Of a stretch of 64,000 nt of DNA, positions 1 through 64,000 are shown in pieces. Source of the DNA: a virus (taxonomy: Duplodnaviria > Caudoviricetes); IMG/VR virus record IMGVR_UViG_3300011113_000415. The stretch is one strand, 5' to 3'. The notes beneath the pieces are model-generated. The model saw only the letters and a program-made list of their open reading frames with translations. It made no database searches and was not told the origin of the DNA. Both the position numbers and the translations under genes were made by a program. Within the stretch, counting starts at the first letter, position 1. The number at the start of each line of letters is the position of its first letter.

Positions 1-2
1 AA

Positions 3-230
3 ATATTCAAAAACCCAATCCGCATTGATGTGCGTGGGCGTCGGTTTGCAATCAACTCTGTGCAGTTCAAGACACAGTTAAAGGAAGAAGAACCTGAGGG
101 TCGTGTGTGGGAAGTAAAAGGCTCAAAAGGTGATATCTACAAGGTGTCAGAACTCAATGGCAATCTCTCTTGCACTTGCTCAGGATTCCGTTTCCGCGGT
201 GACTGCAAACACGTAAAAAGCGTGGCATGA
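3..230 (+). CDS. SWIM zinc-finger protein, 5'-truncated by window edge
   Basis: Frame open from base 3; CTCSGFRFRGDCKH matches SWIM CxC-xn-CxH. Confidence 0.7.
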   Translation: MFKNPIRIDVRGRRFAINSVQFKTQLKEEEPEGRVWEVKGSKGDIYKVSELNGNLSCTCSGFRFRGDCKHVKSVA

Positions 231-475
231 AATTTTGTTTTAGAGACGCTCCTGCATGGTTTACCAACTATGTGTGTGAAATTTATTTGGATGAGTTTCA
301 CACCTCGGTGCGAGATAAGTTTCAAGGCTCAGGTTTCGATCCTCAACTGCTGGATGCGGCTGTGGAATTTTTCAGCCAAAAAGGTTTTAGAGTGTGCTGT
401 ATCAATAGACAACTTTGGTTTGATATAGACGACTCAGCCGAAACCACTTGGCTCACGCTCAAGTACCAAGACTAA
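227..475 (+). CDS. Small hypothetical protein, divergent member of the C-terminal F..DA..F.L.W paralogue family
   Basis: ATGA overlap with upstream stop; ends WFDIDDSAETTWLTLKYQD. Confidence 0.6.
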   Translation: MKFCFRDAPAWFTNYVCEIYLDEFHTSVRDKFQGSGFDPQLLDAAVEFFSQKGFRVCCINRQLWFDIDDSAETTWLTLKYQD

Positions 476-476
476 C

Positions 477-908
477 TTACTTGTAGATGTAGTTGATGGT
501 GTCAGGATTTTCTCTGTAGACACCAGCACCATTTTTTAAATGAAAGCGTCGAGCCATTTCGGTCTTGGGGCTTAGTGTAACATAAGTGTCAATGCCGGGG
601 AACTCTTGCTTGATACTTTTTTGTGTTTCCACAATCAACTCACGCCCTGCCCCTGCTGTGTAACTCCAAATGGTGTAAAATACTGCGGTAGTAGCACTCC
701 CTACCAACTCGGCTAAGTCATCCACCGCCTCAGGAATAGACTGCAAGAACTTGACACAGGTCACTGCTTGGGTTTGGTCCCCATCCTTCAACATATAGAT
801 TCTGCTGTTCTCGTTCACACGTCGGGCCACAGGGATTTCAGGACGTACGGGATCGTCCTTGATCAGGGTTTCTAAATCCTCGGTGATGGTGGTGATGGTG
901 TGTAACAT
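477..908 (-). CDS. GNAT-fold protein resembling the malonyl-CoA decarboxylase catalytic domain
   Basis: TAVFYTIWS...GAGRELI...EFPGIDTYVTLSP resembles MCD TAIFYSIS...F.TLSP; minus-strand TAAATA at 938-943. Confidence 0.55.
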   Translation of the reverse strand: MLHTITTITEDLETLIKDDPVRPEIPVARRVNENSRIYMLKDGDQTQAVTCVKFLQSIPEAVDDLAELVGSATTAVFYTIWSYTAGAGRELIVETQKSIKQEFPGIDTYVTLSPKTEMARRFHLKNGAGVYRENPDTINYIYK

Positions 909-976
909 AATCTACGCCGTTAATGTTTATGCAAAGGTATTTATCACGACCTTTGTTACACTAAAATTACAGAGGT

Positions 977-1318
977 TTAGGCGTGGAGTTCTCGGTACCG
1001 AGCCATGGCTCTTGCTCGAGCCACTGCCAGTCTCACTTGAACATATTCAGACAACTCGTCATCGACTGAGTCGGTTGGTGGTGCTACCTTGGGACGTCGA
1101 CTCGAACTGGAACACAGAAAATCATCATCCGGTGCATCATAAGGATTGGTACCTTGCAATCGAATGGCAGTGAATCTGTGTGGATTACTACGTAATAGTT
1201 TGACTCTTGGCACTCGCGGAAGATGCGCCCGAACCGAGTGATCAGCACTTGCATGAACAGGCACCTGGGCCCAAGCGGTGACGGATACTATTGCGGCAAT
1301 GATCAAGAAGTGTTTCAT
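977..1318 (-). CDS. Hypothetical secreted protein
   Basis: Likely start MKHFLIIAAIVSVTAWAQ (signal peptide-like) inside ORF 977-1393. Confidence 0.55.
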   Translation of the reverse strand: MKHFLIIAAIVSVTAWAQVPVHASADHSVRAHLPRVPRVKLLRSNPHRFTAIRLQGTNPYDAPDDDFLCSSSSRRPKVAPPTDSVDDELSEYVQVRLAVARARAMARYRELHA

Positions 1319-1411
1319 GTGTATATATAACGCCTTGGCACCAGGAATGGTTGACTGATTTGGTAGTATCGCCAAACACAATTGTTTTGGCAAATGTTGT
1401 TCTAAAAAGCC

Positions 1412-1440
1412 TTGCTATTGCCAGCAAGATGCCTTATACT
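1412..1440 (+). promoter_or_regulatory. sigma70-type promoter
   Basis: TTGCTA-N17-TATACT upstream of ORF 1488. Confidence 0.55.
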
Positions 1441-1487
1441 TGTTGAATGCTGTACGCAACGGCTATTTTACATGAAAGGTAATTTAT

Positions 1488-1757
1488 ATGCGTTTTAATC
1501 CAGAAAGCAAAAGTTTCCGACTTTTCCAAGCACTCCGTAAAGGTGAAGCACTCACCGAAGCCCAAATCGCTCAGCGTTTTGGTTTGAAGAACCCAACTGC
1601 AACTATCTCTAGTTTGCGTTTGAACCATGGCGTCTGTATCTATGCTGATGAGCATTTTGATACACACAACCGTCGTACCGTCAAGTACGCAATTGGTAAG
1701 CCATCGAGAAAACTCATTGCCGCTGGATATCGCGCAATGACACTTGGCTTGGTTTAA
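1488..1757 (+). CDS. Small winged-helix DNA-binding protein
   Basis: GAAAGG SD; LTEAQIAQRFGLKNPTATISSLR helix-turn-helix followed by beta wing. Confidence 0.65.
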   Translation: MRFNPESKSFRLFQALRKGEALTEAQIAQRFGLKNPTATISSLRLNHGVCIYADEHFDTHNRRTVKYAIGKPSRKLIAAGYRAMTLGLV

Positions 1758-1775
1758 ACCGGTCTTGCTTTGAAC

Positions 1776-1804
1776 AAAACCCTGCTGACAGCAGGGTTTT
1801 TTTT
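1776..1804. terminator. Intrinsic terminator, potentially bidirectional
   Basis: AAAACCCTGCT-gac-AGCAGGGTTTT followed by more T. Confidence 0.85.
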
Positions 1805-1831
1805 GACCGATATTGACTTTTGCTGTATAAT
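1803..1831 (+). promoter_or_regulatory. sigma70-type early promoter
   Basis: TTGACC-N17-TATAAT; ATG at 1838 lies 6 nt downstream. Confidence 0.75.
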
Positions 1832-1837
1832 AACCAT

Positions 1838-2290
1838 ATGCTTAAAAAACTTTTTGAACGCTTGGGTCGGTACCGTGTGATCATGGACCGAGTGGACAAT
1901 GAACCTTATCTGGAACGCTACTATGTGTTTCTTAAGGATCGAGAACGATTCCCGTTCAACGTGTTTGTACACAAGTTTTTGAAATCAGACCCAGATGAGG
2001 TGCATGATCATCCTTGGTCATTCTTTACATTTATCTTGAAAGGTGGCTACTGGGAGTGGCGACCACAGTTCAATTCCAAGGGCCAAAAGGTCGGAGAGAT
2101 TGCCAAGTGGTGCGGCCCGGGAAGTTTCCGTTGGGCTCGAGCCACCAGTTATCACCGCATAGAATTGGATCCAGATGTGACCTGTTGGACCTTGTTCATG
2201 CCCGGACCAAAGCAACGTGACTGGGGATTTTTGGTCCAGAACCAATGGATACAGTGGCAACAATATCTAGCCAATCGTGCAAGTAAATAA
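1838..2290 (+). CDS. Cupin-like phage protein (HDHPW family)
   Basis: VHKFLKSDPDEVHDHPW...GGYWE...YHRIEL. Confidence 0.65.
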   Translation: MLKKLFERLGRYRVIMDRVDNEPYLERYYVFLKDRERFPFNVFVHKFLKSDPDEVHDHPWSFFTFILKGGYWEWRPQFNSKGQKVGEIAKWCGPGSFRWARATSYHRIELDPDVTCWTLFMPGPKQRDWGFLVQNQWIQWQQYLANRASK

Positions 2291-2308
2291 ACACAAGGAA
2301 TTAAAATT

Positions 2309-2695
2309 ATGAATTTGGAAACCGTCATTGCTACTCTGTTCACAGGATTGGGAGTTGGTGTTATATTATTCCTGCTGTTTGTTTGGGCAGTGGCCCGCAG
2401 ACTTCAGTTCCGAATGGACTCAGAAGTATCTGATATCATGGAAAAATTGGCCCAGGATCGCTTGATAGCCCTCACAGTAGAGGTTGACCAAAATCAGTAT
2501 TTTTGTTATAATAAGATTACCAAAGCATTTGTATGCCAAGGCCACAATTTGAAAGAAATCGTAGAAAGGTTTAGACTGCGTTATCCCAACAAAGCCGCTG
2601 CCATATATGACGGTGACGAAACAGCAGTTCAAACACTTAGAGCACAATTGAAAGACCTAGATGAAAATCTCAGTAGCATCAGACATCCATCTTGA
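2309..2695 (+). CDS. Hypothetical membrane-anchored protein
   Basis: AAGGA SD; N-terminal hydrophobic helix. Confidence 0.7.
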   Translation: MNLETVIATLFTGLGVGVILFLLFVWAVARRLQFRMDSEVSDIMEKLAQDRLIALTVEVDQNQYFCYNKITKAFVCQGHNLKEIVERFRLRYPNKAAAIYDGDETAVQTLRAQLKDLDENLSSIRHPS

Positions 2696-3506
2696 ATTTG
2701 GAGACTTGAACATCCGCAATGAACATAACGCTGATGTTCTGCTCCTGTCAGGAGACATTTGTGTTGCGGCCGACATTGGTCGCCCAGATCCACACGGCTT
2801 CATGGAAGGTGCTAGAAGCAATAGAATCACTGACTTTTTCAAACGATGCAGTTTTCAGTTTCCGCACACCATCTATATCTTGGGCAACCATGAACACTAT
2901 CACGGTAACTTTGCAACCTCTTACAACATTATCAAGAGCATGCTGGAGTCAAACCAGTTGAGCAATGTTCACCTGTTGGAAAAGGAAATTCGCGTGATAG
3001 ATGGTGTTACCTTTATTGGTGGCACGCTGTGGACTGACATGAATGCAGGTGATGAACTTACCTTGTATCACATGAAAAGCATGATGAACGATTTTAGAAT
3101 CATCAAAAACAGTGGTCATAGTTTTGCCTACGAGAACTACAGTAGCCGGCGGCCCACCTTCACACCCCAAGATGCCGCCGAAGACTTTGCAAAAATGAAA
3201 GGCTACATCCAAACTGTTGTTGAAGGTAACGCAGATAAAAAGTTTGTGGTTGTGGGACACCATGCACCCAGTCGTCAGAGTACTCATGAAATGTATAGAG
3301 ATGATACCATCATGAACGGTGGTTACAGTAGCGACATGGACGAGTTTATTGAGGCGCATCCACAGATTCGTCTGTGGACACATGGACACACTCATCACCC
3401 GTTTGACTACCAAATTGGTGAGACCCGTGTGTTGTGTAATCCACGTGGCTATGCAGGACACGAAGCAAGGGCAGACGAATGGCAACTGATAACCGTGGAT
3501 ATCTAA
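2661..3506 (+). CDS. Calcineurin-like metallophosphoesterase
   Basis: Motifs SDIH, GD, GNHEHY, HH, HGHTH. Confidence 0.9.
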   Translation: MKISVASDIHLEFGDLNIRNEHNADVLLLSGDICVAADIGRPDPHGFMEGARSNRITDFFKRCSFQFPHTIYILGNHEHYHGNFATSYNIIKSMLESNQLSNVHLLEKEIRVIDGVTFIGGTLWTDMNAGDELTLYHMKSMMNDFRIIKNSGHSFAYENYSSRRPTFTPQDAAEDFAKMKGYIQTVVEGNADKKFVVVGHHAPSRQSTHEMYRDDTIMNGGYSSDMDEFIEAHPQIRLWTHGHTHHPFDYQIGETRVLCNPRGYAGHEARADEWQLITVDI

Positions 3507-3685
3507 AATGGTTGCGTTACAGTGGTGTCAGCATCATTGTAACGCTTAATCCCTTGCATTGGCGATGGATGCCACAAGCACGTCGCGAACACAATACAGA
3601 GTGGCCCAGTCCCAACGAAGTCACTTACATGGCCAGTTGGTTGTTCGTGACCATTCGAGGTTGGGTGGATGATGGATCGTGGTAA
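3479..3685 (+). CDS. Hypothetical Trp-rich protein
   Basis: ORF in operon context; start uncertain. Confidence 0.55.
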   Translation: MATDNRGYLKWLRYSGVSIIVTLNPLHWRWMPQARREHNTEWPSPNEVTYMASWLFVTIRGWVDDGSW

Positions 3686-3837
3686 TGCGAGAGCATGCGA
3701 GTTACATTGTAATCGCTATAATGGTTGTGGTGTTGTACATCAACAACTCTGTAATGGGGGAAGATGGTGAACGTGCGGCCCTGGATCGAGTATGTAATTC
3801 AAGTGGATACTTAATCAAATATGAACAAGCAAACTAA
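3685..3837 (+). CDS. Small membrane protein (50 aa, not in ORF track)
   Basis: TAATG overlap; MREHASYIVIAIMVVVLYINN... Confidence 0.45.
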   Translation: MREHASYIVIAIMVVVLYINNSVMGEDGERAALDRVCNSSGYLIKYEQAN

Positions 3838-4093
3838 AGAGTTGGCCGAACAAGCAGGATTTGTTCTGGACGAGTTGCCAGACACAGTACTCCTACCTTT
3901 GGAAACATTTGCTGATCTACTTATAGCCGCTAATACTCGTGAAGTGGTTGCATTGTGTGCCAACACCATCAACCTCAACCTCAACGAACAAAAACAAAAA
4001 ACAAAACGCCGTTGGGATATTATAGAAGCCATAGTGATAATATTATTATTGATAGTCTGGGGCGCCTGGTGGTATTTCCGTTTGCACACGTAA
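3821..4093 (+). CDS. Hypothetical protein with C-terminal TM helix
   Basis: IIEAIVIILLLIVWGAWWYF. Confidence 0.6.
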   Translation: MNKQTKELAEQAGFVLDELPDTVLLPLETFADLLIAANTREVVALCANTINLNLNEQKQKTKRRWDIIEAIVIILLLIVWGAWWYFRLHT

Positions 4094-4103
4094 AGGATAA
4101 GAC

Positions 4104-4817
4104 ATGAAAGTATACATTTCGAAATATCGAGATCACTGGATCTCACCTTACACCATATTAGACTATGCGTTCTTCTGGACTGACTGGTCAAAGTGCAGTC
4201 GCGACCGGCGCATTCGCAGTCTTGAAGAAGAACGCAATTACGTGGAACATCCAGCATGGGTAGAACGCTGGAGCGACCGCCTTGAACCCGTCAGTCGAGC
4301 AATTCAATGGGTGCTAGATCGTATCCATCCCCCTATCAATTATGTGAAGATTGATCGTTGGGACACCTGGAGCATGGACCATACATTGAGTCCAATTATC
4401 CTTCCCATGCTCAAGCAATTGAAAACAACTCAGCACGGTGCAGGATTTGTTGACGATGAAGATGTGCCTGAGGAACTAAAAAGTACCAGCGCACCTGCCA
4501 AAGAAAACGAGTGGGACACTGATGCCAATCACTTTGCTCGTTGGGAATATGTGCTGGATGAAATGATCTTTGCGTTTGAATGCAAAGTAGACGATTCATG
4601 GGAAGAGGCTTTCCGTTCGGGCGAACATGATATTCTTTGGGTTCCTGTGGACAAGGATGGTAATGAAGTGCCCAAGGGCGAACACAAATTCTCCGAAATG
4701 AGACGTGGTCCCAACGACACATACAAGTGCGACTACGAAGGCATGCGAGTGGTTGAGGCACGTATACAAAACGGCTTCCGACTATTTGGCAAGTACTATC
4801 AAAATCTCTGGGACTGA
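4104..4817 (+). CDS. Phage hypothetical protein
   Basis: AAGGA SD; 237 aa; DRWDTWSMDHTL...LFGKYYQNLWD. Confidence 0.8.
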   Translation: MKVYISKYRDHWISPYTILDYAFFWTDWSKCSRDRRIRSLEEERNYVEHPAWVERWSDRLEPVSRAIQWVLDRIHPPINYVKIDRWDTWSMDHTLSPIILPMLKQLKTTQHGAGFVDDEDVPEELKSTSAPAKENEWDTDANHFARWEYVLDEMIFAFECKVDDSWEEAFRSGEHDILWVPVDKDGNEVPKGEHKFSEMRRGPNDTYKCDYEGMRVVEARIQNGFRLFGKYYQNLWD

Positions 4818-5293
4818 TGGCAGAAGAATCTAACAGTGCCAAGGGTAGAGACAGTTTTGATATCGCTACCGGTAACACGTTGGTGCATTTCTTTAACCGT
4901 AATGTTACACCTTACGCCACCAGTACTCTAGGTCCGACATTTGATCTAGTGCCTGTTGAAAAACAAAAAGATCTCATGATCAACCATGCTAGGATGTATG
5001 CCCAGCAGGAATATGATCGTATTATGGAATTGGTTGCAGTGCTACAAAAGCAAGCCGAAGATATCCGACGTAGACTAGAAGTTACTGACATGGTACATGC
5101 CGCAGAATATCAGTTTCAAGTGGTTATGGGCAACTGCTATTGGTTGGTATGGCATCGGAGATTTGAGAAAACTTTGTTGGTTGTGACCGGTCCTACGGAA
5201 TGGAATACTGGTACACCTGAAGATTATGAATACATAACGCAGGTCAAATACATGGGAGACCATACCTGGTTAGAGATTGACTCCGAATCCTAA
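4817..5293 (+). CDS. DUF2452-like protein
   Basis: Coiled segment then AEYQFQVVMGNCYWL, as recalled for this family; TGATG overlap. Confidence 0.5.
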   Translation: MAEESNSAKGRDSFDIATGNTLVHFFNRNVTPYATSTLGPTFDLVPVEKQKDLMINHARMYAQQEYDRIMELVAVLQKQAEDIRRRLEVTDMVHAAEYQFQVVMGNCYWLVWHRRFEKTLLVVTGPTEWNTGTPEDYEYITQVKYMGDHTWLEIDSES

Positions 5294-5305
5294 TCGTGTT
5301 ACAAT
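5277..5305 (+). promoter_or_regulatory. sigma70-type early promoter
   Basis: TTGACT-N17-TACAAT with TG extension; ATG at 5311 lies 5 nt downstream. Confidence 0.7.
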
Positions 5306-5310
5306 ACGAT

Positions 5311-5490
5311 ATGACTACCATAACTGTTGAAGGTGCCGATCGAGCAATCGATGCGGGCATATGGCTTAATGAACGACGTATAGACTATCAAATTGACATG
5401 GAGCAAGTTTGGACTAACACCGAGCCTCGATATCAATTTCAGTTTTCTAACACTAAAGACGCAACACACTTTGCACTACGCTGGCGATAA
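5311..5490 (+). CDS. Small paralogue-family protein
   Basis: Ends FQFSNTKDATHFALRWR. Confidence 0.7.
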   Translation: MTTITVEGADRAIDAGIWLNERRIDYQIDMEQVWTNTEPRYQFQFSNTKDATHFALRWR

Positions 5491-5493
5491 GGT

Positions 5494-5718
5494 ATGTTCG
5501 AGCATGAACTGCGCATAGAACAGGCCAGTCCTGACGATGGCATACGTTGGAACAGAGATCTAATGGCTGCCGGTCTAACACCCGAACAAGATTATGTGTG
5601 GCGATACCAGCCCAGCCAGTATGATAACTTTGGACTATATAATTCAGCGCCGAGAGCAGTGGTGTTTGAATTTCGAGATCCTGCCTTAGCGACCTTCTAC
5701 AGGTTGAAGTGGCAGTGA
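5494..5718 (+). CDS. Small paralogue-family protein
   Basis: Ends FEFRDPALATFYRLKWQ. Confidence 0.7.
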   Translation: MFEHELRIEQASPDDGIRWNRDLMAAGLTPEQDYVWRYQPSQYDNFGLYNSAPRAVVFEFRDPALATFYRLKWQ

Positions 5719-6536
5719 TACGAACAGCAATAGTCATAATATTTTTTCTAACCAGTTTCGCAACACAGGCTCGACCTAGACCACCAGAGCCTGAACCCAG
5801 TGTATGGTTGTACAATCAAACACAAGATCAAGTGGTGGTTGAACGCAACGCCTACCAAGTCAGGCCATTTGCCAGCATCACCAAACTGATGACAGCCATG
5901 ATTGTGATTGATCAAGACTGGAACTGGGAACGTAGGTTACCACTCAGCAGATTGGCCAGCAGTAGACTACCACCAGGCACATACACCAGACGAGAACTGC
6001 TGAATGCTCTCTTGGTCAACAGTGACAATGCGGCCGCCGAAACATTTGCCGCTGACTATCCAGGAGGTAGATCAGCATTTTTACACGCCATGAATCAACG
6101 TGCCTGGAACCTGGGTATGTATAGCACACAGTTTCAAGACCCCAGTGGACTCAGTTCGGCCAATGTTAGCAACGCAGGAGATTTAGGTACCATGATTCGT
6201 GCCGCAGGCGAGTACTCGATCATACGAGATATCAGCACACAATCGCACGTGGCAGTGGAAACTCACAGCCGAAAACGCACTAGAATGAGGGAACTCAACA
6301 ACACCAATGGTCGTGCATTGGGCATGATTGAAAATATTCAAGTGGGCAAGACAGGATTTACCAATCCAGCCGGATTCTGCATGGCCCTGCAGGTGGAACA
6401 GCAAGGCGAAACCTACGTGGTTGTGATTTTGGGTGCTCGAAATTCTGCCAAACGTCTTGACCTTGTGAAAAATTTGCTTTACAATCACACAGCGGAGTTG
6501 GTAGAAACTCCACCCAAACGACGTCGACAACGATGA
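5709..6536 (+). CDS. D-alanyl-D-alanine carboxy/endopeptidase (peptidase S11, PBP7/PbpG-like), secreted
   Basis: Signal peptide; SxxK (ASITKL), SxN (SDN), KTG (KTGFT). Confidence 0.9.
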   Translation: MAVIRTAIVIIFFLTSFATQARPRPPEPEPSVWLYNQTQDQVVVERNAYQVRPFASITKLMTAMIVIDQDWNWERRLPLSRLASSRLPPGTYTRRELLNALLVNSDNAAAETFAADYPGGRSAFLHAMNQRAWNLGMYSTQFQDPSGLSSANVSNAGDLGTMIRAAGEYSIIRDISTQSHVAVETHSRKRTRMRELNNTNGRALGMIENIQVGKTGFTNPAGFCMALQVEQQGETYVVVILGARNSAKRLDLVKNLLYNHTAELVETPPKRRRQR

Positions 6537-6751
6537 AACAACACATGTTGCCCGAAACTGCCAGGATGTTTGCCCAGTGTGTGCATCGAGTGGTAGCCAG
6601 TAATGACACTTTTGGTCTTGATACTATGCGTTGGCTCTATGATAACATACCCAAAACTGACGCAGGATTTAGACCCTGGATTAGAATAGGTAGAGAATTC
6701 AAGTTTGTCCACGAGCGTGATGCCGTGGCGTTTGCACTCAGATGGTCATGA
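6533..6751 (+). CDS. Small paralogue-family protein
   Basis: Ends FKFVHERDAVAFALRWS. Confidence 0.7.
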   Translation: MKQHMLPETARMFAQCVHRVVASNDTFGLDTMRWLYDNIPKTDAGFRPWIRIGREFKFVHERDAVAFALRWS

Positions 6752-6939
6752 CTCACACAGTAAGAATACCCTGGCGTAGGGGCGATACCATTTCCAAGTG
6801 GGACGAGGTATGCATCTGGGCCATTGAAGAATTTGGCTTGCCTGGTGATCGATACACCACGCATCCCACAGCAGATCACATGGATTTTGTGTTTCATGAC
6901 AGCCGAGACGCTATATACTTCAAACTACGATGGCTATAA
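6748..6939 (+). CDS. Small paralogue-family protein
   Basis: ATGA overlap; ends FVFHDSRDAIYFKLRWL. Confidence 0.7.
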   Translation: MTHTVRIPWRRGDTISKWDEVCIWAIEEFGLPGDRYTTHPTADHMDFVFHDSRDAIYFKLRWL

Positions 6940-7166
6940 CCTCTGTTGAAGACACAATACGACTGGGCGACAGTTTTGATCATGCCTGCAGAATTCAAAA
7001 ACGCTATGGCATACTAGAAGATATACTGGCCTGGTCTAAAGAAAATCTAGTGGCCGAATGGCGATGGCAATTGGTCAGTGTGAGTTCAGATGTCAGACCA
7101 GGTGATTATATTTTCTACTTTGACAGCGAGCGTGACTACTTGGCCTTTGTGATGAAATGGAAATAA
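6930..7166 (+). CDS. Small paralogue-family protein
   Basis: Ends FYFDSERDYLAFVMKWK. Confidence 0.7.
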   Translation: MAITSVEDTIRLGDSFDHACRIQKRYGILEDILAWSKENLVAEWRWQLVSVSSDVRPGDYIFYFDSERDYLAFVMKWK

Positions 7167-7174
7167 GTAAAAAC

Positions 7175-7477
7175 ATGAGCAATGAAACAGCAAAATTTTT
7201 GAATTCACGACGTAGACACAAAAATGACGTGGCAATTGCACGACAGGTCAAGATTGCTAGATCGCACAGCACCTACAATCAAACCAGTATCAGACAAACA
7301 CACAGATTGGCCAAACATCATGCCATGGACTGTGGCAATCCTAGATGTTATCTTTGTGGCAACCCACGCAAAACACACAAAGATCGACTCACAGCACAAG
7401 AAAAACGACTGTTTCAAGATCTAGAACACCCTTCAGACCGACACTCTAATGGTCTAGCCAAGGCACAAGATGATTGA
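7175..7477 (+). CDS. Basic hypothetical protein with putative Zn site
   Basis: HHAMDCGNPRCYLCGNPR; TAAGTA box at 7164-7169, 5 nt before ATG. Confidence 0.7.
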   Translation: MSNETAKFLNSRRRHKNDVAIARQVKIARSHSTYNQTSIRQTHRLAKHHAMDCGNPRCYLCGNPRKTHKDRLTAQEKRLFQDLEHPSDRHSNGLAKAQDD

Positions 7478-7679
7478 CATTGACACTGCCATGCAACGAA
7501 TCAAGGCCTTGAGCGAGTACGAGGTTCAAGTCACAGTGCCTGAAACATTTAGTTTTCGAGGTGCGATTCCTTGGGACATGCAGATCCTGGGCAATCAGGC
7601 CTTTGTCACAGTGATAGCACCCAGTTTGGATGAAGCACGTGACCGAGTGCAAGAATATTTCTATCGCAAGGAACAATAA
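7470..7679 (+). CDS. Hypothetical protein
   Basis: Overlapping operon ORF, 69 aa. Confidence 0.6.
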   Translation: MIDIDTAMQRIKALSEYEVQVTVPETFSFRGAIPWDMQILGNQAFVTVIAPSLDEARDRVQEYFYRKEQ

Positions 7680-7681
7680 CA

Positions 7682-7927
7682 ATGGACATGGATCAAGCGG
7701 CTGTATTTTTAGCCGGAAGTATACTAACAGCACTGGGATTTGTTGTATTTGTTGTTGCTATTGTCATAGTCAACAACATCATACATCGTTGGTGGAAACC
7801 ATTGGGTTGGACATTTGGATGGATAAGTGCGCCCACAAGATTTGCCACACCAGAAGAACTGGAACAAGCCCCAAAAATAGAACCTGTAATTGATAAGAAA
7901 AATGAACCGAAAGCAAAAACTAATTGA
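7682..7927 (+). CDS. Hypothetical membrane protein
   Basis: AAGGA SD; long hydrophobic helix. Confidence 0.65.
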   Translation: MDMDQAAVFLAGSILTALGFVVFVVAIVIVNNIIHRWWKPLGWTFGWISAPTRFATPEELEQAPKIEPVIDKKNEPKAKTN

Positions 7928-8114
7928 ACAGGCCGGCTTCAGTCGAACATTTGAAGCAGATAGATTGAATCACCTGATTGACCTCACAGTGAATCAATGT
8001 ATCATTGCCATCACCAACTCTTCACGAGATCACTGCCCCACAACCTACGATCAGGATCAATGGGCCAGTACCATTGAACGGTGCGTTCGCAGTGTAAAAC
8101 AACAATTTCGGTAA
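7890..8114 (+). CDS. Hypothetical protein
   Basis: Operon context; KLIEQAGF resembles ELAEQAGF in ORF 3821. Confidence 0.55.
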   Translation: MIRKMNRKQKLIEQAGFSRTFEADRLNHLIDLTVNQCIIAITNSSRDHCPTTYDQDQWASTIERCVRSVKQQFR

Positions 8115-8116
8115 GA

Positions 8117-8145
8117 TTGACAACATAATCCCATGGTGTTATACT
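8117..8145 (+). promoter_or_regulatory. sigma70-type early promoter
   Basis: TTGACA-N17-TATACT with TG extension; AAGGAG SD follows. Confidence 0.8.
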
Positions 8146-8164
8146 ATGACCAAAGGAGCAGGTC

Positions 8165-8500
8165 ATGGGCACAAGTACTTTTGTGGTGGTATGGGACAAT
8201 ACCGGTTTGGAATATGTGGGCAATGTCACTGAGGACGAGCAACGCCGTATGTGGGGCAAACTCAACGGCAAGCCTGTGTCCAGCCAACTGCCCAACGTAA
8301 ATCATCTCCTGCTCAGGGCTAGATACAACAGTCAACGTCATTATGAAATCTATTTGATCGCGGCCACAGATGGAATAACTACAGATGACATACGTAATAT
8401 GTTTGAGGCCAGCCCACAAACTGCCGCAGACACAATCCGCAGACTTGGTCATTGCTATTTTAGCGACCGAGTTCAAGAAGACCGTATGGTAATACGTTAA
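8165..8500 (+). CDS. Hypothetical protein
   Basis: 111 aa after promoter and SD. Confidence 0.7.
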   Translation: MGTSTFVVVWDNTGLEYVGNVTEDEQRRMWGKLNGKPVSSQLPNVNHLLLRARYNSQRHYEIYLIAATDGITTDDIRNMFEASPQTAADTIRRLGHCYFSDRVQEDRMVIR

Positions 8501-8505
8501 ACAAA

Positions 8506-9150
8506 ATGCCAACTCTACAACAAGTTTGTGATTATAATCAGGCCCATGTAAATTGGATCAAGATGTATTCAATGATTGATACTCTTGGTAAAACCATGAA
8601 CGGGCAAAAAGATCGTTTTGATAAAAGTGATCTCATTGAAATGGGTCTGGAGGTCTATAGCAATGGACAAATTAAACATGTAGATCGTGATGGAGTGGAT
8701 CACGAACTGGTGAACTTGTTGAATACAAAGGGCCTACCAACCACACAAGAAATGAAGTTTGTTAGCAGACTTTTTTACAAAGAGGTTGTGATCGAACGTG
8801 CTAACCGGCGTCGAGGAATTGAAGGCCGTAAAGAATTGCAACGATCAAGTGAACCTATTAACCTAAGATTGGTCAACTCGCGGGGAGAAAATACTCATAC
8901 AGCGTTGCCCGATACATACGCAGAATTTTTACTAGCGGCTGACAACAATAGTGTTCACGCAATTGAGGTTGCTACACTACTGCCGTATTTGGAATTTCCT
9001 GGTGATGGAATTGTAGCAGTCAACGTTCCATCAAACTTGTTTACACAGGTGATTGGCCCAGACGATATCACTGCCAGGCAGCCATTGGCGAATTTCAACT
9101 ACAAACAAGAGAAGTTGGCATTTCAAAGAAACTTTTTAAACAAGTTCTAA
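8506..9150 (+). CDS. Hypothetical protein, possible PD-(D/E)xK nuclease fold
   Basis: DGVD...QEMK spacing; assignment weak. Confidence 0.4.
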   Translation: MPTLQQVCDYNQAHVNWIKMYSMIDTLGKTMNGQKDRFDKSDLIEMGLEVYSNGQIKHVDRDGVDHELVNLLNTKGLPTTQEMKFVSRLFYKEVVIERANRRRGIEGRKELQRSSEPINLRLVNSRGENTHTALPDTYAEFLLAADNNSVHAIEVATLLPYLEFPGDGIVAVNVPSNLFTQVIGPDDITARQPLANFNYKQEKLAFQRNFLNKF

Positions 9151-9151
9151 G

Positions 9152-9169
9152 GTAACACTTTAGCATTAG
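9152..9169. promoter_or_regulatory. Palindromic element G-TAAYAC-N4-GYATTA (copy 1 of 5)
   Basis: GTAACACTTTAGCATTAG, 1 nt before the -35 box. Confidence 0.5.
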
Positions 9170-9170
9170 G

Positions 9171-9199
9171 TTGACAGGAACGGCCCAATTTGCTATACT
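9171..9199 (+). promoter_or_regulatory. sigma70-type early promoter
   Basis: TTGACA-N17-TATACT with TG extension. Confidence 0.85.
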
Positions 9200-9231
9200 A
9201 TACCCATGTTTAATTATTTGGAGTACAAGAT

Positions 9232-10365
9232 ATGGCCAAGGCCAATGTGTCTAATCTGATGGTGAATCCTTTTGCACCACCGCCTAAAACTGTTCAAACC
9301 CCATTGGTATCAGATGGCAACATATATGATCCTTTGATTCCTCGAGCATTAGCAATTGCCAATGAAGATGTAATCCAAGAAGCCATAGAAAATCTTCGAA
9401 CACGTTTGCAAGGTACTCCATATAAACAAGAGCATTTTGGACGACTTGAAGAATTAGAATCAAATTTGATTGATATCAATGTTGATATTCAACGGGTATT
9501 AGAGACTCCGCATATTGCCAAAAATATCATTGAACTGTTTGATCCTCGTATCATGCAACCACTCAATGTTATCTATATCAAAGAAACTGGTCGTTATAGT
9601 GCCTGGGAGGGTCAACAAAGCGGCACTGCCTTTGCTTTGATGATGCATTTTGGACTAATTGAACCCGGTACTTTGATTCAGTGCAAAGTGGTAGATGATG
9701 ATCTTGCTGTACCTGGATCAACTCTAACTGGTGAGGCAGTTGGTAATTATGGATTTCGTTGCATCAACTACAAAGGCCGCAAAGCACCTGACTTATTTTG
9801 GATTTTACGAAGCATGGTCAATGGAGTTCGTCTTTACAATAGTACATTGATAGAGGATGAGCAGGCCAATGAAATACAGAACATATTACAGAAAAATAAT
9901 ATGTTTGCGGCACCAAAGATAGAGGCTCAAGGCAACAAGGCCAAACCTGGTATGGTTACGCACATTAGCAGTATCTTGAACATGGCAGGACACGGTACCG
10001 AACACGAAAACTTCAATATTACTAAAGAAGATTTAGATTGGGTCCTCGCCTGGCACAATAAGTTTTATGCCAGTGAAAAAGGCGTAGACGGTGGCTACTT
10101 GATTCTATTTGGGCGATTTGCCGCATTATGCCGCGAACAAGAAATTGAAATTACCAAAGAACATGAGTTAGAGTTTTATCAACATATGAAACGATATGGG
10201 TCGCCAAAGGCATTCCATCAAGACTGTCAAACACGATACAAACGAGTATTTGGTGGGTGGTCGGATGCTTGTCTATTACCAATTTGGCAAAAAGATTATA
10301 TGAAACGTGGCGGTACCTTGTCATTACCAACTATTAAGAATTACAATGAATACAAATCTCTCTGA
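9232..10365 (+). CDS. ParB/Srx-like (DUF6551/DGQHR-like) domain protein
   Basis: IDINVDIQRVL...FDPRIMQPLNV...YSAWEGQQS resembles ID..YQR...FD...DGQHR; GGAG SD. Confidence 0.55.
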   Translation: MAKANVSNLMVNPFAPPPKTVQTPLVSDGNIYDPLIPRALAIANEDVIQEAIENLRTRLQGTPYKQEHFGRLEELESNLIDINVDIQRVLETPHIAKNIIELFDPRIMQPLNVIYIKETGRYSAWEGQQSGTAFALMMHFGLIEPGTLIQCKVVDDDLAVPGSTLTGEAVGNYGFRCINYKGRKAPDLFWILRSMVNGVRLYNSTLIEDEQANEIQNILQKNNMFAAPKIEAQGNKAKPGMVTHISSILNMAGHGTEHENFNITKEDLDWVLAWHNKFYASEKGVDGGYLILFGRFAALCREQEIEITKEHELEFYQHMKRYGSPKAFHQDCQTRYKRVFGGWSDACLLPIWQKDYMKRGGTLSLPTIKNYNEYKSL

Positions 10366-10708
10366 TCAATATCACTTTTATCTTTGGCGTCATCGCTATG
10401 TGGATGACGATACTGATGCTGTAGTTACTCGAACTTGTTTTGGAATAACTTCCAATCTTGATAAAAGACAAAACGGATATGAAGGCCATGTGGGGCATCC
10501 TATTCACTGGAAGGCAGTTTGGCAAGGACCCGAAAGGCAAATACGTGAACTAGAACATCGTCTCAAAGATGCTTTTAGAGATTACCTGTTTGCTGGTCAT
10601 AACGATTATGTTTATGAATGGGTAGATGAAACTGTGCCATATGAAAACATAACGAATTGGATAGAATGGGAAATTCAAAATACATTTGTTGATATAGTAA
10701 AACTATGA
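10346..10708 (+). CDS. GIY-YIG superfamily nuclease-like protein
   Basis: HFYL...CFGITSNLDKRQNGY...ELEHRLK. Confidence 0.55.
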   Translation: MNTNLSDQYHFYLWRHRYVDDDTDAVVTRTCFGITSNLDKRQNGYEGHVGHPIHWKAVWQGPERQIRELEHRLKDAFRDYLFAGHNDYVYEWVDETVPYENITNWIEWEIQNTFVDIVKL

Positions 10709-10917
10709 GCGTACTACATTTCAAATCCCGTCCTTGGACTGTGTTTGATCCTGCCAACAAAGAACACCGACGTTGGTACAACCAGTTTGTCACACATGGT
10801 GGTTGGGGAAAGTGTCCGTATCGATTCATTGTGCCTGAAGATCACGGGGATTTGATTACCATGTGCCAACGTGCTCTTGTGCGTTATTATGTGGAACACG
10901 AGTTTAGAAAACGGTAA
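10705..10917 (+). CDS. Hypothetical protein
   Basis: ATGA overlap, 70 aa. Confidence 0.65.
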   Translation: MSVLHFKSRPWTVFDPANKEHRRWYNQFVTHGGWGKCPYRFIVPEDHGDLITMCQRALVRYYVEHEFRKR

Positions 10918-10931
10918 TACTCAAGTACTAC
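10914..10931. promoter_or_regulatory. Palindromic element (copy 2)
   Basis: GTAATACTCAAGTACTAC, 11 nt before the -35 box; its TAA is the upstream stop codon. Confidence 0.55.
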
Positions 10932-10942
10932 TTTTTGCTTGG

Positions 10943-10971
10943 TTGACCGATATCTGCCCTAATGCTATAAT
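10943..10971 (+). promoter_or_regulatory. sigma70-type early promoter
   Basis: TTGACC-N17-TATAAT with TG extension. Confidence 0.85.
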
Positions 10972-10975
10972 ATGG

Positions 10976-10994
10976 CATGTTCAGCAAAAAGGAG
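10976..10994 (+). repeat. 19-bp direct repeat, copy 1 (copy 2 at 11693-11711)
   Basis: CATGTTCAGCAAAAAGGAG, identical in both leaders. Confidence 0.9.
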
Positions 10995-11231
10995 CCCCGA
11001 ATGGGATACAAGGTAATTGCAGACCGTTTCGAAACAGACATGATGCGCCAAAAATATGGCCCACGCAAAGGCCTGGAAGGGCCATTCATGTATGCGTCGG
11101 GTCGTGTGTTATACTACGATCCCAGAGAGGGCCGGTATTGGGATCCTCGCACTGACTTCTATGTCAGCCACGAAGAAATGGCAGCCGAGCACGGCATTCT
11201 TGTGCAACGTCTTGTAGATTTTCAGAGGTAA
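10977..11231 (+). CDS. Small early phage protein
   Basis: YYDPREGRYWDPRTDFYV; true start may be ATG 11001 after AAGGAG. Confidence 0.75.
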   Translation: MFSKKEPRMGYKVIADRFETDMMRQKYGPRKGLEGPFMYASGRVLYYDPREGRYWDPRTDFYVSHEEMAAEHGILVQRLVDFQR

Positions 11232-11245
11232 TACTTTTGCTTTAC
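11228..11245. promoter_or_regulatory. Palindromic element (copy 3, degenerate)
   Basis: GTAATACTTTTGCTTTAC spanning the stop of ORF 10977 and start of GGCT. Confidence 0.4.
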
Positions 11246-11662
11246 TTTGCTTATGGCATGAACACCAACCGGTCAGGTATGGCTCAGCGATGCCCTGGTG
11301 CTAAGAGTCTGGGTCATGCTCGCTTGATTGATTACTCATTTAGATTTGCCACTCATGCCGACGTGGTCAAGTGCCGCGGTTCCTATGTGGATGGTGTGCT
11401 GTGGAACATTGATCAAACGCACCTGAGCAATTTGGATCTCTTGGAAGGGTATCCTTACTACTACAATCGCAGACGTCTTCGTGTGGCCCATGAAGATCGC
11501 ATTGTTCTGGCAGAAACCTACTATATGCAACCCGGCAACTTGGATGCCTTGCCCAGCCGACACTATTTTGACATGGTCACTGAGGGCTACAAGGAACATC
11601 AAGTGCCCACAGAGCAACTGTTTAATAATGTATACGAAAGTATTACATTTTCAAGAGGTTGA
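11237..11662 (+). CDS. Gamma-glutamylcyclotransferase (GGCT/AIG2-like)
   Basis: YFAYGMN...VDGVLW...LDLLEGYP..Y. Confidence 0.85.
   Translation: MLYFAYGMNTNRSGMAQRCPGAKSLGHARLIDYSFRFATHADVVKCRGSYVDGVLWNIDQTHLSNLDLLEGYPYYYNRRRLRVAHEDRIVLAETYYMQPGNLDALPSRHYFDMVTEGYKEHQVPTEQLFNNVYESITFSRG
11629..11646. promoter_or_regulatory. Palindromic element (copy 4)
   Basis: TGTATACGAAAGTATTAC, 12 nt before the -35 box. Confidence 0.45.
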
Positions 11663-11687
11663 CCAATAATCACCGAAATGCTATAAT
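11659..11687 (+). promoter_or_regulatory. sigma70-type early promoter
   Basis: TTGACC-N17-TATAAT with TG extension. Confidence 0.85.
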
Positions 11688-11692
11688 ACGGA

Positions 11693-11711
11693 CATGTTCA
11701 GCAAAAAGGAG
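11693..11711 (+). repeat. 19-bp direct repeat, copy 2
   Basis: CATGTTCAGCAAAAAGGAG. Confidence 0.9.
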
Positions 11712-12029
11712 ATTGGAATGCAACAACTCACAGACATTCAGCAAGTAAATCGTGCCATTATGTTTGGCACATGGACTGATGTAGAACTTCGTAGCATGGC
11801 TGATGCCATTCGCTTCAATCAAGCCAGTATTCGCAAGCAGGTCAAACGTAGTTTAGACGTGGGTGTTCAAGTGCGTTGGACCAGTCCCAAAAATCCCGCA
11901 GGTGCCACAGGCGTCGTTAAAAAGATTGCCATTAAATACGTCACAGTCAAGCATGATCGTGATGGTACACTTTGGAAAATACCTGCCAACATGTTGGAAA
12001 TTGTTCCTGGTCAAGTGGTGACAGCATGA
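11694..12029 (+). CDS. Early protein with C-terminal SH3-like barrel
   Basis: VGVQVRW...GVVKKIAIKYVTV...WKIPANML; true start may be 11718. Confidence 0.65.
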   Translation: MFSKKEIGMQQLTDIQQVNRAIMFGTWTDVELRSMADAIRFNQASIRKQVKRSLDVGVQVRWTSPKNPAGATGVVKKIAIKYVTVKHDRDGTLWKIPANMLEIVPGQVVTA

Positions 12030-12283
12030 CAGTAGAAATCGAATACAATTTGACAACTGATTCGGTGCCGGACTATGCCATGTTCAGTGAAGTTGGCAAT
12101 GCTGGTGTTCATGGCGTGGTCACAGCCGCCAAAATCAACAACTGGTCCTGGGCTGAAACTTATCGTGCCCTGGCTCAATTGAGCGAGCACAAGTTGTTCG
12201 CAGAAGCCATGGACACCATGGTGCGTGAAATAGTGTTCAGCCGCATTGGTGCGGCCGAGCGTGGTGAAAGTTTTTGGGCCTAA
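12026..12283 (+). CDS. Hypothetical early protein
   Basis: ATGA overlap. Confidence 0.6.
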   Translation: MTVEIEYNLTTDSVPDYAMFSEVGNAGVHGVVTAAKINNWSWAETYRALAQLSEHKLFAEAMDTMVREIVFSRIGAAERGESFWA

Positions 12284-12292
12284 GGAGATAAC

Positions 12293-13075
12293 ATGCCTGG
12301 TTTTGTAGACGTATCCAATATGACAGCCCGTGAAATTCGCATGATGGATCATGCGGCTGATTATGATGCACCTGTTCAGTTTCAACCACGCCGTACCTGG
12401 AAGCCACGTGTGCAACCTCAAGGTAACCGGTACGGTGTAGACTTGGTATGGGGTGCGGCCTGTGCGGCACAACGCATCAATGGTGCCTATGTGAAAGAAA
12501 CTCAATATAGTTTTGATGAGGCTCGCAACACCACGGTCGCAACTGTGCAACGCAATCGCAATATCATGGAAGAAATTCTTGACAATCCCGCCGTGCTCAC
12601 CGCCGAGGATATTGCAAAAGGTCAAGAGTGCCGTAAGTTCTTGCAAAATGACATTACCTTCCGTGCTCTCAAAGGCAAGTTGACCGACTTTGACAGTGCC
12701 ACCAGCCGAGTGATCGCTGTAGAGGGTGAATTTGACTCAGTAAAACACAAATATGAATTGGCTGTGGTTGCTAGTTTACCTGCCAGCCATCAACGTGCCC
12801 TGGAGCGTGAAGCCACACAGGAACGAGTGCGTCAAACCACAGGTGATTATGTGGGCCAACCTGGCGACAAAGTTCGACTCACTGTGGAGATTGTTAAATC
12901 CAACTATAGCCAGCAATGGAACACTTGGTATGCCACTGGCATCACCTCCAACAATCAGGCTGTGTTTTTTGCCTACAGGTCAGAACTGGCCAAAGGCACC
13001 ACAGTAGACATTCAGGGCACCGTCAAGGCTCACAAAGACGGTTCAACCCAACTCAACCGTGTGAGCATAATGTAA
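12293..13075 (+). CDS. Early protein with C-terminal OB-fold-like domain
   Basis: AAGGAG SD; YVGQPGDKVRLTVEI...IQGTVKAH...TQLNRV. Confidence 0.65.
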   Translation: MPGFVDVSNMTAREIRMMDHAADYDAPVQFQPRRTWKPRVQPQGNRYGVDLVWGAACAAQRINGAYVKETQYSFDEARNTTVATVQRNRNIMEEILDNPAVLTAEDIAKGQECRKFLQNDITFRALKGKLTDFDSATSRVIAVEGEFDSVKHKYELAVVASLPASHQRALEREATQERVRQTTGDYVGQPGDKVRLTVEIVKSNYSQQWNTWYATGITSNNQAVFFAYRSELAKGTTVDIQGTVKAHKDGSTQLNRVSIM

Positions 13076-13084
13076 GGAAAAGAT

Positions 13085-13213
13085 ATGCGTAATTTTGTAA
13101 TTGGCGCTATTTTTGGTCTGGTCATAGCCACTGTGGGCTTCTCTGGACTGGCACGTATGTTCGACAAGGGCGTACACACAATTCAACAAACTTCAAAGGA
13201 ACTGGCACAATGA
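13085..13213 (+). CDS. Small membrane protein (42 aa, not in ORF track)
   Basis: AAGGA SD; MRNFVIGAIFGLVIATVGFSGL. Confidence 0.65.
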   Translation: MRNFVIGAIFGLVIATVGFSGLARMFDKGVHTIQQTSKELAQ

Positions 13214-13419
13214 TCAAAGCCCCTGAAACCAAAACACGAGATCGATTTGATCTCGAACAAGAAATCTTGGAATGCTGGAAAATAACCCAAGATATCACCA
13301 TGTTCATCGAACAAGGTGCTGTAGCAGAACAATTTCAAGTGTTGGCCGAGTACTACGAACACAAGTTCGATCGCCTCTGGAACACATTTGAAAGCATGGT
13401 TCACGAAAGAAAAATGTGA
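13210..13419 (+). CDS. Hypothetical protein
   Basis: ATGA overlap; DRFDLEQEILECW. Confidence 0.7.
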   Translation: MIKAPETKTRDRFDLEQEILECWKITQDITMFIEQGAVAEQFQVLAEYYEHKFDRLWNTFESMVHERKM

Positions 13420-13598
13420 GCGATATTCAACGCCGCATGGCCGAACTCATGGAACCTGTTGATCAACAGATCATGATGTGCGATGACGGCAGAGATTTGC
13501 TACTGATGGCCTGTGCTATGTTGCAACGTACCAAAGAATTATTTGACCAAACCCTGGGCGAAGACGGTCGAAAACAAATGTTTAAGGAATTGATATGA
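13416..13598 (+). CDS. Hypothetical protein
   Basis: GTGA overlap, 60 aa. Confidence 0.6.
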   Translation: MSDIQRRMAELMEPVDQQIMMCDDGRDLLLMACAMLQRTKELFDQTLGEDGRKQMFKELI

Positions 13599-13682
13599 TC
13601 TTTGAGTGTAATTTTCCAAACAACGTCTTGAGCCAAAACAATAATTTTGGCAAAACTACCCAATCTTTTGTGGCAGATTTGG

Positions 13683-13711
13683 TTGACTCAAATCACTGAT
13701 TTTGCTACAAT
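13683..13711 (+). promoter_or_regulatory. sigma70-type promoter
   Basis: TTGACT-N17-TACAAT with TG extension. Confidence 0.75.
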
Positions 13712-13756
13712 AAGGTATGTTGTGAACAACAGCATTTTTTTAACTCTCTAAGCATT

Positions 13757-14107
13757 TTGAAAGGCATAGAAATGGCATCAGAAAAACTTTTTACAGTGGC
13801 GGGCACTGCAACAAACCCGGATGGTACTACCAAGGCTCGTTTTGCAAACGACCTAGTCGCTCGTGTCAAGATCTTGACCAAGAACAACTGTACCAACATC
13901 AACTTGGTTGAGTTGCCACGTGCAATGAGCAAGTTGGAAGCCTTGCAGTATCTGCAAGAAACAGGCGTCACAGCCGGTGATGCGGGCTTTGCGGTTGCCA
14001 ACAAGTTAGCCGAGAAGAGCAAGATCGCCAAGAAGGGCGAGGTACGAGTAAAGGCCACCAAGGCCACAGTGGCTACCAAATCGGTAGACACCAAAGTCAC
14101 TGCCTAA
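13757..14107 (+). CDS. Hypothetical protein with basic Lys/Ala-rich tail
   Basis: Own promoter and terminator; start probably ATG 13772 after GAAAGG. Confidence 0.75.
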   Translation: MKGIEMASEKLFTVAGTATNPDGTTKARFANDLVARVKILTKNNCTNINLVELPRAMSKLEALQYLQETGVTAGDAGFAVANKLAEKSKIAKKGEVRVKATKATVATKSVDTKVTA

Positions 14108-14126
14108 GCAATCGACTCCCAAAAGC

Positions 14127-14152
14127 AACGGCCTCCAAGGCCGTTTCTTTTT
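14127..14152 (+). terminator. Intrinsic terminator
   Basis: AACGGCCT-cca-AGGCCGTT then TCTTTTT. Confidence 0.8.
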
Positions 14153-14208
14153 GACAGTAAAGACACAATTGGTGTAAATAATATCGGGTCCACTAACTGC
14201 GACCCCTC

Positions 14209-14457
14209 TTGATGGCAAAACACAATAAGAACGAGGGCGAGGCTCTCTACATCGTGGTACTCCACGAATCACAAGCCGAACAAAGACTCAAGGATTGGCA
14301 AAAACGAAATCCCACTGCTTCAGCCTCCATAGCAGGCGGCCGCATGCGATTGTTTGACCAACGTAGCCTCAGTCTGTTTCAAATCAGTTGGCGCGGCTCA
14401 TGGGATCAAATTACCATATGGGACACATGGCAACGTCGCCATATTTCCATAGAATAA
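14209..14457 (+). CDS. Hypothetical protein
   Basis: 82 aa; TAAATA box upstream near 14175. Confidence 0.55.
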   Translation: MMAKHNKNEGEALYIVVLHESQAEQRLKDWQKRNPTASASIAGGRMRLFDQRSLSLFQISWRGSWDQITIWDTWQRRHISIE

Positions 14458-14459
14458 TG

Positions 14460-14488
14460 TTGACAGACCGTGTGTAGGCGTATATAAT
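14460..14488 (+). promoter_or_regulatory. sigma70-type promoter
   Basis: Consensus TTGACA-N17-TATAAT. Confidence 0.85.
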
Positions 14489-14537
14489 AGTCACAGTGCC
14501 TAGTCAATAGGTATTGTCATAATCAAGGAGAAAACCA

Positions 14538-14723
14538 ATGACCAATCACGAACAAATCGTAGCCGCCTACGAAACCTACATTGCTGAAAACGAAAAATTC
14601 ACTGGCAAAGGCGTCAAAGCCGCAGCCGCTCGTGCCCGTAAAGCCCTGCAAGAAATGAGCAAAGGTATCAAAGAGCGTCGCAAAGAAATTACTGCTGAAA
14701 AAGAAGCCTTGGCTGCAAAGTAA
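14538..14723 (+). CDS. Histone H1-like (Hc1-like) basic nucleoid protein
   Basis: AAGGAG SD; GVKAAAARARKALQEMSK resembles Hc1-family GNKAAGTRARKA. Confidence 0.65.
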   Translation: MTNHEQIVAAYETYIAENEKFTGKGVKAAAARARKALQEMSKGIKERRKEITAEKEALAAK

Positions 14724-14899
14724 TGCCTGTAGCACAAGTGGTTGAAGACCCAGACCATCCAGGTGAACTGTTGTTGGAACTGGGTGATGAATTGTGTGCT
14801 AAACTTGGTTGGCAAGTGGGCGACACCGTTCAATGGATACAAAACAAGGATGGTTCATGGCTTCTGACCAAATCAGTCTTGAAGAATACCTCGCAGTAA
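14723..14899 (+). CDS. AbrB/SpoVT-like small protein (58 aa, not in ORF track)
   Basis: TAATG overlap; LELGDELCAKLGWQVGDTVQW. Confidence 0.6.
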   Translation: MPVAQVVEDPDHPGELLLELGDELCAKLGWQVGDTVQWIQNKDGSWLLTKSVLKNTSQ

Positions 14900-15354
14900 A
14901 TCAAAAAACAACGCAATACCAAGCACCCGTATCATCTGGTTTGGGAAGTATCAGCGTTACACCTATTCCTTCACTTTACAGTGGTAGTGGAACTCTGCAT
15001 CCCACCTATGGTGCTGTGCCCAATGTCACAATTGGCACAAGTGCAGTAGGAGTAAATGTGGGGCCAGCAGGTATGTGGACTACCACTGGTACTGGCACCA
15101 GTTATTCTCTCAATCATAAAACAGTATCGGGCGGCAAGGTTCATATCATGGGCGAGGATGCTGATCTTGTGATAGGTGACAAGAGCATGCGAACTTGGAT
15201 GGAGAAGGTAGAAGAACGACTCAACATACTCACACCCAATCCTGAAATGGAAAAAGAATGGGATGATTTACGCAAGTTAGGTGAGAGATATCGTAAGTTA
15301 GAAAAGAAATGCAAGGAAAAATCTGAAGTATGGAAAAGACTAAAAGCAACCTAG
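14857..15354 (+). CDS. Hypothetical protein, Ser/Thr/Gly-rich with C-terminal coiled coil
   Basis: Internal start MASDQ of ORF 14809. Confidence 0.65.
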   Translation: MASDQISLEEYLAVNQKTTQYQAPVSSGLGSISVTPIPSLYSGSGTLHPTYGAVPNVTIGTSAVGVNVGPAGMWTTTGTGTSYSLNHKTVSGGKVHIMGEDADLVIGDKSMRTWMEKVEERLNILTPNPEMEKEWDDLRKLGERYRKLEKKCKEKSEVWKRLKAT

Positions 15355-16157
15355 TGCCATCAGAATTGATAACACCGCGTGAGCGAATCCGCCACATAGT
15401 CAAGTGGATCCGTGCCTACGCCCGGAGTGCCAAAATCAGCACTTTGGTGGTGGGAATTTCTGGGGGCATTGATTCTTCAGTAGTTTCTACTTTGTGTGCT
15501 GAGACAGGGCTTGATACCATTGTGGTTCAAATGCCCATTCGTCAAAATCGCCGACTGGACAATCGCAGTAGTATGCAGGCTGGATGGTTGCTGGAACGCT
15601 ACAAAAACGTTAGGCACATGAGCATGGACTTGACCCCGGTGTTTACTGCCTTTGAAAAAAAGGTTGGACCGTTTTGTAGCCTAGAGCAAGAGCCCAATGC
15701 AAACGAACAACTGGCATTTGCCAACTCACGTGCTAGACTACGCATGATGACCCTGTACCAAATTGCTCAAAGTCATGGCGGTATTGTTGTGGGCACAGGC
15801 AACCGGGTAGAAGACTTTGGTGTGGGCTTTTTTACCAAGTACGGTGACGGTGGCGTGGACATCAGCCCTATAGGCGATTGCTTAAAAACCGATGTGTGGG
15901 CTATGGGCCGTGAACTGGGTTTAAATCGAGAAATCATTGATGCTGAACCCACTGACGGACTTTGGGATGATGGTCGTACCGATGAGGGGCAACTGGGCAT
16001 GACCTATCCAGAACTAGAAGCAGCCATGGTCATGGATACTGGCCTCGCCGAAGCCATTACCAAGCAACAAAAGGCCAATCTCAAACACTATCAAAAAATA
16101 CGTGCTCGGAATCTGCACAAAATGGAACCTATTCCGGTTTGTAAATTTGACTGGTAA
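15330..16157 (+). CDS. nadE: NH3-dependent NAD+ synthetase
   Basis: SGGIDS PP-loop, NSRARLRM, GTGNRVE, FFTKYGDG, PTDGLW. Confidence 0.93.
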   Translation: MEKTKSNLVPSELITPRERIRHIVKWIRAYARSAKISTLVVGISGGIDSSVVSTLCAETGLDTIVVQMPIRQNRRLDNRSSMQAGWLLERYKNVRHMSMDLTPVFTAFEKKVGPFCSLEQEPNANEQLAFANSRARLRMMTLYQIAQSHGGIVVGTGNRVEDFGVGFFTKYGDGGVDISPIGDCLKTDVWAMGRELGLNREIIDAEPTDGLWDDGRTDEGQLGMTYPELEAAMVMDTGLAEAITKQQKANLKHYQKIRARNLHKMEPIPVCKFDW

Positions 16158-16238
16158 ACTACGCCGTTTACTCAAAAATGGCACCTTTTTTGCCCGGTCT
16201 TCGGCGGGTTTGCAATATAGTGAGTAAGTAAAACTACC

Positions 16239-16814
16239 ATGAAAGCACAAGTAAACTATATCAGCGATCAATTGGTGATTTGGAGTTCGCGAGCCTTTAG
16301 ACTGGCAGGACTTTGGATTGTGGCCCTGGCGGTAATTGCTGTTTGCAATCATCGCCTGAGTCAACTGCGATCGGGTGTGGAAGCCATGCCAGCAGGATAT
16401 GTCACAGCCGCAGAAAAAATTCGCCAACTGGATTGTCTCACACGCAACATCTACTGGGAAGCCGCATCAGAGCCTTTTGAGGGCAAAGTTGCTGTGGCCC
16501 AGGTCACAATGAATAGACTGGCCACTGGACGCTTTGGCGATTCAGTGTGCGGTGTAATCTATCAAAAAAACATATTCTATGAACGAGTAATCTGCCAGTT
16601 TTCGTGGGTGTGCGAGAACACACACCGTATCAAACCTGTGTATGCTCCACTGTGGGCTGAATCAGAACTGGTAGCCAAAAAAGTCTTGTTGGAAAACTTC
16701 CGTTTACCCGGACTCAAAGAAGCACTTTACTATCACGCAGAATATGTTACCCCGGGCTGGAAGAAGCCCCGAATCGATAAAATTGGTCATCACATCTTTT
16801 ACGGAGAGCGTTAA
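16239..16814 (+). CDS. SleB/Hydrolase_2 cell-wall hydrolase with N-terminal TM anchor
   Basis: CLTRNIYWEAASE...VAQVTMNR...CQFSW...YYHAEYV; TAAGTA box upstream. Confidence 0.88.
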   Translation: MKAQVNYISDQLVIWSSRAFRLAGLWIVALAVIAVCNHRLSQLRSGVEAMPAGYVTAAEKIRQLDCLTRNIYWEAASEPFEGKVAVAQVTMNRLATGRFGDSVCGVIYQKNIFYERVICQFSWVCENTHRIKPVYAPLWAESELVAKKVLLENFRLPGLKEALYYHAEYVTPGWKKPRIDKIGHHIFYGER

Positions 16815-17128
16815 TGCCTTTCAAATTTCCGGTCACCATAGTAGCCATACGGGATTATCTCAACAACAGCCTGGCTCGACTTTCAGCAGATACCTTGGGT
16901 TGGCTGGCAGCCATTGTGTTGCATTGTGCAACTTTGCCGGCTTTTTTGGCCTTGATGACCGGACTAAGCGATCGCACTCCCAGTCTTGATGTCATACTGT
17001 TTCTTTGGTCGGGCCTGGTTCTCTTGTTTCTGCGGGCAGTGGTACTCCGAGACATCCTGAACATTGTGACCATTGGATTTGGATTCATATTGCAGTCAGG
17101 ATTCATGGCTCTAATCTTGTTCAAATAA
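16814..17128 (+). CDS. Three-TM membrane protein
   Basis: Three hydrophobic segments; TAATG overlap. Confidence 0.7.
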   Translation: MPFKFPVTIVAIRDYLNNSLARLSADTLGWLAAIVLHCATLPAFLALMTGLSDRTPSLDVILFLWSGLVLLFLRAVVLRDILNIVTIGFGFILQSGFMALILFK

Positions 17129-17647
17129 ATGATACCCGAAGAAATTGAAAAGGTGTTGACTGATTGGATGTTCAACTTTGTAGAACAACCCCATCCTGGC
17201 TTGGGCAACTGGCCACCATGTCCATATGCGCGACAGGCAAGAATCAACAATCAAATCAAAATTGTTCACAGTGATCCTGAAAAATTGATAGCCACAGTTG
17301 AACAACAATTGCCCGAGTTGGAACAAAAAGAAGTTGTGGTCGTTTGTTTTGATCACACAAAAATTTCTGCTGAGTACTTGGAAAAACTAATTAAAGAGTA
17401 TAACCAACAAGTGTTGATGGTCCAAAACTATGTGATACTTGAAGATCATCCGGATGCAAAAGAATATGTAAATGGTGTTCATATGAACTTTGGCCATTGC
17501 GGATTACTGATCATACAAAAACTAGATCGACTAACACAAGCAAGTGAACAACTCAAATCAAAAGGTTATTATTATACATGGAACCAGAGTGAACTGGATC
17601 AGGTGGTAACATGGCGAAGTCAATTAAATTTTGCAGAATTGATTTAG
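17129..17647 (+). CDS. DUF1415-like protein
   Basis: N-terminal W...V...PPCPYA motif. Confidence 0.45.
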   Translation: MIPEEIEKVLTDWMFNFVEQPHPGLGNWPPCPYARQARINNQIKIVHSDPEKLIATVEQQLPELEQKEVVVVCFDHTKISAEYLEKLIKEYNQQVLMVQNYVILEDHPDAKEYVNGVHMNFGHCGLLIIQKLDRLTQASEQLKSKGYYYTWNQSELDQVVTWRSQLNFAELI

Positions 17648-18051
17648 CAAAAACCAATTATGATCTGTATCCTGATACTGAACAATGGTACTGGGCTAGT
17701 GGGCTAGATCTTTATCAAAAAATATACAAGCAATACTGTGATTATAAAAATTTTCAAAGTGTAATGCCATTGTTTTTGCAACAGTTTCAAGATTCTCGCA
17801 ATGATACACATGTGTATTACAACAATCAAGAAATTGTGGCCTGGAGCCTGTGTCGACGCTGGGACAATTGCAATGCAGAAAGTTTACAGTTTGCTTGGAA
17901 TTATCGAGAGCCTGAACTAGAACTAGGCCGCCGCAGTCTTGAACACGAATGTGCTTACTACAAAAAAATGGGTTATGAGTACCTGTATCTAGGTCAAGTG
18001 GCCGAATACAAAACAAATTTTGATGGCTACGAAGAACTGGGGACACTGTAA
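17611..18051 (+). CDS. GNAT-fold protein resembling arginyl-tRNA-protein transferase / Bpt C-terminal domain
   Basis: YYNNQEIVAWS...AWNY..PELELGRRSLEHEC..YKKMGYEYLYLG. Confidence 0.6.
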   Translation: MAKSIKFCRIDLAKTNYDLYPDTEQWYWASGLDLYQKIYKQYCDYKNFQSVMPLFLQQFQDSRNDTHVYYNNQEIVAWSLCRRWDNCNAESLQFAWNYREPELELGRRSLEHECAYYKKMGYEYLYLGQVAEYKTNFDGYEELGTL

Positions 18052-18383
18052 TGGATTTATACACAATTTGGGCGGACAAACAAGGTGACATCTCTGACTT
18101 TGAATGGGTCAACGGCATGAAGAGTTTCTTTGACCACCTAATCTTAGAAGGTCGAATGGAGTCATATAGAATCACTAGATGCAAGATGGGATTCCGTTCA
18201 ATAGCCGACATGCCTGAGTGGATGATTATTATGGAGTTTAAAGACATGGGCCAAATGGATTCGGCATTCCGTAGAGTGGCCCCGCTGGAAGGCGAATTGG
18301 AAGAGAAACACCGTAGTTTCAACCAGTTTGTGTCGGGCAACATACAACACGCTCTATTCAGAGATTGGCCCGATCAGTTCTAA
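18051..18383 (+). CDS. Dimeric alpha/beta-barrel-like protein (DUF6614-like)
   Basis: MDLYTIW...YRITRCKMG...IMEF...QMDSAF...HALFRDWPD. Confidence 0.45.
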   Translation: MDLYTIWADKQGDISDFEWVNGMKSFFDHLILEGRMESYRITRCKMGFRSIADMPEWMIIMEFKDMGQMDSAFRRVAPLEGELEEKHRSFNQFVSGNIQHALFRDWPDQF

Positions 18384-18397
18384 TACCATAGTATTAC
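18380..18397. promoter_or_regulatory. Palindromic element (copy 5, perfect core)
   Basis: TAATAC-CATA-GTATTA directly abutting the -35 box; TAA is the upstream stop. Confidence 0.6.
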
Positions 18398-18426
18398 TTG
18401 ACTACAAAAGCCCAATGTGCTATAAT
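18398..18426 (+). promoter_or_regulatory. sigma70-type early promoter
   Basis: TTGACT-N17-TATAAT with TG extension; ATG 5 nt downstream. Confidence 0.85.
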
Positions 18427-18431
18427 AAGGC

Positions 18432-18659
18432 ATGTTTAAGACAACCAAACACACATACAAAACTTTGCGTCCGCGAGACCCAGGTTTTGCTTTTACCCTA
18501 AATGGCGTCTCTGTAGTGCCACGTGCTGGCTTTGAAATCTCTTCGGCATGTCCTCAAAATTATCGTGAGATAATCGCCGAGTGCATCAATCACGGCTGGC
18601 TCAAGCCAGTTGCCCACATGCGAGACACTGAATATACCATGGAATTACTGTGCCGATGA
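18432..18659 (+). CDS. Hypothetical protein
   Basis: 75 aa, apparently leaderless. Confidence 0.7.
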   Translation: MFKTTKHTYKTLRPRDPGFAFTLNGVSVVPRAGFEISSACPQNYREIIAECINHGWLKPVAHMRDTEYTMELLCR

Positions 18660-18877
18660 AACTGTGCCCTGACTGTGACGAGCGAGCCCTGTGCTGTGAT
18701 CACTGTGCATACTTCAACTTCAATGGAGATAGTGACGGTGCCTACACTGGCAACGGCTGGTGTCGCTTGCACAAACGAGCAGAAGACCCGGCCAGTCTAT
18801 GTGACGAGTATTTTTGTTTCCAACTGTTAGCAAAGGACGCACCCAATGAGCATGCATCTACACCATCCCAGTCTTAG
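18656..18877 (+). CDS. Cys-rich small metal-binding protein
   Basis: CPDC, CCDHC, WC, CDEYFC. Confidence 0.55.
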   Translation: MKLCPDCDERALCCDHCAYFNFNGDSDGAYTGNGWCRLHKRAEDPASLCDEYFCFQLLAKDAPNEHASTPSQS

Positions 18878-19235
18878 TCTCAACGGTCGTAAAAAAGGCA
18901 AGGTCAAGTTTCGTAATGCAGACGAGGCTCGCAAGGCACGTGAACTAGATACCTCGTGGAAAGAATTAAAAAAGAAGTGGGACGTGGACGCTGAAGAAAA
19001 GCGCCGCAGTCGTGCTATGAAGGCAGAGCCGCTGAGTTACAAATTGACCACTCCTGTTGGTCGTAGCACCGCGCACATTCCCAGCCTGTCAACTCCAGGC
19101 GGATCCACTGCACCTGTCTACAAAGTGTATACAGGTACCAAGGTCAAAGGTATTGCTACCATGCACAAGTCAAATGCTGTGCCTGTGTTCTCAGACGAAG
19201 AAGCAGTAGAAATTTCCAGAATGCGTCGTGGATAA
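18846..19235 (+). CDS. Basic phage hypothetical protein
   Basis: YTGTKVKGIATMHKSNAVPVF...ISRMRR. Confidence 0.75.
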   Translation: MSMHLHHPSLSLNGRKKGKVKFRNADEARKARELDTSWKELKKKWDVDAEEKRRSRAMKAEPLSYKLTTPVGRSTAHIPSLSTPGGSTAPVYKVYTGTKVKGIATMHKSNAVPVFSDEEAVEISRMRRG

Positions 19236-19237
19236 TT

Positions 19238-19462
19238 ATGATCTCTGCCAGCGTTCAACTAAATCATCCAAAACAACGCAACAAGTGGATTGACGAAAGT
19301 CCAATAAATCGGTGGTTGGTAGACAATGTTGGCGTTCATGCTGAATTTAGAGACCTAGTAGATGAATCGCGTCCTTGGCATGTGGATCATGAACAAGATT
19401 ATCTTAAGTATCATTTTGCTAGAGAGCAAGATGCCATGATGTTTGCACTTAAATGGAAATGA
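19238..19462 (+). CDS. Small paralogue-family protein
   Basis: Ends YHFAREQDAMMFALKWK. Confidence 0.7.
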   Translation: MISASVQLNHPKQRNKWIDESPINRWLVDNVGVHAEFRDLVDESRPWHVDHEQDYLKYHFAREQDAMMFALKWK

Positions 19463-19719
19463 AAAACTTGTACTCCGCACCCGAAGCCAGACTGGACACT
19501 ATACTAGGCGAGGTCTCTTTTTGGGCACAGATGCAACGATGCAGAACATCCGAAGAGGGTGAGAAGAATTGTACCACAGGCGCAGACACAATCACATGGT
19601 TTAGGGACACTTGGGGAATACAACTGCTACCCTCGGATGATACCATATTTGGATTCCAGCGTGGAGTCAACATTGTGGATGAGCAGAAGTACATGATATT
19701 TTTATTAAAGTGGGCATGA
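19459..19719 (+). CDS. Small paralogue-family protein
   Basis: ATGA overlap; ends IVDEQKYMIFLLKWA. Confidence 0.65.
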   Translation: MKNLYSAPEARLDTILGEVSFWAQMQRCRTSEEGEKNCTTGADTITWFRDTWGIQLLPSDDTIFGFQRGVNIVDEQKYMIFLLKWA

Positions 19720-19937
19720 CAGATTTTGAACAACGATTTCCCTTTAAGGGTAAAACCTTATGTCTGCATGAAGATGTAGTTTCATGGTTAGAAACCCACG
19801 TAGGCAAGTTTGATCATGATTGGTATCGATATGGAACAGACATAGCAATGGGTATTGTTGCCGGTGCACCTCTGTGTGATTACTATAGATTTCGCACTGA
19901 GGAGTCGGCTGTATTGTTTGCCTTGAAGTGGTCATGA
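19716..19937 (+). CDS. Small paralogue-family protein
   Basis: ATGA overlap; ends YRFRTEESAVLFALKWS. Confidence 0.7.
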   Translation: MTDFEQRFPFKGKTLCLHEDVVSWLETHVGKFDHDWYRYGTDIAMGIVAGAPLCDYYRFRTEESAVLFALKWS

Positions 19938-21079
19938 ACAATTGGTATTGTCCTTTACCATTTAAACATGCCTTTGTTGACAGCACCGGGGTGGCTGTGT
20001 GTTGCAAAGCGCCAAGGCAATCAATTGATTTAGATCAATGGGCTAATAGCGAACATGTCAAAAACATACAACGACAAATGCTTAGTGGACAGATACCACC
20101 GATATGCCAAAGTTGCGTAAACGAAGAAAAAATAACCGGACGAAGTTTGAGAACTGACAGTCAGCAAGATTACAACTATGAAAGATTTGTTGAAACTGCC
20201 ATTGATTTTGTTGACTATCGAGCCAACAACATCTGCAATTTCAAATGCCGAAGTTGCTTTCCTAAATTCAGTCATGGCATTGACAACGAAACAAAAAATA
20301 GTACTGTGCTTCAAAAATTTTATCAACCCACCAGCACAAAGATTGTCACAGTCAATGATGCTAATACTGAATGGATTGCCGACAACTTGCATCAAATCAA
20401 ACGCCTGATGCTGACCGGTGGTGAACCCACACGCATGCCCAAGATCAAAAGTATTGTGGAACAGATTGTGTACGACAAATTGGATACTCAAATCTTAATC
20501 ACTACCAATGGCAGTTTTGAAGATGACTTTTGGTATGAACTCACTAGACTGCATGACAATCTGCACTGGACTGTGAGTTTGGATGCAGTGGGATCTGCAG
20601 CCGAAATCATTCGGCATGGAACTGATTGGAAGATTGTAGAAGCCAATGCTAAATGGTTGGCTTCGCATTCGTCCAGCATGAATGTCAATACAACTGTGAC
20701 TCATTTGAATATCTTACAACTTGGATCATTGTTAAAATTTGTAAAAGAACTTCAAAAGGAAAGCATATATCCAAGAGGCCGACATGGTGCTAATGGTATA
20801 AGGCATCAGTTTGCTATAACACCGAATCCACCCCAGTTATCGATAGATTGCTTGCCAGCAGATCTTAAAGCCAAAGCAATCATTCATTTAGAAAATTGCC
20901 TTGCACTGGATCTTGACGCCGAGCAAAAACAAACCATTAAAGGATTATTGACACATTTGAAACAAGTGAACTTTAATTCATTGTATTGGCAACGCAGTTC
21001 GGAATTCAATCAAGAGTTAGATCGTATTCGAGGAGAAAACTACATGGAATTGTATGAAGAAAAAACGTTTATTAACTGA
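19934..21079 (+). CDS. Radical SAM protein with N-terminal twitch/SPASM-like Cys cluster
   Basis: CNFKCRSC (CxxxCxxC), TGGEP, TTNG, SLD; N-terminal CPLPF, CC, CQSC. Confidence 0.9.
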   Translation: MNNWYCPLPFKHAFVDSTGVAVCCKAPRQSIDLDQWANSEHVKNIQRQMLSGQIPPICQSCVNEEKITGRSLRTDSQQDYNYERFVETAIDFVDYRANNICNFKCRSCFPKFSHGIDNETKNSTVLQKFYQPTSTKIVTVNDANTEWIADNLHQIKRLMLTGGEPTRMPKIKSIVEQIVYDKLDTQILITTNGSFEDDFWYELTRLHDNLHWTVSLDAVGSAAEIIRHGTDWKIVEANAKWLASHSSSMNVNTTVTHLNILQLGSLLKFVKELQKESIYPRGRHGANGIRHQFAITPNPPQLSIDCLPADLKAKAIIHLENCLALDLDAEQKQTIKGLLTHLKQVNFNSLYWQRSSEFNQELDRIRGENYMELYEEKTFIN

Positions 21080-21515
21080 TAGAGGAGCAGGAATGCAATT
21101 AAGTAACGATCCATTTGAACCATTCAATCCCGACCTGTGGGAAAAACAAGAAGTTGTGCGACTGTTGAAAGGCGCACCAGGTACCCAGTATCAAGAAGCC
21201 AATGACACAGAAAAAACTGTGATTCGAGATTGGGTGCGTAGTCTTTTGCAGAATGGCCGAATCACAGTGACCTTTGTCAAATCAGACGGTTCAGTGAGAG
21301 ACATGCTGTGTACTCTGGATCACAATTTGATCCCGCCAAGACCGGTTGTACCGCAAAGAGCCGACAGCGTGGATGGCATTGTACGTGAAAGTCGAAAACC
21401 GCGTAAAGAACCAGATCCGCATAGCCTGCGAGTGTTTGATTTGGAAAAGCAAGAGTGGCGCAGTTTCCGTTTTGATCGCCTGCAAAAGGTTACTGCTACC
21501 TTGGATTTCCAATAA
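21054..21515 (+). CDS. WYL_2-like Sm/SH3 barrel protein
   Basis: [17 protein letters not shown]...[13 protein letters not shown]. Confidence 0.75.
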
Positions 21516-21525
21516 GTACTTGCTT

Positions 21526-21744
21526 ATGGCCAAAGAGGATATTATCAACATGGAAGGACGAGTAGAAGAAGTGCTACCCGCCGCCATGTTTCGTGTAAAA
21601 TTAGATAATCTTGAAAAACTAGTTCTAGCGCATCTTTCGGGCCGTATGAGAAAAAACAATATCAAAGTTCTTTTGGGTGACAGAGTTGAAATGGAATTTT
21701 CACCCTATGACTTGACCAAAGGGCGTATAGTTCGTAGAAAATAA
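21526..21744 (+). CDS. infA: Translation initiation factor IF-1
   Basis: [23 protein letters not shown]...HLSGRMR...[17 protein letters not shown]; TAAGTA box upstream. Confidence 0.95.
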
Positions 21745-21747
21745 ATA
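21742..21747 (+). promoter_or_regulatory. Late-type TAAATA box
   Basis: 4 nt before SOD ATG; same box precedes many late genes (T4 late consensus TATAAATA). Confidence 0.6.
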
Positions 21748-21751
21748 CAAC

Positions 21752-22294
21752 ATGCGTGAACATATCAACCTCGTGGAAGCAACAACTCGTCCGGCCAAAC
21801 TGGAAACAACTCCTTTGCCCTATGGACAGGATGATCTAAACCCTGTGCTGAGTAGGGAAAGCATAAACTATCACTATGAGCACCTGGCCAAAGGCTATGC
21901 CAAAAGATATAATGAAGGCGAAGGCGATGCAGATTTCAATCGCGCCGGCAGTTTCTTACACAATAAGTTTTTCCCACAACTACAACCCCCAAAGGGAACC
22001 AATCGCCCACGTGGCGCAGTACTGGAACTGATTGAGCGCAAATTCAAAAGTTACGAAAACTTCCAGGACGAAGTCAAAAAAACAGCCATGAAGATCCAAG
22101 GCTCAGGCTGGGTATATTTGAGTACTGGCGGCGAAATCAAAACCATCCGGAACCATGCAGTACGTACAGATATATGCGTACTTATTGACTGGTGGGAACA
22201 TGTTTGGGCAACAGATTACCAGTGGGACAAAGAAAAGTATCTGGACAACATCTGGCGCATCATCAACTGGGACGTTTGTTCTGATAGATTATAA
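21752..22294 (+). CDS. sod: Fe/Mn superoxide dismutase (Mn-type QGSGW) with extra N-terminal MREHINLVEA
   Basis: LPY..DDL.P, ligand residues in YHY, FLH and DWWEH retained. Confidence 0.85.
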   Translation: MREHINLVEATTRPAKLETTPLPYGQDDLNPVLSRESINYHYEHLAKGYAKRYNEGEGDADFNRAGSFLHNKFFPQLQPPKGTNRPRGAVLELIERKFKSYENFQDEVKKTAMKIQGSGWVYLSTGGEIKTIRNHAVRTDICVLIDWWEHVWATDYQWDKEKYLDNIWRIINWDVCSDRL

Positions 22295-22306
22295 ACTGGG
22301 TATATT

Positions 22307-22627
22307 ATGAAACTGGAATCTGGAGCAGTAGAAAAACTACGCGAATTAATTGCCGAAGAAGGCAATCCTGATCTCATGCTGAGAGTGTTTGTGCAAGGTG
22401 GCGGATGCTCGGGCATGCAGTATGGATTTACTTTTGATGAAGTCAAGAACGAAGATGACTTTGATTTTGCCTACGATGAAGTAAAAGTCCTAGTTGATTC
22501 CATGAGCATGCAGTATCTGCAAGGCGCTAGTATTAACTATAAAGATGATATCATGGGATCAAGTTTTGTAATTAACAATCCCAATGCGCAAACCTCGTGC
22601 GGTTGCGGATCCAGTTTCTCCATTTAA
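22307..22627 (+). CDS. erpA: A-type Fe-S carrier ErpA/IscA
   Basis: GGGCSGMQY...[14 protein letters not shown]. Confidence 0.93.
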
Positions 22628-22656
22628 CACCCAAACACATAGACCTGCTCTGCCGC

Positions 22657-22662
22657 TAAATA
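22657..22662 (+). promoter_or_regulatory. Late-type TAAATA box in the loop of a CTCTGC/GCAGAG hairpin overlapping the SD
   Basis: Arms at 22648-22653 and 22665-22670. Confidence 0.55.
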
Positions 22663-22681
22663 CAGCAGAGGACACAGATCT

Positions 22682-24370
22682 ATGGCTCAAGAAATAATCA
22701 ACGTAGGACCCGCCCCTAATGACGGCTTGGGCGACCCGTTACGCACAGCGTTTATCAAAACCAACAACAATTTCAATCAACTTTTTGCCACAGCAGGTAT
22801 CACAGGCATTGCCAATGGCACCAGTAATATACAAATTCCTGTGGCAAACGGCAACGTAAACATTTCTTCAGCAGGTGCCTCAAATGTACTGATAGTATCG
22901 GGTACAGGTATTTACAGTACTGGCACGCTTAATGCCACGGGTTTGGCCACACTCAGCAACCTCAGCGTAACAGGCACTGTGATTAGCACAGGAACCATTC
23001 AAGGTCTAGGAGATGTTACTGCGGTAAATGTTACAGGTACTGGAAATTTGACTGGTGCATATATCATAGGTGACGGTGGTTATTTGAGCAACATAACTGC
23101 TGTCAGCAATCTGGCGGTAACACTTATTGCAAATGGCACAACCAGTATCAGTATAGATGGATCCGGTGGCAATGGTATTGTTAGTGTAGGCGGTGTGGCC
23201 AACATAGCAGTGTTTAGAACCACAGGTGAATATATCACAGGTGTGTTGAGTGCTAGTGGCAATGTCACAGGTGGTAATTTACGCACAGGTGGATTGATCA
23301 GCGCAACTGGTTCAATAGGTACTGATGCCACACTCAGCGCCACCGGCAACATTACCGGCGGCAATGTAGTTGTAAATGGATTGATAACAGCCACAGGCAA
23401 CGTATCAGGCGGCAACATACTTACTGCTGGATTAATTTCTGCCGCTGGCAATGTATCGGGCAATTATTTCATAGGCAACGGTAGTCAACTCACAGGTATC
23501 GCCAGTCCTTATGGTAACTCAAATGTGGCTGCCTTTTTGGCAGCATTTGGTTCCAATACTGTTAGTACCACTGGCACTGTTACAACAGGCAACATCACTA
23601 GTGGTAATATACTGACTGGTGGCTTGATTTCGGCCACCGGCAATATTACAGGTGGTAATATAACTTTAGACACATCGGTGGGTAACATGTATGGACATGA
23701 CGTGTCAGCCACAGGTGGAATTTACACAGGCGGAGTTGTAAGTGCCACAGGCAATGTGCGAGGTGGTAATGTAAACACTGGAGGTCTGGTAACTGCCACT
23801 GGTAACATTACAGGTGGGAACATTGTCACAGCAGGTGTGGTCAGTGCCACAGGCAATTTGTTTGGTAATGTATTGAGTGTAAATTCTGGCAACACTGCCA
23901 CAGCCATTGTCAATGCTGGCGGTAATGCTGTGGGCAATATTGGATCTTCCAGCAACTATTTCAACCAAGTTTTTGCTCAGGCCACCACAGCACTCTACGC
24001 TGACTTGGCCGAAATGTATTCAGCAGATGCTGACTACGCTCCAGGCACTGTTGTGAGTTTTGGCGGCGAAAAAGAAATCACAAGATCCTCACTAGAGGGT
24101 GATCCAAGAGTGGCTGGTGTCATATCAGAAAAGCCCAGTTACTTGATGAATTCAGGACTTGAAGCAGAACATCCAGCCGCAGTGGCCTTGACTGGTCGCG
24201 TGCCTACACTGGTAATAGGCCCTGTGGCCAAAGGTGACATGATGATCAGTGCCGGTAACGGTTGGGCACGAGCCAGCGCAACACCTGCAATAGGCACTGT
24301 AATTGGCAAGGCACTAAAAAACTTTGATGGTGATTCAGGCATAATTGAAATTGTTGTAGGAAGACAGTAA
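22682..24370 (+). CDS. Tail fibre/virion protein with Gly-rich GNITGGN repeats and C-terminal chaperone-like domain
   Basis: N-term INVG..PNDG.GD.LR.AF.K.N.NF; many SATGNITGGN repeats; C-term ADLAEMY...VAL.GRVP...IGKAL. Confidence 0.8.
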   Translation: MAQEIINVGPAPNDGLGDPLRTAFIKTNNNFNQLFATAGITGIANGTSNIQIPVANGNVNISSAGASNVLIVSGTGIYSTGTLNATGLATLSNLSVTGTVISTGTIQGLGDVTAVNVTGTGNLTGAYIIGDGGYLSNITAVSNLAVTLIANGTTSISIDGSGGNGIVSVGGVANIAVFRTTGEYITGVLSASGNVTGGNLRTGGLISATGSIGTDATLSATGNITGGNVVVNGLITATGNVSGGNILTAGLISAAGNVSGNYFIGNGSQLTGIASPYGNSNVAAFLAAFGSNTVSTTGTVTTGNITSGNILTGGLISATGNITGGNITLDTSVGNMYGHDVSATGGIYTGGVVSATGNVRGGNVNTGGLVTATGNITGGNIVTAGVVSATGNLFGNVLSVNSGNTATAIVNAGGNAVGNIGSSSNYFNQVFAQATTALYADLAEMYSADADYAPGTVVSFGGEKEITRSSLEGDPRVAGVISEKPSYLMNSGLEAEHPAAVALTGRVPTLVIGPVAKGDMMISAGNGWARASATPAIGTVIGKALKNFDGDSGIIEIVVGRQ

Positions 24371-26940
24371 TGGCACAACCGCAGTGGCAAACTGACGCAG
24401 GTCATTTGGCAACCATACCCGAAGGTCAATACTACCAGGTTCAACTGGAGGCCTCTGACCCGGATCATCCACTGGATCCTACCGCAGTGACCTATCGAGT
24501 GATTGCCGGCGCACTGCCCTTGGGCATACAATGCACCACCACAGGTTCTTTACAGGGCGTGCCATATGTGATCAACAGTATCAACAATGTGGACAGCAAG
24601 TTTGTTGTGAGAGCCAGTACTGGAACTATACCACCCCGTTTTACCGACAGAACTTTTGATTTCACTGTAATCAGCCAAGTACCACCAACATTTGTGACCC
24701 CAGCCGGCAACGTTGGCACCTTCTATGATGGTGCTCCTATCGCTCCCATACAAATAGAAATCTCCGATCCCAATCCTGGAGACAATGTGATAATTTCTTT
24801 GGCAGCAGGCAGTTTGCCCCCTGGCCTAAGCCTAAGTACAACTGGCTTGATTTCGGGATACATCATACCCTTGGTGCCCGTAAATCAAACTCCGGGTTAT
24901 GATACAACACCTTTTGATCAATACGCCTTTGATTTTTATCCCAACAGTCTCAGTACCAATTATCAGTTTACTCTAGAAGTCAATGACGGCAGAGAAACCA
25001 GTTTGAGGACGTTTGAAATCTATGTATACAGTCGCAGTAGTCTCACAGCAGACACCATTGAATTTACTGCCGACAATACATTTATCACTGCTGACGAAAC
25101 TCCTTTCTATACACCGTTCTTGGTCAATGCCGAACCCAGCAACCTAGGCCGTGTGCGCAGTGACAATTTTTGGGCCTATCAATTTGTTGGATTGGATTTC
25201 GATGACGATGTAATGGAATATATTGAATATCCTATAGATGGTAGTACCAGTACACTTCCACCTGGAACCACGCTGGATCTTCAAACTGGGTGGTTGTATG
25301 GTTATTTGCCATATCAAGGAGCCACTGAAATAACCTACAACTTTGATATAGTTGTACGAAAGGCCTATAACACACAATACAGCAGTGATCCTTATCCTTT
25401 TTCTTTGACTGTGGTAGGTCAAGTCAACACTGATGTCACTTGGTTGACTGACAGCGACCTTGGTGTGATAGAGAACGGTAGTACCAGTACACTTTATGTG
25501 GCTGCTGTAAACACACTGGGCGACCGGGTATTACAATATAGACTGCTACCAGGATCTTACCCCACACCCAACATTGGTGTATACAATAAATTACCGCAAG
25601 GTCTTGAATTGTTGTCATCTGGTGACATTGCAGGGCGTGTGAGTTTCAATACCTTTGCACTAGATCTTGGAACAACCACATTTGATTCTGGCTCCACAAC
25701 ATTTGATAGCAAGTATATATTCACAGTTAATGCTTACAGTCAGGATGGTCTAGTGAGCGTGTTCAAAACATTCTCGGTCACTGTGGCACGTGTGTACAAT
25801 GAACCTTATGAAAATCTCTACATCAAGTGCATGCCACCGCAAGCCGACCGAGACTTGATCAATCAACTTATACAAAATCAAGACATTATTCCTGTGGATT
25901 TGGTTTATCGGGCCGACGATCCTAACTTTGGTGTTGCTCGAAATGTGATCTATCAACATGCTTATGGACTCACGGCTGCCACCTACGCAGAATATGTCGG
26001 CAGTCTTTACATCAATCACTATTGGAAAAATCTTGTGCTGGGGTCCATCAAAACAGCCCAGGCCTTGGATAATGCAGGCAACGTGATCTACGAAGTGGTC
26101 TACAGTCAAGTGGTTGACAATCTAGTGAATGATTTGGGCCAAAGTGTGAGCAAGAGCGTTACCTTGCCTTATCCCATCAATCAATTTGATTCAACAGAGA
26201 TTGACACAGTGTATCCAAACAGTCTAATCAACATGAGGAATCAAGTGATTGATACAGTAGGACAAGTTGCTAATGTATTGCCACGCTGGATGCTCAGCAA
26301 ACAGGCCAATGGTCATGTGTTAGGTTTTATACCTGCTTGGGTAATCTGTTATTGCAAACCAGGAACATCAGGACGCATAGCCTATAATATTGCTCAACAG
26401 TATGGAGATCAACTTAACCGGGTAGACTTCGAAGTTGATCGTTATGAACTGGACCGACTTCTCAGTCATAATTGGGATCCTGTGGCTGACAGCACTCACG
26501 GTGCCTGGGTACCTACCCCAGCCGAAACCACATTTGATTTGAATCTACATTATGAAGTCACTGCCATTGGTGGTGGCGGAGGGTCAGGCTACGCAATTGG
26601 CAACAAGATTTCAATCCAGGGCAGTCAGTTAGGCGGTCTAGATGGTGTCAATAACGTTGTGATTACTGTTCAGGATACAGGTGTTGGGGGAAGTATAACT
26701 TTGATAAACCTACAGGGAACAGCCCCGCTATTTTCCAGTGGTAGTACCTACAACGGCATTGCCGGTACCAATATCACAGGATCGGGCACAGGTGCTACAT
26801 TTGACTTTGTGGTGGCCAGTGGCGAAATCACAACGTTTGATGCCACCAGCATGAGATTTGAGGCACCAGTAGATATGTACTCCAGTACAGACGTTTACGA
26901 TAAATATCTTGTGTTTCCCAGACGGAATATATTAGTGTAA
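24370..26940 (+). CDS. Large virion structural protein with Ig/cadherin-like repeats
   Basis: Repeated GALPLG/GSLPPGL/LPQGL...SG..SG units; late operon. Confidence 0.75.
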   Translation: MAQPQWQTDAGHLATIPEGQYYQVQLEASDPDHPLDPTAVTYRVIAGALPLGIQCTTTGSLQGVPYVINSINNVDSKFVVRASTGTIPPRFTDRTFDFTVISQVPPTFVTPAGNVGTFYDGAPIAPIQIEISDPNPGDNVIISLAAGSLPPGLSLSTTGLISGYIIPLVPVNQTPGYDTTPFDQYAFDFYPNSLSTNYQFTLEVNDGRETSLRTFEIYVYSRSSLTADTIEFTADNTFITADETPFYTPFLVNAEPSNLGRVRSDNFWAYQFVGLDFDDDVMEYIEYPIDGSTSTLPPGTTLDLQTGWLYGYLPYQGATEITYNFDIVVRKAYNTQYSSDPYPFSLTVVGQVNTDVTWLTDSDLGVIENGSTSTLYVAAVNTLGDRVLQYRLLPGSYPTPNIGVYNKLPQGLELLSSGDIAGRVSFNTFALDLGTTTFDSGSTTFDSKYIFTVNAYSQDGLVSVFKTFSVTVARVYNEPYENLYIKCMPPQADRDLINQLIQNQDIIPVDLVYRADDPNFGVARNVIYQHAYGLTAATYAEYVGSLYINHYWKNLVLGSIKTAQALDNAGNVIYEVVYSQVVDNLVNDLGQSVSKSVTLPYPINQFDSTEIDTVYPNSLINMRNQVIDTVGQVANVLPRWMLSKQANGHVLGFIPAWVICYCKPGTSGRIAYNIAQQYGDQLNRVDFEVDRYELDRLLSHNWDPVADSTHGAWVPTPAETTFDLNLHYEVTAIGGGGGSGYAIGNKISIQGSQLGGLDGVNNVVITVQDTGVGGSITLINLQGTAPLFSSGSTYNGIAGTNITGSGTGATFDFVVASGEITTFDATSMRFEAPVDMYSSTDVYDKYLVFPRRNILV

Positions 26941-26952
26941 CAAGGACAAAAA

Positions 26953-27837
26953 ATGACCAGTGCAATTAACCCAAACGATATTGACGGCGCTTATCCAGTG
27001 GCCGGACAAGACAACGACAGCCAAGGCTTTCGTGACAATTTTACCAACACAGCAACCAATTTCCAGTACGCGGCTGATGAAATCACTGACCTGCAGAACA
27101 AGGTAGTGCTAAAGGCTGCCCTGACCGGCACATCTTTAGACAATGACATGAATGGCAGTTTGTTGTACAATTTTGAAGCCGGTCAAGTTTCTGGCACGCT
27201 GAATTTAATTGGTACTACATCAGGCACTGTGACACTGGATTGGACCAACGGCTCCTATCAAACCTTGACCACATCAGGTTCAGTCACACTGGGATTTACC
27301 AACTTCCCTGCCGCAGGTGTAAGCGCAAGTATTGTGTTGCAGATCACAGTGTCAAGCATAGCACATACCCTTACACTACCAGCCGCAGTGTCAATCGGAA
27401 CTGCAAACCTACAAGGTTATGCTGCCAATGTAATTACGTTTAACAAGACTGGCACTTATACATTTGAATTCTCGACTGTAAATGGTGGAAGCACAGTGAC
27501 CGTTATTGATTTGAATCGCAACCGAGATCCAATCTATCTGCCCAGTTCTGAAGACTTGGCAGCATCAGCGGCTGCCAATTTGAGTTTGACTACCAGTTAC
27601 TTTACCACTGCGGCTGCCGAAACTGCTACATTGGCAGCCGGTGCCAATGGACAGGTCAAGGTGTTTGCGGCCGCCAACGTGGCCGCTGGCAACATGGTTG
27701 TGACAGTTAGCAATGCGGGCTGGAAAACGTCTGGTACAGGAACTGCCACATTCAGTGCCATAGGCCAGGCTTGTACCTTTTTGTATGTCAACTCCAAATG
27801 GTACTGTATTGGCAACAACGGCGTGACATTTGCCTAA
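26953..27837 (+). CDS. Virion structural protein
   Basis: AAGGA SD; Thr/Ala/Gly-rich beta-type composition. Confidence 0.7.
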   Translation: MTSAINPNDIDGAYPVAGQDNDSQGFRDNFTNTATNFQYAADEITDLQNKVVLKAALTGTSLDNDMNGSLLYNFEAGQVSGTLNLIGTTSGTVTLDWTNGSYQTLTTSGSVTLGFTNFPAAGVSASIVLQITVSSIAHTLTLPAAVSIGTANLQGYAANVITFNKTGTYTFEFSTVNGGSTVTVIDLNRNRDPIYLPSSEDLAASAAANLSLTTSYFTTAAAETATLAAGANGQVKVFAAANVAAGNMVVTVSNAGWKTSGTGTATFSAIGQACTFLYVNSKWYCIGNNGVTFA

Positions 27838-27843
27838 TCAGCA

Positions 27844-27872
27844 TTGACAACACATTAAAATTCCTGTATACT
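27844..27872 (+). promoter_or_regulatory. sigma70-type promoter
   Basis: TTGACA-N17-TATACT then AAGGAG. Confidence 0.85.
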
Positions 27873-27889
27873 CTACACAAAGGAGTAAC

Positions 27890-28126
27890 ATGGAACATCC
27901 GTTCATAAACGATCTAGATGGCTTGACTCTGGAGCAACTGGGGTCCAAGATCACCGAACTCAACAAGAAACTGGGCATTGCCATGAGATCTGGCAATCCC
28001 TATCTGTGCGATCAAATTCGCATGGCACTCAACAGTTATGTCTCAAAACAACAACAAAAGATGCAGGAACTGTATAGACCCAAAGATGGTGAAGACACTT
28101 TTGAAGGCAAGATCGACATATCATGA
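27890..28126 (+). CDS. Hypothetical helical protein
   Basis: AAGGAG SD, 78 aa. Confidence 0.75.
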   Translation: MEHPFINDLDGLTLEQLGSKITELNKKLGIAMRSGNPYLCDQIRMALNSYVSKQQQKMQELYRPKDGEDTFEGKIDIS

Positions 28127-28728
28127 ACGTTAGATTAGAATATGACATGCACTGGCGTGCAGGCATTTGGTTTGAAAATTATCTGCAAATGAACAACTAT
28201 CACATAGAATTGGCCATCACAACCAACACAGCCAATGCCGAAGATCATGTTACCAGTTTGAATCGACTTAACCACTTTATCTACAACGAAATGGCCAATA
28301 CTGTGTACATTCATCAAGATGACACACAACAGATTCAAGCACTCACAGCCGCTGGGGTCAAGATTACCACCATGCCCGAACAGCCCATTGACCAAATCAT
28401 TGGTATTGCGTTATACTGCAAATTAAATGCTATCTTGCAGGCTCGCATGTTTGTGAACGGGGTGACCATACAGAGTGATCTTGGGGACAATGTGCGCTAC
28501 TTACACAATGATCATGAAAGTGTGGGACCACTAGGTCAAGAAGGTTGGTGGCAGGATGCATCACCTGCGCACTCCAATGTCAAAAACACTGCCAGCCGCA
28601 AACATGTGGTTCGCCTCAATAGAACCATGACCTGGCAGGATCTTGAAATGGAATGGTCAGATGTAGAACCACAAGACAACACCGGTAACACCGTGGTATT
28701 TGCCAAGTTTGGACCCGATGAAGACTGA
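28123..28728 (+). CDS. Hypothetical protein
   Basis: ATGA overlap, 201 aa. Confidence 0.75.
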   Translation: MNVRLEYDMHWRAGIWFENYLQMNNYHIELAITTNTANAEDHVTSLNRLNHFIYNEMANTVYIHQDDTQQIQALTAAGVKITTMPEQPIDQIIGIALYCKLNAILQARMFVNGVTIQSDLGDNVRYLHNDHESVGPLGQEGWWQDASPAHSNVKNTASRKHVVRLNRTMTWQDLEMEWSDVEPQDNTGNTVVFAKFGPDED

Positions 28729-29227
28729 CTCAGTAGGACAGATCATACTCAATGAAGCCGATCTAATCGACTTGATCATGCAAGGGCGTGATCTTGAAAG
28801 TGTGAGTGGTGCATTGGTAAATGACTCTGTGGACATAGAAGCCGCAGCCTTTTGGCTAGAGTATGTGCCTAATTTTGCACACTGGACAGAACCTGATGCT
28901 CAGGCAGTGTTTGATCACATACAACAAAGCACCTGGCACATGCCCGAAGAATACAAGAATTTAGACATTGCTGAGTACATATTGAGCCGGTGTGATACTG
29001 AAGCCCGACTGCAACGTGCAGGTGAAGAATTGCTGTTGTATCAAGAGCGTGGCCTATTTGACTTACTACGTTATCTAAAGTATCTAGTGGATGTCATGCG
29101 TGACAATCAAGTGATCTGGGGTGTGGGTCGCGGATCTAGCGTGGCAAGTTATGTGTTGTACCTGTTGGGGGTACACAGAATTGATTCAATGTACTACGAA
29201 TTAGATCCCACAGAGTTCCTGCGTTAA
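28718..29227 (+). CDS. Stand-alone fragment of DNA polymerase III alpha (DnaE-like), ending before the catalytic PDID motif
   Basis: EELLLY...WGVGRGSSVASYVLYLLGVHRIDS..Y.L...EFLR resembles DnaE GPGRGS..GSLV.Y.LGIT.IDP..Y.L.FERFL. Confidence 0.8.
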   Translation: MKTDSVGQIILNEADLIDLIMQGRDLESVSGALVNDSVDIEAAAFWLEYVPNFAHWTEPDAQAVFDHIQQSTWHMPEEYKNLDIAEYILSRCDTEARLQRAGEELLLYQERGLFDLLRYLKYLVDVMRDNQVIWGVGRGSSVASYVLYLLGVHRIDSMYYELDPTEFLR

Positions 29228-29249
29228 ATAAAATTCAAGGAGAACCGCA

Positions 29250-29651
29250 ATGACAAAAAAAACTTATCGAACTGCACAAGGTCGAGTGGTAGACCTAGGT
29301 GCCATGATGGTGCAAAACGAAACTGTTCGTGCTGTAGGCAATATGAGCGTGAATGCTCGTGGTGATATCATTGACTCACAAGACCGTGTGTTGGCCACAC
29401 GTGGCGAACAGGTAAACAGAAATCTCAATCGCCAAACCAATGCCAACCCAGGGCCTGTGCCATCCAGCAATCGTGTACCAGAAGCACCCAAATTAAGCGA
29501 AGCCGAACTGTTGGAATTGGCCCGGAAAGAACGTCAGGACAAACGTGAAGCCGTGGCACGTGGAGAAAAAGTAGAAATGAAAGGTGACCGGCCCACACAA
29601 GGACTGGCTGCCGCAATGGCCCGAGCAGAAAAACTCAAGGATCAAGAATGA
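29250..29651 (+). CDS. Hypothetical late protein
   Basis: TAAATA 29225-29230 and AAGGAG SD. Confidence 0.75.
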   Translation: MTKKTYRTAQGRVVDLGAMMVQNETVRAVGNMSVNARGDIIDSQDRVLATRGEQVNRNLNRQTNANPGPVPSSNRVPEAPKLSEAELLELARKERQDKREAVARGEKVEMKGDRPTQGLAAAMARAEKLKDQE

Positions 29652-30049
29652 CAAAACTGGCATATCAAGCACATCAACTGCGTCGAAAACAACTGAGACC
29701 TTTAAATGATTCAGTGATAGTGGACGAAATGGTTTTTGATGAGCGAATCACCACAGGCGGCATTGTATTGCTCAACGACAACGGCAAAAGCACAGGCATA
29801 AGACCAAGATGGGGTAAAGTATATGCTGTGGGTCCTGAGCAACAAGATGTTGCTGTAGGCGACTGGGTATGTGTAGCACATGGTCGCTGGACACGTGGTA
29901 TTGACATTGAAGATGAATCCGGTAAACACACATTGCGACGTGTGGATCCCAAAGATATCCTAATACAAACAGATGAGCAGCCTAATGACGAAACGTTCTC
30001 AACAGCCATTCATGTAGAAGCCAAACCCGATTGGATGCAACACAATTGA
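29648..30049 (+). CDS. groES: GroES-like co-chaperonin
   Basis: LRPLNDSVIV...TTGGIVL...GKVYAVGP...VAVGDWV. Confidence 0.8.
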   Translation: MTKLAYQAHQLRRKQLRPLNDSVIVDEMVFDERITTGGIVLLNDNGKSTGIRPRWGKVYAVGPEQQDVAVGDWVCVAHGRWTRGIDIEDESGKHTLRRVDPKDILIQTDEQPNDETFSTAIHVEAKPDWMQHN

Positions 30050-30050
30050 T

Positions 30051-30287
30051 ATGAAGATAGACTGGAATGTGAATTCAGTTATCTATGAGTGCCAAAAAAT
30101 GTACCAGGGTGCTACGGATCCTTATGTGACAGGTTGGAACAATTGGCCTTGCAAACAAGATCTATATCGTGTAAAATTTGCTGTGGACGAGATGTTGCGG
30201 AATACCGGAACATTTAGTGGCGAAGCAGAATGGCTGGAAGAACAGGAAAAACAACGCATGTGGAAGGTGTTGAATGGAACCAATTAG
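30051..30287 (+). CDS. Hypothetical protein
   Basis: Operon context. Confidence 0.65.
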   Translation: MKIDWNVNSVIYECQKMYQGATDPYVTGWNNWPCKQDLYRVKFAVDEMLRNTGTFSGEAEWLEEQEKQRMWKVLNGTN

Positions 30288-30525
30288 GCCTCCTAGAACA
30301 GTGAAGTTTTATCAATTGTTGCGAATGGCAACCAAGACCGGCTTGAATATTTCGAGTGTTGGGCAAATCAGCAATGGTTACAACTATGTGGGCACAGGTA
30401 TCTATAGTACTTTGCCAGAAGCCGAGCACCAGCGTACCTTGGAAACTCTCAAAGACACCGACGGTGGCACCAACTCCTATCACATTTTTGAACTAGAATT
30501 TCCTAACCCTGTATACCGAGAATGA
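30274..30525 (+). CDS. Hypothetical protein
   Basis: Operon context. Confidence 0.6.
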   Translation: MEPIRPPRTVKFYQLLRMATKTGLNISSVGQISNGYNYVGTGIYSTLPEAEHQRTLETLKDTDGGTNSYHIFELEFPNPVYRE

Positions 30526-30998
30526 TATTCAATCACATCAAACGACTTAAACAAGAAGGCAAACGAATTGGCATCACATTCTCCACCTTTGATCTTGGCC
30601 CCCATGCAGGGCACATTGCTATGCTGTCGGAGGCCAAGAATCACTGTGACTACCTCATCTGTGGGTTGCAAACAGATCCAACTATCGATAGACCTAAAAC
30701 TAAAAATCGCCCTATACAATCTATTGTGGAGCGACAGATACAGTTGGCCGCTTGCCGTTACGTTGATGAAGTTGTTGTATATCAAACCGAACAAGATCTT
30801 GTTGACCTCTTGCTAATTCTACCAGTTGATGTTAGAATCTTGGGTGTAGAGTACGAAGGTAAATCATTCTCAGGTGACGAGGCTTGCTGGAAACGCAATA
30901 TTGAAATTGTATTCAACAGCAGAGACCATTCATTTTCCAGTTCAAGTCTACGCAAACGTGTGGCACACGCAGAAACAGAAAAGTTATTAAAATCATGA
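30522..30998 (+). CDS. Cytidylyltransferase (TagD-like, HIGH superfamily)
   Basis: FSTFDLGPHAGHI...LICGLQTDP...RDHSFSSSSLR. Confidence 0.88.
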   Translation: MIFNHIKRLKQEGKRIGITFSTFDLGPHAGHIAMLSEAKNHCDYLICGLQTDPTIDRPKTKNRPIQSIVERQIQLAACRYVDEVVVYQTEQDLVDLLLILPVDVRILGVEYEGKSFSGDEACWKRNIEIVFNSRDHSFSSSSLRKRVAHAETEKLLKS

Positions 30999-31482
30999 GC
31001 AAAGGATCAAGACCTAGACCATTTTCAGTGGAGCAACAAGAAGAGCAAACGGGCATTATCGAAAACTTGCTAAAACCATGCAAGAACATTGGGATAAAAA
31101 TCCATGGCAGAATAATTTAGAATGTCCTATACTTCCGTTTAAAAACACACAACTGACTTATCAAGAGACATACGAGTTTGAGTTCCTTGAGGAACTTGAA
31201 TTTGATAACGGAATTGAATGGGTAGTATCAAATGTAAAACGAGGACCATCTGTATGGTATATCGATCCCACTAACAACGCCGAAAGATTGTATATTAGCG
31301 ATTTCATTATCGATAACACAGTTTATGAAATTAAGTCAAATTGGACCTGGAACAAACATGGTAAAGATTTGGTGCTAGAAGAAAAGAACAAAGCAAAGTT
31401 GACAGCCTGTATCAATCAAGGCTATAATGTAGTATTAGTTTTAAATCAAAAAAGGATATCATATGAAGGAATTATGGGTTGA
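30995..31482 (+). mobile_element. Degenerate homing-endonuclease-like insertion; PD-(D/E)xK-type C-terminal domain at 31078-31482
   Basis: YISDFIIDNTVYEIKSNWTW...KNKAKL.A...GY; AT-rich; frame open only from 31018; preceded by short MSKGSRPRPFSV ORF in another frame. Confidence 0.5.
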
Positions 31483-32383
31483 GAAATGGAGGCCCAAAAC
31501 TGTGGACGGCTATGTGTTTGTGGACGATGCACAGCGTGAGCAAGTGGAGCAATGGATACGAGACGGTACCATCCCGCATTTGATGTTGTCAGGCCCAGCA
31601 GGCACAGGCAAAACCACCTTGGCCAAGATGCTGATCCATGAACTGGGCGTGGATGAATATGACGTCTTGTATGCCAATGGATCCAAAGAAGCACGTAAGA
31701 TCAACTGGGTTGATCAGTTGATATCGTTCTGTCAGACCATGCCTTTTGGTAACTTCAAGGTTGTACTGATTGACGAAGCAGATTATATGAACCCACAAAG
31801 TGTACAACCAGCCCTGCGCAACTTGATGGAAGACTACAGTCACTCGGTGAGATTCATTCTCACTTGTAACTATCCCAGCAAGATCATTCCTCCATTGCAT
31901 TCACGTTGCCAAACATTTCAAATACACAAGACAGATCACACAGAGTTTACTGCCAGAGCCGCAACTGTGTTGGTTTCAGAAGGGGTGGAGTTTGATTTGG
32001 ATGTACTGGACACCTACGTCAAGGCCACGTATCCAGATCTACGCAAGTGTTTGAATCTGCTTCAGCCCAACAGTCAAACTGGGCAACTGCTTGCACCCAG
32101 GACCTCGGACCGCAGTATAGGGGACTGGCGTTTAGAATGTGTGGACTTGTTCAAACAAGGTCGAGTTCGTGAGGCCCGAACTCTTTTGTGTCAAAGTTCT
32201 ACGCCCGAAGAATCAGAAGACATATTCATCTGGATGTACAACAACTTGGAACTATGGGGCAAAACTGAAGAACAACAAGATCAAGCCATTGTGATCATTC
32301 GCGATGGTCTGGCCAAAATTCCATTGGTAGCGGATCAAGAAATCAATTTAAGTGCCACACTCTGCGAACTCAGTCGATTGTAG
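31463..32383 (+). CDS. Sliding-clamp loader AAA+ subunit (T4 gp44/RFC-like)
   Basis: WVEKWRP, GPAGTGKT, DEAD, SRC. Confidence 0.93.
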   Translation: MKELWVEKWRPKTVDGYVFVDDAQREQVEQWIRDGTIPHLMLSGPAGTGKTTLAKMLIHELGVDEYDVLYANGSKEARKINWVDQLISFCQTMPFGNFKVVLIDEADYMNPQSVQPALRNLMEDYSHSVRFILTCNYPSKIIPPLHSRCQTFQIHKTDHTEFTARAATVLVSEGVEFDLDVLDTYVKATYPDLRKCLNLLQPNSQTGQLLAPRTSDRSIGDWRLECVDLFKQGRVREARTLLCQSSTPEESEDIFIWMYNNLELWGKTEEQQDQAIVIIRDGLAKIPLVADQEINLSATLCELSRL

Positions 32384-33009
32384 ATTACTTTAAAGATAGC
32401 ATGATGAGACTTAGGTCCAAAGGTATTTGATTGTGTATCTATACTGTGGTCAACATGAAAACGATTATAAACTAAAAATTGTTTTGATAAGGCTTCTGGT
32501 AAATCTAAATTTTCATTATCCCAATATAAAAAAATCTTATTTTTTGACGCAAGGATTCTATTTACTTGATCCACATAATCAATCAATCTAGAAATACAAA
32601 AATCTTTTTCATTAAAAATCGTAACAGTTTGATCATCAATTCGACGTCTATTGGCATTGTTAACCTGTATGATAAAAATATCATTACAATTGCTGTTTGC
32701 CATAATTTTTAAATTGTTTAAATTATCATGGTTTTCATAACGATAACAACCAAAACTCATGTTACAGAGATGTAAATTTAATTGAGCAGCCAATTTATAG
32801 GCATAGGTCAAGGATTGGTCAAGTCCTATTCCAAAACTTATACTGCCCCCAACTACCACTAGTTTTTTAGTTGTAGAATCAAATTCATCACAACGGAATC
32901 CATGTTTATTAAAACTGTAATTGATAATATTACGATTGTCTATACCAAAATTGCTCACAGTTTTTCCTGCAAGAGATTTCATGTGGGCTGGTAGTGTCCA
33001 ATTTTCCAT
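32335..33009 (-). CDS. AT-rich hypothetical protein, possibly SGNH-like
   Basis: FNKHGFRCDEF...GGSISFGIGL. Confidence 0.5.
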   Translation of the reverse strand: MENWTLPAHMKSLAGKTVSNFGIDNRNIINYSFNKHGFRCDEFDSTTKKLVVVGGSISFGIGLDQSLTYAYKLAAQLNLHLCNMSFGCYRYENHDNLNNLKIMANSNCNDIFIIQVNNANRRRIDDQTVTIFNEKDFCISRLIDYVDQVNRILASKNKIFLYWDNENLDLPEALSKQFLVYNRFHVDHSIDTQSNTFGPKSHHAIFKVIYNRLSSQSVALKLIS

Positions 33010-33707
33010 AAAAGCAGTTCTTTTCTAATTAAAAATTTTGTCTTAGTATCTACCTCGACTCTTTTGTCAAGGAACTGTTTAAGAAATCCTTGGTTGCGAT
33101 TTTTCCAGTCAAAGTAAAGTGGGCACCACTGATCCATACGCAGTGGATTTATTTTTAAGCCTAAAAAATCAAACATTGATTCAATCATCTTGTCAAGATT
33201 TTGAAATAGATCTTGGTAATACAACAGTTGATAGCCTTGGAAATTTTCTGGTATTTTATAGTAATCTACGAAGATTTCAGCATGTTCTAACAGTATCTGG
33301 CGTGTGGCATCTGTTCCAAATACATGATAAAGATTTTCAATCTTTTTTACAAATTCATTTTTTTTGTTTATTGTACAGAATCTTGCCAAAAGTTCTTGGT
33401 TGGAATTTCCTGCCTGGAAAATAATTTTTTTACAAGTGTATCTGGTCAAATAATCAATGTCATATTGATGACTGGGAGTGATATAAATTACAGACTGTTC
33501 ATTTGCATTTTCAAGTTGACGTAAATCTTTTGAATATCTGATATGATCTTTCTCAAATCCATGAGCGGTAGGTCCGATTAATGGATTTATATCAACTGGC
33601 ACCACAAGATTGTTTAAAGTTTTGTATGAGGCGGCTCCAGTCAAATAAGTAATAGACCAATTTAAAAAAGTAAAACCACAGCCACCAGGACCAATAGTCA
33701 AGATCAT
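32979..33707 (-). CDS. AT-rich P-loop/sulfotransferase-like protein
   Basis: N-terminal IGPGGCGFTFLNW; C-terminal YQDLF...MFDFLGL. Confidence 0.45.
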   Translation of the reverse strand: MILTIGPGGCGFTFLNWSITYLTGAASYKTLNNLVVPVDINPLIGPTAHGFEKDHIRYSKDLRQLENANEQSVIYITPSHQYDIDYLTRYTCKKIIFQAGNSNQELLARFCTINKKNEFVKKIENLYHVFGTDATRQILLEHAEIFVDYYKIPENFQGYQLLYYQDLFQNLDKMIESMFDFLGLKINPLRMDQWCPLYFDWKNRNQGFLKQFLDKRVEVDTKTKFLIRKELLLWKIGHYQPT

Positions 33708-33718
33708 AAGGAAAATAA

Positions 33719-34027
33719 ATGCGTTATTTGTTACTTACCTACTATAAAAAACCCTCAGGACAAATCGACGAGATAACCGCGGTTGCTCGAAATCTCAAAA
33801 ACCGAGATCTTCAAACCTGTAATGTAATACTTGACTTCAAAACCCTTTCTGTAGTAAAATGTAGCATGGATGGCACGGTGGTTCCAAGAAATTGGGATCG
33901 TATTGTGAGTTACTATAACCAATATTACCAAAACATTATTGAACGATTACTACAAGAGAACGGATACGAAATTGTCAAACCCGAAGAAACCCCAGAAATA
34001 CAACCCCAAGCAGTTGATCCTAGTTGA
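33719..34027 (+). CDS. Hypothetical protein
   Basis: AAGGA SD, 102 aa. Confidence 0.75.
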   Translation: MRYLLLTYYKKPSGQIDEITAVARNLKNRDLQTCNVILDFKTLSVVKCSMDGTVVPRNWDRIVSYYNQYYQNIIERLLQENGYEIVKPEETPEIQPQAVDPS

Positions 34028-34595
34028 CGCAGATGGTGTGATTTTGGATTGGGAATATGCGTTCTCGGTTTGGATGGAAGAACATGGCTTTACAAGAACT
34101 GAAGGCAGTCAGTTCATATATGATATAGGCCTACGCTACGGAATTGAACAAGAGCAAGGTCGTAAATTGATTAAGATTTTCAATGAGTCGGCAGCGATTG
34201 GATTCTTGCCACCCTTGCGTGATGCCATGTACTATGTAAAACGACTACATGAAGAACATGGCTATATGTTTCATTGTATTACTAGTCTAAGTCTTGATGC
34301 TAATGCAGGCAAATTGAGAGAAATGAATCTACGTAAGTTATTTGGAAAAACTGCATTTGAAAAAATTGTGTGCTTAGATACCGGTGCAGACAAGAATGAT
34401 GCATTGTGCGAGTATCAAAACTCAGGTTGCTATTGGATTGAAGACAAACCAGAAAATGCTGAAGTTGGACTAGATCTAGGTTTACGTAGCATCCTAATGG
34501 AGCATGGGCATAATATGAATCATGTCAATGAACAAATTCCGGTTGTCAAAAATTGGCGTGAAATCTACGAAATCGTCACCTCTCAATCTGCATAA
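33939..34595 (+). CDS. HAD-superfamily phosphatase/5'-nucleotidase-like
   Basis: DADGV (DxD), ITS, IEDK; true start likely slightly downstream. Confidence 0.85.
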   Translation: MNDYYKRTDTKLSNPKKPQKYNPKQLILVDADGVILDWEYAFSVWMEEHGFTRTEGSQFIYDIGLRYGIEQEQGRKLIKIFNESAAIGFLPPLRDAMYYVKRLHEEHGYMFHCITSLSLDANAGKLREMNLRKLFGKTAFEKIVCLDTGADKNDALCEYQNSGCYWIEDKPENAEVGLDLGLRSILMEHGHNMNHVNEQIPVVKNWREIYEIVTSQSA

Positions 34596-35338
34596 AGTTT
34601 CAGCACTGAGCCAATTATGGGATGACGCTGGATATCACGACCAGTCATCCTGCACACTATCATGCCCGGCACAGGCTGGACTTCCAATCTAGAGCACAGA
34701 TCCAACAGGCCATTTGCGTCCTGCCGTCGATCTGCTTGTTCCACATCTCCAGTGACCACAATTCTACTGCCGGTGCCTATGCGGCTCAACAGCATTTTCA
34801 TTTGTGCAGGAGTGGCGTTTTGCATTTCATCTGCAATGATCCAGGCATGCTTGAACGTGCGTCCACGCATGTAGGCCAAAGGTGAAATTTCAACAGTGCC
34901 TTCTTCGATCATGGCCATGATCTCTGGGGGTCGGTAATATTCGCGTAGCACATCCAGCAGGGGTCTTGTCCAGGGTTCCATTTTGGCCACTAGATTGCCG
35001 GGCAAAAAGCCATGTTGTTCATCCTCCACGCCAATGGCTGGACGAGTTAGAACTATACGCTTGGCTTCGCCGCTTCTTAATGCACGGACCGCTGCCAGCA
35101 TGGCCAAATAGGTTTTACCAGTTCCTGCTGGCCCTGCTGTGATAATGATGTGTTGGTCTAGGTCGAGTAGAGCCAGTACAAGATGTTCTTGATTGCGTGT
35201 TTTGGGCAATAATTCTATGGGTCGTTGTCGCGTTCGGGGTTGCGGATTGAACTGAATTAAGTTTTCTTGGACTGTTTGCATACGTTTTTGCGCCTTGGCG
35301 CCTCGGTTTCTACTCAAGTGCGATTCTCCTTTAAACAC
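34583..35338 (-). CDS. phoH: PhoH-family ATPase
   Basis: GPAGTGKT, GFLPG, RGRTF, DEMQN, GD..Q.D; likely TTG start at 35317 after AAGGAG; minus-strand TAAATA 35359-35364. Confidence 0.95.
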   Translation of the reverse strand: MFKGESHLSRNRGAKAQKRMQTVQENLIQFNPQPRTRQRPIELLPKTRNQEHLVLALLDLDQHIIITAGPAGTGKTYLAMLAAVRALRSGEAKRIVLTRPAIGVEDEQHGFLPGNLVAKMEPWTRPLLDVLREYYRPPEIMAMIEEGTVEISPLAYMRGRTFKHAWIIADEMQNATPAQMKMLLSRIGTGSRIVVTGDVEQADRRQDANGLLDLCSRLEVQPVPGMIVCRMTGRDIQRHPIIGSVLKLYAD

Positions 35339-35480
35339 AGCCTGTTGGACTGTGTGAATATTTAGGTTAGTTTAAAGCAAGTTTTATAGGCACGAATGTC
35401 CAAGATCTCAGGCATAAGTATTCCACTGTGCTCCAAAAAAACAAACACACCCCTAAAATATCTTTGCCATAAATATCAAT

Positions 35481-36089
35481 ATGACACTCCACGACGAAGC
35501 AATTTTTAAAGATCATACGGATTATTGGATGGTAGCAGACACCATTCGTGACATTTACTTGAGTGAGGGCAGTTTGCTTACACTGTTGGATTTTGAGCGT
35601 GTGCTGGACGAAATGGATCTGTATGCGTTCAAAAACTGGGACCGTGGCGAACTGGTACAAGGTCCTGACATTGGCAAATACAAAGTGGGCTGTATATTCA
35701 TGTGGCCCGAATCACTCATGCCCGATCCCCGTGGCGCCCGACGTTTGCTGCCATTTGACTGCGAAGTGAGATTCAAAAAAACCACTATCAAAATACCCAT
35801 CAAAGTTGAAAAACCGTCAGACTATCAAGCAGGCACCCACACAGCACGTCTAGTGGACAAGCACGTATGGCTAGTGGAAATAGTCATGCCCAAGAGTTTA
35901 ATTTCAGACATCCGCACAGGAAGTATAGAACTGGAAGATCAAGACATTGACCTAGAAGATTTGGACTCAGCCTATCAAGAAGATCTTGACAATGAACAGT
36001 ATCAAAGTGACGCCAGTGCTGATCAAGCACAGCAGTCATTACAACAACCAGGAGCACCAATTGCAGCCGCACCGCCAGTCGCTTCTTGA
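35481..36089 (+). CDS. Hypothetical late protein, acidic C-terminus
   Basis: TAAATA 35470-35475, 5 nt before ATG. Confidence 0.8.
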   Translation: MTLHDEAIFKDHTDYWMVADTIRDIYLSEGSLLTLLDFERVLDEMDLYAFKNWDRGELVQGPDIGKYKVGCIFMWPESLMPDPRGARRLLPFDCEVRFKKTTIKIPIKVEKPSDYQAGTHTARLVDKHVWLVEIVMPKSLISDIRTGSIELEDQDIDLEDLDSAYQEDLDNEQYQSDASADQAQQSLQQPGAPIAAAPPVAS

Positions 36090-36609
36090 AGGTCTTGGCT
36101 ACAAAGACCTAGAGGGCATGCTAAAGCCCACTATTCACGTGGACGAATTTGATAGTAAAATGGGTGACAATGATGACATCATTGTCGTAAGTTTCTTTGC
36201 CCGTGATAAGGCCGCAGCCAAGGATCTAATGAATTGGTTTGAAAAAGGCTATGACTTTGTGCTGGATGCTGATCAAAGCCCAGGCGAAATCAAACCCAAC
36301 CGATATCTAGTGTATGTGGAAATGCGACGTCGCAGAGCCGCTCCTGAACAGATTGCGGAATTACTAGAAGACCTGGGCACACTCACAGAGTTTGATCCTG
36401 AGGAATGGACCATGGTTTATCGGGAAAAGAGTCATGACTGGAGTCCTGAACTGTTTGCTCGACTGGTGCCACTGAGCCCACGAGAGTATCGTGAGCGCAC
36501 AGAACGAGACTTGAATGAATGGCGTGTGGCAGCCGGCATGCCGGTCAAGACCACATACGAAGCAGATGATGCTATTCGCTCAATACAATCAGCGGCAGGT
36601 ATCCTATGA
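35986..36609 (+). CDS. Hypothetical late protein
   Basis: LLEGLGYKDL...DEFDSKMG; start uncertain. Confidence 0.7.
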   Translation: MTMNSIKVTPVLIKHSSHYNNQEHQLQPHRQSLLEGLGYKDLEGMLKPTIHVDEFDSKMGDNDDIIVVSFFARDKAAAKDLMNWFEKGYDFVLDADQSPGEIKPNRYLVYVEMRRRRAAPEQIAELLEDLGTLTEFDPEEWTMVYREKSHDWSPELFARLVPLSPREYRERTERDLNEWRVAAGMPVKTTYEADDAIRSIQSAAGIL

Positions 36610-38621
36610 AAATACGTGACGTACTATTAGAATTCGCGCCTGGTGGTGGCGGTGACTCAGGTGATTACTTACGAGCCTTGGCTAGTGCCTGGTACAACGG
36701 CACATTTGATTCTGGTAGCCTGCAAAAAGGCATCAAGAGTCAACAAGATGTAGAACGCTTGTTGAATCGCGGCATTGTGTGTCCCGATGGTAAAACACGC
36801 AAACTACACATTGATTACAACTCAGACTTTGATGGTGTGGAAATCTACAGTGATGACTACTATGAACACGGTGACCTAGATGGCAATGACGGTCGCACAG
36901 GACAGCCCTGGGGACCATATGACCACATGGAGTTCAAAGACGAAGAACTAGACGAAGGTGTGGCGGAGGATACAGGTGATCAAAAGTTTGACTCAATGAT
37001 GAGCAGAATGACTGCCGAGCCAAAATATCCTGATCAGGACATGCCACCAACTAGTATTGCTGAATTGATACAATGGGCAGATAGGAACAATAAACCGTAC
37101 CATGAGTATTTTGCTCAATGGGCTAGAAGAAATGGATTTAAAAATGTAAATGATGCACTGGTATGGTTTGGTGACAATGTTGATCCATCTAATCCATGGG
37201 GACCAAAAGACTTTTTAGATCCTTTTGGCCGGCCCGCGGCAGAAGAACTAGAAGATGCTGCCAAGCACGATCCCAAGGCAGCAGAACTAATGAAGGTTTT
37301 TAGATGCTATGAAGAAATTGTATTTGATTGGCCCGATGAGTATCGTCAGATGAATATGCCAGCCTCAAGAAAAGGAACAGATGAAGGTGTGACGGAAGGC
37401 TTAGATCCTTACCGACTGGAACGCCTAGATCCACAGACACGCAGAGTGCTGACTCGCATGACCAAACACGCCGAACCCGGATCATGGCTCAGTGCCGCGG
37501 AGTCATATGCTATGCAACTGGGCCTAGAACAAAAAAATGAGAATCCACGAGCCTGGGAGCAAGAAGTTCAGTATTTTGTCGACCTTTACCGTCAATACAG
37601 TGGGCAAGGCGTGGCGGAAGGCTCCTTGAACGAATTTGCACCCGATAGCAACGACAGTGGTGAAGAAGATGCCTTACACCAGTACGCCAGAATGTGGTGG
37701 GCCGGAGATGAAGCCACACAAATGCAAATTGAACGTGCTCTAGCAAAAATGGGCTGGGAAATTGGTGAGGACGAAGGCAGTTACGACAACGGCGGTGTGT
37801 TTGTGGTACGTGCTGGCGACGTCAACGGCAATAGTTACATTTCATGGCCCGCAGAAGAACTAACAGAAGGCTCGGATCCCTGGGGTTCCCAAGGACGCTA
37901 CGTAGGCGACACAGGACCTGCACAAATATCTACCGCAGTCAAGAGAACCTCATTGAAACCAGGTGATCAAGTCATATACAAACCCACTGAACAACGTGCT
38001 CGTATAGAATCCCTGAGCCGAGACAGCACTCAAGCACGAATTCACATAGCAACTCCCATGGGTGGCCGGATTTTTAACTGCCAAACATCTGACCTAAAAC
38101 AACTGGCCAACGAGACTGAAATTGACCGACTGAAAAATCTTGCTGGTATCAAAGAAAGTCATGACCTTTGCAATGTTTGCGGACAAACACCTTGCAACTG
38201 CACACATTTGTCAGAAGAGTTTGATTTGATAGAATCAATTGTGGAGAAGATTGCTGTCCACAACGGAGTGGACGCAGACATGATCTGGGAAGATTTAGAA
38301 AGTCTCAGCGATGATGAATTGTATGTGTTTGCTGTGACCAGCGAACCCATAATGGAAGACTGGCAAAAGGTCAACAAACAGGATCGTACCTCGGGCATGA
38401 GTCGCAAGGCTGTAAAAGCCTATCGCAGAGAGCATCCAGGATCAAAACTAAAAACTGCTGTGACCACCAAGCCTTCAAAACTCAAGCGTGGTTCGAAGGC
38501 CAGCAAGCGACGCAAAAGTTATTGCAGTCGCAGTCGTGGACAAATGAAAATGCACAACATATCTTGTGCCAAAACTCCTGACAAGGCCATTTGCAAGGCC
38601 CGACGTCGTTGGAACTGTTGA
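36606..38621 (+). CDS. Modular head-type polyprotein (cassettes separated by GV[AT]E linkers; basic Cys-containing C-terminal module)
   Basis: N-term MKIRDVLLE; EGVAED, EGVTEG, QGVAEG, ELTEG linkers. Confidence 0.75.
   Translation: MKIRDVLLEFAPGGGGDSGDYLRALASAWYNGTFDSGSLQKGIKSQQDVERLLNRGIVCPDGKTRKLHIDYNSDFDGVEIYSDDYYEHGDLDGNDGRTGQPWGPYDHMEFKDEELDEGVAEDTGDQKFDSMMSRMTAEPKYPDQDMPPTSIAELIQWADRNNKPYHEYFAQWARRNGFKNVNDALVWFGDNVDPSNPWGPKDFLDPFGRPAAEELEDAAKHDPKAAELMKVFRCYEEIVFDWPDEYRQMNMPASRKGTDEGVTEGLDPYRLERLDPQTRRVLTRMTKHAEPGSWLSAAESYAMQLGLEQKNENPRAWEQEVQYFVDLYRQYSGQGVAEGSLNEFAPDSNDSGEEDALHQYARMWWAGDEATQMQIERALAKMGWEIGEDEGSYDNGGVFVVRAGDVNGNSYISWPAEELTEGSDPWGSQGRYVGDTGPAQISTAVKRTSLKPGDQVIYKPTEQRARIESLSRDSTQARIHIATPMGGRIFNCQTSDLKQLANETEIDRLKNLAGIKESHDLCNVCGQTPCNCTHLSEEFDLIESIVEKIAVHNGVDADMIWEDLESLSDDELYVFAVTSEPIMEDWQKVNKQDRTSGMSRKAVKAYRREHPGSKLKTAVTTKPSKLKRGSKASKRRKSYCSRSRGQMKMHNISCAKTPDKAICKARRRWNC
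36954..37622 (+). repeat. Three dispersed 18-bp in-frame linker repeats (36954, 37383, 37605)
   Basis: GAAGGTGTGGCGGAGGAT / GAAGGTGTGACGGAAGGC / CAAGGCGTGGCGGAAGGC. Confidence 0.8.
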
Positions 38622-38623
38622 CC

Positions 38624-39052
38624 ATGAGACAGTTGATCAATCTAGTAGAAGCAGTGGAAAAGGGCTGTCCCGTTGCCACACACGATATCACACTGAATCT
38701 CAAGAATCGACAAAAGGCCATTGACGACTATCACTACGGCCCAGCCAATCCTTTAGAACCCGGAGACTATTGGAAGCAGGCCGCCCGTCGTTGGCACGTA
38801 AGTGAAAAAATTATAAAAACAATGAAATGTGGAAATTGCGCGGCTTTTGATGCCAGTGACAGCATGCGTGAGTGTATTTCGGCGGGCATTAAAGGTGATG
38901 ACAAGAACATTGATTCAGCGGCTACTATAAATCTCAGTGACCTTGGCTATTGTAATTTTTTACACTTTAAATGTGCAGGTTCAAGATCTTGTTCGGCTTT
39001 TGTAGTTGGTGGACCTATCACTGAAAAAGATAAAGGTAAAAAGGCCAACTAA
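38624..39052 (+). CDS. Cys-rich protein with capsid-targeting-like N-terminus
   Basis: MRQLINLVEA; CGNC, YC, KCAGSRSC. Confidence 0.75.
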   Translation: MRQLINLVEAVEKGCPVATHDITLNLKNRQKAIDDYHYGPANPLEPGDYWKQAARRWHVSEKIIKTMKCGNCAAFDASDSMRECISAGIKGDDKNIDSAATINLSDLGYCNFLHFKCAGSRSCSAFVVGGPITEKDKGKKAN

Positions 39053-39808
39053 ATGATTGCTAGAGACATTGTGGAATCTAGTGGCTACAGTTTGGCAGGC
39101 AGTTACACGCCTGATCTAGTGTTCAGCAAACTGTGGCTGGCCCGTGAATTAAAACACATATTGCAACAACAGGGTATTGATTCAGTACCAGTTGCTTATA
39201 TTTTGGGTTCATGGTACAGCAATCTCAGCACAATTCTACGCAAGACAGGTGTGCCCTTAGACAAAATTGTGGATGTAGAGCGCCGGAAGGAATGGTTAAA
39301 GACAGGCCAGCAATTACAACAAGACATGAACATCACAGGTGTAGAACAAATGCAGGCCGATGCTAACGAAATAGATTATAGACAACTTCAACAGCCCGGC
39401 ATAGTAATCAATACTTCAACCAATGATATTCCTGATCACGGATGGTTTGATAATATACCGTCTGGCACCATTGTGGCACTACAAGGACGTGATCATGTGC
39501 TACCCGGTGCTGAACACACATATAATTCGCCCAACGATCTATTACAAATGTATCCCTTGGAAACTGTGCTGTATTCAGGCACCTGGAACCTAGAAGATCC
39601 AGAAACTGAGTATCAGCGTAGCATGGCAATAGGTATCAAGGGTGCAAATCAATTGCGAGAACTACAGTTCCTGGGTTCAACCTGCACCAAGGACTGCTCG
39701 GGGCATCGTGCTGGCTACAACTGGTCCAAGCGCAAAGGCCTAGTTCACGCCGCATCCTGGAGTCCCAGTTTCAACAAAGGTGCCGCCTTGGCAGTGGCCG
39801 GCAAGTAA
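39053..39808 (+). CDS. Rossmann/methyltransferase-like protein plus small C-terminal Cys module
   Basis: MIARDIVE; YILGSWYS...VDVE...DAN...INTS; tail FLGSTCTKDCSGHRAGY. Confidence 0.5.
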   Translation: MIARDIVESSGYSLAGSYTPDLVFSKLWLARELKHILQQQGIDSVPVAYILGSWYSNLSTILRKTGVPLDKIVDVERRKEWLKTGQQLQQDMNITGVEQMQADANEIDYRQLQQPGIVINTSTNDIPDHGWFDNIPSGTIVALQGRDHVLPGAEHTYNSPNDLLQMYPLETVLYSGTWNLEDPETEYQRSMAIGIKGANQLRELQFLGSTCTKDCSGHRAGYNWSKRKGLVHAASWSPSFNKGAALAVAGK

Positions 39809-40534
39809 TCACAGTCGGGTGTAAACAAAATACAATCTTTCATTGGCTTCACGTTTAAATGTATTCAATTGTAATTTATATCGTTCAGCAAATTCATTTG
39901 CTACTTCAAATGTCCAAGGAAAAATATCCACGTACGGTCCAGTTCTGTGCGGAATACCTGGATTGGCTCGTAGATAAAAGCGCCCACCTACCCGAAGCAA
40001 ATTTACACAGTGAGCAAAACGTTGTTCTATTTCATCTCGTGAATTAAAGTTGATTGAGCCCAAGGCCATGATTACATCGTACTGGTGGTTTACTCTATAT
40101 TCCAAAATATCAACTTCATAATCTGCGCAGTTATTGTACGGGTCAATTCCTACCAAATTCTGTATGCGTCCTTTGAAAGGATGATAGCCACAGCCCACGT
40201 CCAACACCCGTTCAGGATTTAATCGATTGATTTCATCCGCCAATTCCCAACCAGTGTGTTCATAGTCGCCAGTGCGCGGCTTCCATATTTCTGAAAAGAA
40301 ACGCAAGATATAGCGTTCACTCAGATCATCGGTGATTTCTCGTAATGTACCCACATAATCACAGGGCAAACTGAGTTCTGCGTCTATAGCGTCTCGGAAC
40401 TTTCTATAACGTGCCGGAGTCCAAGGTAAGTCTTGTACCTGGGTATCAGCGCCGATAGAAATATTTGCATACTTAGGTAAATTAAACGCAGATTGCAAAT
40501 TTTTTTGTAAAAGGTTAAAAATTTTTAAATTCAT
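39809..40534 (-). CDS. Class I SAM-dependent methyltransferase
   Basis: VLDVGCG, GIDP, YDVIMALGSIN; minus-strand TAAATA 40571-40576. Confidence 0.85.
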   Translation of the reverse strand: MNLKIFNLLQKNLQSAFNLPKYANISIGADTQVQDLPWTPARYRKFRDAIDAELSLPCDYVGTLREITDDLSERYILRFFSEIWKPRTGDYEHTGWELADEINRLNPERVLDVGCGYHPFKGRIQNLVGIDPYNNCADYEVDILEYRVNHQYDVIMALGSINFNSRDEIEQRFAHCVNLLRVGGRFYLRANPGIPHRTGPYVDIFPWTFEVANEFAERYKLQLNTFKREANERLYFVYTRL

Positions 40535-40586
40535 AGAAATTTTTGGTAAATAAAGTTGATTTTCAAATACTATTTAAGGAGTTTCT

Positions 40587-41564
40587 ATGTCAATCAAAAA
40601 ATTTATAATCGCCGCACTACTAGTGCCTGTACTGGCTTTTGCCTGGGAGCCTGTCAAGCCAGTCACAGTTATTATTGGCAACACACCCGGCGCTGGAAAT
40701 GAAATGGCCTTTAGAAAACTGGCCGAAATTGTACAAAAGCGAAATCCCAACTTTGTTTATGTTGTGCAAAACATTCCTGGTGCAGATTCAGTTATTGCCA
40801 ACAATAAATTTTTGGAAGCGCCCAATGACGGATATACTATCAACTTGCCCAGCCACATGAGCAGTTATGTCACAAATGATATCTGGGAAAAGAATTTAAA
40901 GAAGTACAATTATGACAGTTTTGTAGACGTGCTGACCATGGGCAAAAGTCCACTGGTCTTGGTTGCATCAGTAAAGAGTGGAATTGAAACCCCACAAGAC
41001 TTTGTGAAGTATATACAATCTGGAAGAAACATCAATATAGCCATTGGTGGTGGCGCACATCGCACAGCATTTGAATATTTGATGGAAAAAGGCCGGGGCA
41101 ATCGAGACGCTGTTCGTTCGATCAAATTCAATGGTCCTGTGCCTGCGCTACAAAGTGTTGGACAGTGGGATGGACGAACTGGAACTGAATTTGGTATCAT
41201 GCCTATCGCTGTGGCCAAAGCATTGATTGATGCAGGCAAAGTAAAACCCATTGGATTTACAGGCACTAGGAAAATGGCACAATTCCCAAATGTACCGCTA
41301 TTAAACACAGTTGCTCCGGGCATCAATGTGTATGCGGCTTGGTCAATCGAATTGCCGCCAGGAACTAACAAGGACATTGTAGAATGGTATCAACGTGAAT
41401 TTTCAACTGCAATTCGTTCAGCCGAATATAGAGAATACACAGATGCCAATGTTATATTCTACTCTGAAGATGAACTCACACCAGCAGGTCTTAAAAAGCA
41501 CATGGATGAATTACGTGCGTCATTTATTCCTGTGCTGAGTCGAATTGATTTAAGTAAAGAATGA
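40587..41564 (+). CDS. Tripartite tricarboxylate transporter substrate-binding protein (TctC/Bug family)
   Basis: Signal peptide; PVTVIIG..PG......R.LA...VVQNIPGA...APNDGYT. Confidence 0.85.
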   Translation: MSIKKFIIAALLVPVLAFAWEPVKPVTVIIGNTPGAGNEMAFRKLAEIVQKRNPNFVYVVQNIPGADSVIANNKFLEAPNDGYTINLPSHMSSYVTNDIWEKNLKKYNYDSFVDVLTMGKSPLVLVASVKSGIETPQDFVKYIQSGRNINIAIGGGAHRTAFEYLMEKGRGNRDAVRSIKFNGPVPALQSVGQWDGRTGTEFGIMPIAVAKALIDAGKVKPIGFTGTRKMAQFPNVPLLNTVAPGINVYAAWSIELPPGTNKDIVEWYQREFSTAIRSAEYREYTDANVIFYSEDELTPAGLKKHMDELRASFIPVLSRIDLSKE

Positions 41565-42181
41565 AATATATCTTTGTGGCCGGCGCACCAGGCTCTAAAT
41601 GGTCGAGTGTAGTTAAAAATATCTATTATTCACCAGATATTGACAGATCTGATTATTCAGATGCACGTACCTATTATCACGATGCGTCAGGAAAATACGA
41701 CTTGATGCATCTGGGTGCATATTTTGACCCTGGAATGGAATTTGGCAATTTCTTTGATCAATTGGATCAGTACACAAAAGAACAATGTGAAACAGAATTT
41801 GATAGACCATTTTTGGGCACAGGTATACGCATTTTAAAAAGTCACGTGTTTGCCAATCATATTGATTATATCAAACAGACCTGGCCCGATTGTCCTATAG
41901 TGCTAGTGCATCGTGACGATGACGCTTGTTTGGGCTGGTGGGTCAAGTGCGGACATTTTGACATCACATATCCATTGTATCACGATTATTATCAAAACCT
42001 ACGAACCATGGCCGGTATAATTCGAGATCAAAATGAAGGTATACAACAGGCCGCATGGGATTATCCACGCAGACAGCCTCAGACCAATCGCGAATTGGCC
42101 AGGATTTTGGCCATTGCAGAACCGCCTGAGGGCTACGAACAACACTATATACAACACAACATTCGAGTGAGAGTAATATGA
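41561..42181 (+). CDS. P-loop/sulfotransferase-like protein
   Basis: YIFVAGAPGSKWS; LKSH; IVLVHRD. Confidence 0.5.
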   Translation: MKYIFVAGAPGSKWSSVVKNIYYSPDIDRSDYSDARTYYHDASGKYDLMHLGAYFDPGMEFGNFFDQLDQYTKEQCETEFDRPFLGTGIRILKSHVFANHIDYIKQTWPDCPIVLVHRDDDACLGWWVKCGHFDITYPLYHDYYQNLRTMAGIIRDQNEGIQQAAWDYPRRQPQTNRELARILAIAEPPEGYEQHYIQHNIRVRVI

Positions 42182-42828
42182 ATTCCAGTTGGGACATCAG
42201 CCGAGCATTAAGTACCTATCATTTTGATAGCCAAATCATTGATCAACCCCAAGATGTTGTACACTATTTGGGTCGCATCGAACCCACGTGGCTGGCAGAT
42301 CTTGAGGATATTGTGGCCAATTCCAGGCCTGCAACCTGGGCCACACGTGGTTACAAAGGCGAAGGCATTGAAGCACCGTCAGAAGAACTAGAACGAGAAC
42401 TGTATGATTTGACACGACACGGCATGAGTACAGATTTGCCAATCACACACCTAAACTGGCGCATACCCGAAAGTCTGCAACGCATCAGCGACGCATTTGC
42501 CTTGGATTCTTGCATGGATCGCATACATGTTCAGCGTCCCGGAGAAGTGTGGAATAGACACATTGACAAATTGGCCAAGTGGGCGCCAGATCATCCTGAC
42601 ACTGTCATGCGAATCATGATACAACTCACAGACTGGCAGCCAGGGCAGTTTTGGGAATACGGCAATTATCACTACAATCACTGGCGTGCCGGAGATGTCA
42701 CAACATTTGACTGGGCCAACATTCCGCACTGCACAGCCAATGCTGGACATCATGCCAGAGTCACACTTCAATTGACCGGAATTAAAACAGCCGCTACCAT
42801 GGATTATCTAGCACAATTGCCGCTATGA
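42178..42828 (+). CDS. 2OG-Fe(II) oxygenase-like (double-stranded beta-helix) protein
   Basis: HxD (RHID), distal H (PHCTAN), RVTLQLT. Confidence 0.7.
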   Translation: MNSSWDISRALSTYHFDSQIIDQPQDVVHYLGRIEPTWLADLEDIVANSRPATWATRGYKGEGIEAPSEELERELYDLTRHGMSTDLPITHLNWRIPESLQRISDAFALDSCMDRIHVQRPGEVWNRHIDKLAKWAPDHPDTVMRIMIQLTDWQPGQFWEYGNYHYNHWRAGDVTTFDWANIPHCTANAGHHARVTLQLTGIKTAATMDYLAQLPL

Positions 42829-43448
42829 AGACTTTGTTGATCATGACAGGGCCGCAAGGTTCGGGCAATCACATGTGGTCAAAAATCTTTGCCTTGCATC
42901 CTGAAGTTCACGGCTGGCGGGCCCTGCTGGATCAATATTGGATAGGTCACGACCAAGAACCTTTTGCCAAGTACTGGGCCAATCCTGATTTATTAGAGAG
43001 TTTTGAATGGCAACACCGCTACTATGTGACGTCTATCAGTGTGCCTTACATGAACAATGGCACTGCAACCAAGCCCAACATTGTGCGTTTTGCCGCCTGC
43101 GCCATGGGAGCAGGATTGCGAGTCAAGATTGCTATCTTGGGACGTGATCGCAATATTGTCGATTATCAACAAATACGGGTGCGCGGAGCCAGCACACATG
43201 AACAGGCCTTGGCTGAATATCAAAAGTTGACATCTTGGCAACCCACATATTTGAGTTATGAATTGTTGTACATGTATGGCAGTGACTATTTGCGTCGATT
43301 GAGTGATCAATTAGAATTTCCAATTGCCTACAATGATCCCAGACTAAAAGAAATCATGGCCGAGGACACAAACAGTAAATATTTTACGGCTATTGATTAT
43401 CACCCTACAGATGATTTAGCACGCTACGCTTCAAGGAAACACCGATGA
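42825..43448 (+). CDS. P-loop/sulfotransferase-like protein
   Basis: MTGPQGSGNHMWSKIF; GRDRN; YLSYELL. Confidence 0.55.
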   Translation: MKTLLIMTGPQGSGNHMWSKIFALHPEVHGWRALLDQYWIGHDQEPFAKYWANPDLLESFEWQHRYYVTSISVPYMNNGTATKPNIVRFAACAMGAGLRVKIAILGRDRNIVDYQQIRVRGASTHEQALAEYQKLTSWQPTYLSYELLYMYGSDYLRRLSDQLEFPIAYNDPRLKEIMAEDTNSKYFTAIDYHPTDDLARYASRKHR

Positions 43449-44287
43449 AAACCACCCGACGCATATTGATAATGGGCCTGCCAGGAGCAGGCAAAACTTA
43501 CTTTGCCGAACGACTAAAAAAATATTTAGAAGATCATATCAAACCCATAAATGAACACAGTCTGCGACCCATTGCAGATGCACAAGTCTCTGTGACCTGG
43601 TTCAATGCTGATGACATACGCAAAAAGTACAATGACTGGGATTTTTCACACGAAGGTCGCATACGTCAAAGTATCCGCATGCGAGACCTGGCGGATGAGT
43701 CTGGTTCTGATTATGCCATTGTGGACTTTGTGGCACCGCTAGTGGAAATGCGCAACAATTTCAAAGCCGACTGGACCATCTGGATTGACACTATAGAAAA
43801 AGGTCGCTTTGAAGACACAAATAAGATATTTGTGCCACCCGAAGTTTATGATTTCCGCATTACAGAACAGGCCGCAGAAAAATGGTCAGAATTTGTAGGC
43901 GAGCATATTGTGGAAAATAGACGAAGACCCGTTTTTGACTGGCAAAAGGAAACTGTGCAGATGCTGGGCCGCTGGCAACCTTGGCATCAAGGACATCGTG
44001 CCTTGTTTGAACGTGCTATTGCCAAGACCGGACAGGTTGTGATACAAATACGTGACTGTCAGGGCTGGCAAGGAACCAATCCCTTTGCCATAGAACAAGT
44101 TAAATATTTCATACAGCGGGACCTAGATCCTGTATATCAAGGACAGTATGAAATTCAAGTTGTTCCTAATATTGTTAATATCACTTACGGTCGCGATGTC
44201 GGTTATCGTATCGAACAAGAGTCCTTTGATGAACAGACTACCAATATCTCAGCGACCAAGATAAGAAAGGCCATGGGCCTTGAATAA
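43445..44287 (+). CDS. Adenylylsulfate-kinase-like domain fused to HIGH-family nucleotidyltransferase
   Basis: GLPGAGKT, ADDIR, DFSHEGR, VDFVAP, FVPP; C-terminal GRWQPWHQGH...ISATKIR. Confidence 0.8.
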   Translation: MKTTRRILIMGLPGAGKTYFAERLKKYLEDHIKPINEHSLRPIADAQVSVTWFNADDIRKKYNDWDFSHEGRIRQSIRMRDLADESGSDYAIVDFVAPLVEMRNNFKADWTIWIDTIEKGRFEDTNKIFVPPEVYDFRITEQAAEKWSEFVGEHIVENRRRPVFDWQKETVQMLGRWQPWHQGHRALFERAIAKTGQVVIQIRDCQGWQGTNPFAIEQVKYFIQRDLDPVYQGQYEIQVVPNIVNITYGRDVGYRIEQESFDEQTTNISATKIRKAMGLE

Positions 44288-44504
44288 GTACCACGTGAGA
44301 TTCAATACCAAGCACAATGGTTCTGAACTAGTATGGCGTGTGTTTGAAAATGGTATTGAACACCTAGCCAAAGATGTAAGATTGGTGGGCGAAACCTTTA
44401 CAGAATGCACACACGAACATGGCGAAACCAAATGGAATATCGCCTGTGCGGGCCGTTTAATATGGGTAGATAACGTAGCGGTAATTGTGACCGGCAAGGA
44501 CTAG
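44280..44504 (+). CDS. Hypothetical protein
   Basis: 74 aa, operon end. Confidence 0.6.
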   Translation: MNKYHVRFNTKHNGSELVWRVFENGIEHLAKDVRLVGETFTECTHEHGETKWNIACAGRLIWVDNVAVIVTGKD

Positions 44505-44541
44505 CCAACCCACGAGACCCTGACTGCAACTAAATAGTTGA

Positions 44542-44985
44542 ATGTGGATCTTACACTTTCTTCCTGATTCAGTTATTGTATGGTTTTGCAATATCCTGCT
44601 CCTAGCGGGCATTGTGGCCACTATTGCAGGTTTTTTTGCACATCGCATTCCTGGACTTTGGCAGTATCAACTAGCATTCAAAATAGGTGGCATTTTGCTG
44701 TTGGTCTTGGGTGTTTATTTCCGTGGCGGATTGGCCGTGGAACAGGAATGGCGCGAGCGTGTGGCCGAAGTTGAAAAACGATTGCAAGTGGCCGAAGCAC
44801 AGGCTGCCGAAGCCAATCAACAAATAGAAAACAAAACACAACAACGAGTCACACAAATTCGTCAGCGCATGACCTACATCAAACAGTATGTGGATCGAGA
44901 AGTTGTACGATACAACGATCAATGCCAGATTCCTCAGGCATTTGTTCGTGCTCACAATCAAGCCGCGGAAGCACCTGCCAAATGA
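44542..44985 (+). CDS. Putative inner-membrane spanin (Rz-like)
   Basis: TM helices then coiled coil, C-terminal Cys; TAAATA 44531-44536; followed by a lipoprotein. Confidence 0.7.
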   Translation: MWILHFLPDSVIVWFCNILLLAGIVATIAGFFAHRIPGLWQYQLAFKIGGILLLVLGVYFRGGLAVEQEWRERVAEVEKRLQVAEAQAAEANQQIENKTQQRVTQIRQRMTYIKQYVDREVVRYNDQCQIPQAFVRAHNQAAEAPAK

Positions 44986-45245
44986 AATATGTTTTGCTTG
45001 CTCTAGTGTTGTCGGGCTGTAGCACAGTGGTTCCTGTCACAGCCAAATGGCCTGATCCTCCAGGCAAAGGCGCAATGACAGCATGTCCTCATTTGCAAAA
45101 ATTAACAGATGGCGCAAAATTAAGTGATGTTGCAAACACAGTGTCGGTAAACTATAACACCTATTATGAGTGTGCAGTCAAAGCAGATGCCTGGCAGGAG
45201 TGGTATCAAGTTCAAAAGCACATATTTGAAGGTGCTGGTCGATGA
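44982..45245 (+). CDS. Putative outer-membrane lipoprotein spanin (Rz1-like)
   Basis: MKYVLLALVLSGC lipobox; Pro-rich; ATGA overlap. Confidence 0.75.
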   Translation: MKYVLLALVLSGCSTVVPVTAKWPDPPGKGAMTACPHLQKLTDGAKLSDVANTVSVNYNTYYECAVKADAWQEWYQVQKHIFEGAGR

Positions 45246-46228
45246 AAATCTCTGATGTGTTGACAGAAGCAGTGCCTGTGTCGGCACCATCAAATGTGGG
45301 TCGCGACTACATCAACATGCTGAACTTTGTCAAAAGCAGTGGCCTGGAAAACGTGCCGCAAGATCAGCAGGTGGCAGTGGCCTTGTTTAAAGAACTGCAA
45401 AAGCAACAGCAAAAGAACACACAACTAGGGCGTGAACTCAGTGCCGCAGAGCGGCGCATTGATCAAGCCATGCAAAGCGATGACCTGCGTGATCAAGAAT
45501 TGGCCTCACACGAAGCCGAACTTGAACGTGAACGTGGTGAAATTGAAAAGCAACAACAAAAAATGGGTCAAATTGATCAAGCCTATGCAGGTCGTGCGCA
45601 GGCCAGTGAGCGTCAAATGCAGGCCTTGACAACACAGTTGGCTCAATTGAAAGACAAACCAGGTGTGGACAAAAGCACCGCAGAACAATTGCAAAATCAA
45701 ATTGAGAAATTGCGAAAAGAAGGCATTGGTCAAGACAAATTAAAAGAACTGCAAAAGAATATTGAATCAATTCAAAGCATGCAACAGGTAGATGATTCGG
45801 TAATTCGAGACCTGGTTGCCAAAATTCAGTCTGCAGAGTCTATTGCCGCTGACGCAGTCCAAACCAAACAAAAATTAAGTCAGGACCTGGAACTCAAGAC
45901 CCAGGCAGCCTTGGACCAAGTGGCACAAATGCGACAGGATTTGCAAAGATTACAACAAGTTGAGAAGAAAGTGGCCAGCCTTGATAAAGAACTAAGTGAT
46001 CTGGAAATTGAATACAGCGACACTACTAAATCGGTCATGGATCTTGAACAAAATGTGTATCGCATAGACACTGCAATGACGGCAAGGAATCAGGCAGCCG
46101 CTGCCAATATAGCACGACAAATAAAACAAAATCCTCAGGCAGCGGCAACACAAGTACAAAAAACCCCGGCGTTAGAGCCATTGGCCGAATCGAGTTTTCG
46201 CAAATTAATTCGATGGGCCACCAAATAA
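45242..46228 (+). CDS. Long coiled-coil protein with capsid-targeting-like N-terminus
   Basis: MKISDVLTEA; Gln/Glu/Leu heptads. Confidence 0.7.
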   Translation: MKISDVLTEAVPVSAPSNVGRDYINMLNFVKSSGLENVPQDQQVAVALFKELQKQQQKNTQLGRELSAAERRIDQAMQSDDLRDQELASHEAELERERGEIEKQQQKMGQIDQAYAGRAQASERQMQALTTQLAQLKDKPGVDKSTAEQLQNQIEKLRKEGIGQDKLKELQKNIESIQSMQQVDDSVIRDLVAKIQSAESIAADAVQTKQKLSQDLELKTQAALDQVAQMRQDLQRLQQVEKKVASLDKELSDLEIEYSDTTKSVMDLEQNVYRIDTAMTARNQAAAANIARQIKQNPQAAATQVQKTPALEPLAESSFRKLIRWATK

Positions 46229-46241
46229 AAAGGAAAAACAA

Positions 46242-46859
46242 ATGAGTACAATCTTGACAAAAGACCAACTAAAACAAATGGTCAAGAATCCTTACATTGA
46301 CCACTGGTACGACGTACTGGAACAATTGCTGGATGACTATGACATCAACACCCCGCTACGTGTTGCACATTTTGTTGCTCAATGCGCACATGAGTCAGGA
46401 AATTTTGTTTTTATCAAAGAAAATCTTAATTACAAGGCGGCCAGCCTACAAAAGATTTTCTCGAAGTATTTCCCCACAGCCGAATTGGCGGCACAATATG
46501 CCAACCGGCCCGAACAGATTGCCAATAGAATCTATGCCAATAGAATGGGCAACGGTTCGGAAGCGTCAGGTGACGGATATAGATACTGCGGGCGTGGCCT
46601 TATACAATTGACCGGCAAGGACAACTACACATTCTTTGCAGGCTCATTAGGCATCAGTGTGGAAGAAGCCTCAGAATATCTGGCCACATTTGAAGGTGCC
46701 GCACAAAGTGCCTGCTGGTTCTGGGAACAAAACAATTTAAATAGATTCGCAGATGCAAATGACGTCAAAGGGTTAACAAAAGCAATTAATGGTGGCTATA
46801 TTGGCTTAGATGATCGCATCAGTCATACAGAACATGCATTACACGTACTAGGTGCCTAA
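46242..46859 (+). CDS. Glycoside hydrolase family 19 endolysin
   Basis: AAGGA SD; FVAQCAHESG, GRGLIQLTGKDNY, INGG..GL..R. Confidence 0.92.
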   Translation: MSTILTKDQLKQMVKNPYIDHWYDVLEQLLDDYDINTPLRVAHFVAQCAHESGNFVFIKENLNYKAASLQKIFSKYFPTAELAAQYANRPEQIANRIYANRMGNGSEASGDGYRYCGRGLIQLTGKDNYTFFAGSLGISVEEASEYLATFEGAAQSACWFWEQNNLNRFADANDVKGLTKAINGGYIGLDDRISHTEHALHVLGA

Positions 46860-47852
46860 TTGCCTTTGCCCTCAATTAACAGTCACAATTCATGGTCACT
46901 GTTAGAAGAGGTTTGGTTAGGAGATGTATATCCTGTGGAGTGGTACGAACATCTTGCACCCCAAGTGAGAGATGTTTTTCAAAAACTAACCCAAATCACT
47001 CAACAAGATCTTTTGCTTATTCAACGCACAATTGAGTCATTTGGGGTAGTTGTACGTAGACCACAATTCAACAGTATAGACGACCACTTGGTCCGGGATG
47101 TGTTGCAAAAACCTCCTGTTGTGCCCAGGGATGATTTTGTAGTGGTAGGCAATTGTTTGCACCACACAAACTGTATCAATCCAGCATGGTCTTGGATCGT
47201 AGACCAATATCGCCAGGACTCTGCAAGTCAAGTTCGAGCCAGCCCGCACAACTGTGTACATGGCGCAAATGTTGTGCGTGTGGGTCGTGACATTGTGTTG
47301 GACACAGACGTGTTTGATATTGAATACAATAACTGGTGGCCTGACTATCGAGTACAGATGGAAAAAAATGGCGGACACATGGACGGGTGTTTTGCTGTGC
47401 TACGACCAGGTTTGATCTTGGCCAATCACTATTTTGACGGATATGATCGTACTTTTCCTGGTTGGGAAATATTATATCTAGATAATCCCACATATCACGC
47501 ACACCCCAGCACAGGCTACCAACAGCCATATCCGGTGTACAACGGCAAATTTTATGATACTACTGTGGGCACAAACAAAATGTTCAATGAACACATTATT
47601 CAACATGCTCTTGATTGGGTGGGCAATTACACAGAAACCTACTTTGAATTAAATTGCTTGAGCATAGATGAATCAAATGTGATTATGTTAGCAGAAAATG
47701 AACATTTGGCCAATGATCTAAGTCGTCGAGGCATCACTGTACACTGGGTTCCGTTTAGAACACGCAGTTTTTGGGATGGGGCTATGCACTGCTTGACTGT
47801 GGACATACGGCGTCAAAGTACCATAGAGGATTTTTTTGCTGAGCGTGGTTAA
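46860..47852 (+). CDS. Amidinotransferase (pentein superfamily)
   Basis: LEEVWLG, PRDD, GGHMDG, GAMHCLT. Confidence 0.8.
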   Translation: MPLPSINSHNSWSLLEEVWLGDVYPVEWYEHLAPQVRDVFQKLTQITQQDLLLIQRTIESFGVVVRRPQFNSIDDHLVRDVLQKPPVVPRDDFVVVGNCLHHTNCINPAWSWIVDQYRQDSASQVRASPHNCVHGANVVRVGRDIVLDTDVFDIEYNNWWPDYRVQMEKNGGHMDGCFAVLRPGLILANHYFDGYDRTFPGWEILYLDNPTYHAHPSTGYQQPYPVYNGKFYDTTVGTNKMFNEHIIQHALDWVGNYTETYFELNCLSIDESNVIMLAENEHLANDLSRRGITVHWVPFRTRSFWDGAMHCLTVDIRRQSTIEDFFAERG

Positions 47853-47873
47853 ATACATCACAAGGAAGAAATC

Positions 47874-48434
47874 ATGGCAGAACAAAAACAAGAAACAAAA
47901 CCATTATCACGTTCAGAACGTGAAGCACAAATCAAAGACAAGGCTGGATGGGTCATTGTTGTGCTGGCCGCACTACTGGCCATTAACACATACCTGGGTA
48001 ATGGCAACTCTGGAAAAGTGTTGAACAATACCATTGACGCCAACAACACCTGGGCATTCTATCAAGCCAAATCAATCAAAGGTACCTTGGCAGAAATGGC
48101 ACTTGATGATGCACTGGCACGCAAAGATGTGAACAAGGCTGCCGCTCTCAGCAAAAAGATTGCACGTTATGAATCTGACCCTGCCACAGGTGAAGGCAAG
48201 AAAGAACTAATGGAAAAGGCCCGTGGTTTAGAAGCAGATCGTGCGGTGGCAAAGTCACGTTCACCTTGGTATACATTTGCTGGATCCCTGTTTCAAATTG
48301 CCATTGTGCTATTATCTGCTAGTATCTTGGCAGTGAACAATCGTCTTTATGTGGCCAGTTTATGGGTAGGCGGTGCCGCAATGATCTTGATGAGCCAGGC
48401 CATTTGGCTTTGGATACCTACAATAGGACTATAA
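47874..48434 (+). CDS. DUF4337-like membrane protein
   Basis: TM, WAFYQAKSIK, C-terminal TMs; TAAATA 47850-47855 and SD. Confidence 0.65.
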   Translation: MAEQKQETKPLSRSEREAQIKDKAGWVIVVLAALLAINTYLGNGNSGKVLNNTIDANNTWAFYQAKSIKGTLAEMALDDALARKDVNKAAALSKKIARYESDPATGEGKKELMEKARGLEADRAVAKSRSPWYTFAGSLFQIAIVLLSASILAVNNRLYVASLWVGGAAMILMSQAIWLWIPTIGL

Positions 48435-48435
48435 T

Positions 48436-49194
48436 ATGCCAATAAACATCGGCCCCGGAATTAACTTTGGTCCAGGTATCACAGTTGCCGCAGAGCCATC
48501 TCTCTACACACCATTAGCGGGCAGTCTACAGTTCAACGGGAGCAGTCAATATCTCAGTATGTCGCCAGGATTTGCATTGTCATCTGGGGCATATACCATA
48601 GAAGGTTGGTTCTACAACAACAGTTCTTATGCCACTCAAAAGGCATTGGTTGCCACAGATCAAACAGGTGCTCTAAGTCTATTCAACAATGATGCACAGT
48701 CATTTACCCTGGACAAATATGGTGGCTTGGGTGCCAGGACTTACACTTTTCCTACCAATACCTTGCAGATCAACAAGTGGCAGTACATCATACTCAACCG
48801 CAATGCCAGCACTCAGGTAGAAACCATGTGGGTCGGCACCTTTGTTGATACTAGTTCACTGGTAACTTGCAGTCGTGCTACCGCTGCCGCGGGTGGTTCC
48901 AGCATCAGTGGAGGAACACAGGTCAACAATCTTGATTACACAGGGGTCTGTAACTGGATAGGTAGATTCTATGGGGGATATTGGCCCGGTTATATCACCA
49001 ACCTCAGAGCCACCGTGGGTGCGGCTGTGTATGACAGTACCAACGCCACAGTGACAGCGCCGGCGGCACCGTTGACTTCGGGTGCAAATACCAAGTATTT
49101 AATGTTGGGTGCGGCAGTGACCACAGACACATCGGGCACACAAACTGTTACTAATAACGGTACAGTGACACAAACTTCAACTGTACCATTCTAA
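48436..49194 (+). CDS. LamG/concanavalin-A-like virion protein
   Basis: SLQFNG..QY, YTIEGWF, WQYIILNR, GYITNLR. Confidence 0.75.
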   Translation: MPINIGPGINFGPGITVAAEPSLYTPLAGSLQFNGSSQYLSMSPGFALSSGAYTIEGWFYNNSSYATQKALVATDQTGALSLFNNDAQSFTLDKYGGLGARTYTFPTNTLQINKWQYIILNRNASTQVETMWVGTFVDTSSLVTCSRATAAAGGSSISGGTQVNNLDYTGVCNWIGRFYGGYWPGYITNLRATVGAAVYDSTNATVTAPAAPLTSGANTKYLMLGAAVTTDTSGTQTVTNNGTVTQTSTVPF

Positions 49195-49203
49195 GGAACA
49201 GCA

Positions 49204-49899
49204 ATGGCAATTGTAATAGGACCAGGAATCACAGTAGGACCAGGAATCTCAATAACTTCCGCAACTGCCTATGTGACTTCGGGACTTATTACCTATCTCG
49301 ATGCTGGTGACAACGCCAGTTATCCTGGCACAGGAACCACTTGGACTGACCTAAGCAGTGCAAGCAACAACTTTACTTTGACCGCCGGTCCTCCTTGGAC
49401 CAGTGCTGGCGCACAGAGTTATTTCACAATGGCTGGTGGATATGCTGTGAGTACGGCTATTTTGCCGGCTGCCGCATACACCAAGATAGCCGTGTTCTAT
49501 GTGACTGGAAACTTTCTAAACCTCATCAGTGGCGGAGTTACCAGTACTGATCATGCGTTCTGGGGCAACAACAGTCAATTTCTACAGGCCGGACATAACA
49601 GTGCTTGGTCAACTGTGGTTAGTCCTGTTACCACACCATTGAACCAATGGGTCTACGGAGCAGTAAGTTTCAACACCTCAACCGGTTGGCGACTGTATCT
49701 AAATCAAAATACTCCAGTTACCGATGCCAGCACAACCACATTCTCGCCCACGCCAGCAGTGTGTCAAGTTGGTGCGTATCAAGGCGGTAACTATCTAGGC
49801 GGACGAATGGCAGTGAGCATGATCTACAATCGTGTGTTATCAGACAGTGAAATCACGCAAAACTACAACTATTTCAAGACTAGATATAGTATAGCCTAA
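49204..49899 (+). CDS. LamG/concanavalin-A-like virion protein
   Basis: LITYLDAG..SYPGTGTTWTDLS, W.Y, IYNRVLS..EI.QNY. Confidence 0.8.
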   Translation: MAIVIGPGITVGPGISITSATAYVTSGLITYLDAGDNASYPGTGTTWTDLSSASNNFTLTAGPPWTSAGAQSYFTMAGGYAVSTAILPAAAYTKIAVFYVTGNFLNLISGGVTSTDHAFWGNNSQFLQAGHNSAWSTVVSPVTTPLNQWVYGAVSFNTSTGWRLYLNQNTPVTDASTTTFSPTPAVCQVGAYQGGNYLGGRMAVSMIYNRVLSDSEITQNYNYFKTRYSIA

Positions 49900-49928
49900 A
49901 TCTCAATAAATATCTGAAAGGGGCTAGC

Positions 49929-50474
49929 ATGGCAGAAGAACAAAAATCAATAAGCGACTCAGAAAAGAAAAAAGAAGACTGGATGAACTCTAAATGGCGT
50001 CCGGCCATGGGTTGGATGTACATGTTGACATGTGTCACTGACTTTGTTATCTTTCCTATTCTTTGGAGTTTGTTACAAACTGTCATGAAACAACCAATCA
50101 CACAATGGCAACCACTCACACTACAAGGCGCTGGACTATTCCACATTGCCATGGGTGCTGTGTTAGGTATAGCGGCCATGGGACGCACACAAGAAAAACT
50201 AGCAGGAGCAAACAATGGCGGAGCAGGCACAACCACATCATCAAGCGGCGGTTCAGCATTTGGCTTACCTACAACAGGCCCAGCGCCAGTCACCAACAGT
50301 TGGGGATCACAGCCATTGGGTGGCAACGGCGGAAGCACGTTTGGAAGCGCACCTGTCACAGCACCAGCGTCAGGCTCTGGTAGCAGTGCAGGATTTGGAG
50401 CACCAGCGGCTGAAGTCACTACCGGGTTCGGGGGCAAACCAGCACCTGTAATTCCACCATTCCCAGAAAAGTAA
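49929..50474 (+). CDS. Putative holin (3-TM GTA-holin-like)
   Basis: KWRPAMGWMY, TM helices; TAAATA 49907-49912. Confidence 0.65.
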   Translation: MAEEQKSISDSEKKKEDWMNSKWRPAMGWMYMLTCVTDFVIFPILWSLLQTVMKQPITQWQPLTLQGAGLFHIAMGAVLGIAAMGRTQEKLAGANNGGAGTTTSSSGGSAFGLPTTGPAPVTNSWGSQPLGGNGGSTFGSAPVTAPASGSGSSAGFGAPAAEVTTGFGGKPAPVIPPFPEK

Positions 50475-50488
50475 AAAGGAAAATCAAA

Positions 50489-50722
50489 ATGAAAAATGTC
50501 ATGTTTGTAGCAGGCCTAATGTTTTGTGTGCCAGCCTTGGCTGCTGACTCACACTCAGCAGATGTGGCCAAGGCAGAGGCAGCCAAAACACAGAAAGAAA
50601 CCAAACGGGTGTGTGTAGATCAAATGAAAGACGGCAAGCCTGTCAAGGATGCCAAAGGTGTTGTCAAACAAACTTGTAAAGAAGTCAAGCAACACAAAAA
50701 ACTAGAAGTCGAAAAGAAATAA
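50489..50722 (+). CDS. Small secreted Lys-rich protein
   Basis: AAGGA SD; signal peptide; two Cys. Confidence 0.7.
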   Translation: MKNVMFVAGLMFCVPALAADSHSADVAKAEAAKTQKETKRVCVDQMKDGKPVKDAKGVVKQTCKEVKQHKKLEVEKK

Positions 50723-50772
50723 TACACACCGCCCCGCAAGTCCTTTATAATTAAAACATACAGGACTTTTTC

Positions 50773-51564
50773 ATGCCCGATCACTATGCAACGCTAGGTG
50801 TTGCCCGAACTGCCACTGCCGATGAGATTAAACGGGCTTTCCGTAAGTTAGCCAGTAAGAATCATCCAGACAAAGGTGGTGATACTAAAAAATTTCAAGA
50901 GATCCAGGCCGCTTATGATGTGCTAGGCAATGTGGCCAAGCGAGCGCAGTATGACTCACCACAACCACAGTTCAGCAGTTTTGGTGGCGGTCCAAACTTC
51001 AATGCCAACTTTGATTTCAATACTATATTTGACATGTTTGGTGCTAGGTTCCAACAACCACAACCACAGCGTCCGCAACATTCCCGAATGACTCTTTGGA
51101 TTACACTTCAGGATGTGGCCAATCCTGGCCCTAGAACTGTGAGCATGGGCACACATTCGGGCACTCACAATGTTCAAGTCAACATTCCCGACGGTATTGA
51201 AGATGGTGATCATGTGAAATATGACAATCTGGCTCCAGGTGGTCAAGACCTAGTGATAACTTATCGAATACATCCCATGCCGCGCTGGCAACGCAACGGT
51301 GCTACTTTGATAACAGAAGCACCTGCAAGTTTCTGGTGCCTGGTTGCTGGAGGTGATGTTACTGTGAGTGATATATTGGGCAATCAATTGGCCCTGACAG
51401 TTCCGCCCAATACTGCACCCGGAACCTTGCTACGTGCTAGAGGTCGCGGCTTACCAGATCGTTCGGGCAACCGTGGGGACATGTTGGTTCGGTTACAGGC
51501 CGCACTACCCACCGCAGTTTCTCCAGAATTAATGGCTGCTATCAAACAAGAAATTGGTCAATAA
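50773..51564 (+). CDS. dnaJ: DnaJ/CbpA-type co-chaperone
   Basis: J-domain with HPD, G/F linker, C-terminal domain G.GLP...GD; no Zn-finger repeats. Confidence 0.92.
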   Translation: MPDHYATLGVARTATADEIKRAFRKLASKNHPDKGGDTKKFQEIQAAYDVLGNVAKRAQYDSPQPQFSSFGGGPNFNANFDFNTIFDMFGARFQQPQPQRPQHSRMTLWITLQDVANPGPRTVSMGTHSGTHNVQVNIPDGIEDGDHVKYDNLAPGGQDLVITYRIHPMPRWQRNGATLITEAPASFWCLVAGGDVTVSDILGNQLALTVPPNTAPGTLLRARGRGLPDRSGNRGDMLVRLQAALPTAVSPELMAAIKQEIGQ

Positions 51565-51582
51565 GTAATTGAGCCATAAAGG

Positions 51583-51611
51583 TTGCTGGCCCAGCCTTAT
51601 TCATGTATAAT
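51583..51611 (+). promoter_or_regulatory. sigma70-type promoter
   Basis: TTGCTG-N17-TATAAT. Confidence 0.65.
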
Positions 51612-51645
51612 CAATTGTATGACAACCTCTTCAGGACACAATCAC

Positions 51646-53919
51646 ATGCAACACAACCCAGAAATCGAAAGTATTATTGAAAACGCGGTCAAAATCGCCC
51701 GCACATGGCAACACGAATATGTGTTGACCGAACATGTATTGTTGAGTCTTGTCAGACACGAACCATTCCGTCGTTGCTTGACCAAGTTTGGCACCGACGT
51801 GGCCATGCTAGAAACTGAACTGTGTGCTTACTTAGACAGTTGCCAAAGTCTAGTATCAGACGACCCAGATATCACACCAAGAAAAACCACTGCCCTGGAA
51901 CGCACATTCAATCGTGCGCTGACCCAGGTGTTGTTTACCGGGCGGCGAGCAGTGACCACAATTGACCTGTATCTGGCGCTCATGGGCGAAACCAACAGTC
52001 ACTCACACTACTTCTTGCTCAAGTATGGTGTGACCAAACAGGAGTTTGTGGAGTTTTGGCAGGCCAACTACAATCAAGGCGAAGCCCACAAACTGTCGGA
52101 CCGCCAGGCCACTGAAATCCTAGATGAACATTGCGTGAGTTTGACTGCCCTGGCCAAGAAAGATCGCCTGGAACCCTTGATTGGTCGTGCAAAGGAACTG
52201 GAAGAAATGATTGCTGTGTTGGCTCGACGCTTCAAAGCCAATGTGCTCATGGTAGGCGATCCTGGTGTGGGCAAAACCTGTATTGTGGAAGGCCTGGCAC
52301 AGGAAGTTGCCGCTGGGCGTGTGCCTGAGTTCCTGAAAGATCATGAAGTGTGGAGCCTGGAAATAGGCAGTTTGTTGGCAGGAAGCAAATATCGTGGAGA
52401 GTTTGAAGAAAAGTTCAAGATGGTGATACAGGCCTTGGAAAGTAAGAAGAAGTGTATCTTGTTTATAGACGAAGCACACACCATGCAGGGTGCTGGAGCA
52501 GGATCAAACGGTGCATTGGACTTTGCCAACATGCTGAAACCTGCTATCACTAGAGGCAGTTTGAAAGTTGTGGCATCAACCACCTGGGAAGAGTTCTATG
52601 AAAGTTTTGAAAAGGACCGTGCGCTGATGCGTAGATTCTACCGCTTGGCCATAGATGAACCTGACCGTGACACCACAGAAAAGATTCTGATCGGTCTTTC
52701 TCCCCGCCTTGAGACCTTTCACAATGTGCTGATCGATACCGAAGCCATGACAGCCGCAGTGGACTTGAGCGGTCGCTACATACACGACAAAAAGAATCCT
52801 GACAAATCAATAGACTTGTTGGATGCGGCCTGTGCTAGAGAGCGTGTGAAAGATCAAGGTCAACTCACAGTCACACGTGACTTGATCATGGCTCAAGTGG
52901 CCCGTGTGACCGGTGTGCCAGTGGATCGCTTGCAAAACGAACGTTCGACCAAGATTGTGGATCTTGAATCAAACATCAAGCAGAAGTTGTACGGTCAAGA
53001 TGCCGCTGTAGATTCAGTACTGGAACGTGTATATATCAACTTTTCCGGCATCGGCAATCCCAATCGACCAATGGCTTCATTCTTGTTCTTGGGCCCAACA
53101 GGTACAGGCAAAACAGAATTGGCTCGACTGTTGGCCTCAAACTTGGACATGCACTTGCTGAAATATGACATGAGTGAGTATCAAGAGCGTCACACTGTAT
53201 CCAGCCTAATAGGTGCTCCTCCTGGCTATGTGGGCTTTGAAGATGGCAACATTGGTGGCGGCAAATTGATTTCAGATGTGAGCAGGAATCCATTCAGCAT
53301 AATCTTGTTTGATGAAATTGAAAAGGCTCATCCTGATGTCAGCAATATCTTGTTGCAGATGCTGGATGAAGGACACATAACTTCCAGTAATGGCAAACGA
53401 GTTGATGTCAAGAACTGTATTATCATCATGACATCAAACTTGGGTTCACAGGATTCTGAAGCCAACAACATTGGATTTGGCAGTTTTGAAAAGACAGGCG
53501 AAGATGATCGAGCACTTAAAAACTTTTTCAAACCCGAACTACGTAATCGTATTGATCACGTCTGCAAGTTTGCCAAGTTGGACACCCTGGCCATCAAGAA
53601 AGTTGTGGTCAAGTTTGTGGACGAACTCAAGACAAGTTTGCATACAAAAGGCATACGCCTCGTGCTATCCGAACCAGTCATTGACCTGCTTGCTCTCAAA
53701 GGCTATGATTCGAAGATGGGTGCGAGACCACTCAGCCGCAAGATTGACGAGTTGATTCGTGTGCCGTTGAGCAAGAAGATCTTGTTTGAGAGACTTGCCA
53801 ACTGTGATGTGGTGGCCACTATAGAGGATGATGCTGTGCATTTTGCAATCACTCCAAGATCGGATGCAGTGACCACTATAGGTGATGATGGTATTGTCAG
53901 AATTGTCAATGAAGTTTAA
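51646..53919 (+). CDS. clpA: ClpA-type Hsp100 AAA+ ATPase
   Basis: Clp N-domain (HEYV..EH.LL), GDPGVGKT, DEAH, GPTGTGKT, DEIEKAH, IGF loop, GARPL; start MQHNP after AGGA. Confidence 0.92.
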   Translation: MQHNPEIESIIENAVKIARTWQHEYVLTEHVLLSLVRHEPFRRCLTKFGTDVAMLETELCAYLDSCQSLVSDDPDITPRKTTALERTFNRALTQVLFTGRRAVTTIDLYLALMGETNSHSHYFLLKYGVTKQEFVEFWQANYNQGEAHKLSDRQATEILDEHCVSLTALAKKDRLEPLIGRAKELEEMIAVLARRFKANVLMVGDPGVGKTCIVEGLAQEVAAGRVPEFLKDHEVWSLEIGSLLAGSKYRGEFEEKFKMVIQALESKKKCILFIDEAHTMQGAGAGSNGALDFANMLKPAITRGSLKVVASTTWEEFYESFEKDRALMRRFYRLAIDEPDRDTTEKILIGLSPRLETFHNVLIDTEAMTAAVDLSGRYIHDKKNPDKSIDLLDAACARERVKDQGQLTVTRDLIMAQVARVTGVPVDRLQNERSTKIVDLESNIKQKLYGQDAAVDSVLERVYINFSGIGNPNRPMASFLFLGPTGTGKTELARLLASNLDMHLLKYDMSEYQERHTVSSLIGAPPGYVGFEDGNIGGGKLISDVSRNPFSIILFDEIEKAHPDVSNILLQMLDEGHITSSNGKRVDVKNCIIIMTSNLGSQDSEANNIGFGSFEKTGEDDRALKNFFKPELRNRIDHVCKFAKLDTLAIKKVVVKFVDELKTSLHTKGIRLVLSEPVIDLLALKGYDSKMGARPLSRKIDELIRVPLSKKILFERLANCDVVATIEDDAVHFAITPRSDAVTTIGDDGIVRIVNEV

Positions 53920-54553
53920 CCCAGTTGACCGCAATCAACTGTACTTTGGGCAGTATCAATACTGTATCAGTTTCTACTTGAAAAATGTCAGTGTGTTGAG
54001 AGAATTAGACACCATCAAGGTATTGAAAACCATACAGTATCGCAATCAATGGGCGCCAAGTCGGCTCAGTAGGGGCATGATCTCTGAACAAGAACAACAC
54101 GATCTAATACAAGTGTGTGATTATTTGTTGGCTCGGGCGCATCCATTCAAACGCACAGTAACCACACACTTTATGTACATTTATACCAATCATCCTGAAG
54201 ATTTTCAAGACCTCAACAACACCGGAGGCCTGGTTGTTGGCAAATGTACTCAGACAAACCTGTGTCTACAACCTGGTGCTGTGACCTTAAAGAATCCTCA
54301 GCATAGTTATAGAACATTTTTTAGAGAACGTTGGCTGAGAGATTATGAACTGAGAAACATACGTGAATACTTTCAAGCCAGAGCCGGCCAGTTTAGACTC
54401 AGCCCTGGGTTTAGAATGCTGGTTGAAGGCAAACGCATGTGGCTCATGGACAGTTATTTTGTGGATCACGATGAGCCCAAAGCAGATCTCTTGATCAGCA
54501 TGGCTGTGCCGGGCATCGTAAAAAAGACCCTGCCCATTGTGGCCCGTGGCTAA
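53909..54553 (+). CDS. Hypothetical protein
   Basis: Internal start MKFNP; operon context. Confidence 0.7.
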   Translation: MKFNPVDRNQLYFGQYQYCISFYLKNVSVLRELDTIKVLKTIQYRNQWAPSRLSRGMISEQEQHDLIQVCDYLLARAHPFKRTVTTHFMYIYTNHPEDFQDLNNTGGLVVGKCTQTNLCLQPGAVTLKNPQHSYRTFFRERWLRDYELRNIREYFQARAGQFRLSPGFRMLVEGKRMWLMDSYFVDHDEPKADLLISMAVPGIVKKTLPIVARG

Positions 54554-54563
54554 ATACTGCACT

Positions 54564-54728
54564 ATGGCAAAAATCATTGAAGAAATAGTTGTGATCAAAC
54601 TATCAAAATTGGTCCGGGATTCAGATGCTGACACTGAAATTGTCAGTGACGACACCATTGCTGCCTTGCAATCAGTGGTTGAAGAACTGGCTGGCACAGG
54701 CATCATTGTGGAAGCGGAACGAGCATAA
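54564..54728 (+). CDS. Small late protein
   Basis: TAAATA 54551-54556, 7 nt before ATG. Confidence 0.7.
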   Translation: MAKIIEEIVVIKLSKLVRDSDADTEIVSDDTIAALQSVVEELAGTGIIVEAERA

Positions 54729-55105
54729 TGGCCACAACCACCGTGACTTTGGTCCCTCGAACCGTGAATGGCGTGCCTTCGGGCAATTATGACGGAAGCA
54801 GTCAAGACTTTGTGTGTGATCCACAAAAGGCTGCCAACTATTATCGTGGTCGCGGTGGTGTACAAACCATCAAATGGGATTTTGAAGGGGTGCAAGGTGA
54901 AGTGGCTATTCAAGCCACACTAGACGCAGATCCTGCCACCGAGCAGTGGTTCAGCATAGCCAGTTTTGGTGATGGCAGCACAGCAGATTCTGCCACTATA
55001 ACCACATTACATTATGAAAGTGTGCTAGGCAACTTTACCTGGTTGAGAGCAGTGGTCTCAAACTTTCAAGATGGGCTGATACATTCTGTCACAGCAACTT
55101 ATTAA
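54728..55105 (+). CDS. Putative virion protein
   Basis: TAATG overlap; beta-rich, Thr-rich. Confidence 0.65.
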   Translation: MATTTVTLVPRTVNGVPSGNYDGSSQDFVCDPQKAANYYRGRGGVQTIKWDFEGVQGEVAIQATLDADPATEQWFSIASFGDGSTADSATITTLHYESVLGNFTWLRAVVSNFQDGLIHSVTATY

Positions 55106-55110
55106 TCATT

Positions 55111-55545
55111 ATGGACTTAATAAAATTTTCTTGTGTGGTGGCACCCAGCAACAGTGCTGTGCCATTGGGTTGTGAAATATGGCTGGACGATCACTGTGTG
55201 TTTGATCAGGAGCATGTGAGTGAACCAGTGCCGGTATCATATGAATTCAGTGATGACGATGGCGAACACACACTCAGTATTCAATTAAAAAACAAACTGC
55301 CAGAGCATACCAAAATTGATGATCGGGAAAATATTGTGTCAGACGCCATGATCAGTGTGACTGAAATTGCCTTTGATGAAATTGATTGCACACAGATAGT
55401 ACAGGAACAAGCAGTTTATCGTCACAATCTCAACGGCACAGCCCCCGAAATTCAAGACAAATTTTTTGGCGATATGGGTTGCAATGGCACAGTTGAGTTC
55501 AAATTTACCACCCCAATTTATCTATTCATGTTGGAAAACATGTAA
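55111..55545 (+). CDS. Hypothetical acidic protein
   Basis: 144 aa, late operon. Confidence 0.7.
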   Translation: MDLIKFSCVVAPSNSAVPLGCEIWLDDHCVFDQEHVSEPVPVSYEFSDDDGEHTLSIQLKNKLPEHTKIDDRENIVSDAMISVTEIAFDEIDCTQIVQEQAVYRHNLNGTAPEIQDKFFGDMGCNGTVEFKFTTPIYLFMLENM

Positions 55546-55559
55546 CGCTAAATACCAGT

Positions 55560-56600
55560 ATGAAACAACTGGTCATAATGCCGGGCGGATTCCACCCTTT
55601 CCACGCAGGACATCTTGCACTTTACCAAGCCGCCAAAGAAGCGTTCCCTGGCGCCGACGTCAAAGTGGCTGCCACCAATGATACCAGTCAGCGGCCATTT
55701 CCATTCAAGATAAAAGAAAAACTGGCTCAGTTGGCAGGTGTTTCGCCCGGAGACTTTTATCAGGTCAAAAGCCCATTTCGTGCTGAAGAGATTACAAAAA
55801 ATTACACGCCCGAAGATACTGAATTGATATTTGTGCGTTCCGAAAAAGACGCCAACAAGCCTCCACAAGCAGGCGGTATTAAAAAGAATGGCGAATTGGC
55901 TTATTTGCAACCACTTGAAGGACAAGATGTTCTAGAGCCCATGAACCAACATGCCTACATGGCCTACCTGCCCACAGTGGAGTTTGGACCTGGCATGACG
56001 TCAGCCACAGAGATTCGTACTGCCTGGCCCACACTCAACGATAAACGCAAGACTGCTCTAGTAATGAGTCTGTATCCTGACACACAAAAGAATCCCCGAC
56101 TGGCTGCCACAGTTGTAAAGATGTTGGACACAGCAATTGGTACCGAACAACTCAATGAATTTTTACCTGCACTAGGTGCGGCTATTGGTGGAGAACTAGC
56201 GGCTGCTACAGAACTTGGAACAATGGGCACGCTAGGTATGCGTGTGGCTGGTCATAAGATTGGTAGCGATATTGAAGACCAGTTAAACAACAGTGACGTA
56301 GAAGAAACACGTATCATTGATCCCAAACGCATTGATGTGTTCTATCGCCCTGTTCAAAACAGTCGTGGCCGACGTGTGGTGGCCAAGAATGTACCCACCT
56401 CAGCATTGGATGCACTATTGGCCAAACTCAGCGACAAGTTTGGTGTACGTGACACTGACTTTGAGTGGACTGCCGCAGAGAAATCAGTCAGCGAAGACTA
56501 TGTGGAAGAAAAGTGGAGTCAAAAGTACAAGCGGAGCATCAACTGTGCTCACCCTAAAGGCTTCAGTCAACGGGCTCACTGTGCAGGTCGCAAAAAATAA
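55560..56600 (+). CDS. HIGH-family nucleotidyltransferase with appended C-terminal modules
   Basis: PGGFHPFHAGH, TSATEIR; then LNE/VEE-delimited segments ending KWSQKYKRSINC...HC; TAAATA 55549-55554. Confidence 0.75.
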   Translation: MKQLVIMPGGFHPFHAGHLALYQAAKEAFPGADVKVAATNDTSQRPFPFKIKEKLAQLAGVSPGDFYQVKSPFRAEEITKNYTPEDTELIFVRSEKDANKPPQAGGIKKNGELAYLQPLEGQDVLEPMNQHAYMAYLPTVEFGPGMTSATEIRTAWPTLNDKRKTALVMSLYPDTQKNPRLAATVVKMLDTAIGTEQLNEFLPALGAAIGGELAAATELGTMGTLGMRVAGHKIGSDIEDQLNNSDVEETRIIDPKRIDVFYRPVQNSRGRRVVAKNVPTSALDALLAKLSDKFGVRDTDFEWTAAEKSVSEDYVEEKWSQKYKRSINCAHPKGFSQRAHCAGRKK

Positions 56601-56649
56601 CGGTATGTGTTAAACTCGTTAAATATTCTACAATTTTGACGAGGACCTT

Positions 56650-57588
56650 ATGATAACCCAAACCGGAACAACACCCCCAACACCCCCAGAAACAATGTCA
56701 ACTGATGTGCCATTAGCACCTCAAGAAACACCAACTGGACAACCACAAAATCAAATTCAAGTTAACCTTGATTATTTGAGAACAACTAGGGTCCATCTAT
56801 GCATGCCTTGTTATGGTGGTATGCTCACTGAATCAACATTCATGAGTTATATCAAGTGGGCCAATACTGCTCGTCAACTGGGTATCGATTGGACAGTAGA
56901 AACCATGACCAATGAGTCATTGATCAGCCGTGCCAGAAACACACTCACCGCCAAGTTCTTGCACACCAAAGAATCAACGCACCTGATGTTTATTGATGCT
57001 GACATTGGTTGGGAACCCTGGCACCTGTTGGCCATGTTGAATCACAATGTGGATGTGGTAGGCGGTTTATACCCTATGAAATCATTGCCGGTCAAATGGT
57101 GTGTGAATGGCATTCCGGGCACTCCACAAGATGATCCTTCGGGTCTAATTGAAGTGACCAAGACCGGTACAGGCTTTTTGCTGATGAAACGTGAAGTGTT
57201 TGAAAAACTCAATAGTCACCCGGCTGTGAAGCCTTTTACCAATGACATTGGCCTGGACCCTGTACTCAATCCCTACATGAAAACCTACTTTGACACAGCC
57301 GTGCGTGAAAACCGCTACTACTCAGAAGACTGGACCTTCTGTGAAAATTGGCGTGATCTAGGTGGCCAAGTGTGGGTGGATCGTCGTGTGTTGCTGAAGC
57401 ACACAGGTACCTATGTGTTTGACTATCAAACCCAGGACAAACTGTATCAAGACCTGCACGAAATCGCTACCAACAATCAGATTGCTGCCGCTGCCGCACA
57501 AACAGCCGCGGCGCCTGTTGAAGCCAAGGTCATCGCTACCAACAAAAAAAGCGATAAAAAAGCAGATAAGAAGGCCAAAGCAGCCTAA
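56650..57588 (+). CDS. GT-A fold glycosyltransferase-like protein
   Basis: MPCYGG, ESLISRARN, FIDADI (DxD), GTGF, SEDW.FC; GAGGA SD. Confidence 0.8.
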   Translation: MITQTGTTPPTPPETMSTDVPLAPQETPTGQPQNQIQVNLDYLRTTRVHLCMPCYGGMLTESTFMSYIKWANTARQLGIDWTVETMTNESLISRARNTLTAKFLHTKESTHLMFIDADIGWEPWHLLAMLNHNVDVVGGLYPMKSLPVKWCVNGIPGTPQDDPSGLIEVTKTGTGFLLMKREVFEKLNSHPAVKPFTNDIGLDPVLNPYMKTYFDTAVRENRYYSEDWTFCENWRDLGGQVWVDRRVLLKHTGTYVFDYQTQDKLYQDLHEIATNNQIAAAAAQTAAAPVEAKVIATNKKSDKKADKKAKAA

Positions 57589-57602
57589 CGGTAAATACAC
57601 TC

Positions 57603-60600
57603 ATGAACCTCCATGAGTTAGACCGCTACAAACTTAGTGACGCTGTAAAATTCAATGCTCGTTTGAACCCTCGACTGTGGGGCAAAGATGAGCATTTGAA
57701 GCCCCAAGTGCGCGATGCACTGATGAAAATTGCAGATGATTTCCGCGAAAGTCTGGGCGTTAAAGATCTTGATTTAAAAGACATCACACTTTCAGGATCA
57801 AACGCCGCTTACACTTACACTCCCAATTCAGACATAGATCTACACCTTGTGGTGGATATACCTGATGACCCTGTGTATCGTGAATTGTTTGATGCCAAAA
57901 AGTACGCATATAACAATCAGCATAACATAAAGATTAGTGGCTATGATGTTGAACTGTATGTGCAAGATGTAGACCAGCCACATGTGACTCAAGGTGAATA
58001 CAGTTTGATCGACAACGACTGGATTCAAGTGCCACGTCGTCAACGTGCTGATGTTGTGGATCAAAGCACACGGAGCAAATACCAAGATCTCAAACAACGT
58101 ATCAAGGCGGCTATCAAAACTGAAGATCATGACGTCATGGCCAGTTTGATGGCCAAGATCCGACAACTGCGTCAAAGCGGTCTTGATCAACACGGCGAGT
58201 TTGGTCCTGAGAATCTTGCGTTCAAGATGTTGCGCACACAGGGCTATATCCAAAAATTAGTTGATGCTAGAAACGCTGCCAAGGATCAAGAACTCAGCAT
58301 TGATGAACGTGTGAAGCCGCGTGTGACTTATGGCTTTGCCACTGAATCAAAAGACAGTTTGTCGGACACCATCAATCAGTTTGCCCGTAGTTGTATTGAT
58401 TACTTGGGTATCAAGAAGGCGCCTGAAATCAAGTTGCATACTGATACCAACTGGAGTGAGCAGACAGGTTCGTTTGGTCAGTATGAGCCTGAAACCAATG
58501 TGTTGCACTTGGCCACATCAGGACGTCACACACTAGACATCTTAAGAACCATGGCTCATGAGTTCACACATCGCAAACAAGCAGAAAAACAAAAACTACC
58601 TGCCAATGCAGGTGAGACAGGCAGTCCTTACGAAGACGAAGCCAATGCCATGGCAGGTCGCATCATGCGTCACTGGGCAGAGAAGCATCCTGAGATGTTC
58701 GCTCATGTGCCCTTGGAAGAAGCATCAGGATACATTCCTACTAAAAAGCAAGCAAAGGATCCACGCTTTGTGATGGCTCTCACAAAAGATGTGCGTCCAG
58801 GGCAGACAGGCAAAGAAGCCAATAAACTGGGTTTGCAAACTGATGCCCAAGGTCATCCTGCATTACTAACTGCCCGACTGAATGAAAGTCTTGCTGTAGA
58901 AGATGACCGGTATGGCAATCAAGATCCCACTGGTCCAGAGTCACCACCCAAAATGCCGGACGGCACAATCAAAGTTGATGTAAGTGACATCTATGACTGG
59001 TACAAGATTGGACAAAAGATCAGTGACCTCAAGAGCATTGACAAAAAGACTCTGGGCAAAGGTCCTCCCAGCACTGTGTTGGCATTTGGTTCAGAAGAAC
59101 TTGAAAACATGTACAGCAATGCCTTGATCAACTTGGGCTTGAAAACACATGACCTAGACGAGCCCGGCGAAGAAGACAGACCTGGTTCGGGTCAAGACAT
59201 TGACGAAGCCTTGATTACTGAAACCATTGATGACGCATTGTTTGAAATCAAAATGTCTCCCTCCAATCTGCGCCAAGAAGCAGCCAAGACCGGTGCACTT
59301 GCCGGCATGGAATTTGAAATGATTGTGCCCAATACCGAGGGCGGTGACGATGGAGACCTAGAACCCGACTATGATTACGACCAACGTTGCCGTAGTATAC
59401 AAGACGCATATGACTTTTTCTACGATGGTGACTTCAATGGTCGTAGAGATGTCCAAAACCTGCGTGAAAAGATGCAGGAAGATTATCTTGAGTGGCTGGA
59501 CGAAAAGATCCAAGAAGAATGGGATAGTCAAGGTGAAGAATACATTGCGGAATGGGTCAAGAACAATGTGGATGAATCCGAATGGAATCCAGATGATCTA
59601 GAAGGCGATGCCAGAAACGAAGCACTAGAAGAATATTCTGTAAATGTTCATGCTGATCCTGCCAGTCGTGATTATCAATCAGCCTACGAAGAGTTCCGCG
59701 AAGAACATCAGGAAGATTATGATGAAAGTGACTGGTTGGATGATGCAGATCTAAGCCGCATGAGCGAAATTGAAAATGCCTACAGCATGAGTTGGCCACA
59801 TTGGCGATCACAGGGCGGTGGCGAAGCCAGCATTGAAGATGTGGCGCAGGAATTTGAAAACGCCATTGGGCGTGATGTTCGTGCCAGTGGCAACTATCAC
59901 TCAGGCAGTGTGATACGTCCTAGTCCAACTCAAATACGCTATGTTGTAGAACCTGACGGCAGTTTAGAACCAGATGATCCCAACGATCAAGGCCTGGAGT
60001 TTGTGAGTCCGCCACTACCCATAGACGAAATACTTAGTGACTTGAACAAGGTCAAACAATGGGCCAAGGAGTACGGCTGTTATACCAATGATTCAACTGG
60101 CCTGCACATCAACATTTCAGTGCCCAACTACAGCAGAGAAAACCTAGACTTTGTGAAACTGGCTCTGCTGATGGGTGACAAGTATGTGTTAGATGCTTTT
60201 GGACGTTCAGGCAATACCTATGCTAAGAGTGCGTTTGACATTGTGAAACGTCATGTGCGTGACAATCCTGAAGAGGCCGCCAAGTTGTTAGACAAGATGA
60301 AAGGCAACCTGGATCAACTAGCCACCAAGGCCATTCACTCAGGAATTACTTCAAAGTATACAAGTATCAACACCAAAGACGGCCACATTGAATTCCGTAG
60401 CCCTGGTGGTGACTGGTTAGACGAGAACTTTGATCAAATTGAAAATACCTTGTTGCGTTTCACAGTGGCCATGAGTGCGGCCCTGAATCCTGAAATGTAT
60501 CGTCAAGAATATTTGACCAAGTTATACAAATTGTTGAGCGACGGCAACAAAGATGTGGACACTATCAAGTATTTCTCAGACTATGTGGCCGGCAAGATTC

Positions 60601-63600
60601 CCCGGGCGGCTCTGCGTAGTTTTGTCAAGCAAGCGCAGTTAGAACGTAAACTCAAGCGTGACCCTACAGGCGGTGAACGATACTGGTGGCGTGTTTATAA
60701 AGAAGGTCGCAATGCCAAAAACGGTGCTGAGATTGAACTGGTGGCCACTTCGGAACAAGAAGCCAAAGACAAAGCCGCTAAAGAGTGGGCGACAACATCC
60801 ACACGCGGCTTTGATGCTGTGCCTGTGAGACCGTTTGATCAAACACAATCAACAGGGCCCACACTCAACGGCCGCCCTAGCAATCCTGATGGTGGCTGGG
60901 TAATATCACCAGAAAATGATCGCAGCCGTGTAGTGTATAGATTTGCGGCGGCCAGTTTTGACGATGCTAATATAGTTCGCAGACAGTGGGCCGCTGACAA
61001 CGACGGAGTGTGGATTGTTCAAAGAGATACCAACAGAACCTTGGGTCAGCCTTCTTCATCACAAGAGCAATACCGCACAGGAACCTATGAATTGTTTGAT
61101 AGACGCACTGGTGAGGCTGTCCCTGACAGTGAATTCCCTGCTCGCAATCAATCAGAAATGAACACAAGATTAGATGATTATATCAATCATGGTAGTCACG
61201 GCATGGACACAATAGATGCTCGCTTGTTGTTTGGCGTTCGCCCTGTGGTGGCACCAGCAGACGAACCCGGAGACGTACGAGTTCTTGACAATGCTTTGCG
61301 ACCCACTGGTCCCGGACCTTGGGAAATTTACAATAGAGCCACTGGCAATTCGGCCGCCACACTCAGAGTAGACGGCCAACCCATAACCGATCGTGCTCAA
61401 GCACAACGCATGGCCATGGGCAGTATCGCCGCTGAAAATTATGACCGCTATGGTGTAAGAACTATAGGTACAGGCAGTAGAGCCAACATAGGCACACAAA
61501 CTGACATGGAAAATCGCTTGGGCCTGCCTAGTCAGTCAGCCACAGCCAACTATGCAGTTGTGGATCGTCAAACTCTTGACCCGGTGTTTAGATTCCATGC
61601 TGACGATCGCAGAGCGGCCAATAGAATGTATGGCGAGTGGTTGGCAGCCGCTGGCTTGCCACAAACCACCGAAGACTACGGATTCCAAGAGATTCGCCCA
61701 GAGATTCCCGAAGTGCCCTTGGACATAGAGCAGAACTTGCCGAGCCGGACCGATGGCCGCAATATTGACTACTCATTCAGAGACTTGTTTGGCACCAATG
61801 CCACAGCAGATCAACAGCAAGGTGGCATTGTGGATGTGGCTCCTGATGTGGCACAGAACTTTGGCGGTGAGTTCTCGGGACAGTGGCGCATCTTGGATGG
61901 CGATACCGGCACTGAACTGTTTAGATTCCGTAGTGCTGATCCTAGTCAGGCCGAAGCCAATCGCCTGGCCCGTTTGTGGTTACAACAGAATGCACCCGAT
62001 TCAGACTTTAGAGAAATAGAAGTGGTACCGGTCATGTCAGAAGGTATAGCAGAAGGCAGTTTAGAAGAATTAGCCAATACCAGTCTCAAAGTCAAAGAAC
62101 CCAAAAACTTTGTCAACACAAATGACCGGAAACAAGTGACCTATAAAGTTATGAAGTTTAAGTCTGGCAAAGACACATACTTGATAAACTTCACTGTGAA
62201 AGGTCCACCTGCTTTTGGTCGGAAACAGAACTGGAACGCAGTAAATGTATCGTTTGGTGTGAGAGAACCACAGGACGATTACAGTTTTGGTGATGAAATC
62301 AATACTGATTTGACTGCCAAAAATAAAAATCAATTTTTAATTTATTCAACTGTGATTAACGCTATTCGCAAGTTTATCACAGAATACAACACAGAGATTG
62401 ATGAAATTATCATGCAGGGTGCTGGTGAAAGACAAGAAGCCATGTATCAACGTTTTTTCCAGTCAGCGGGCAAATATTTCCCAGGATGGCACTATGATGG
62501 CAAACACAGTCTAGTGCGTGATGTTCCTAGACAAACAGGAAAGAAAGTTCGAGAGCAAGGTGTCACCGAAGGTGTTAATGATTATCTATGGCACGGATCT
62601 AAATCTAAACATGATATTTTATACCCACAGCAAGCAAACGATACCGGTGGTAAAAAAGAAAGTAATAAAAATGCTGTATACGCTACTCCTAGTGCCCGAG
62701 TTGCTATAGCAATGGGACTGACTACACCTGGCTCAGACACAGGCATGTTTCCTAATGACCCGCAAATGGTACTATTCAAGGGCGGTATTAGAAAAGGCCA
62801 AATGGTATACCTGCACAAGGTGCCTAAAGATTTATTCATAAAACACAATGACCGAGAATGGTATTCCAAGCCGGGTGTCAAAGAAGTTAAGCCTATAGAA
62901 GTAGTAACAGTTCCTGTGGATAAATGGTTGCATTTGATTAGGCAGGCAACACCACAAGATTTAGAATTACAGAAAAAGAATTTGAAGAAGCAAGGTATAG
63001 CAGAAAGTTCAACCAAAAACTTTGTTAATGGCGGGTATGCTAAAGAATTTCTTGGAGAATATCCTAGTATAGAAACTACACTGGGCGAAGCCAACGATTA
63101 TACTTCTCATCCTGATCTTGTAGCATACGATAAAAAACTTGAAAAAAAATTACACCGTGATATTGACGTCACTCAAGGCCAAAGAAAAAATCTTGTGCCA
63201 CTAGATTATGATCAAGAACCCGAGTGGAGTGATGTTGAGTATGCCCAAGATTACACTGGTGGCAGTTTGGATATAAATGATTACCTGCATAGACAATATA
63301 GAAAACAAACCAAGCCCGAAGAAATAAAAGAATTTCTGAAAAAAATCCAAGCACTGGACCGATTGTTGGCCAATCACAAATTACCACAACAAATTGTGGT
63401 ATACACAGGATTAAAACAAAGTCCATCTGATGCCTGGGAAACATATGGTGCAGATGTTTCTAAACCTATTAGACTGCACTTGCCAGCATACACTTCTACT
63501 ACTACCCGACTTAAAACTGCGTTGGAACGTGTTGAAGACGAGGTTGTGCAAGTTCCCCGAGCAAGGCACAAACCAAGAAATAAAGACGCTCCAAAAGACG

Positions 63601-64000
63601 ATGATGATTGGGGGTCACAAGTTCTCATGATAACTTTGCCTGCAGGAACGCCGGCGGGCAGTGTTAAAAAAGTCAGTGAGTATCCGGATGAGAATGAAAT
63701 ATTGTTGCCCAGAGGCATGGATATAGAAATTAATCCACGTCCTACTGTGCTCAAGGGTGGTGATTTTGTTTGGCATGCACAGGCATTAGGGCATAATCCG
63801 GTACAGATTGCTCCTCCTATGCAGGAAAACGTTGCTGATGAATCTCTCACTGAGATTGCGCCCATGCCAGCCCATCACTTCGCCGGTGGTAAAGCCATGC
63901 TGGACTACATGCCACCACCCACGAAAAAACACCTCAAGCCCTTGCCCGGTGGCACAGATCTCATGTATGCCATTGGACCAGAAACTCGAGTGCAGATTGT
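57603..64000 (+). CDS. Giant polyvalent protein (>2130 aa, 3'-truncated): Pol-beta NTase, HExxH zincin, amidoligase, repeats, Arr-like ART, VIP2-like ART
   Basis: Manual translation found no stop; GSN...DID...ELY (57795-57960), HEFTH (58557), GMEFE/GLEFVSP/TGLHINIS/IEFRS (59304-60400), WHGS...VYAT (about 62590-62690), YTSTT...ENEILLPRG (63489-63716); TAAATA 57592-57597. Confidence 0.85.
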   Translation, partial: MNLHELDRYKLSDAVKFNARLNPRLWGKDEHLKPQVRDALMKIADDFRESLGVKDLDLKDITLSGSNAAYTYTPNSDIDLHLVVDIPDDPVYRELFDAKKYAYNNQHNIKISGYDVELYVQDVDQPHVTQGEYSLIDNDWIQVPRRQRADVVDQSTRSKYQDLKQRIKAAIKTEDHDVMASLMAKIRQLRQSGLDQHGEFGPENLAFKMLRTQGYIQKLVDARNAAKDQELSIDERVKPRVTYGFATESKDSLSDTINQFARSCIDYLGIKKAPEIKLHTDTNWSEQTGSFGQYEPETNVLHLATSGRHTLDILRTMAHEFTHRKQAEKQKLPANAGETGSPYEDEANAMAGRIMRHWAEKHPEMFAHVPLEEASGYIPTKKQAKDPRFVMALTKDVRPGQTGKEANKLGLQTDAQGHPALLTARLNESLAVEDDRYGNQDPTGPESPPKMPDGTIKVDVSDIYDWYKIGQKISDLKSIDKKTLGKGPPSTVLAFGSEELENMYSNALINLGLKTHDLDEPGEEDRPGSGQDIDEALITETIDDALFEIKMSPSNLRQEAAKTGALAGMEFEMIVPNTEGGDDGDLEPDYDYDQRCRSIQDAYDFFYDGDFNGRRDVQNLREKMQEDYLEWLDEKIQEEWDSQGEEYIAEWVKNNVDESEWNPDDLEGDARNEALEEYSVNVHADPASRDYQSAYEEFREEHQEDYDESDWLDDADLSRMSEIENAYSMSWPHWRSQGGGEASIEDVAQEFENAIGRDVRASGNYHSGSVIRPSPTQIRYVVEPDGSLEPDDPNDQGLEFVSPPLPIDEILSDLNKVKQWAKEYGCYTNDSTGLHINISVPNYSRENLDFVKLALLMGDKYVLDAFGRSGNTYAKSAFDIVKRHVRDNPEEAAKLLDKMKGNLDQLATKAIHSGITSKYTSINTKDGHIEFRSPGGDWLDENFDQIENTLLRFTVAMSAALNPEMYRQEYLTKLYKLLSDGNKDVDTIKYFSDYVAGKIPRAALRSFVKQAQLERKLKRDPTGGERYWWRVYKEGRNAKNGAEIELVATSEQEAKDKAAKEWATTSTRGFDAVPVRPFDQTQSTGPTLNGRPSNPDGGWVISPENDRSRVVYRFAAASFDDANIVRRQWAADNDGVWIVQRDTNRTLGQPSSSQEQYRTGTYELFDRRTGEAVPDSEFPARNQSEMNTRLDDYINHGSHGMDTIDARLLFGVRPVVAPADEPGDVRVLDNALRPTGPGPWEIYNRATGNSAATLRVDGQPITDRAQAQRMAMGSIAAENYDRYGVRTIGTGSRANIGTQTDMENRLGLPSQSATANYAVVDRQTLDPVFRFHADDRRAANRMYGEWLAAAGLPQTTEDYGFQEIRPEIPEVPLDIEQNLPSRTDGRNIDYSFRDLFGTNATADQQQGGIVDVAPDVAQNFGGEFSGQWRILDGDTGTELFRFRSADPSQAEANRLARLWLQQNAPDSDFREIEVVPVMSEGIAEGSLEELANTSLKVKEPKNFVNTNDRKQVTYKVMKFKSGKDTYLINFTVKGPPAFGRKQNWNAVNVSFGVREPQDDYSFGDEINTDLTAKNKNQFLIYSTVINAIRKFITEYNTEIDEIIMQGAGERQEAMYQRFFQSAGKYFPGWHYDGKHSLVRDVPRQTGKKVREQGVTEGVNDYLWHGSKSKHDILYPQQANDTGGKKESNKNAVYATPSARVAIAMGLTTPGSDTGMFPNDPQMVLFKGGIRKGQMVYLHKVPKDLFIKHNDREWYSKPGVKEVKPIEVVTVPVDKWLHLIRQATPQDLELQKKNLKKQGIAESSTKNFVNGGYAKEFLGEYPSIETTLGEANDYTSHPDLVAYDKKLEKKLHRDIDVTQGQRKNLVPLDYDQEPEWSDVEYAQDYTGGSLDINDYLHRQYRKQTKPEEIKEFLKKIQALDRLLANHKLPQQIVVYTGLKQSPSDAWETYGADVSKPIRLHLPAYTSTTTRLKTALERVEDEVVQVPRARHKPRNKDAPKDDDDWGSQVLMITLPAGTPAGSVKKVSEYPDENEILLPRGMDIEINPRPTVLKGGDFVWHAQALGHNPVQIAPPMQENVADESLTEIAPMPAHHFAGGKAMLDYMPPPTKKHLKPLPGGTDLMYAIGPETRVQI
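60681..61979 (+). repeat. About six degenerate protein-level repeats in the giant ORF
   Basis: Unit [WY]-x-[IV]-x-[DN]-R-x-T-G-xn-F-x-A-xn-helix-W. Confidence 0.55.
62040..63008 (+). repeat. Three dispersed 18-bp in-frame linker repeats (62040, 62556, 62991)
   Basis: GAAGGTATAGCAGAAGGC / CAAGGTGTCACCGAAGGT / CAAGGTATAGCAGAAAGT, encoding EGIAEG, QGVTEG, QGIAES. Confidence 0.8.

Follow-up and report, generated by a model that had tools for sequence, protein, structure and literature searches.

The window analysed here, a stretch of 64,000 nucleotides from an uncultured freshwater giant (jumbo) phage, carries on its plus strand an open frame (36606-38621) for a chain of 671 amino acids, which we label P0001. 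The initial annotation had read this chain, beginning with MKIRDVLLE, as a string of cassettes, a hidden multi-gene array within one ORF, that is cut apart in the prohead. The frame is present as claimed, and the identical ORF was seen again in independent assemblies and in sequencing runs (X1-X8) from lakes and rivers; we found no published description of a shuffled-cassette polyprotein of this type in the literature. From the comparisons described below, we consider it reasonably probable that P0001 is a late-expressed, prohead-cleaved cargo polyprotein of a T4-related phage, and we infer the steps of targeting, cleavage, packaging or retention in the head, ejection, and recombination at the linkers.

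Modules and linkers of P0001

P0001 consists of a nine-residue leader followed by eight modules, A to H (Table 1). All seven linkers named in the initial annotation (EGVAED, EGVTEG, QGVAEG(SLNE), ELTEG, IKES, LSEE and IMED) were located, at LDE117/GVAE121/D, GVTE264/G, QGVAE338/GSLNE343/F, ELTE421/G, IKE517/S, LSE537/E and IME584/D (slashes mark the joints), and they agree with the rule by which the T4 protease gp21 cuts after L/I-x-E (PMC9026906). The blocks between them measure 108, 143, 74, 78, 96, 20, 47 and 87 aa. Acidic modules (pI 4.1-5.4) number six and basic ones two, and the last block, with its four Cys and high pI, is the basic Cys module that had been noted at the C terminus. In the AF2 model, confident domains cover residues 17-118, 145-250, 350-422, 447-500 and 533-589, while pLDDT drops below 50 in the segments that hold the candidate sites E9, E121, E264, E338, E343 and E517. 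The motif [LIVM]xE occurs 15 times in P0001, several times inside the confident helices of module G; being short, common and partly within helices, it is not significant by count alone.

Whole-chain searches of Pfam and PHROGs returned nothing except DUF6321 (PF19846), to which residues 592-669 belong (E 1.2e-7), scoring 32.7 bits where the gathering cut-off is 28.5, and a tblastn search of cultured phages found matches to residues 575-671 alone. In most diverged viral contigs aligned, this module is preceded by [FVIL]xE, giving the joint [FVIL]xE/DWQK. A separate AF2 model of DUF6321 (pLDDT 82.5) matched no known fold (best Z 4.3, Foldseek E >5). For the model of the whole chain, Foldseek against PDB and BFVD, a wide VIA-align search and an Atlas shape search recovered only the generic KOW/Tudor/SH3-like barrel of module E, which superimposes on the NusG KOW domain 2xhc_A with Z 8.7 and an rmsd of 1.6 over 53 residues (VIA-align); its Foldseek matches are of the Tudor/KOW kind, every one with E >0.001. 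Feature searches of the ESM Atlas, run with modules A and B, yielded nothing usable. The two blocks that had been reported to start alike, A and D, are not significantly similar in pairwise BLAST, and their kinship emerged only from profile-profile comparison (hhalign), over the first ~40 residues, at a probability of 91.7% and E 7.7e-7, with five other module pairs reaching at most 1.7%.

Table 1. Positions of the P0001 modules, linkers and neighbouring operon features in the window
Feature	Residues	Coordinates	Strand	Remarks
TAAATA late-promoter-like core		35470-35475	+	11 nt before ORF 35481, the first operon gene
First operon gene, 202 aa		35481-36089	+	Position of PA5oct gp189, by synteny PhoH - gp189 - gp188
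Upstream gene, virion structural protein homologue		36061-36609	+	phrog_13138 'virion structural protein', E 1.2e-15
Leader MKIRDVLLE	1-9	36606-36632	+	Ends L-L-E; capsid-targeting-like; pLDDT <50
Module A, FAP...WYNG family	10-117	36633-36956	+	12.1 kDa, pI 4.3; pLDDT 80-95; 151 instances among relatives compared
Linker GVAE	118-121	36957-36968	+	DNA GGTGTGGCGGAG
Module B, helical	122-264	36969-37397	+	16.6 kDa; ends GVTE264; pLDDT >90 over 150-250; 40 instances among relatives compared
Module C, helical, rare	265-338	37398-37619	+	Ends QGVAE338; pLDDT 53-68
GSLNE, second half of double linker	339-343	37620-37634	+	Copies N-terminal LLE/FAP junction
Module D, distant paralogue of A	344-421	37635-37868	+	Ends LTE421; pLDDT about 90; 99 instances among relatives compared
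Module E, KOW/Tudor/SH3-like beta-barrel (447-500) plus tail EIDRLKNLAGIKE517	422-517	37869-38156	+	
Mini-module F, CxxC...CxC	518-537	38157-38216	+	Ends LSE537; present in only one relative among those compared
Module G, acidic helical EFDLIES module	538-584	38217-38357	+	Ends IME584
Module H, DUF6321, basic	585-671 plus stop	38358-38621	+	pI 11.3; Pfam
Downstream gene, leader MRQLINLVE		38624-39052	+	
Downstream gene, leader MIARDIVE		39053-39808	+	Last of operon

Relatives shuffle the modules at the linkers

P0001 has at least 2399 significant metagenomic matches of similar length and at least 5981 shorter ones, each of which aligns with no more than parts of the chain (70-92% identity). 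The relatives are built from the same modules in differing order, number and combination; for example, the slot of module C is taken by other modules in P0002 and elsewhere, and module G is separable from H, as in P0172. Block gain, loss and reordering, which the initial annotation had proposed to look for among orthologues, were all seen exactly at the linkers. Since the relatives are not colinear with P0001 from end to end, the objection that colinearity would raise against the cassette reading does not apply, and the comparison strongly supports an array of modules within one ORF.

The breakpoints on P0001 cluster at residues 117-125, 264, 328-334, 419-423, 500, 535 and 577-584; for the one at residue 500, the next [LIVM]xE site lies only at 517. 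Among 120 relatives, 8.6% of breakpoints coincide with the Glu of [LIVM]xE against 2.0% of random positions (4.3-fold, with a modal offset of 0), and [LVIM]-x-E stands before unrelated modules in 257 of 260 distinct contexts, although neither statistic comes from independent samples, because conserved linkers attract the ends of BLAST alignments and the sequences in the comparison are relatives of one another. Glu occupies position -1 in 183 of 185 contexts for A and D jointly ([LVI]xE), in all 33 for B ([VLM]xE) and in 41 of 42 for G (L-x-E); position -3 is L, V, I or M, and position -2 varies. Module B, for instance, is found after GVAE, QLDE, DLTE or GMAE alike. A leader of the form M[KR][IV]x[DE][IV][IL]xE, 8-9 aa long and ending in [LIVMF]xE, opens 190 of 238 relatives. 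FAP modules start either directly after an N-terminal leader, MRLRE (MRLRE/FAP, 51 contexts) or MKxxDxLxE, which resembles the T4 capsid-targeting sequence, or after an internal xLNE. Thus, leader and linker are interchangeable. The codons of LNE/FA follow background usage, which indicates that selection acts on the protein. P0001 itself also contains tandem double sites, LDE/GVAE/ and GVAE/GSLNE/.

These features bear on the alternative that P0001 stays uncleaved as a multidomain protein of the 'polyvalent' type, its [LIVM]xE and GVAE stretches being flexible linkers inherited with the modules, which we regard as unlikely. Like P0001, whose eight modules are rearranged in its relatives, polyvalent proteins combine many disparate domains in highly variable architectures, and they have been proposed to enter the host with the DNA and to be freed by proteolysis (Iyer, Burroughs, Anand, de Souza and Aravind, 2017; PMC5512222), as we propose for P0001. 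Many phage multidomain proteins of variable architecture are packaged whole, as is the virion RNA polymerase of N4 (PMC5512222), and the beads on a string predicted by AF2 fit this alternative, although they are compatible with cleavage too. Passive linkers, however, leave unexplained an invariant Glu at -1 and a hydrophobic residue at -3 before unrelated modules, and the equivalence of internal linkers with N-terminal leaders, the double sites, and an LNE kept as protein with free codons all speak against them. What furthermore defines polyvalent proteins is a set of hallmark domains with enzymatic roles (zincin-like MPTase, ART, kinases and others), often with an embedded peptidase (PMC5512222); neither a peptidase nor a hallmark domain (zincin-like MPTase, ART, kinase, GNAT, nucleases or others) was found in P0001, where Pfam and PHROGs give only DUF6321. 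The modules of P0001 are tiny by comparison, and their release would fall to a prohead protease acting in trans at a repeated linker.

Proposed prohead cleavage and comparison with known systems

The complete relative G001 (344 kb, with terminal repeats), colinear with positions 22000-36336 of the window at 64-76% nucleotide identity, encodes a Peptidase_S77 (T4 gp21-type protease; E 5.9e-24) along with a capsid protein of the gp23 type (E 9.8e-98) and a scaffold protein. Matches to this protease number at least 8000, and the best 120 of them show 88-96% identity. In T4, the capsid-targeting sequence has 10 residues, of which residues 8 and 10 are decisive for its processing (PMC9026906), and Asp at position 10 prevents it; the leader MKIRDVLLE has the form expected of T4-type cargo, being about 10 residues long and ending in L/I-x-E. 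We propose that the leader acts like a T4 capsid-targeting sequence, bringing the chain into the prohead core, where a gp21-family prohead protease would cut after Glu at exposed [L/I/V/M]-x-E sites between modules. Cutting would free some 7-8 small proteins of 2-17 kDa, six acidic and two basic, which would stay in the head and probably be ejected with the DNA, as are T4 IPI-III and Alt. Because the same modules recur in other orders in wild relatives, the P0001 gene probably serves, by itself, to deliver several small proteins packed in the capsid.

A close parallel is offered by T4 IPI, IPII, IPIII and Alt, which likewise carry a short N-terminal leader that starts with MK and ends in hydrophobic-x-Glu. 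Like the P0001 modules, the T4 internal proteins are small (about 8, 10 and 20 kDa) and, apart from the leader, have unrelated sequences. Their genes, too, are accessory and hypervariable among T4-type phages, and the protease of T4, like the one encoded by G001, belongs to family S77. No sequence homology between P0001 and the T4 proteins was found in Pfam or PHROGs. Whereas each T4 internal protein has its own gene and one leader, ORFs of the P0001 type hold up to eight or more modules, reuse the leader motif as internal linker and have one linker type conserved as DNA.

A second comparison is with phiKZ-type phages, whose cleavage motif is S/A/G-x-E. That small P3 residue, as in phiKZ and SPN3US, was not found at P0001-type module starts, where P3 is L/V/I/M. 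Three reports describe many internal head proteins in phiKZ-like giant phages (with the SPN3US protease gp245), cut after Glu by a gp21-related protease, with the products ejected (PMC5694885, PMC7411985, PMC10052503). Those proteins mostly lose a propeptide, whereas P0001 is a string of shuffled cassettes, and the phiKZ-like lineage differs from that of the P0001 phage, for which PA5oct, at 65%, has the closest capsid protein among cultured phages.

Cleavage could also serve assembly rather than delivery: the pieces might be core or scaffold filler that helps to build or size the large prohead and mostly exits before DNA packaging, like the fragments of T4 gp22, gp67 and gp68. The preponderance of acidic modules is as in scaffold proteins, cleavage of the T4 core proteins yields several fragments, which leave the head, and the tail of module E, EIDRLKNLAGIKE, resembles the C-terminal VIDLKRLAGL of the gp22-like scaffold of G001. 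However, the modules are predicted to be confidently folded globular domains, and a P0001-type gene is absent at the syntenic position in both G001 and PA5oct. An accessory gene with hypervariable module content is better explained as arms-race cargo, like T4 Ip1-3 (PMC12373910), than as an assembly factor, and we consider the scaffold alternative quite improbable. As the leader-tagged internal proteins of T4 are inhibitors of host restriction systems (PMC12373910), the modules of P0001 would, if the cargo reading holds, be candidates for new anti-defence or takeover factors.

A linker conserved as DNA, and its genomic setting

The GVAE linker is conserved as DNA as well as protein, with GGTGTGGCGGAAGG encoding GVAEG as a coding word of 14-17 nt. 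QGVAEG is the commonest linker, and its DNA word, CAAGGTGTGGCGGAAGG, is nearly invariant. Within GVAE, GTG and GCG each appear in 19 of 20 instances, although their shares across the ORFs concerned are 25% and 6%; in ORFs found through the exact 17-mer of this word (below), the other GVAE linkers, not selected by pattern, use GTG in 83% and GCG in 84%, against backgrounds of 20% and 7%. The pattern [QEKDSN]G[VM][AT]E[GADSN] occurs four times in the window and 0.13 times in shuffles. The initial annotation had not remarked on this linker at the DNA level. The exact 17-mer is found in at least 120 IMG/VR stretches, and it joins at least 156 distinct flank pairs in frame; the word therefore probably also acts as a recombination joint. 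It would provide in-frame microhomology for swapping, deleting and inserting modules between genes and phages.

It could be argued that the linker is kept only for a role in nucleic acid, as a recombination joint or an RNA or translation signal, with the match to a protease site a by-product. Such a role would account for GTG and GCG usage far above background, and one contig of run X5 shares only positions 37604-37646 of the window (the linker plus SLNEFAP), with different flanks on both sides, which is a single weak observation; among contigs of four runs screened for deletion or swap joints at linkers, the joints listed were short-sided (20-26 nt) and none lay at linkers. Yet LNE/F, LTE/G, LDE/G, IME/D and LxE/EF keep [LIVM]xE with ordinary, varied codons, and 159 of the 162 occurrences of the 17-mer are in frame as QGVAEG, which marks a coding element. 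Pausing at rare codons fails to explain the whole word, because GGT is the commonest Gly codon. We therefore judge a purely nucleic-acid role to be very improbable.

It is possible, and we suggest it tentatively, that freshwater jumbo phages possess a cargo system resembling exon shuffling, in which GGTGTGGCGGAAGG is at once a protease site and a universal in-frame recombination joint. A module bounded by this word could pass from one gene or phage to another without losing its capacity to be packed, cut free and injected, so that each polyprotein would amount to an operon written within one ORF. The T4-type PeSLs, short conserved DNA motifs that also flank exchanged cassettes, have been proposed to mediate accessory cassette exchange in hyperplastic regions (Arbiol et al., 2010; PMC2839356); they lie between genes, as promoter-terminator cassettes of about 100 bp, and what they shuffle is whole genes, whereas the GVAE joint lies inside ORFs and shuffles protein modules in frame. 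If P0001 is indeed a cleaved cargo polyprotein, this very large family would hold a hidden pool of small injected proteins, missed by ordinary gene calling because they are fused into polyproteins. The linker would then amount to a design rule of nature, with reading frame, processing site and promotion of recombination combined in one universal junction, and for uncultured giant phages the module boundaries, hence the mature products, could be predicted from the sequence alone.

The genomic setting bears on a last alternative. Megablast of positions 30000-45000 against cultured phages gave no match. In tblastn, the gene immediately upstream, whose stop overlaps the P0001 gene start, matches structural proteins of the cultured jumbo phages Atu_ph07, PA5oct, MIJ3 and 121Q; PA5oct gp189 is a virion protein detected by mass spectrometry. 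That P0001 is no head protein at all, its leader serving translation initiation or another localisation and its action falling in the cytoplasm late in infection, we regard as highly improbable, since although the conserved virion proteins that neighbour this position in PA5oct lack such leaders, the P0001 leader has the T4 targeting form, its gene adjoins a virion-protein homologue in a late operon, and the DUF6321 genes of cultured T4-like cyanophages are found in the structural region, flanked by the genes for the small and the large terminase. On the plus strand, 13 of 19 TAAATA sites lie at most 52 nt upstream of gene starts.

Modules and junctions of P0001

Translation of the ORF confirmed a 671-residue product, P0001, with the N-terminus MKIRDVLLE, and all of the linkers listed in the initial annotation were found in it: LDE117|GVAE121|D, GVTE264|G, QGVAE338|GSLNE343|F, LTE421|G, IKE517|S, LSE537|E and IME584|D. 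An identical copy of the gene occurs in independent assemblies, with letter-for-letter matches in lake, river and viral-fraction metagenome contigs from several studies. Hypothetical cuts at the linkers would release a 9-residue leader and pieces of 108, 143, 74, 78, 96, 20, 47 and 87 residues (2-17 kDa), corresponding to modules A to H. Six of these are acidic (pI 4.1-5.4) and two are basic: the KOW-like module E (pI 9.3) and module H (pI 11.3), the Cys-bearing C-terminal module that had been described as basic. Module H matches DUF6321 at 32.7 bits, above that family's cut-off of 28.5, and the other modules match no catalogued family. Two blocks had been noted to start alike, and profile-profile comparison indeed links modules A and D (hereafter the FAP module) over their first ~40 residues (probability 91.7%, E 7.7e-7); five other module pairs reached a probability of at most 1.7%.

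Searches of ~5.8 billion proteins, each drawing on the best 8000 candidates, gave at least 2399 significant matches of similar length and at least 5981 shorter ones. Nearly all of the matches listed are partial: they align to just 13-60% of the query with 70-92% identity. Mapped onto P0001, they resolve into discrete modules that recur in different orders and combinations: A is followed directly by D, or D by B; in one relative, P0172, module B sits between G and H; A+G+H is a common 289-residue form; and in a related complete genome G+H, placed after another small module, forms a separate 183-residue gene. Thus, the relatives are not colinear with P0001 end to end, and its description as a string of cassettes holds.

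Where do the modules join? In a set of 120 relatives, the Glu of [LIVM]-x-E is the site of 8.6% of internal homology breakpoints, versus 2.0% for random positions, and 35% versus 13% lie within 3 residues of it, with a modal offset of exactly 0; these counts, like the context counts that follow, are descriptive statistics on related sequences rather than independent trials, and BLAST alignment ends are pulled to conserved linkers. The motif is short and is present within the helices of module G as well. Along P0001, breakpoints cluster at residues 117-125, 264, 328-334, 419-423, 500, 535 and 577-584; residue 500 is the end of a folded barrel, after which a variable tail runs to IKE517. For three unrelated, sharply anchored module families, the preceding residue is Glu in 183 of 185, 33 of 33 and 41 of 42 distinct contexts, with L, V, I or M at position -3 and a free position -2. 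Module B can be preceded by any of GVAE, QLDE, DLTE or GMAE. The FAP module starts either directly after an N-terminal leader, MRLRE|FAP or MKINDILVE|FAP (51 contexts), or internally, directly after xLNE|FAP, so leader and linker are interchangeable. An 8-9 residue leader, M[KR][IV]x[DE][IV][IL]xE, opens 190 of 238 relatives, and most of the remainder begin MRL[RK]E.

Comparison with the T4 internal proteins

In T4, the prohead protease gp21 cleaves after L/I-x-E, the first 10 residues of IPIII are enough for capsid targeting, processing of the capsid-targeting sequence (CTS) is controlled by residues 8 and 10, and foreign proteins carried by a CTS reach heads (PMC9026906). The T4 proteins Ip1-3 have the leader alone in common; they are injected and inhibit different GmrSD restriction enzymes (PMC12373910). 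By analogy, the most economical reading of P0001 would be a concatenated version of the CTS/gp21 internal-protein system, in which a single leader would load the whole chain and the protease would free several small proteins from it. The CTS, gp21 processing, polyvalent proteins, phiKZ-like processed ejection proteins and linker-mediated modular shuffling are already known. P0001 and its relatives combine them as polyproteins of shuffled mini-modules, with protease-type sites at the junctions and one site fixed as a DNA word. A literature search found no equivalent of this combination and no phage paper with the linker motif.

AlphaFold2 with a fragment alignment gave confident domains at residues 17-118, 145-250, 350-422, 447-500 and 533-589. 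E9, E121, E264, E338, E343 and E517 fall in inter-domain segments with pLDDT below 50, E117 and E421 lie at domain edges, and E537 and E584 mark the two ends of helical module G. The predicted layout is that of beads on a string, with accessible linkers. Residues 447-500 form a generic KOW/Tudor/SH3-like barrel (Z 8.7, rmsd 1.6 over 53 residues against a NusG KOW domain), the sole fold assignment for P0001; DUF6321 modelled by itself (pLDDT 82.5) found no match in fold searches. That P0001 is instead an uncleaved multidomain protein seems unlikely.

P0001 could also be a cleaved, scaffold-like filler. Six of its eight pieces are acidic, and its tail EIDRLKNLAGIKE (residues 504-517) resembles VIDLKRLAGL, the C-terminus of the gp22-like scaffold (L084:3161) of G001, a syntenic IMG/VR contig; both points favor this distinctly unlikely alternative. 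The tail is also like a recurrent module motif, RVKKLAGLGPLKT, found in most of 48 regex matches among relatives, and it may represent a common peptide for core or capsid binding.

The GVAE linker as a DNA word

At the loci examined, GVAE linkers use GTG in 19 of 20 cases and GCG in 19 of 20, versus codon shares of 25% (Val) and 6% (Ala) in the same ORFs, and the peptides flanking them are unrelated to one another. At least 120 IMG/VR stretches contain CAAGGTGTGGCGGAAGG letter for letter, and 159 of the 162 matches listed read in frame as QGVAEG, with 156 distinct flank pairs. Other GVAE linkers in these ORFs, which lay outside selection by the search pattern, use GTG in 83% and GCG in 84% of cases, versus backgrounds of 20% and 7%. 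At the LNE|FA junction codons are at background frequencies, and the [LIV]xE motif itself is therefore under protein-level selection, which speaks against the very unlikely alternative that the linkers act purely at the nucleic-acid level. Judged from codon usage, the GVAE word carries a nucleotide-level constraint on top of this selection. Rare-codon pausing is a weaker explanation for the bias, since no Gly codon is commoner than GGT.

We infer that modules are exchanged at the GVAE word, which would act as an in-frame microhomology joint. In T4-type phages, intergenic PeSL cassettes shuffle accessory genes (PMC2839356); the GVAE joint would be their equivalent inside coding sequence. One contig from a single metagenome run matches just the QGVAEG-SLNEFAP linker region and is unrelated on either side of it; this one case hints weakly that the linker is common to different cassettes within one sample.

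Genomic context and distant relatives

Coordinates of the features discussed in the window, in the relative G001 (locus L091) and in two cultured cyanophages
Feature	Source	Coordinates	Remarks
P0001 ORF	window	36606-38621 (+)	
Gene upstream of P0001	window	36061-36609	overlaps P0001 gene by ATGA; homologous to virion structural proteins of PA5oct, MIJ3, 121Q, Atu_ph07
QGVAEG-SLNEFAP linker region	window	37604-37646	
Tail EIDRLKNLAGIKE	window	38115-38156	
Region colinear with G001	window	22000-36336	nucleotide identity 64-76%
Variable island	window	36606-50772	conserved virion-protein genes to DnaJ/ClpB
Giant ORF	window	57603-63998	runs off end
ORF with leader-like N-terminus	window	21752-22294	
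gp23-type capsid protein	G001	L091 1342-2538	
DUF6321 protein gene	P-TIM68	L089 1481-2764	between small and large terminase genes
DUF6321 protein gene	S-CREM2	L090 1304-2776	between small and large terminase genes

Three genes lie side by side in G001 (344 kb, direct terminal repeats): those for a Peptidase_S77 (T4 gp21) protease (E 5.9e-24), for a coiled-coil scaffold and for a gp23-type capsid protein (E 9.8e-98). Of at least 8000 matches to the protease, the best 120 are 88-96% identical to it, and the closest cultured capsid proteins, at 65%, are those of the Pseudomonas jumbo phage PA5oct and relatives. The two genes after P0001 carry leaders of their own, MRQLINLVE and MIARDIVE. Because the PA5oct locus is syntenic (PhoH, gp189, detected by mass spectrometry, gp188, DnaJ, ClpA), P0001 and these two genes can be placed in a variable island, defined against G001 and PA5oct and bounded by conserved genes. 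In the window this island also holds a TctC-like binding protein and a weak sulfotransferase-like match. In PA5oct DnaJ comes directly; G001 has other genes at this position. That P0001 is a non-virion protein is highly improbable.

A TAAATA core lies 11 nt upstream of the first gene of the P0001 operon. The word occurs 19 times on the + strand of the window, where base composition predicts 33, and 13 of the 19 are 10-52 nt before gene starts, a distribution that fits a T4-late-type promoter core avoided elsewhere in the window.

The giant ORF (>2132 aa), which begins 11 nt after a TAAATA core, probably encodes a further packaged multi-module protein. Its residues 1883-2044 match the Alt-like ADP-ribosyltransferase family phrog_802, and it also shows an amidoligase-like match and a single QGVTEG linker, at 62556. 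The corresponding protein of G001 has 1399 aa, and the G+H gene of G001 lies directly after its gene rather than at the island position. Another window ORF, 10 nt after a TAAATA core, has the N-terminus MREHINLVEA, resembling the cargo-gene leaders. The N-terminal region of the G001 capsid protein contains LLE|G twice and ILE|N ahead of a conserved GVQPM core, a pattern that would fit a putative T4-like maturation site.

In most diverged viral contigs of the DUF6321 alignment, [FVIL]-x-E immediately precedes DWQK. In the cultured T4-like cyanophages P-TIM68 and S-CREM2, the module is the end of a 427-490 aa hypothetical protein; S-CREM2 has MNE|DWQK before it, and P-TIM68 has TNE|DWQK, which breaks the rule. 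The P-TIM68 protein has an N-terminal MDNSNSINE| as well.

Follow-up and report, generated by a model that had tools for sequence, protein, structure and literature searches.

Gene arrangement in the window

The window, the whole 64-kb stretch of DNA analysed here, derives from a freshwater giant T4-like phage in which a short linker joins small protein modules in two genes. A six-frame scan for the linker peptide, [EQ]G[VI][AT]E[GDS], located exactly six copies in the window and none elsewhere in it, the number given in an earlier note on this DNA. Three lie in an open reading frame (ORF) at 36606–38621 and three in a 3'-open ORF starting at 57603, all on the plus strand. A stricter DNA pattern gave four matches in the window versus 0.07 expected. 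Once the letters were checked, the shared nucleotides described in that note were found as well: SAAGGY is the start of all six linkers, GTG-RCG-GA is read in all three linkers of ORF 36606, and the giant-ORF linkers carry an identical 14-mer at 62041–62054 and 62992–63005. The conserved linker joint is thus confirmed as an observation.

The first of the two genes (P0001, 36606–38621, plus strand) encodes a putative cargo polyprotein of 671 amino acids, with the leader MKIRDVLLE|F, about six modules and a C-terminal DUF6321 domain. It is located directly behind two genes with PHROGs matches annotated as "virion structural protein". We found 517 mosaic homologues of P0001, and a scan of IMG/VR with it gave mostly DUF6321 relatives without linkers. 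Linker 1 (EGVAED, 36954–36971) occupies a junction which also occurs linker-free in relatives (DEA|TGDQKF). At linker 2 (EGVTEG, 37383–37400) homology ends cluster at residue 264, and relatives possess other downstream modules at this position. Linker 3 (QGVAEG, 37605–37622) is followed by SLNEFAP, which looks like a vestigial leader. Further downstream is a degenerate copy, the half-linker LTEG (37860–37871), represented by LTEGVAEG between the same module pair in relatives.

The giant ORF opens with a polyvalent protein core (57603–62039, plus strand) containing nucleotidyltransferase, HEFTH zincin and amidoligase domains, with a TAAATA motif just upstream. Thirty-two homologues of the core end exactly at residue 1478 (...PVMI-stop), which is where the first linker (EGIAEG, 62040–62057) begins; the linker stands in place of the core stop codon, and an insertion of three AT-rich cassettes (A, B and C) follows at the point where these homologues stop. 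Cassette A (62058–62555) has a weak DUF6934 match and recurs, differently placed but again bounded by linkers, in 15 or more further proteins. The second linker (QGVTEG, 62556–62573) leads to cassette B (62574–62990), a compact domain with a weak Arr/Tpt1-like ADP-ribosyltransferase fold, for which a Foldseek search against PDB gave weak ADP-ribosyltransferase matches only (E 0.03). Cassette B is likewise found between linkers at many positions in other proteins, and it is shared across families, being 94% identical to a cassette in P0030, a protein of the ORF 36606 type. A mixed MAFFT alignment of cassettes A and B, which anchored on the linkers and misaligned A, was kept out of the folding. 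The third linker (QGIAES, 62991–63008) precedes cassette C (63009–63821), an Alt-like ADP-ribosyltransferase that lies directly behind the core in protein P0122. A degenerate linker, ENVADE (63825–63842), then introduces module D (SLTEIAPMP...), again found directly behind the core in several relatives.

One large protein therefore holds several unrelated effector enzyme domains, namely NTP_transf_2, an HExxH zincin with a weak DUF6782 match, Amidoligase_2, ADPrib_exo_Tox and the Arr-like fold. Pfam gave no confident family for most modules. The impression that the modules after 62040 are more AT-rich than the upstream part was borne out by composition, the core having a GC content of 0.477 (GC3 0.447) versus 0.384, 0.396 and 0.413 for cassettes A, B and C (GC3 0.36, 0.34 and 0.30); in the last module GC is back up to 0.54. 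That the linkers sit at domain boundaries also agrees with our data, since BLAST homology ends and starts cluster there in both proteins and the AlphaFold model of cassette B shows pLDDT values below 50 at both linker ends with a compact domain between them. A variant metagenome contig from a different study (X11) diverges after 62045, its core being joined to cassette C inside the linker; it appears to be without cassettes A and B, judging from a 39-nt overhang of one low-depth contig.

The linker in related phages

Among relatives, more than 200 peptide-defined copies of the linker were found, joining unrelated modules. At the DNA level, a 16-mer allowing up to two mismatches gave 135 matches in 931 kb of related loci, all of which share the strand of the gene and a single reading frame, while reversed and shuffled controls gave 0–1 matches. 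The exact 18-mer is present in at least 120 IMG/VR stretches. No near DNA match was found in cultured phages, where protein matches cover single domains only. A Chi-like hotspot or other generic DNA site was considered and rejected, because in the related loci the motif never occurs out of frame, antisense or between genes. One relative has a stand-alone gene of 99 amino acids consisting of one cassette between linkers. Small linker-bearing ORFs of less than 300 amino acids are present in locus L164, and locus L101 displays a 12-nt tandem duplication.

At shared junctions, homologues differ in the set of cassettes they contain. In keeping with the expectation that module breakpoints coincide with the linker, all 90 one-sided homology breaks fell within or beside the 18 bp. 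With the linker numbered 0–17, divergence falls at offsets +10 to +20 in the 47 pairs that have their upstream flanks in common, and at –7 to +6 in the 43 pairs that have their downstream flanks in common.

The silent positions of the linker depart from ordinary codon usage, as the proposal in the earlier note required. The rarest alanine codon, GCG (background 0.08), is used in 55 of 69 linkers; GTG occurs in 58 of 67 (background 0.28) and GGT in 62 of 72 (background 0.43), with p-values that are inflated because the compared sequences are related. The pattern was replicated in 63 further copies. The whole 15-mer is shared by 0.30 of linker pairs with unrelated flanks where codon usage predicts 0.007. 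Neighbouring orthologous conserved codons, a control which offsets the kinship of the sequences only partly, averaged 0.07 over 2000 draws and never exceeded 0.20. The likeness of copies within a gene, to which attention had also been drawn, did not reach significance across the family (0.735 vs 0.685, p about 0.09). Local gene conversion is therefore not evident, since linkers within a gene are not significantly more alike than those of different phages.

Head protease and putative targeting signals

The suggestion that the linker is a protease site accords with two results: the peptide obeys the [LIV]-x-E rule of prohead proteases of the T4 type, and a protease of this kind is encoded in the clade. 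A complete relative (G001) has a Peptidase_S77 (E 6e-24) adjoining gp22-like and gp23 genes, and this protease is 88–96% identical across the best 120 homologues listed. In the same genome the modules are separate genes starting MRxxEF[IV]TE; the window carries similar leaders, together with TAAATA motifs. ORF 36606 begins with a leader-like stretch, roughly 10 residues long, whose end fits [LIV]-x-E, a resemblance by sequence only. Similar starts are seen in the ORFs neighbouring ORF 36606, and the giant ORF starts MNLHE. In T4, the leaders that target the internal proteins and Alt to the capsid are removed by gp21 (PMC5694885, PMC3012670).

Proposed role of the linker and alternatives

We propose, as the probable explanation, that in polyproteins of capsid-targeted cargo the linker acts as a head-protease site of the T4 type ([VIL]-x-E|G) and doubles as a recombination microhomology; the packaging, the cleavage and the recombination are all predicted from sequence. 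The products of both genes would be precursors of proteins destined for the phage head and for injection along with the DNA. The T4-like capsid-targeting leader at the N-terminus would bring the chain into the prohead, where a protease of the T4 gp21 type would cut after the glutamate (G-[VI]-[AT]-E|[GDS]) and free the modules as separate small proteins and enzymes, among them the two ADP-ribosyltransferase-like domains. At the DNA level, the near-identical 18 bp in hundreds of junctions would serve the recombination machinery of the phage itself as a short, invariably in-frame stretch of homology, and so crossovers between linkers could insert or remove whole modules, change their order or transfer them, each module coming with its cut site already fitted. 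The silent positions may be held uniform by repeated exchange, by selection for exchange, or by both. Against the microhomology mechanism, 16–18 bp is short for efficient homologous recombination in T4; homology patches of less than 50 bp are discussed for T4 in the part of PMC2839356 that cites Singer 1982.

An unlikely alternative is that the linker is a protease site only, the DNA identity reflecting recent common descent: linkers would be copied along with modules by recombination in longer homologous modules, and selection would keep junctions at domain boundaries. The fit of the peptide to [LIV]-x-E is equally expected on this account, some orthologous conserved codons are just as uniform (top-codon fractions up to 0.94), and homogenisation within genes was not significant. 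Two results speak against it. Linkers unrelated on both flanks share silent sites far above orthologous codons (0.30 vs 0.07), and modules can become newly adjacent only through a crossover at their junction, where 90 of 90 mapped breaks lie.

It is quite unlikely that the silent positions are fixed for a reason of RNA or translation atop the protease site, such as pausing of ribosomes where domains end or a signal for RNA processing, with recombination being incidental. A rare GCG and purine-rich GG runs resembling Shine-Dalgarno sequences (AAGGTG/GGAAGG) are found at every domain boundary, and the motif is never out of frame or antisense, which this account would accommodate. However, most linker codons are common ones (GGT, GAA, CAA), there is no start codon at a consistent distance downstream of the linker, and the exact placing of the breakpoints is left unexplained. 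An internal translation start after the linker was rejected as no consistent start codon follows.

Cleavage by another enzyme, either the giant protein's own HEFTH zincin-like metallopeptidase or a host enzyme acting after injection, seems quite improbable, and this estimate includes the case of an uncut structural spacer. The giant ORF does possess an HExxH domain with its weak DUF6782 match, and autoproteolysis by such domains has been proposed (PMC5512222); but polyproteins of the ORF 36606 type are without a peptidase domain of their own and the motif follows the glutamate-specific rule of the S77 family, while six near-invariant residues are more than a passive spacer would require.

As to the exchange of cassettes, the earlier interpretation is partly supported. 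It held that effector domains are inserted or swapped in frame at the linker, and among relatives modules are indeed added, lost and swapped there; its site-specific, integron-like part is unsupported, with no recombinase found among the 20 window proteins scanned, no attC-like repeat and no copy outside the frame. It is very improbable that a dedicated phage enzyme cuts and rejoins DNA at the 18-bp junction, making these true in-frame mobile cassettes that carry their own release signal in the form of the head-protease site. Highly improbable, too, is the wider form of this idea, a protein-module integron whose cassettes are moved by any sequence-specific recombinase, nuclease or homing-type enzyme recognising the 18 bp: the extreme uniformity of the 18-mer across many phages, the precise breaks and the duplication in L101 would suit it, but no integrase or nuclease gene was seen beside the arrays among these 20 proteins, the 18-mer has no inverted repeat and is absent from intergenic DNA and other frames, and T4-type phages already shuffle cassettes at short conserved stretches with no recombinase dedicated to the task (PMC2839356).

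Comparison with known systems

A literature search for the linker peptide returned nothing relevant, and no published description was found.

Polymorphic toxins (Rhs, CdiA) possess conserved pre-toxin motifs, and in Rhs the motif coincides with a cleavage site. As here, a short motif marks the border of swappable effector domains and stand-alone cassettes exist. These systems are bacterial and secreted, with immunity genes and one variable tip, whereas the phage proteins form a chain of many modules without immunity genes and would be delivered by way of the capsid.

Close parallels within the T4 world are internal proteins IPI-III and Alt with their protease gp21 (PMC3012670, PMC5694885). Short N-terminal leaders that end in [LIV]-x-E are common to the two systems, as is a diverse cargo, presumably injected in our case, including an Alt-like ADP-ribosyltransferase; the clade has a T4-type S77 protease, and the late-promoter-like TAAATA lies upstream. 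T4 encodes every cargo in a gene of its own with a single leader, whereas here many cargos are chained in one frame by an internal linker conserved as DNA, and, unlike the T4 IP genes, the modules move between genes.

The PeSLs of T4-type phages, which are mobile regulatory cassettes, are comparable as short conserved sequences that flank variable cassettes and act as recombination joints. They were compared with integrons by their authors, who saw no dedicated recombinase (Arbiol et al. 2010, PMC2839356), and PeSL-like elements are placed at T-even IP loci where that paper cites Repoila 1994. PeSLs are intergenic, about 100 bp long and composed of a promoter and a stem-loop; the linker, in contrast, is 18 bp inside a reading frame and also encodes a peptide signal. 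The attC sites of integrons are imperfect inverted repeats at cassette ends, whereas the 18-mer has no self-complementary arms, is coding and keeps to one strand and frame. Integrons also have the tyrosine recombinase IntI next to the array; no recombinase match was obtained among those same 20 window proteins.

The giant ORF resembles the polyvalent proteins, multi-effector and presumably injected (Iyer et al. 2017, PMC5512222). Recombinational cassettes were raised there as a possibility and polymorphic toxin systems are mentioned; that paper describes no conserved linker, the word occurring 0 times, and proposes processing by embedded metallopeptidases where we propose a head-protease site.

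Implications

If our proposal is true, it would represent a new mode of phage evolution, in which repertoires of injected effectors change as whole domains are exchanged in frame at a standardised junction. A single short sequence would then have two readings, as the cut site of a peptide and as the crossover point of DNA. This would account for the extreme mosaicism of such proteins in freshwater giant phages, and it predicts which fragments enter the host. It also suggests a natural route by which foreign cargo might be loaded into, and released from, T4-type capsids.

The linkers and the genes that carry them

A six-frame scan of the window located six copies of the linker peptide [EQ]G[VI][AT]E[GDS] and no others. 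As the earlier note had claimed, they fall in two genes: three in P0001, the product (671 amino acids) of ORF 36606-38621, and three (at 62040, 62556 and 62991) in P0002, the product of the giant ORF which begins at 57603 and leaves the window. The nucleotide details which it gave for these copies also proved correct when checked against the window. A stricter DNA pattern had 4 matches against 0.07 expected.

P0002 possesses nucleotidyltransferase and amidoligase domains, a HEFTH zincin motif and, close to its end, an Alt-like ADP-ribosyltransferase, which is the same domain make-up as that of the polyvalent proteins (PMC5512222). P0001 has DUF6321 as its C-terminal end, and is encoded directly behind two genes matching PHROGs annotated "virion structural protein". 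Between the two polyprotein genes is a large gene for a Lon-like ATP-dependent protease (51583-53919; phrog_4871, E 2e-235). The contig containing the window is about 335 kb; its relatives are from lake and river metagenomes, some on contigs of 330-370 kb.

Module organization of P0001 and P0002

Judged from sequence comparisons, both proteins are mosaics whose seam is the linker. P0001 has 517 homologs, most of them 75-90% identical across only 17-50% of its length. Homologous segments end preferentially at residues 117-125, 264 and 421-423 and start preferentially at residues 327-334, positions that match the linkers and a half-linker, LTEG. Among 120 P0001 homologs, 98 strict linker copies, nearly all [EQ]GVAEG, connect small modules in varying combinations; in one relative twelve modules, 35-150 residues long and each with a QG[VM][AE]E end, are strung together. 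On the related locus L164, one polyprotein module found between two linkers is a stand-alone gene of 99 amino acids (7910-8209, minus strand), 55 kb from the polyprotein gene on its contig.

In 32 of 94 homologs the giant protein ends in PVMI-stop exactly at residue 1478, and the first linker of P0002 (62040) stands where these have the stop codon; the longer homologs continue with E[SG][VIL]xE and then various modules. In the window the core is followed by cassettes A (62058-62555, residues 1486-1651), B (62574-62990, residues 1658-1796) and C (63009-63821), and by module D behind the sequence ENVADE. Since module D directly follows the core in several relatives, cassettes A, B and C look like an insertion between the two. 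Their GC3 is 0.30-0.36, that of the core 0.45 and that of module D 0.55. Cassette A recurs at different places in many other proteins, with linkers on both sides, and cassette B, likewise linker-bounded, is also found elsewhere. The latter is 94% identical to a cassette of P0030, a protein of the ORF 36606 type, where it immediately follows the P0001-type N-terminal module; cassettes are thus common to both gene families. A single low-depth contig, obtained in another study, matches 61905-62045 (94%) and, inside the first linker, goes on with sequence aligning to the start of cassette C; this one 39-nt overhang, aligned by eye, suggests a natural variant that lacks cassettes A and B.

Two further variable regions lie within the core. 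At 61696-61734, where there is no strict linker, 37 nt are replaced by 223 other letters in a contig of another sample. The segment 58881-59231 (residues 442-545) is missing from most giant-protein homologs, and in several others its match lies close to the C-terminus. It is bordered not by strict linkers but by two degenerate sites, LAVE|D and LITE|T.

Cassette B was modeled as a compact domain (pLDDT 79, pTM 0.73), with pLDDT <50 at both linker ends. Its best structural matches, which are weak, are to Tpt1 and the rifampin ADP-ribosyltransferase Arr (E 0.03 for Arr); alongside the Alt-like one, this cassette may represent another ADP-ribosyltransferase, of H-Y-E type. It carries invariant W-H-G-S and Y-A-T motifs.

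Breakpoints and silent positions

The proposal in the earlier note that module breakpoints coincide with the linker (positions 0-17) is borne out by 47 linker pairs alike in the 60 nt upstream, though not in those downstream, which diverge from +10 to +20, and by 43 converse pairs, which diverge from -7 to +6. The same module pair is found with or without a 12-nt unit encoding VAEG, and at 1532-1561 of related locus L101 this unit is in tandem duplicate (EGVAEGVAEG). The linker consists of a 5-bp direct repeat, GAAGG, on either side of 7 bp, by which the 12-nt unit could be gained or lost through slippage.

From 163 related loci, linkers selected by peptide alone gave 72 distinct contexts, with CAAGGTGTGGCGGAAGGC as the modal DNA. 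Conservation of silent sites, likewise suggested beforehand, held against the codon usage of the linker-bearing ORFs themselves: GCG is used for Ala in 55/69 linkers (background 0.08), GTG for Val in 58/67 (0.28), GGT for Gly in 62/72 (0.43) and GGC for the last Gly codon in 45/61 (0.38). The bias was repeated in another 63 copies, drawn from 120 IMG/VR stretches (at least 120 contain the exact 18-mer). Because kinship among sequences inflates such tests, the syntenic N-terminal module was used as a shared-descent control; the mean top-codon fraction at its conserved four-fold codons is 0.67. Descent only, as the source of this uniformity, is nevertheless improbable in our estimation: among linker pairs with unrelated flanks on both sides (n=2350), the full GVAEG 15-mer is identical in 0.30, where codon usage predicts 0.007 and sets of five orthologous conserved codons average 0.07, none exceeding 0.20 in 2000 draws. 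No clear local gene conversion was found (similarity 0.735 within genes versus 0.685 between phages, p about 0.09). A 16-mer core, allowing up to 2 mismatches, has 135 copies in 931 kb of related loci, every one on the gene strand, in the same frame and within an ORF; reversed or shuffled controls gave 0-1 copies. The codon bias and single frame might also be expected if the silent sites were under an RNA-level or translation-level constraint, which we consider rather unlikely given breakpoints at the linker.

Head protease and leader sequences

In the complete relative G001 (344 kb) the head genes are in T4 order: an acidic protein, a Peptidase_S77 protease (E 6e-24), a gp22-like scaffold and the gp23 capsid protein (E 1e-97). 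The protease shows 88-96% identity among the best 120 homologs listed. The counterparts of the window's modules are separate, tightly packed genes in G001, every one starting MRxxEF[IV]TE, a start similar to the T4 capsid-targeting sequence; several window ORFs begin in a comparable way. In T4, gp21 strips such leaders from internal proteins and Alt once inside the prohead (PMC5694885, PMC3012670). Both the giant ORF and the operon containing P0001 are closely preceded by TAAATA.

G001 is without the linker; at 3884-8218 of its locus L008 the module counterparts are separate overlapping genes, among them a DUF6321 gene and one for a 663 amino acid protein with a repeated internal segment. T4 capsid-targeting-like leaders also begin the unrelated window ORFs 21752-22294 (MREHINLVE|A), 38624-39052 (MRQLINLVE|A), 39053-39808 (MIARDIVE|S) and 45242-46228 (MKISDVLTE|A), some with TAAATA just upstream.

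We read both genes as encoding capsid-targeted cargo polyproteins, with a predicted cut at each linker, because the linker peptide fits the [LIV]-x-E rule for prohead proteases of the T4 type, the clade has such a protease, leaders are targeting-like, late-promoter-like motifs are present, and the relative has the modules as separate leader-bearing genes. With this fit, cleavage by another protease, or none at all, appears unlikely.

Proposed recombination between linkers

Capsid-targeting sequences processed by gp21, the shuffling of cassettes at conserved joints, and effectors that are polyvalent or polymorphic are already known. A full-text literature search with the linker peptide gave nothing relevant, linkers are not mentioned in the polyvalent-protein paper (PMC5512222) or in a jumbo-phage overview, and the literature searched contained no account of an in-frame 18-bp junction that is dual-coded.

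The uniformity of the linker DNA, its occurrence in one reading frame only and breakpoints exactly at the 18 bp point to modules being gained, lost and moved by recombination between linkers. A dedicated enzyme acting at such a conserved site is very improbable; in T4-type phages short conserved sequences serve as shuffling joints with no dedicated recombinase (PeSLs, PMC2839356). Recombination between linkers could run on the phage's own machinery.

Follow-up and report, generated by a model that had tools for sequence, protein, structure and literature searches.

Results

A giant open frame at the edge of the window

The window, a stretch of 64,000 nucleotides from an uncultured tailed phage, closes within a single reading frame (P0001) that runs on the + strand from an ATG at 57603 to 63998. 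The frame comprises 2132 codons without a stop and its 3' end is open at the window edge, as an earlier, sequence-only reading had claimed (more than 2130 codons). It is confirmed as genuine; the likelihood that a frame this long arises by chance in DNA of 45% GC is negligible. All features described below lie on the same strand.

A promoter-like TAAATA box (57592..57597, recognised by its sequence, GTAAATAC) stands 11 nt 5' of the ATG, and the gap contains no Shine-Dalgarno sequence. On the + strand of the window 11 of the 19 copies of TAAATA precede a gene start by no more than 35 nt, where 0.4 would be expected; the box is kept in the closest relative, L049, and is absent upstream of the capsid gene of one distant relative. 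The sequence-only reading had called it a late box; the element is not the T4 late consensus (TATAAATA), which was not found anywhere in the window. The giant gene is flanked by genes for DnaJ, ClpB-like proteins and DNA polymerase and lies outside the head module.

Module-by-module profile and structure searches agree with the domain order originally claimed. The chain opens with a candidate five-residue propeptide, MNLHE, ending in L-x-E (57603..57617) and recognised by comparison of homologues: the family N-terminus is MN[IL]xE, and 101 of 106 homologues have [IL]xE at residues 3-5.

A conserved enzymatic core

Residues 6-235 (57618..58307) form a Pol-beta-type nucleotidyltransferase (NTase), identified by NTP_transf_2 (24.8 bits, cut-off 21), by phrog_36119 (E 1.5e-36) and by the motifs GS (57792-57812), DID (57828-57845) and VELYV (57948-57962), which show no variation across 106 homologues. 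It closes with SIDE|R, kept in 99 of the 106. The zincin-like domain that follows (aa 236-373; 58308..58721) has an HExxH motif (HEFTH, 58557-58571) and a downstream Glu (58632-58646), both conserved, and is present in all homologues; its match to DUF6782 (E 5e-5, 23 bits) is below the cut-off of 27, 9 of 20 homologues match the same family, and a sequence search of solved structures gave no match.

Two small modules (aa 374-428 and 429-548; 58722..59246) are delimited by the edges PLEE|A, RLNE|S and ALFE|I. An [LIVM]xE is found at residues 426-428 in 79 of 106 homologues and at 546-548 in all 106; together with residue 235, each of these module boundaries (aa 235, 428, 548) carries the conserved motif. 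The zone varies in length among homologues, with insertions, and in L007 and L008 the small-module start ASGYI stands after a QGVAE linker. There follows an Amidoligase_2 (glutamine-synthetase-like COOH-NH2 ligase) region (aa 549-1020; 59247..60662; PF12224, 32.3 bits against a cut-off of 22) with the conserved motifs GMEFEM, VEPD, GLEFVSPP and STGLHIN. Homologues that stand alone are encoded by Ralstonia phage RsoM2USA and Agrobacterium phage Atu_ph07.

Six repeats had been reported beyond the amidoligase, of which five are provable. These (R2-R6, aa 1097-1480; 60891..62042) are related by hhalign at probabilities of 89-96% (pairs R2-R5, R2-R6, R3-R4, R3-R5 and R5-R6), and an AlphaFold2 model of aa 1155-1485 (R3-R6) predicts one beta-beta-alpha-beta unit per repeat at a pLDDT of about 70-83. 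The candidate R1 (aa 1026-1083; 60678..60851) is unsupported by profile comparison (probability below 3% against R2-R6); in a leave-one-out analysis its real score was reached by 7 of 1000 shuffles. A fold search with the repeats returned nothing significant.

The core of the protein extends from the NTase through the zincin, both small modules and the amidoligase to the five repeats, and it is conserved in the family. More than 1000 homologues are found on uncultured jumbo phage contigs of 330-360 kb; in these the core is constant, and the domains added to it vary (GH19 plus LysM, deaminase, GNAT, ParB, M48, NUDIX, ART).

Four exchangeable cassettes

Four exchangeable cassettes extend the core in the window: first a DUF6934-like module, then an H-Y-E ADP-ribosyltransferase (ART), a C3/Alt-type ART and finally a GNAT module. 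The first (aa 1487-1652; 62061..62558) corresponds to a 166-aa module previously put down as unknown; it weakly matches the phage-only family DUF6934 (PF22028, E 5e-4, below threshold), and its atlas neighbours are phage DUF6934 clusters. Fifty matches to it were recovered, each representing a different 50%-identity cluster; among the full-length copies, most share 74-96% identity with that of the window, the distant matches about 30-50%, and copies occupy varying positions in different proteins.

The H-Y-E module (aa 1658-1797; 62574..62993) is supported by alignment, model and structure matches. Its alignment invariants are WHGS (62589-62600), YAT (within 62676-62690) and R-E (within 62850-62861); as in Arr, Tpt1/KptA and DUF3990, members of the H-Y/H ART clade, HGS and Y-A-T lie on the first two strands and the R-E invariant later. 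The model (pLDDT 74) has an ART fold nearest to DUF3990 (AlphaFold DB, E 1e-7, TM 0.70-0.76), Tpt1 (Z 8.1 among solved structures) and Arr (Z 5.8-6.4), and in a second structure search all 50 of the 50 matches listed are ART-fold proteins. The module matched no Pfam family, Arr-ms included, and its Z scores are middling (5.8-8.1). The earlier description as Arr-like thus survives for the fold and the HGS/YAT motifs, whereas membership of the Arr family was rejected, the module being without a Pfam match and nearest to DUF3990 and Tpt1.

The third cassette (aa 1803-2076; 63009..63830) is a C3/VIP2/Alt-type ART by ADPrib_exo_Tox (63.3 bits, cut-off 23.4) and the Alt-like phrog_802, as had been proposed, with the motifs VVYTGL (63396-63413), STT (within 63489-63506) and ENE (within 63687-63716). 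In alignments, however, the Thr of VVYTGL stands opposite the catalytic Arg of C3larvin, Plx2A and Certhrax, and Thr occupies this place also in two homologues (P0014, P0081). Because the catalytic Arg is replaced, activity of this ART is uncertain.

The first 51 residues of a GNAT-like module (63846..63998), recognised through homologues, run past the window. Eleven homologues have a module of about 225 aa in this position, C-terminal every time, and in P0047 and P0039 the match to Acetyltransf_1, at 20.8-21.0 bits, just passes the cut-off of 20.7. The C-terminal half of the giant frame found no match among 50,697 phage records, and the phage has no close relative in culture.

Linkers mark sites of cassette exchange

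The separators first noticed as LxE or G[VI][AT]E are real. The core boundaries carry [LIVM]xE, and linkers precede the cassettes: GIAEG, followed by SLEE (linker 1, aa 1481; 62043..62057), GVTEG (linker 2, aa 1653; 62559..62573), GIAES (linker 3, aa 1798; 62994..63008) and VADES (linker 4, aa 2077; 63831..63845), the last replaced in homologues by ESVQES, GVAED or VAEG. In six frames of the window G[VI][AT]E[GS] occurs in this frame and in one other gene only, P0005 (671 aa; 36606..38621), a second linker-bearing gene of cargo type (linkers at 37386 and 37608) with the leader MKIRDVLLE and DUF6321 at its C-terminus.

Comparison with the independent contig L051 reveals a sharp mosaic: within 62574-62993 the two are 93-100% identical, and on both sides identity is random. 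It rises from random to 97-100% at linker 2 and returns to random at linker 3, the left and right exchange breakpoints. The H-Y-E ART module was found in 26-27 contexts, and its neighbours there are of 21 kinds on the upstream side and of 22 on the downstream side. These sequence comparisons show the linkers to be joints where recombination swaps cassettes between phages. Among relatives, 45 of 65 GVAE linkers have the spelling GGTGTGGCGGAA (expected, 0.5%), a bias that indicates a constraint on DNA beyond the peptide alone. The window's three such linkers use other codons, with the peptide motif kept. The linkers also fit [LIV]-x-E, the specificity of T4-type prohead proteases.

Discussion

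A proposal for packaging, processing and delivery

The giant protein, which joins six or more enzyme modules in over 2,100 residues, probably serves as a set of enzymes that modify the host and travel in the phage head; the initial view of it as modular and multi-effector, in the manner of polyvalent proteins or T4 Alt, was essentially right. We favor, with a probability of about 0.58, the view that the phage is an uncultured jumbo myovirus whose heads form as in T4, and that the giant frame encodes a 'polyvalent' cargo polyprotein, which would be packaged, cleaved and injected; these three steps, and all catalytic activities of the protein, we infer. The TAAATA-type promoter would drive synthesis, and the protein would join the prohead core. 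There a T4-gp21-type protease would cut after [LIV]-x-E, for which MNLHE at the N-terminus, the edges of the domains and the G[VI][AT]E[GS] linkers are candidate sites. The freed enzymes would remain in the head, enter the cell alongside the DNA and there nucleotidylate, amide-ligate, ADP-ribosylate or acetylate host or defence targets.

Several observations lend indirect support to packaging and processing. The near-complete relatives G001 and G003 have a Peptidase_S77 protease like T4 gp21, together with a Gp23 capsid protein that shows MLAE|N where the maturation cut is expected; from these the window's own phage presumably carries both genes. The cargo leaders of relatives, MRAxEF[IL]xE, resemble the T4 capsid-targeting sequence (CTS), MKTYQEFIAE (PMC8442874), and begin 46 distinct ORFs of related cargo loci. 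In L049 the core gene is closely followed by at least two ORFs that begin in this way (140 aa and 209 aa) and by a third, of 360 aa, with the variant MRAEEFVNE; in L025 the leader stands directly ahead of GVAEG and the H-Y-E ART module, giving the tandem EFIVE-GVAE-G. The MN[IL]xE N-terminus parallels T4 Alt, which is processed at ITE-6 (PMC5694885). The [LIVM]xE at boundaries is conserved and the linkers fit [LIV]-x-E. Finally, NTase, zincin, ART, GNAT and ParB are characteristic of polyvalent proteins, for which injection has been proposed (PMC5512222, PMC7824862).

Some observations count against the proposal. The gene lies among DnaJ / ClpB-like and DNA polymerase genes rather than in the head module; neither an MRAxEFIxE nor an MKIxDVLxE leader is present on the giant ORF itself, and its upstream box differs from the T4 late consensus and is absent before the capsid gene of a distant relative. 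The motif [LIV]-x-E is short, and the protein's own zincin could cut instead. The C3-type ART is without its catalytic Arg.

Alternative explanations

The same gene neighbourhood, without head genes, and the same lack of a CTS-type leader would suit a cytoplasmic, non-packaged multi-enzyme that acts where it is made, as one chain or self-cut at the linkers by the HExxH zincin. That the zincin is kept in every homologue is consistent with this, and metallopeptidase autoproteolysis has been proposed for polyvalent proteins (PMC5512222). Yet cutting would have to happen in trans in the linker-bearing cargo proteins P0002-P0004, which lack a zincin; ORFs for neighbouring cargo bear leaders like the T4 CTS, and the conserved [IL]xE-5 resembles Alt. 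The GH19 plus LysM of homologues would suit a virion-delivered wall hydrolase, although an endolysin-like use is also possible. On this evidence we consider a cytoplasmic enzyme rather unlikely.

The linkers might alternatively be mere recombination joints or flexible spacers in an uncleaved giant enzyme, packaged or not. Exchange breakpoints coincide exactly with them, the GGTGTGGCGGAA spelling in relatives is a DNA-level constraint, and N4 vRNAP is a polyvalent protein packaged unprocessed (PMC5512222). What makes this distinctly improbable is that the peptide motif is retained in the window despite differing codons, that it is Glu-terminated every time, like the end of the CTS, and that a linker can stand directly after a CTS. 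That a chimeric assembly or a sequencing artefact has fused separate genes is barely credible: the core protein of L049 ends at 1396 aa, separate small ORFs following it, and short repeated linkers could mislead an assembler, but linkers of about 14 nt are far shorter than reads, the frame is intact across all junctions, and similar fusions recur on independent contigs (P0031, 2266 aa with four linkers; L011, a 2548-aa frame; P0048, P0052, P0053 and P0068).

Comparison with known systems

The cargo polyprotein that we favor has a close precedent in the proteins described as polyvalent in phages and conjugative elements (Iyer, Burroughs, Anand, de Souza, Aravind 2017, PMC5512222), which likewise combine many unrelated effector-type domains per chain (ART, Pol-beta NTase, zincin, GNAT, ParB), are extensively shuffled and have been proposed to be delivered with DNA. 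The claim that the system is uncharacterised therefore holds for the enzyme combination and linker grammar, but not for the general class. The word 'amidoligase' is absent from the paper's text. A further difference is that more than 1000 proteins of jumbo phages here share a conserved NTase-zincin-amidoligase-repeat core, and cassettes are bounded by one recurrent linker that matches a T4-type protease site and is nucleotide-constrained in relatives.

With T4 Alt and the internal proteins IPI-III, which enter the head by way of a CTS, are trimmed by gp21 and are then injected, the system shares a phage lineage with T4-type gp21 and gp23, an Alt-like ART, a short N-terminal [IL]xE (ITE-6 in Alt) and, on neighbouring ORFs of relatives, MRAxEFIxE leaders comparable to MKTYQEFIAE. 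In contrast, T4 cargo consists of separate single-function genes, whereas the chain described here links as many as about nine modules and has internal sites; in its Alt-like ART a Thr replaces the catalytic Arg, and its packaging is a proposal. The phiKZ-like giant phages, too, are jumbo phages that pack much head protein trimmed after the Glu of a three-residue motif; in SPN3US the prohead protease cuts ejection/inner-body proteins at A/S/G-x-E (PMC5694885). They nevertheless differ in capsid lineage (the major capsid protein of G001 is 67-70% identical to those of PA5oct, Phosso and Vibrio phage 2.275.O), their proteins are unrelated, and enzyme-cassette arrays are not described for them.

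In polymorphic toxins (CdiA-CT after VENN; Rhs C-terminal toxins) C-terminal enzyme cassettes are swapped by recombination at a short, conserved junction motif that follows a constant part; these are bacterial, secreted proteins, paired with immunity genes, and each has one variable tip. Here, where no immunity genes were seen, cassettes are likewise swapped at junctions, but they stand in series within a phage protein.

The giant open reading frame and the box ahead of it

The giant ORF (window 57603–63998, + strand) is a single open frame of 2132 codons that runs without a stop to the end of the window, in agreement with the sequence-only reading, which had claimed one frame of more than 2130 codons. 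That the frame is an artefact, a chimera produced during assembly, is unlikely because comparable giant fusions are present on independent contigs: the related cargo protein P0031 comprises 2266 aa, and the related locus L011 contains a frame of 2548 aa. We rejected this explanation and consider its probability very small.

The stop codon of the upstream gene (312 aa) lies 15 nt 5′ of the ATG of the giant ORF, and the gap between the two, GGTAAATACACTC, is devoid of a Shine-Dalgarno sequence. A late box had been noted at this position; the canonical T4 late promoter, TATAAATA, has no copy in the window, and the box found there is TAAATA. On the + strand of the window this hexamer occurs 19 times, and 11 of the 19 copies fall within 35 nt 5′ of gene starts, vs 0.4 expected (approximate starts 2284, 21742, 22657, 29225, 35470, 44531, 47850, 49907, 55549, 56620 and 57592). 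Two classes of spacing are apparent: boxes at 10–11 nt from the ATG, without a Shine-Dalgarno sequence, the class to which the giant ORF belongs, and boxes at 22–25 nt that are followed by AAGGA. The first class suggests leaderless or near-leaderless mRNAs. TAAATA is also kept ahead of the core gene of L049, the closest relative, and is absent ahead of the capsid gene in a distant relative. From its distribution, a role as promoter element is plausible.

A conserved core of enzyme modules

The N-terminal module (aa 6–235) matches the Pol-beta nucleotidyltransferase family NTP_transf_2 (PF01909) with 24.8 bits, vs a cut-off of 21, and phrog_36119 with an E-value of 1.5e-36. The motifs SGS...SDIDLH...VELYV are invariant across 106 homologues and contain the G[SG]-x(7-13)-D-x-D pattern and third carboxylate that serve as the criterion for PF01909; the Pol-beta-type assignment made from sequence inspection thus stands. 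Stand-alone relatives of this module occur in cyanomyoviruses and Maribacter phages. The HExxH domain that follows (aa 236–373), a candidate zincin, retains HEFTH in its homologues together with a Glu further downstream. The family match is best for DUF6782, a putative metallopeptidase; it stays below the cut-off here and extends to 9 of 20 homologues; a sequence-profile search of this domain against solved structures returned nothing relevant. Two small modules without assigned function (aa 374–548) separate it from an amidoligase (aa 549–1020), for which the match to Amidoligase_2 (PF12224; 32.3 bits, curated cut-off 22) and the conserved acidic and His motifs (GMEFEM, VEPD, GLEFVSPP and STGLHIN) bear out the earlier assignment.

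The remainder of the core consists of repeats. Six had been proposed; profile-profile comparison links five (aa 1097–1480) with probabilities of 89–96%, but gives no link between these and the first candidate, R1 (aa 1026–1083), which is left unsupported. An AlphaFold2 model of aa 1155–1485 (candidate repeats R3–R6) places a beta-beta-alpha-beta unit in each of the four (pLDDT ~70–83). The fold has no significant match in any structure library searched: weak rows only were obtained, with GIY-YIG-type topology together with a few small uncharacterised proteins. An atlas search with the repeats likewise produced no usable match.

More than 1000 proteins of 1200–2300 aa share this core, many of them on contigs of 330–360 kb. 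The zincin, small-module, amidoligase and repeat parts are present in 120 of the 120 members listed and a nucleotidyltransferase match in 117 of 120; several of the members lacking the latter look N-terminally truncated. In the closest relative (L049; 79% identity, on a 333 kb contig) the core ends at 1396 aa, and individual small ORFs come after it. In more distant relatives the nucleotidyltransferase–zincin part and the amidoligase each have a gene of their own.

Variable C-terminal cassettes

What follows the core differs from member to member. Among the 120 members listed, eight carry the DUF6934-like cassette, eight an H-Y-E ADP-ribosyltransferase (ART), two a C3-type ART and 11 a GNAT module; domains added in other members include GH19 with LysM, deaminase, ParB, M48 peptidase and NUDIX.

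The first cassette of the giant ORF (aa 1487–1652), previously noted as an unassigned module of 166 aa, weakly matches DUF6934; in the atlas it lies nearest to phage clusters of that family. It was found in 50 proteins (representatives of different 50%-identity clusters), at differing positions; most full-length copies are 74–96% identical to that in the window, and distant matches ~30–50%.

The second cassette (aa 1658–1797) had been described as an Arr-like ART with an HGS/YAT signature. An alignment of 27 sequences shows no variation in W-H-G-S, N-x-N-A-x-Y-A-T or R-E, with H7, Y36 and E95 of the module among the invariant positions. The structure model (pLDDT 74) was compared with known folds in three ways. 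Tpt1/KptA or Arr occupied 11 of the best 12 rows of a Foldseek search of the PDB, with weak E-values; in a second structure comparison ART-fold proteins made up 50 of 50 among the matches listed, with Tpt1 at Z 8.1 (76 aa, rmsd 2.3) and Arr at Z 5.8–6.4 (100–107 aa); and the AlphaFold DB clusters returned DUF3990 (E 1e-7, TM 0.70–0.76), which belongs to the Pfam ART clan (PMC7955679). Because of these Tpt1/Arr/DUF3990 fold matches and the invariant motifs, we assign the modelled domain to the ART superfamily, with a predicted H-Y-E-like signature. In ARTs of this type His (within HG[ST]) stands on strand 1, Tyr on strand 2 and an acidic residue on a later strand. The description as an ART near Arr holds at the level of fold, but membership of the Arr family by sequence does not: no Pfam family, Arr-ms included, was matched at E up to 5, and a sequence search against solved structures gave no Arr and nothing else relevant.

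The third cassette (aa 1803–2076) is a C3/VIP2/Alt-type domain that the giant ORF has in common with T4 Alt (ADPrib_exo_Tox, 63.3 bits vs 23.4; Alt-like phrog_802), as the sequence-only reading had proposed. Its triad, however, is incomplete. Unlike the Alt-type R-S-E arrangement, it has a Thr at the Arg position: in alignments Thr 1935 stands opposite the catalytic Arg of C3larvin, Plx2A and Certhrax, with S-T-T and E-N-E intact, and aa 1932–1937 (window 63396–63413) read VVYTGL vs V-Y-R-G in relatives whose structures are solved. The same Thr is present in both of the two homologues found with a C3-type ART. Catalytic activity of this domain is, on these alignments, uncertain.

From aa 2082 onward the giant ORF matches the start of a module of ~225 aa; in the 11 homologues that carry it, this module is always C-terminal and reaches the GNAT cut-off marginally. 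Since only 11 of the 120 members listed end in it, the GNAT module was rejected as the usual C-terminus of the family. From family chemistry, the modules would be predicted to carry out nucleotidylation, ligation, ADP-ribosylation and acetylation.

Linkers mark module borders and exchange breakpoints

Over all six frames of the window the motif G[VI][AT]E[GS] occurs five times, each time in-frame, and in just two genes: the giant ORF and the gene at 36606–38621. In the giant ORF the linkers (GIAEG at aa 1481, GVTEG at aa 1653, GIAES at aa 1798 and the variant VADES at aa 2077) stand exactly between modules. Within the core, [LIVM]-x-E is retained at residues 3–5, 233–235, 426–428 and 546–548, that is, at the N-terminus and three module borders.

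In the relatives the GVAE linker is encoded by the DNA word GGTGTGGCGGAA at 45 of 65 unique sites, vs 0.5% predicted from codon usage (counted in the related loci L001–L039 and L049–L051; examples are L021 9854, 10316, 10457 and 10655). GTG and GCG are rare codons in these relatives. Conservation of GGTGTGGCGGAA acts at the DNA level, beyond the peptide. In near-complete genomes the pattern is confined to the cargo locus, and a backwards-read control in those genomes gave no occurrence. The three linkers of the window use other codons and keep the peptide motif without the canonical DNA word.

Comparison of the window with the independent contig L051 reveals nucleotide identity of 93–100% over 62574–62993, falling to random from both linkers outward. 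In L051 the neighbors of the shared module differ from those in the window, being ParB-like upstream and an unrelated module downstream. Over 26–27 contexts, 21 different neighbors precede the H-Y-E ART module and 22 follow it. At the level of aligned sequence, cassette exchange with breakpoints at the linkers is shown.

Proposed packaging and processing

The near-complete genomes of relatives contain genes for a Gp23 capsid protein and for a prohead protease of T4 type (Peptidase_S77); this gp21-family protease is present in G001, G003 and G004. The capsid protein of the relatives has 67–70% identity to those of Vibrio phage 2.275.O, Sinorhizobium phage Phosso and Pseudomonas phage PA5oct. 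In one relative it contains MLAE|N ~41 residues before GVQPM, at the place where, by comparison with T4 gp23, a T4-type maturation cut would be expected.

Cargo proteins of T4 bear the capsid-targeting sequence (CTS) MKTYQEFIAE and undergo a single cut adjacent to it (PMC8442874). A total of 46 distinct ORFs of the related loci begin MRAxEF[IL]xE, which comes close to this T4 sequence, and every one is on the cargo strand (for example L049 14188, 15044 and 15696; L011 14876–19109; L027 931–6435). Among the ORFs just downstream of the L049 core gene, at least two, of 140 aa and 209 aa, start with this leader; a third, of 360 aa, starts with the variant MRAEEFVNE. In L017, L018 and L025 the leader passes straight into a linker (EFIVE-GVAE-G), directly after which, in L025, comes the H-Y-E ART module. 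With this leader, proteins of the clade that may be packaged in the head can readily be listed.

In T4 Alt six residues are removed at ITE-6 and 63 at LTE-619 (PMC5694885). The family N-terminus is MN[IL]xE in 101 of 106 members (MNLHE in the window), a candidate propeptide judged from sequence. Two window genes (36606–38621 and 45242–46228) start MKI[RS]DVL[LT]E, a leader that resembles a CTS. The first of these encodes 671 aa and looks like a second cargo polyprotein, because, besides the putative leader, it contains two linkers (37386 and 37608) and has a DUF6321 domain at its C-terminus.

On the basis of these data we consider the giant ORF to be, with a probability of about 0.58, a head-packaged polyvalent cargo polyprotein: packed in the head, it would be processed by the gp21-type prohead protease. 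The main rival, which we regard as unlikely, is a multi-enzyme protein that acts in the cytoplasm and that its own zincin may cut. In its favor, the giant ORF lies outside the head module and its HEFTH motif is conserved; against it, neighboring cargo ORFs of relatives carry CTS-like leaders. It is less likely still that the linkers are recombination joints or spacers only. That exchange breaks at them and that GGTGTGGCGGAA is conserved as DNA speak for this reading; that in the window the peptide motif is kept in other codons speaks against it.

A broader form of the packaged-cargo reading, to which we give somewhat less than even odds, is that the GVAE-G linker, GGTGTGGCGGAA(GG) in most relatives, is both prohead-protease site and recombination joint. 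The jumbo-phage clade would thereby bring cassettes for head-packaged effectors into ever new combinations, either as individual genes with a CTS leader or strung like beads along a single giant protein, and this would constitute a phage counterpart of polymorphic toxin systems.

Relation to known systems

Polyvalent proteins were defined computationally as a class in 2017, with ART, NTase, metallopeptidase, GNAT and ParB among the domains listed (PMC5512222). Like these proteins, which combine 2–15 unrelated effector-type domains, the giant ORF comprises eight distinct modules or more, of which six bear enzyme signatures; and, as they are encoded by phages, prophages, plasmids or conjugative elements, so it has PHROG matches and homologues on 330–360 kb IMG/VR contigs with T4-type capsid and protease genes. 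The class being already known, the concept is not new, and the progress is in the grammar and in which enzymes are combined; the earlier description of the combination as uncharacterised is correct to this extent. The word amidoligase is absent from the text of PMC5512222, and a full-text literature search that combined polyvalent protein with prohead protease turned up only that paper and one unrelated preprint. Three things are new: the nucleotidyltransferase–zincin–amidoligase–repeat core that is conserved in a large uncultured clade of jumbo phages, the leaders in that clade that resemble the T4 CTS, and a linker that marks candidate cutting sites and demonstrated exchange breakpoints alike.

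If the packaged-cargo reading is true, abundant uncultured phages of 330–360 kb deliver a customisable enzyme set to the host at infection: nucleotidyltransferase, peptidase, amidoligase, two kinds of ADP-ribosyltransferase and acetyltransferase. Sequence would then suffice to read its build rules: a leader for T4-like targeting, cutting sites of the form [LIV]-x-E, and an exchange joint that is conserved. Metagenomes could be screened for putative injected effectors and for proteins that counter host defence, and the arrangement would supply a design rule, taken from nature, for filling the heads of large phages with foreign proteins. Enzyme modules for substrate tests would be a further yield: the amidoligase of the core, the H-Y-E ART, the DUF6934-like cassette and the small repeats.

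Genomic neighborhood

Near-identical DNA was absent among cultured phages, and tblastn of the C-terminal half of the giant ORF against 50,697 phage records gave no match. Relatives keep the order DnaJ, ClpA/B-like ATPase, small ORFs, core. In the window a DnaJ-like gene (50773–51564) lies just upstream of the cargo genes, followed by a ClpA/B-like double-AAA+ ATPase of 778 aa (51583–53919; phrog_4871, E 2e-235), and the pair has the same position in L049, L051, L021 and L024. A chaperone/unfoldase pair beside giant multi-domain proteins may be linked to their folding or loading. Immediately upstream of the 312-aa gene (56650–57588), and two genes ahead of the giant ORF, is an ORF of 346 aa (55560–56600). 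Its N-terminus weakly resembles cytidylyltransferases (phrog_395, E 9e-5); the corresponding ORF of L051 gives a weak match to CTP_transf_like.
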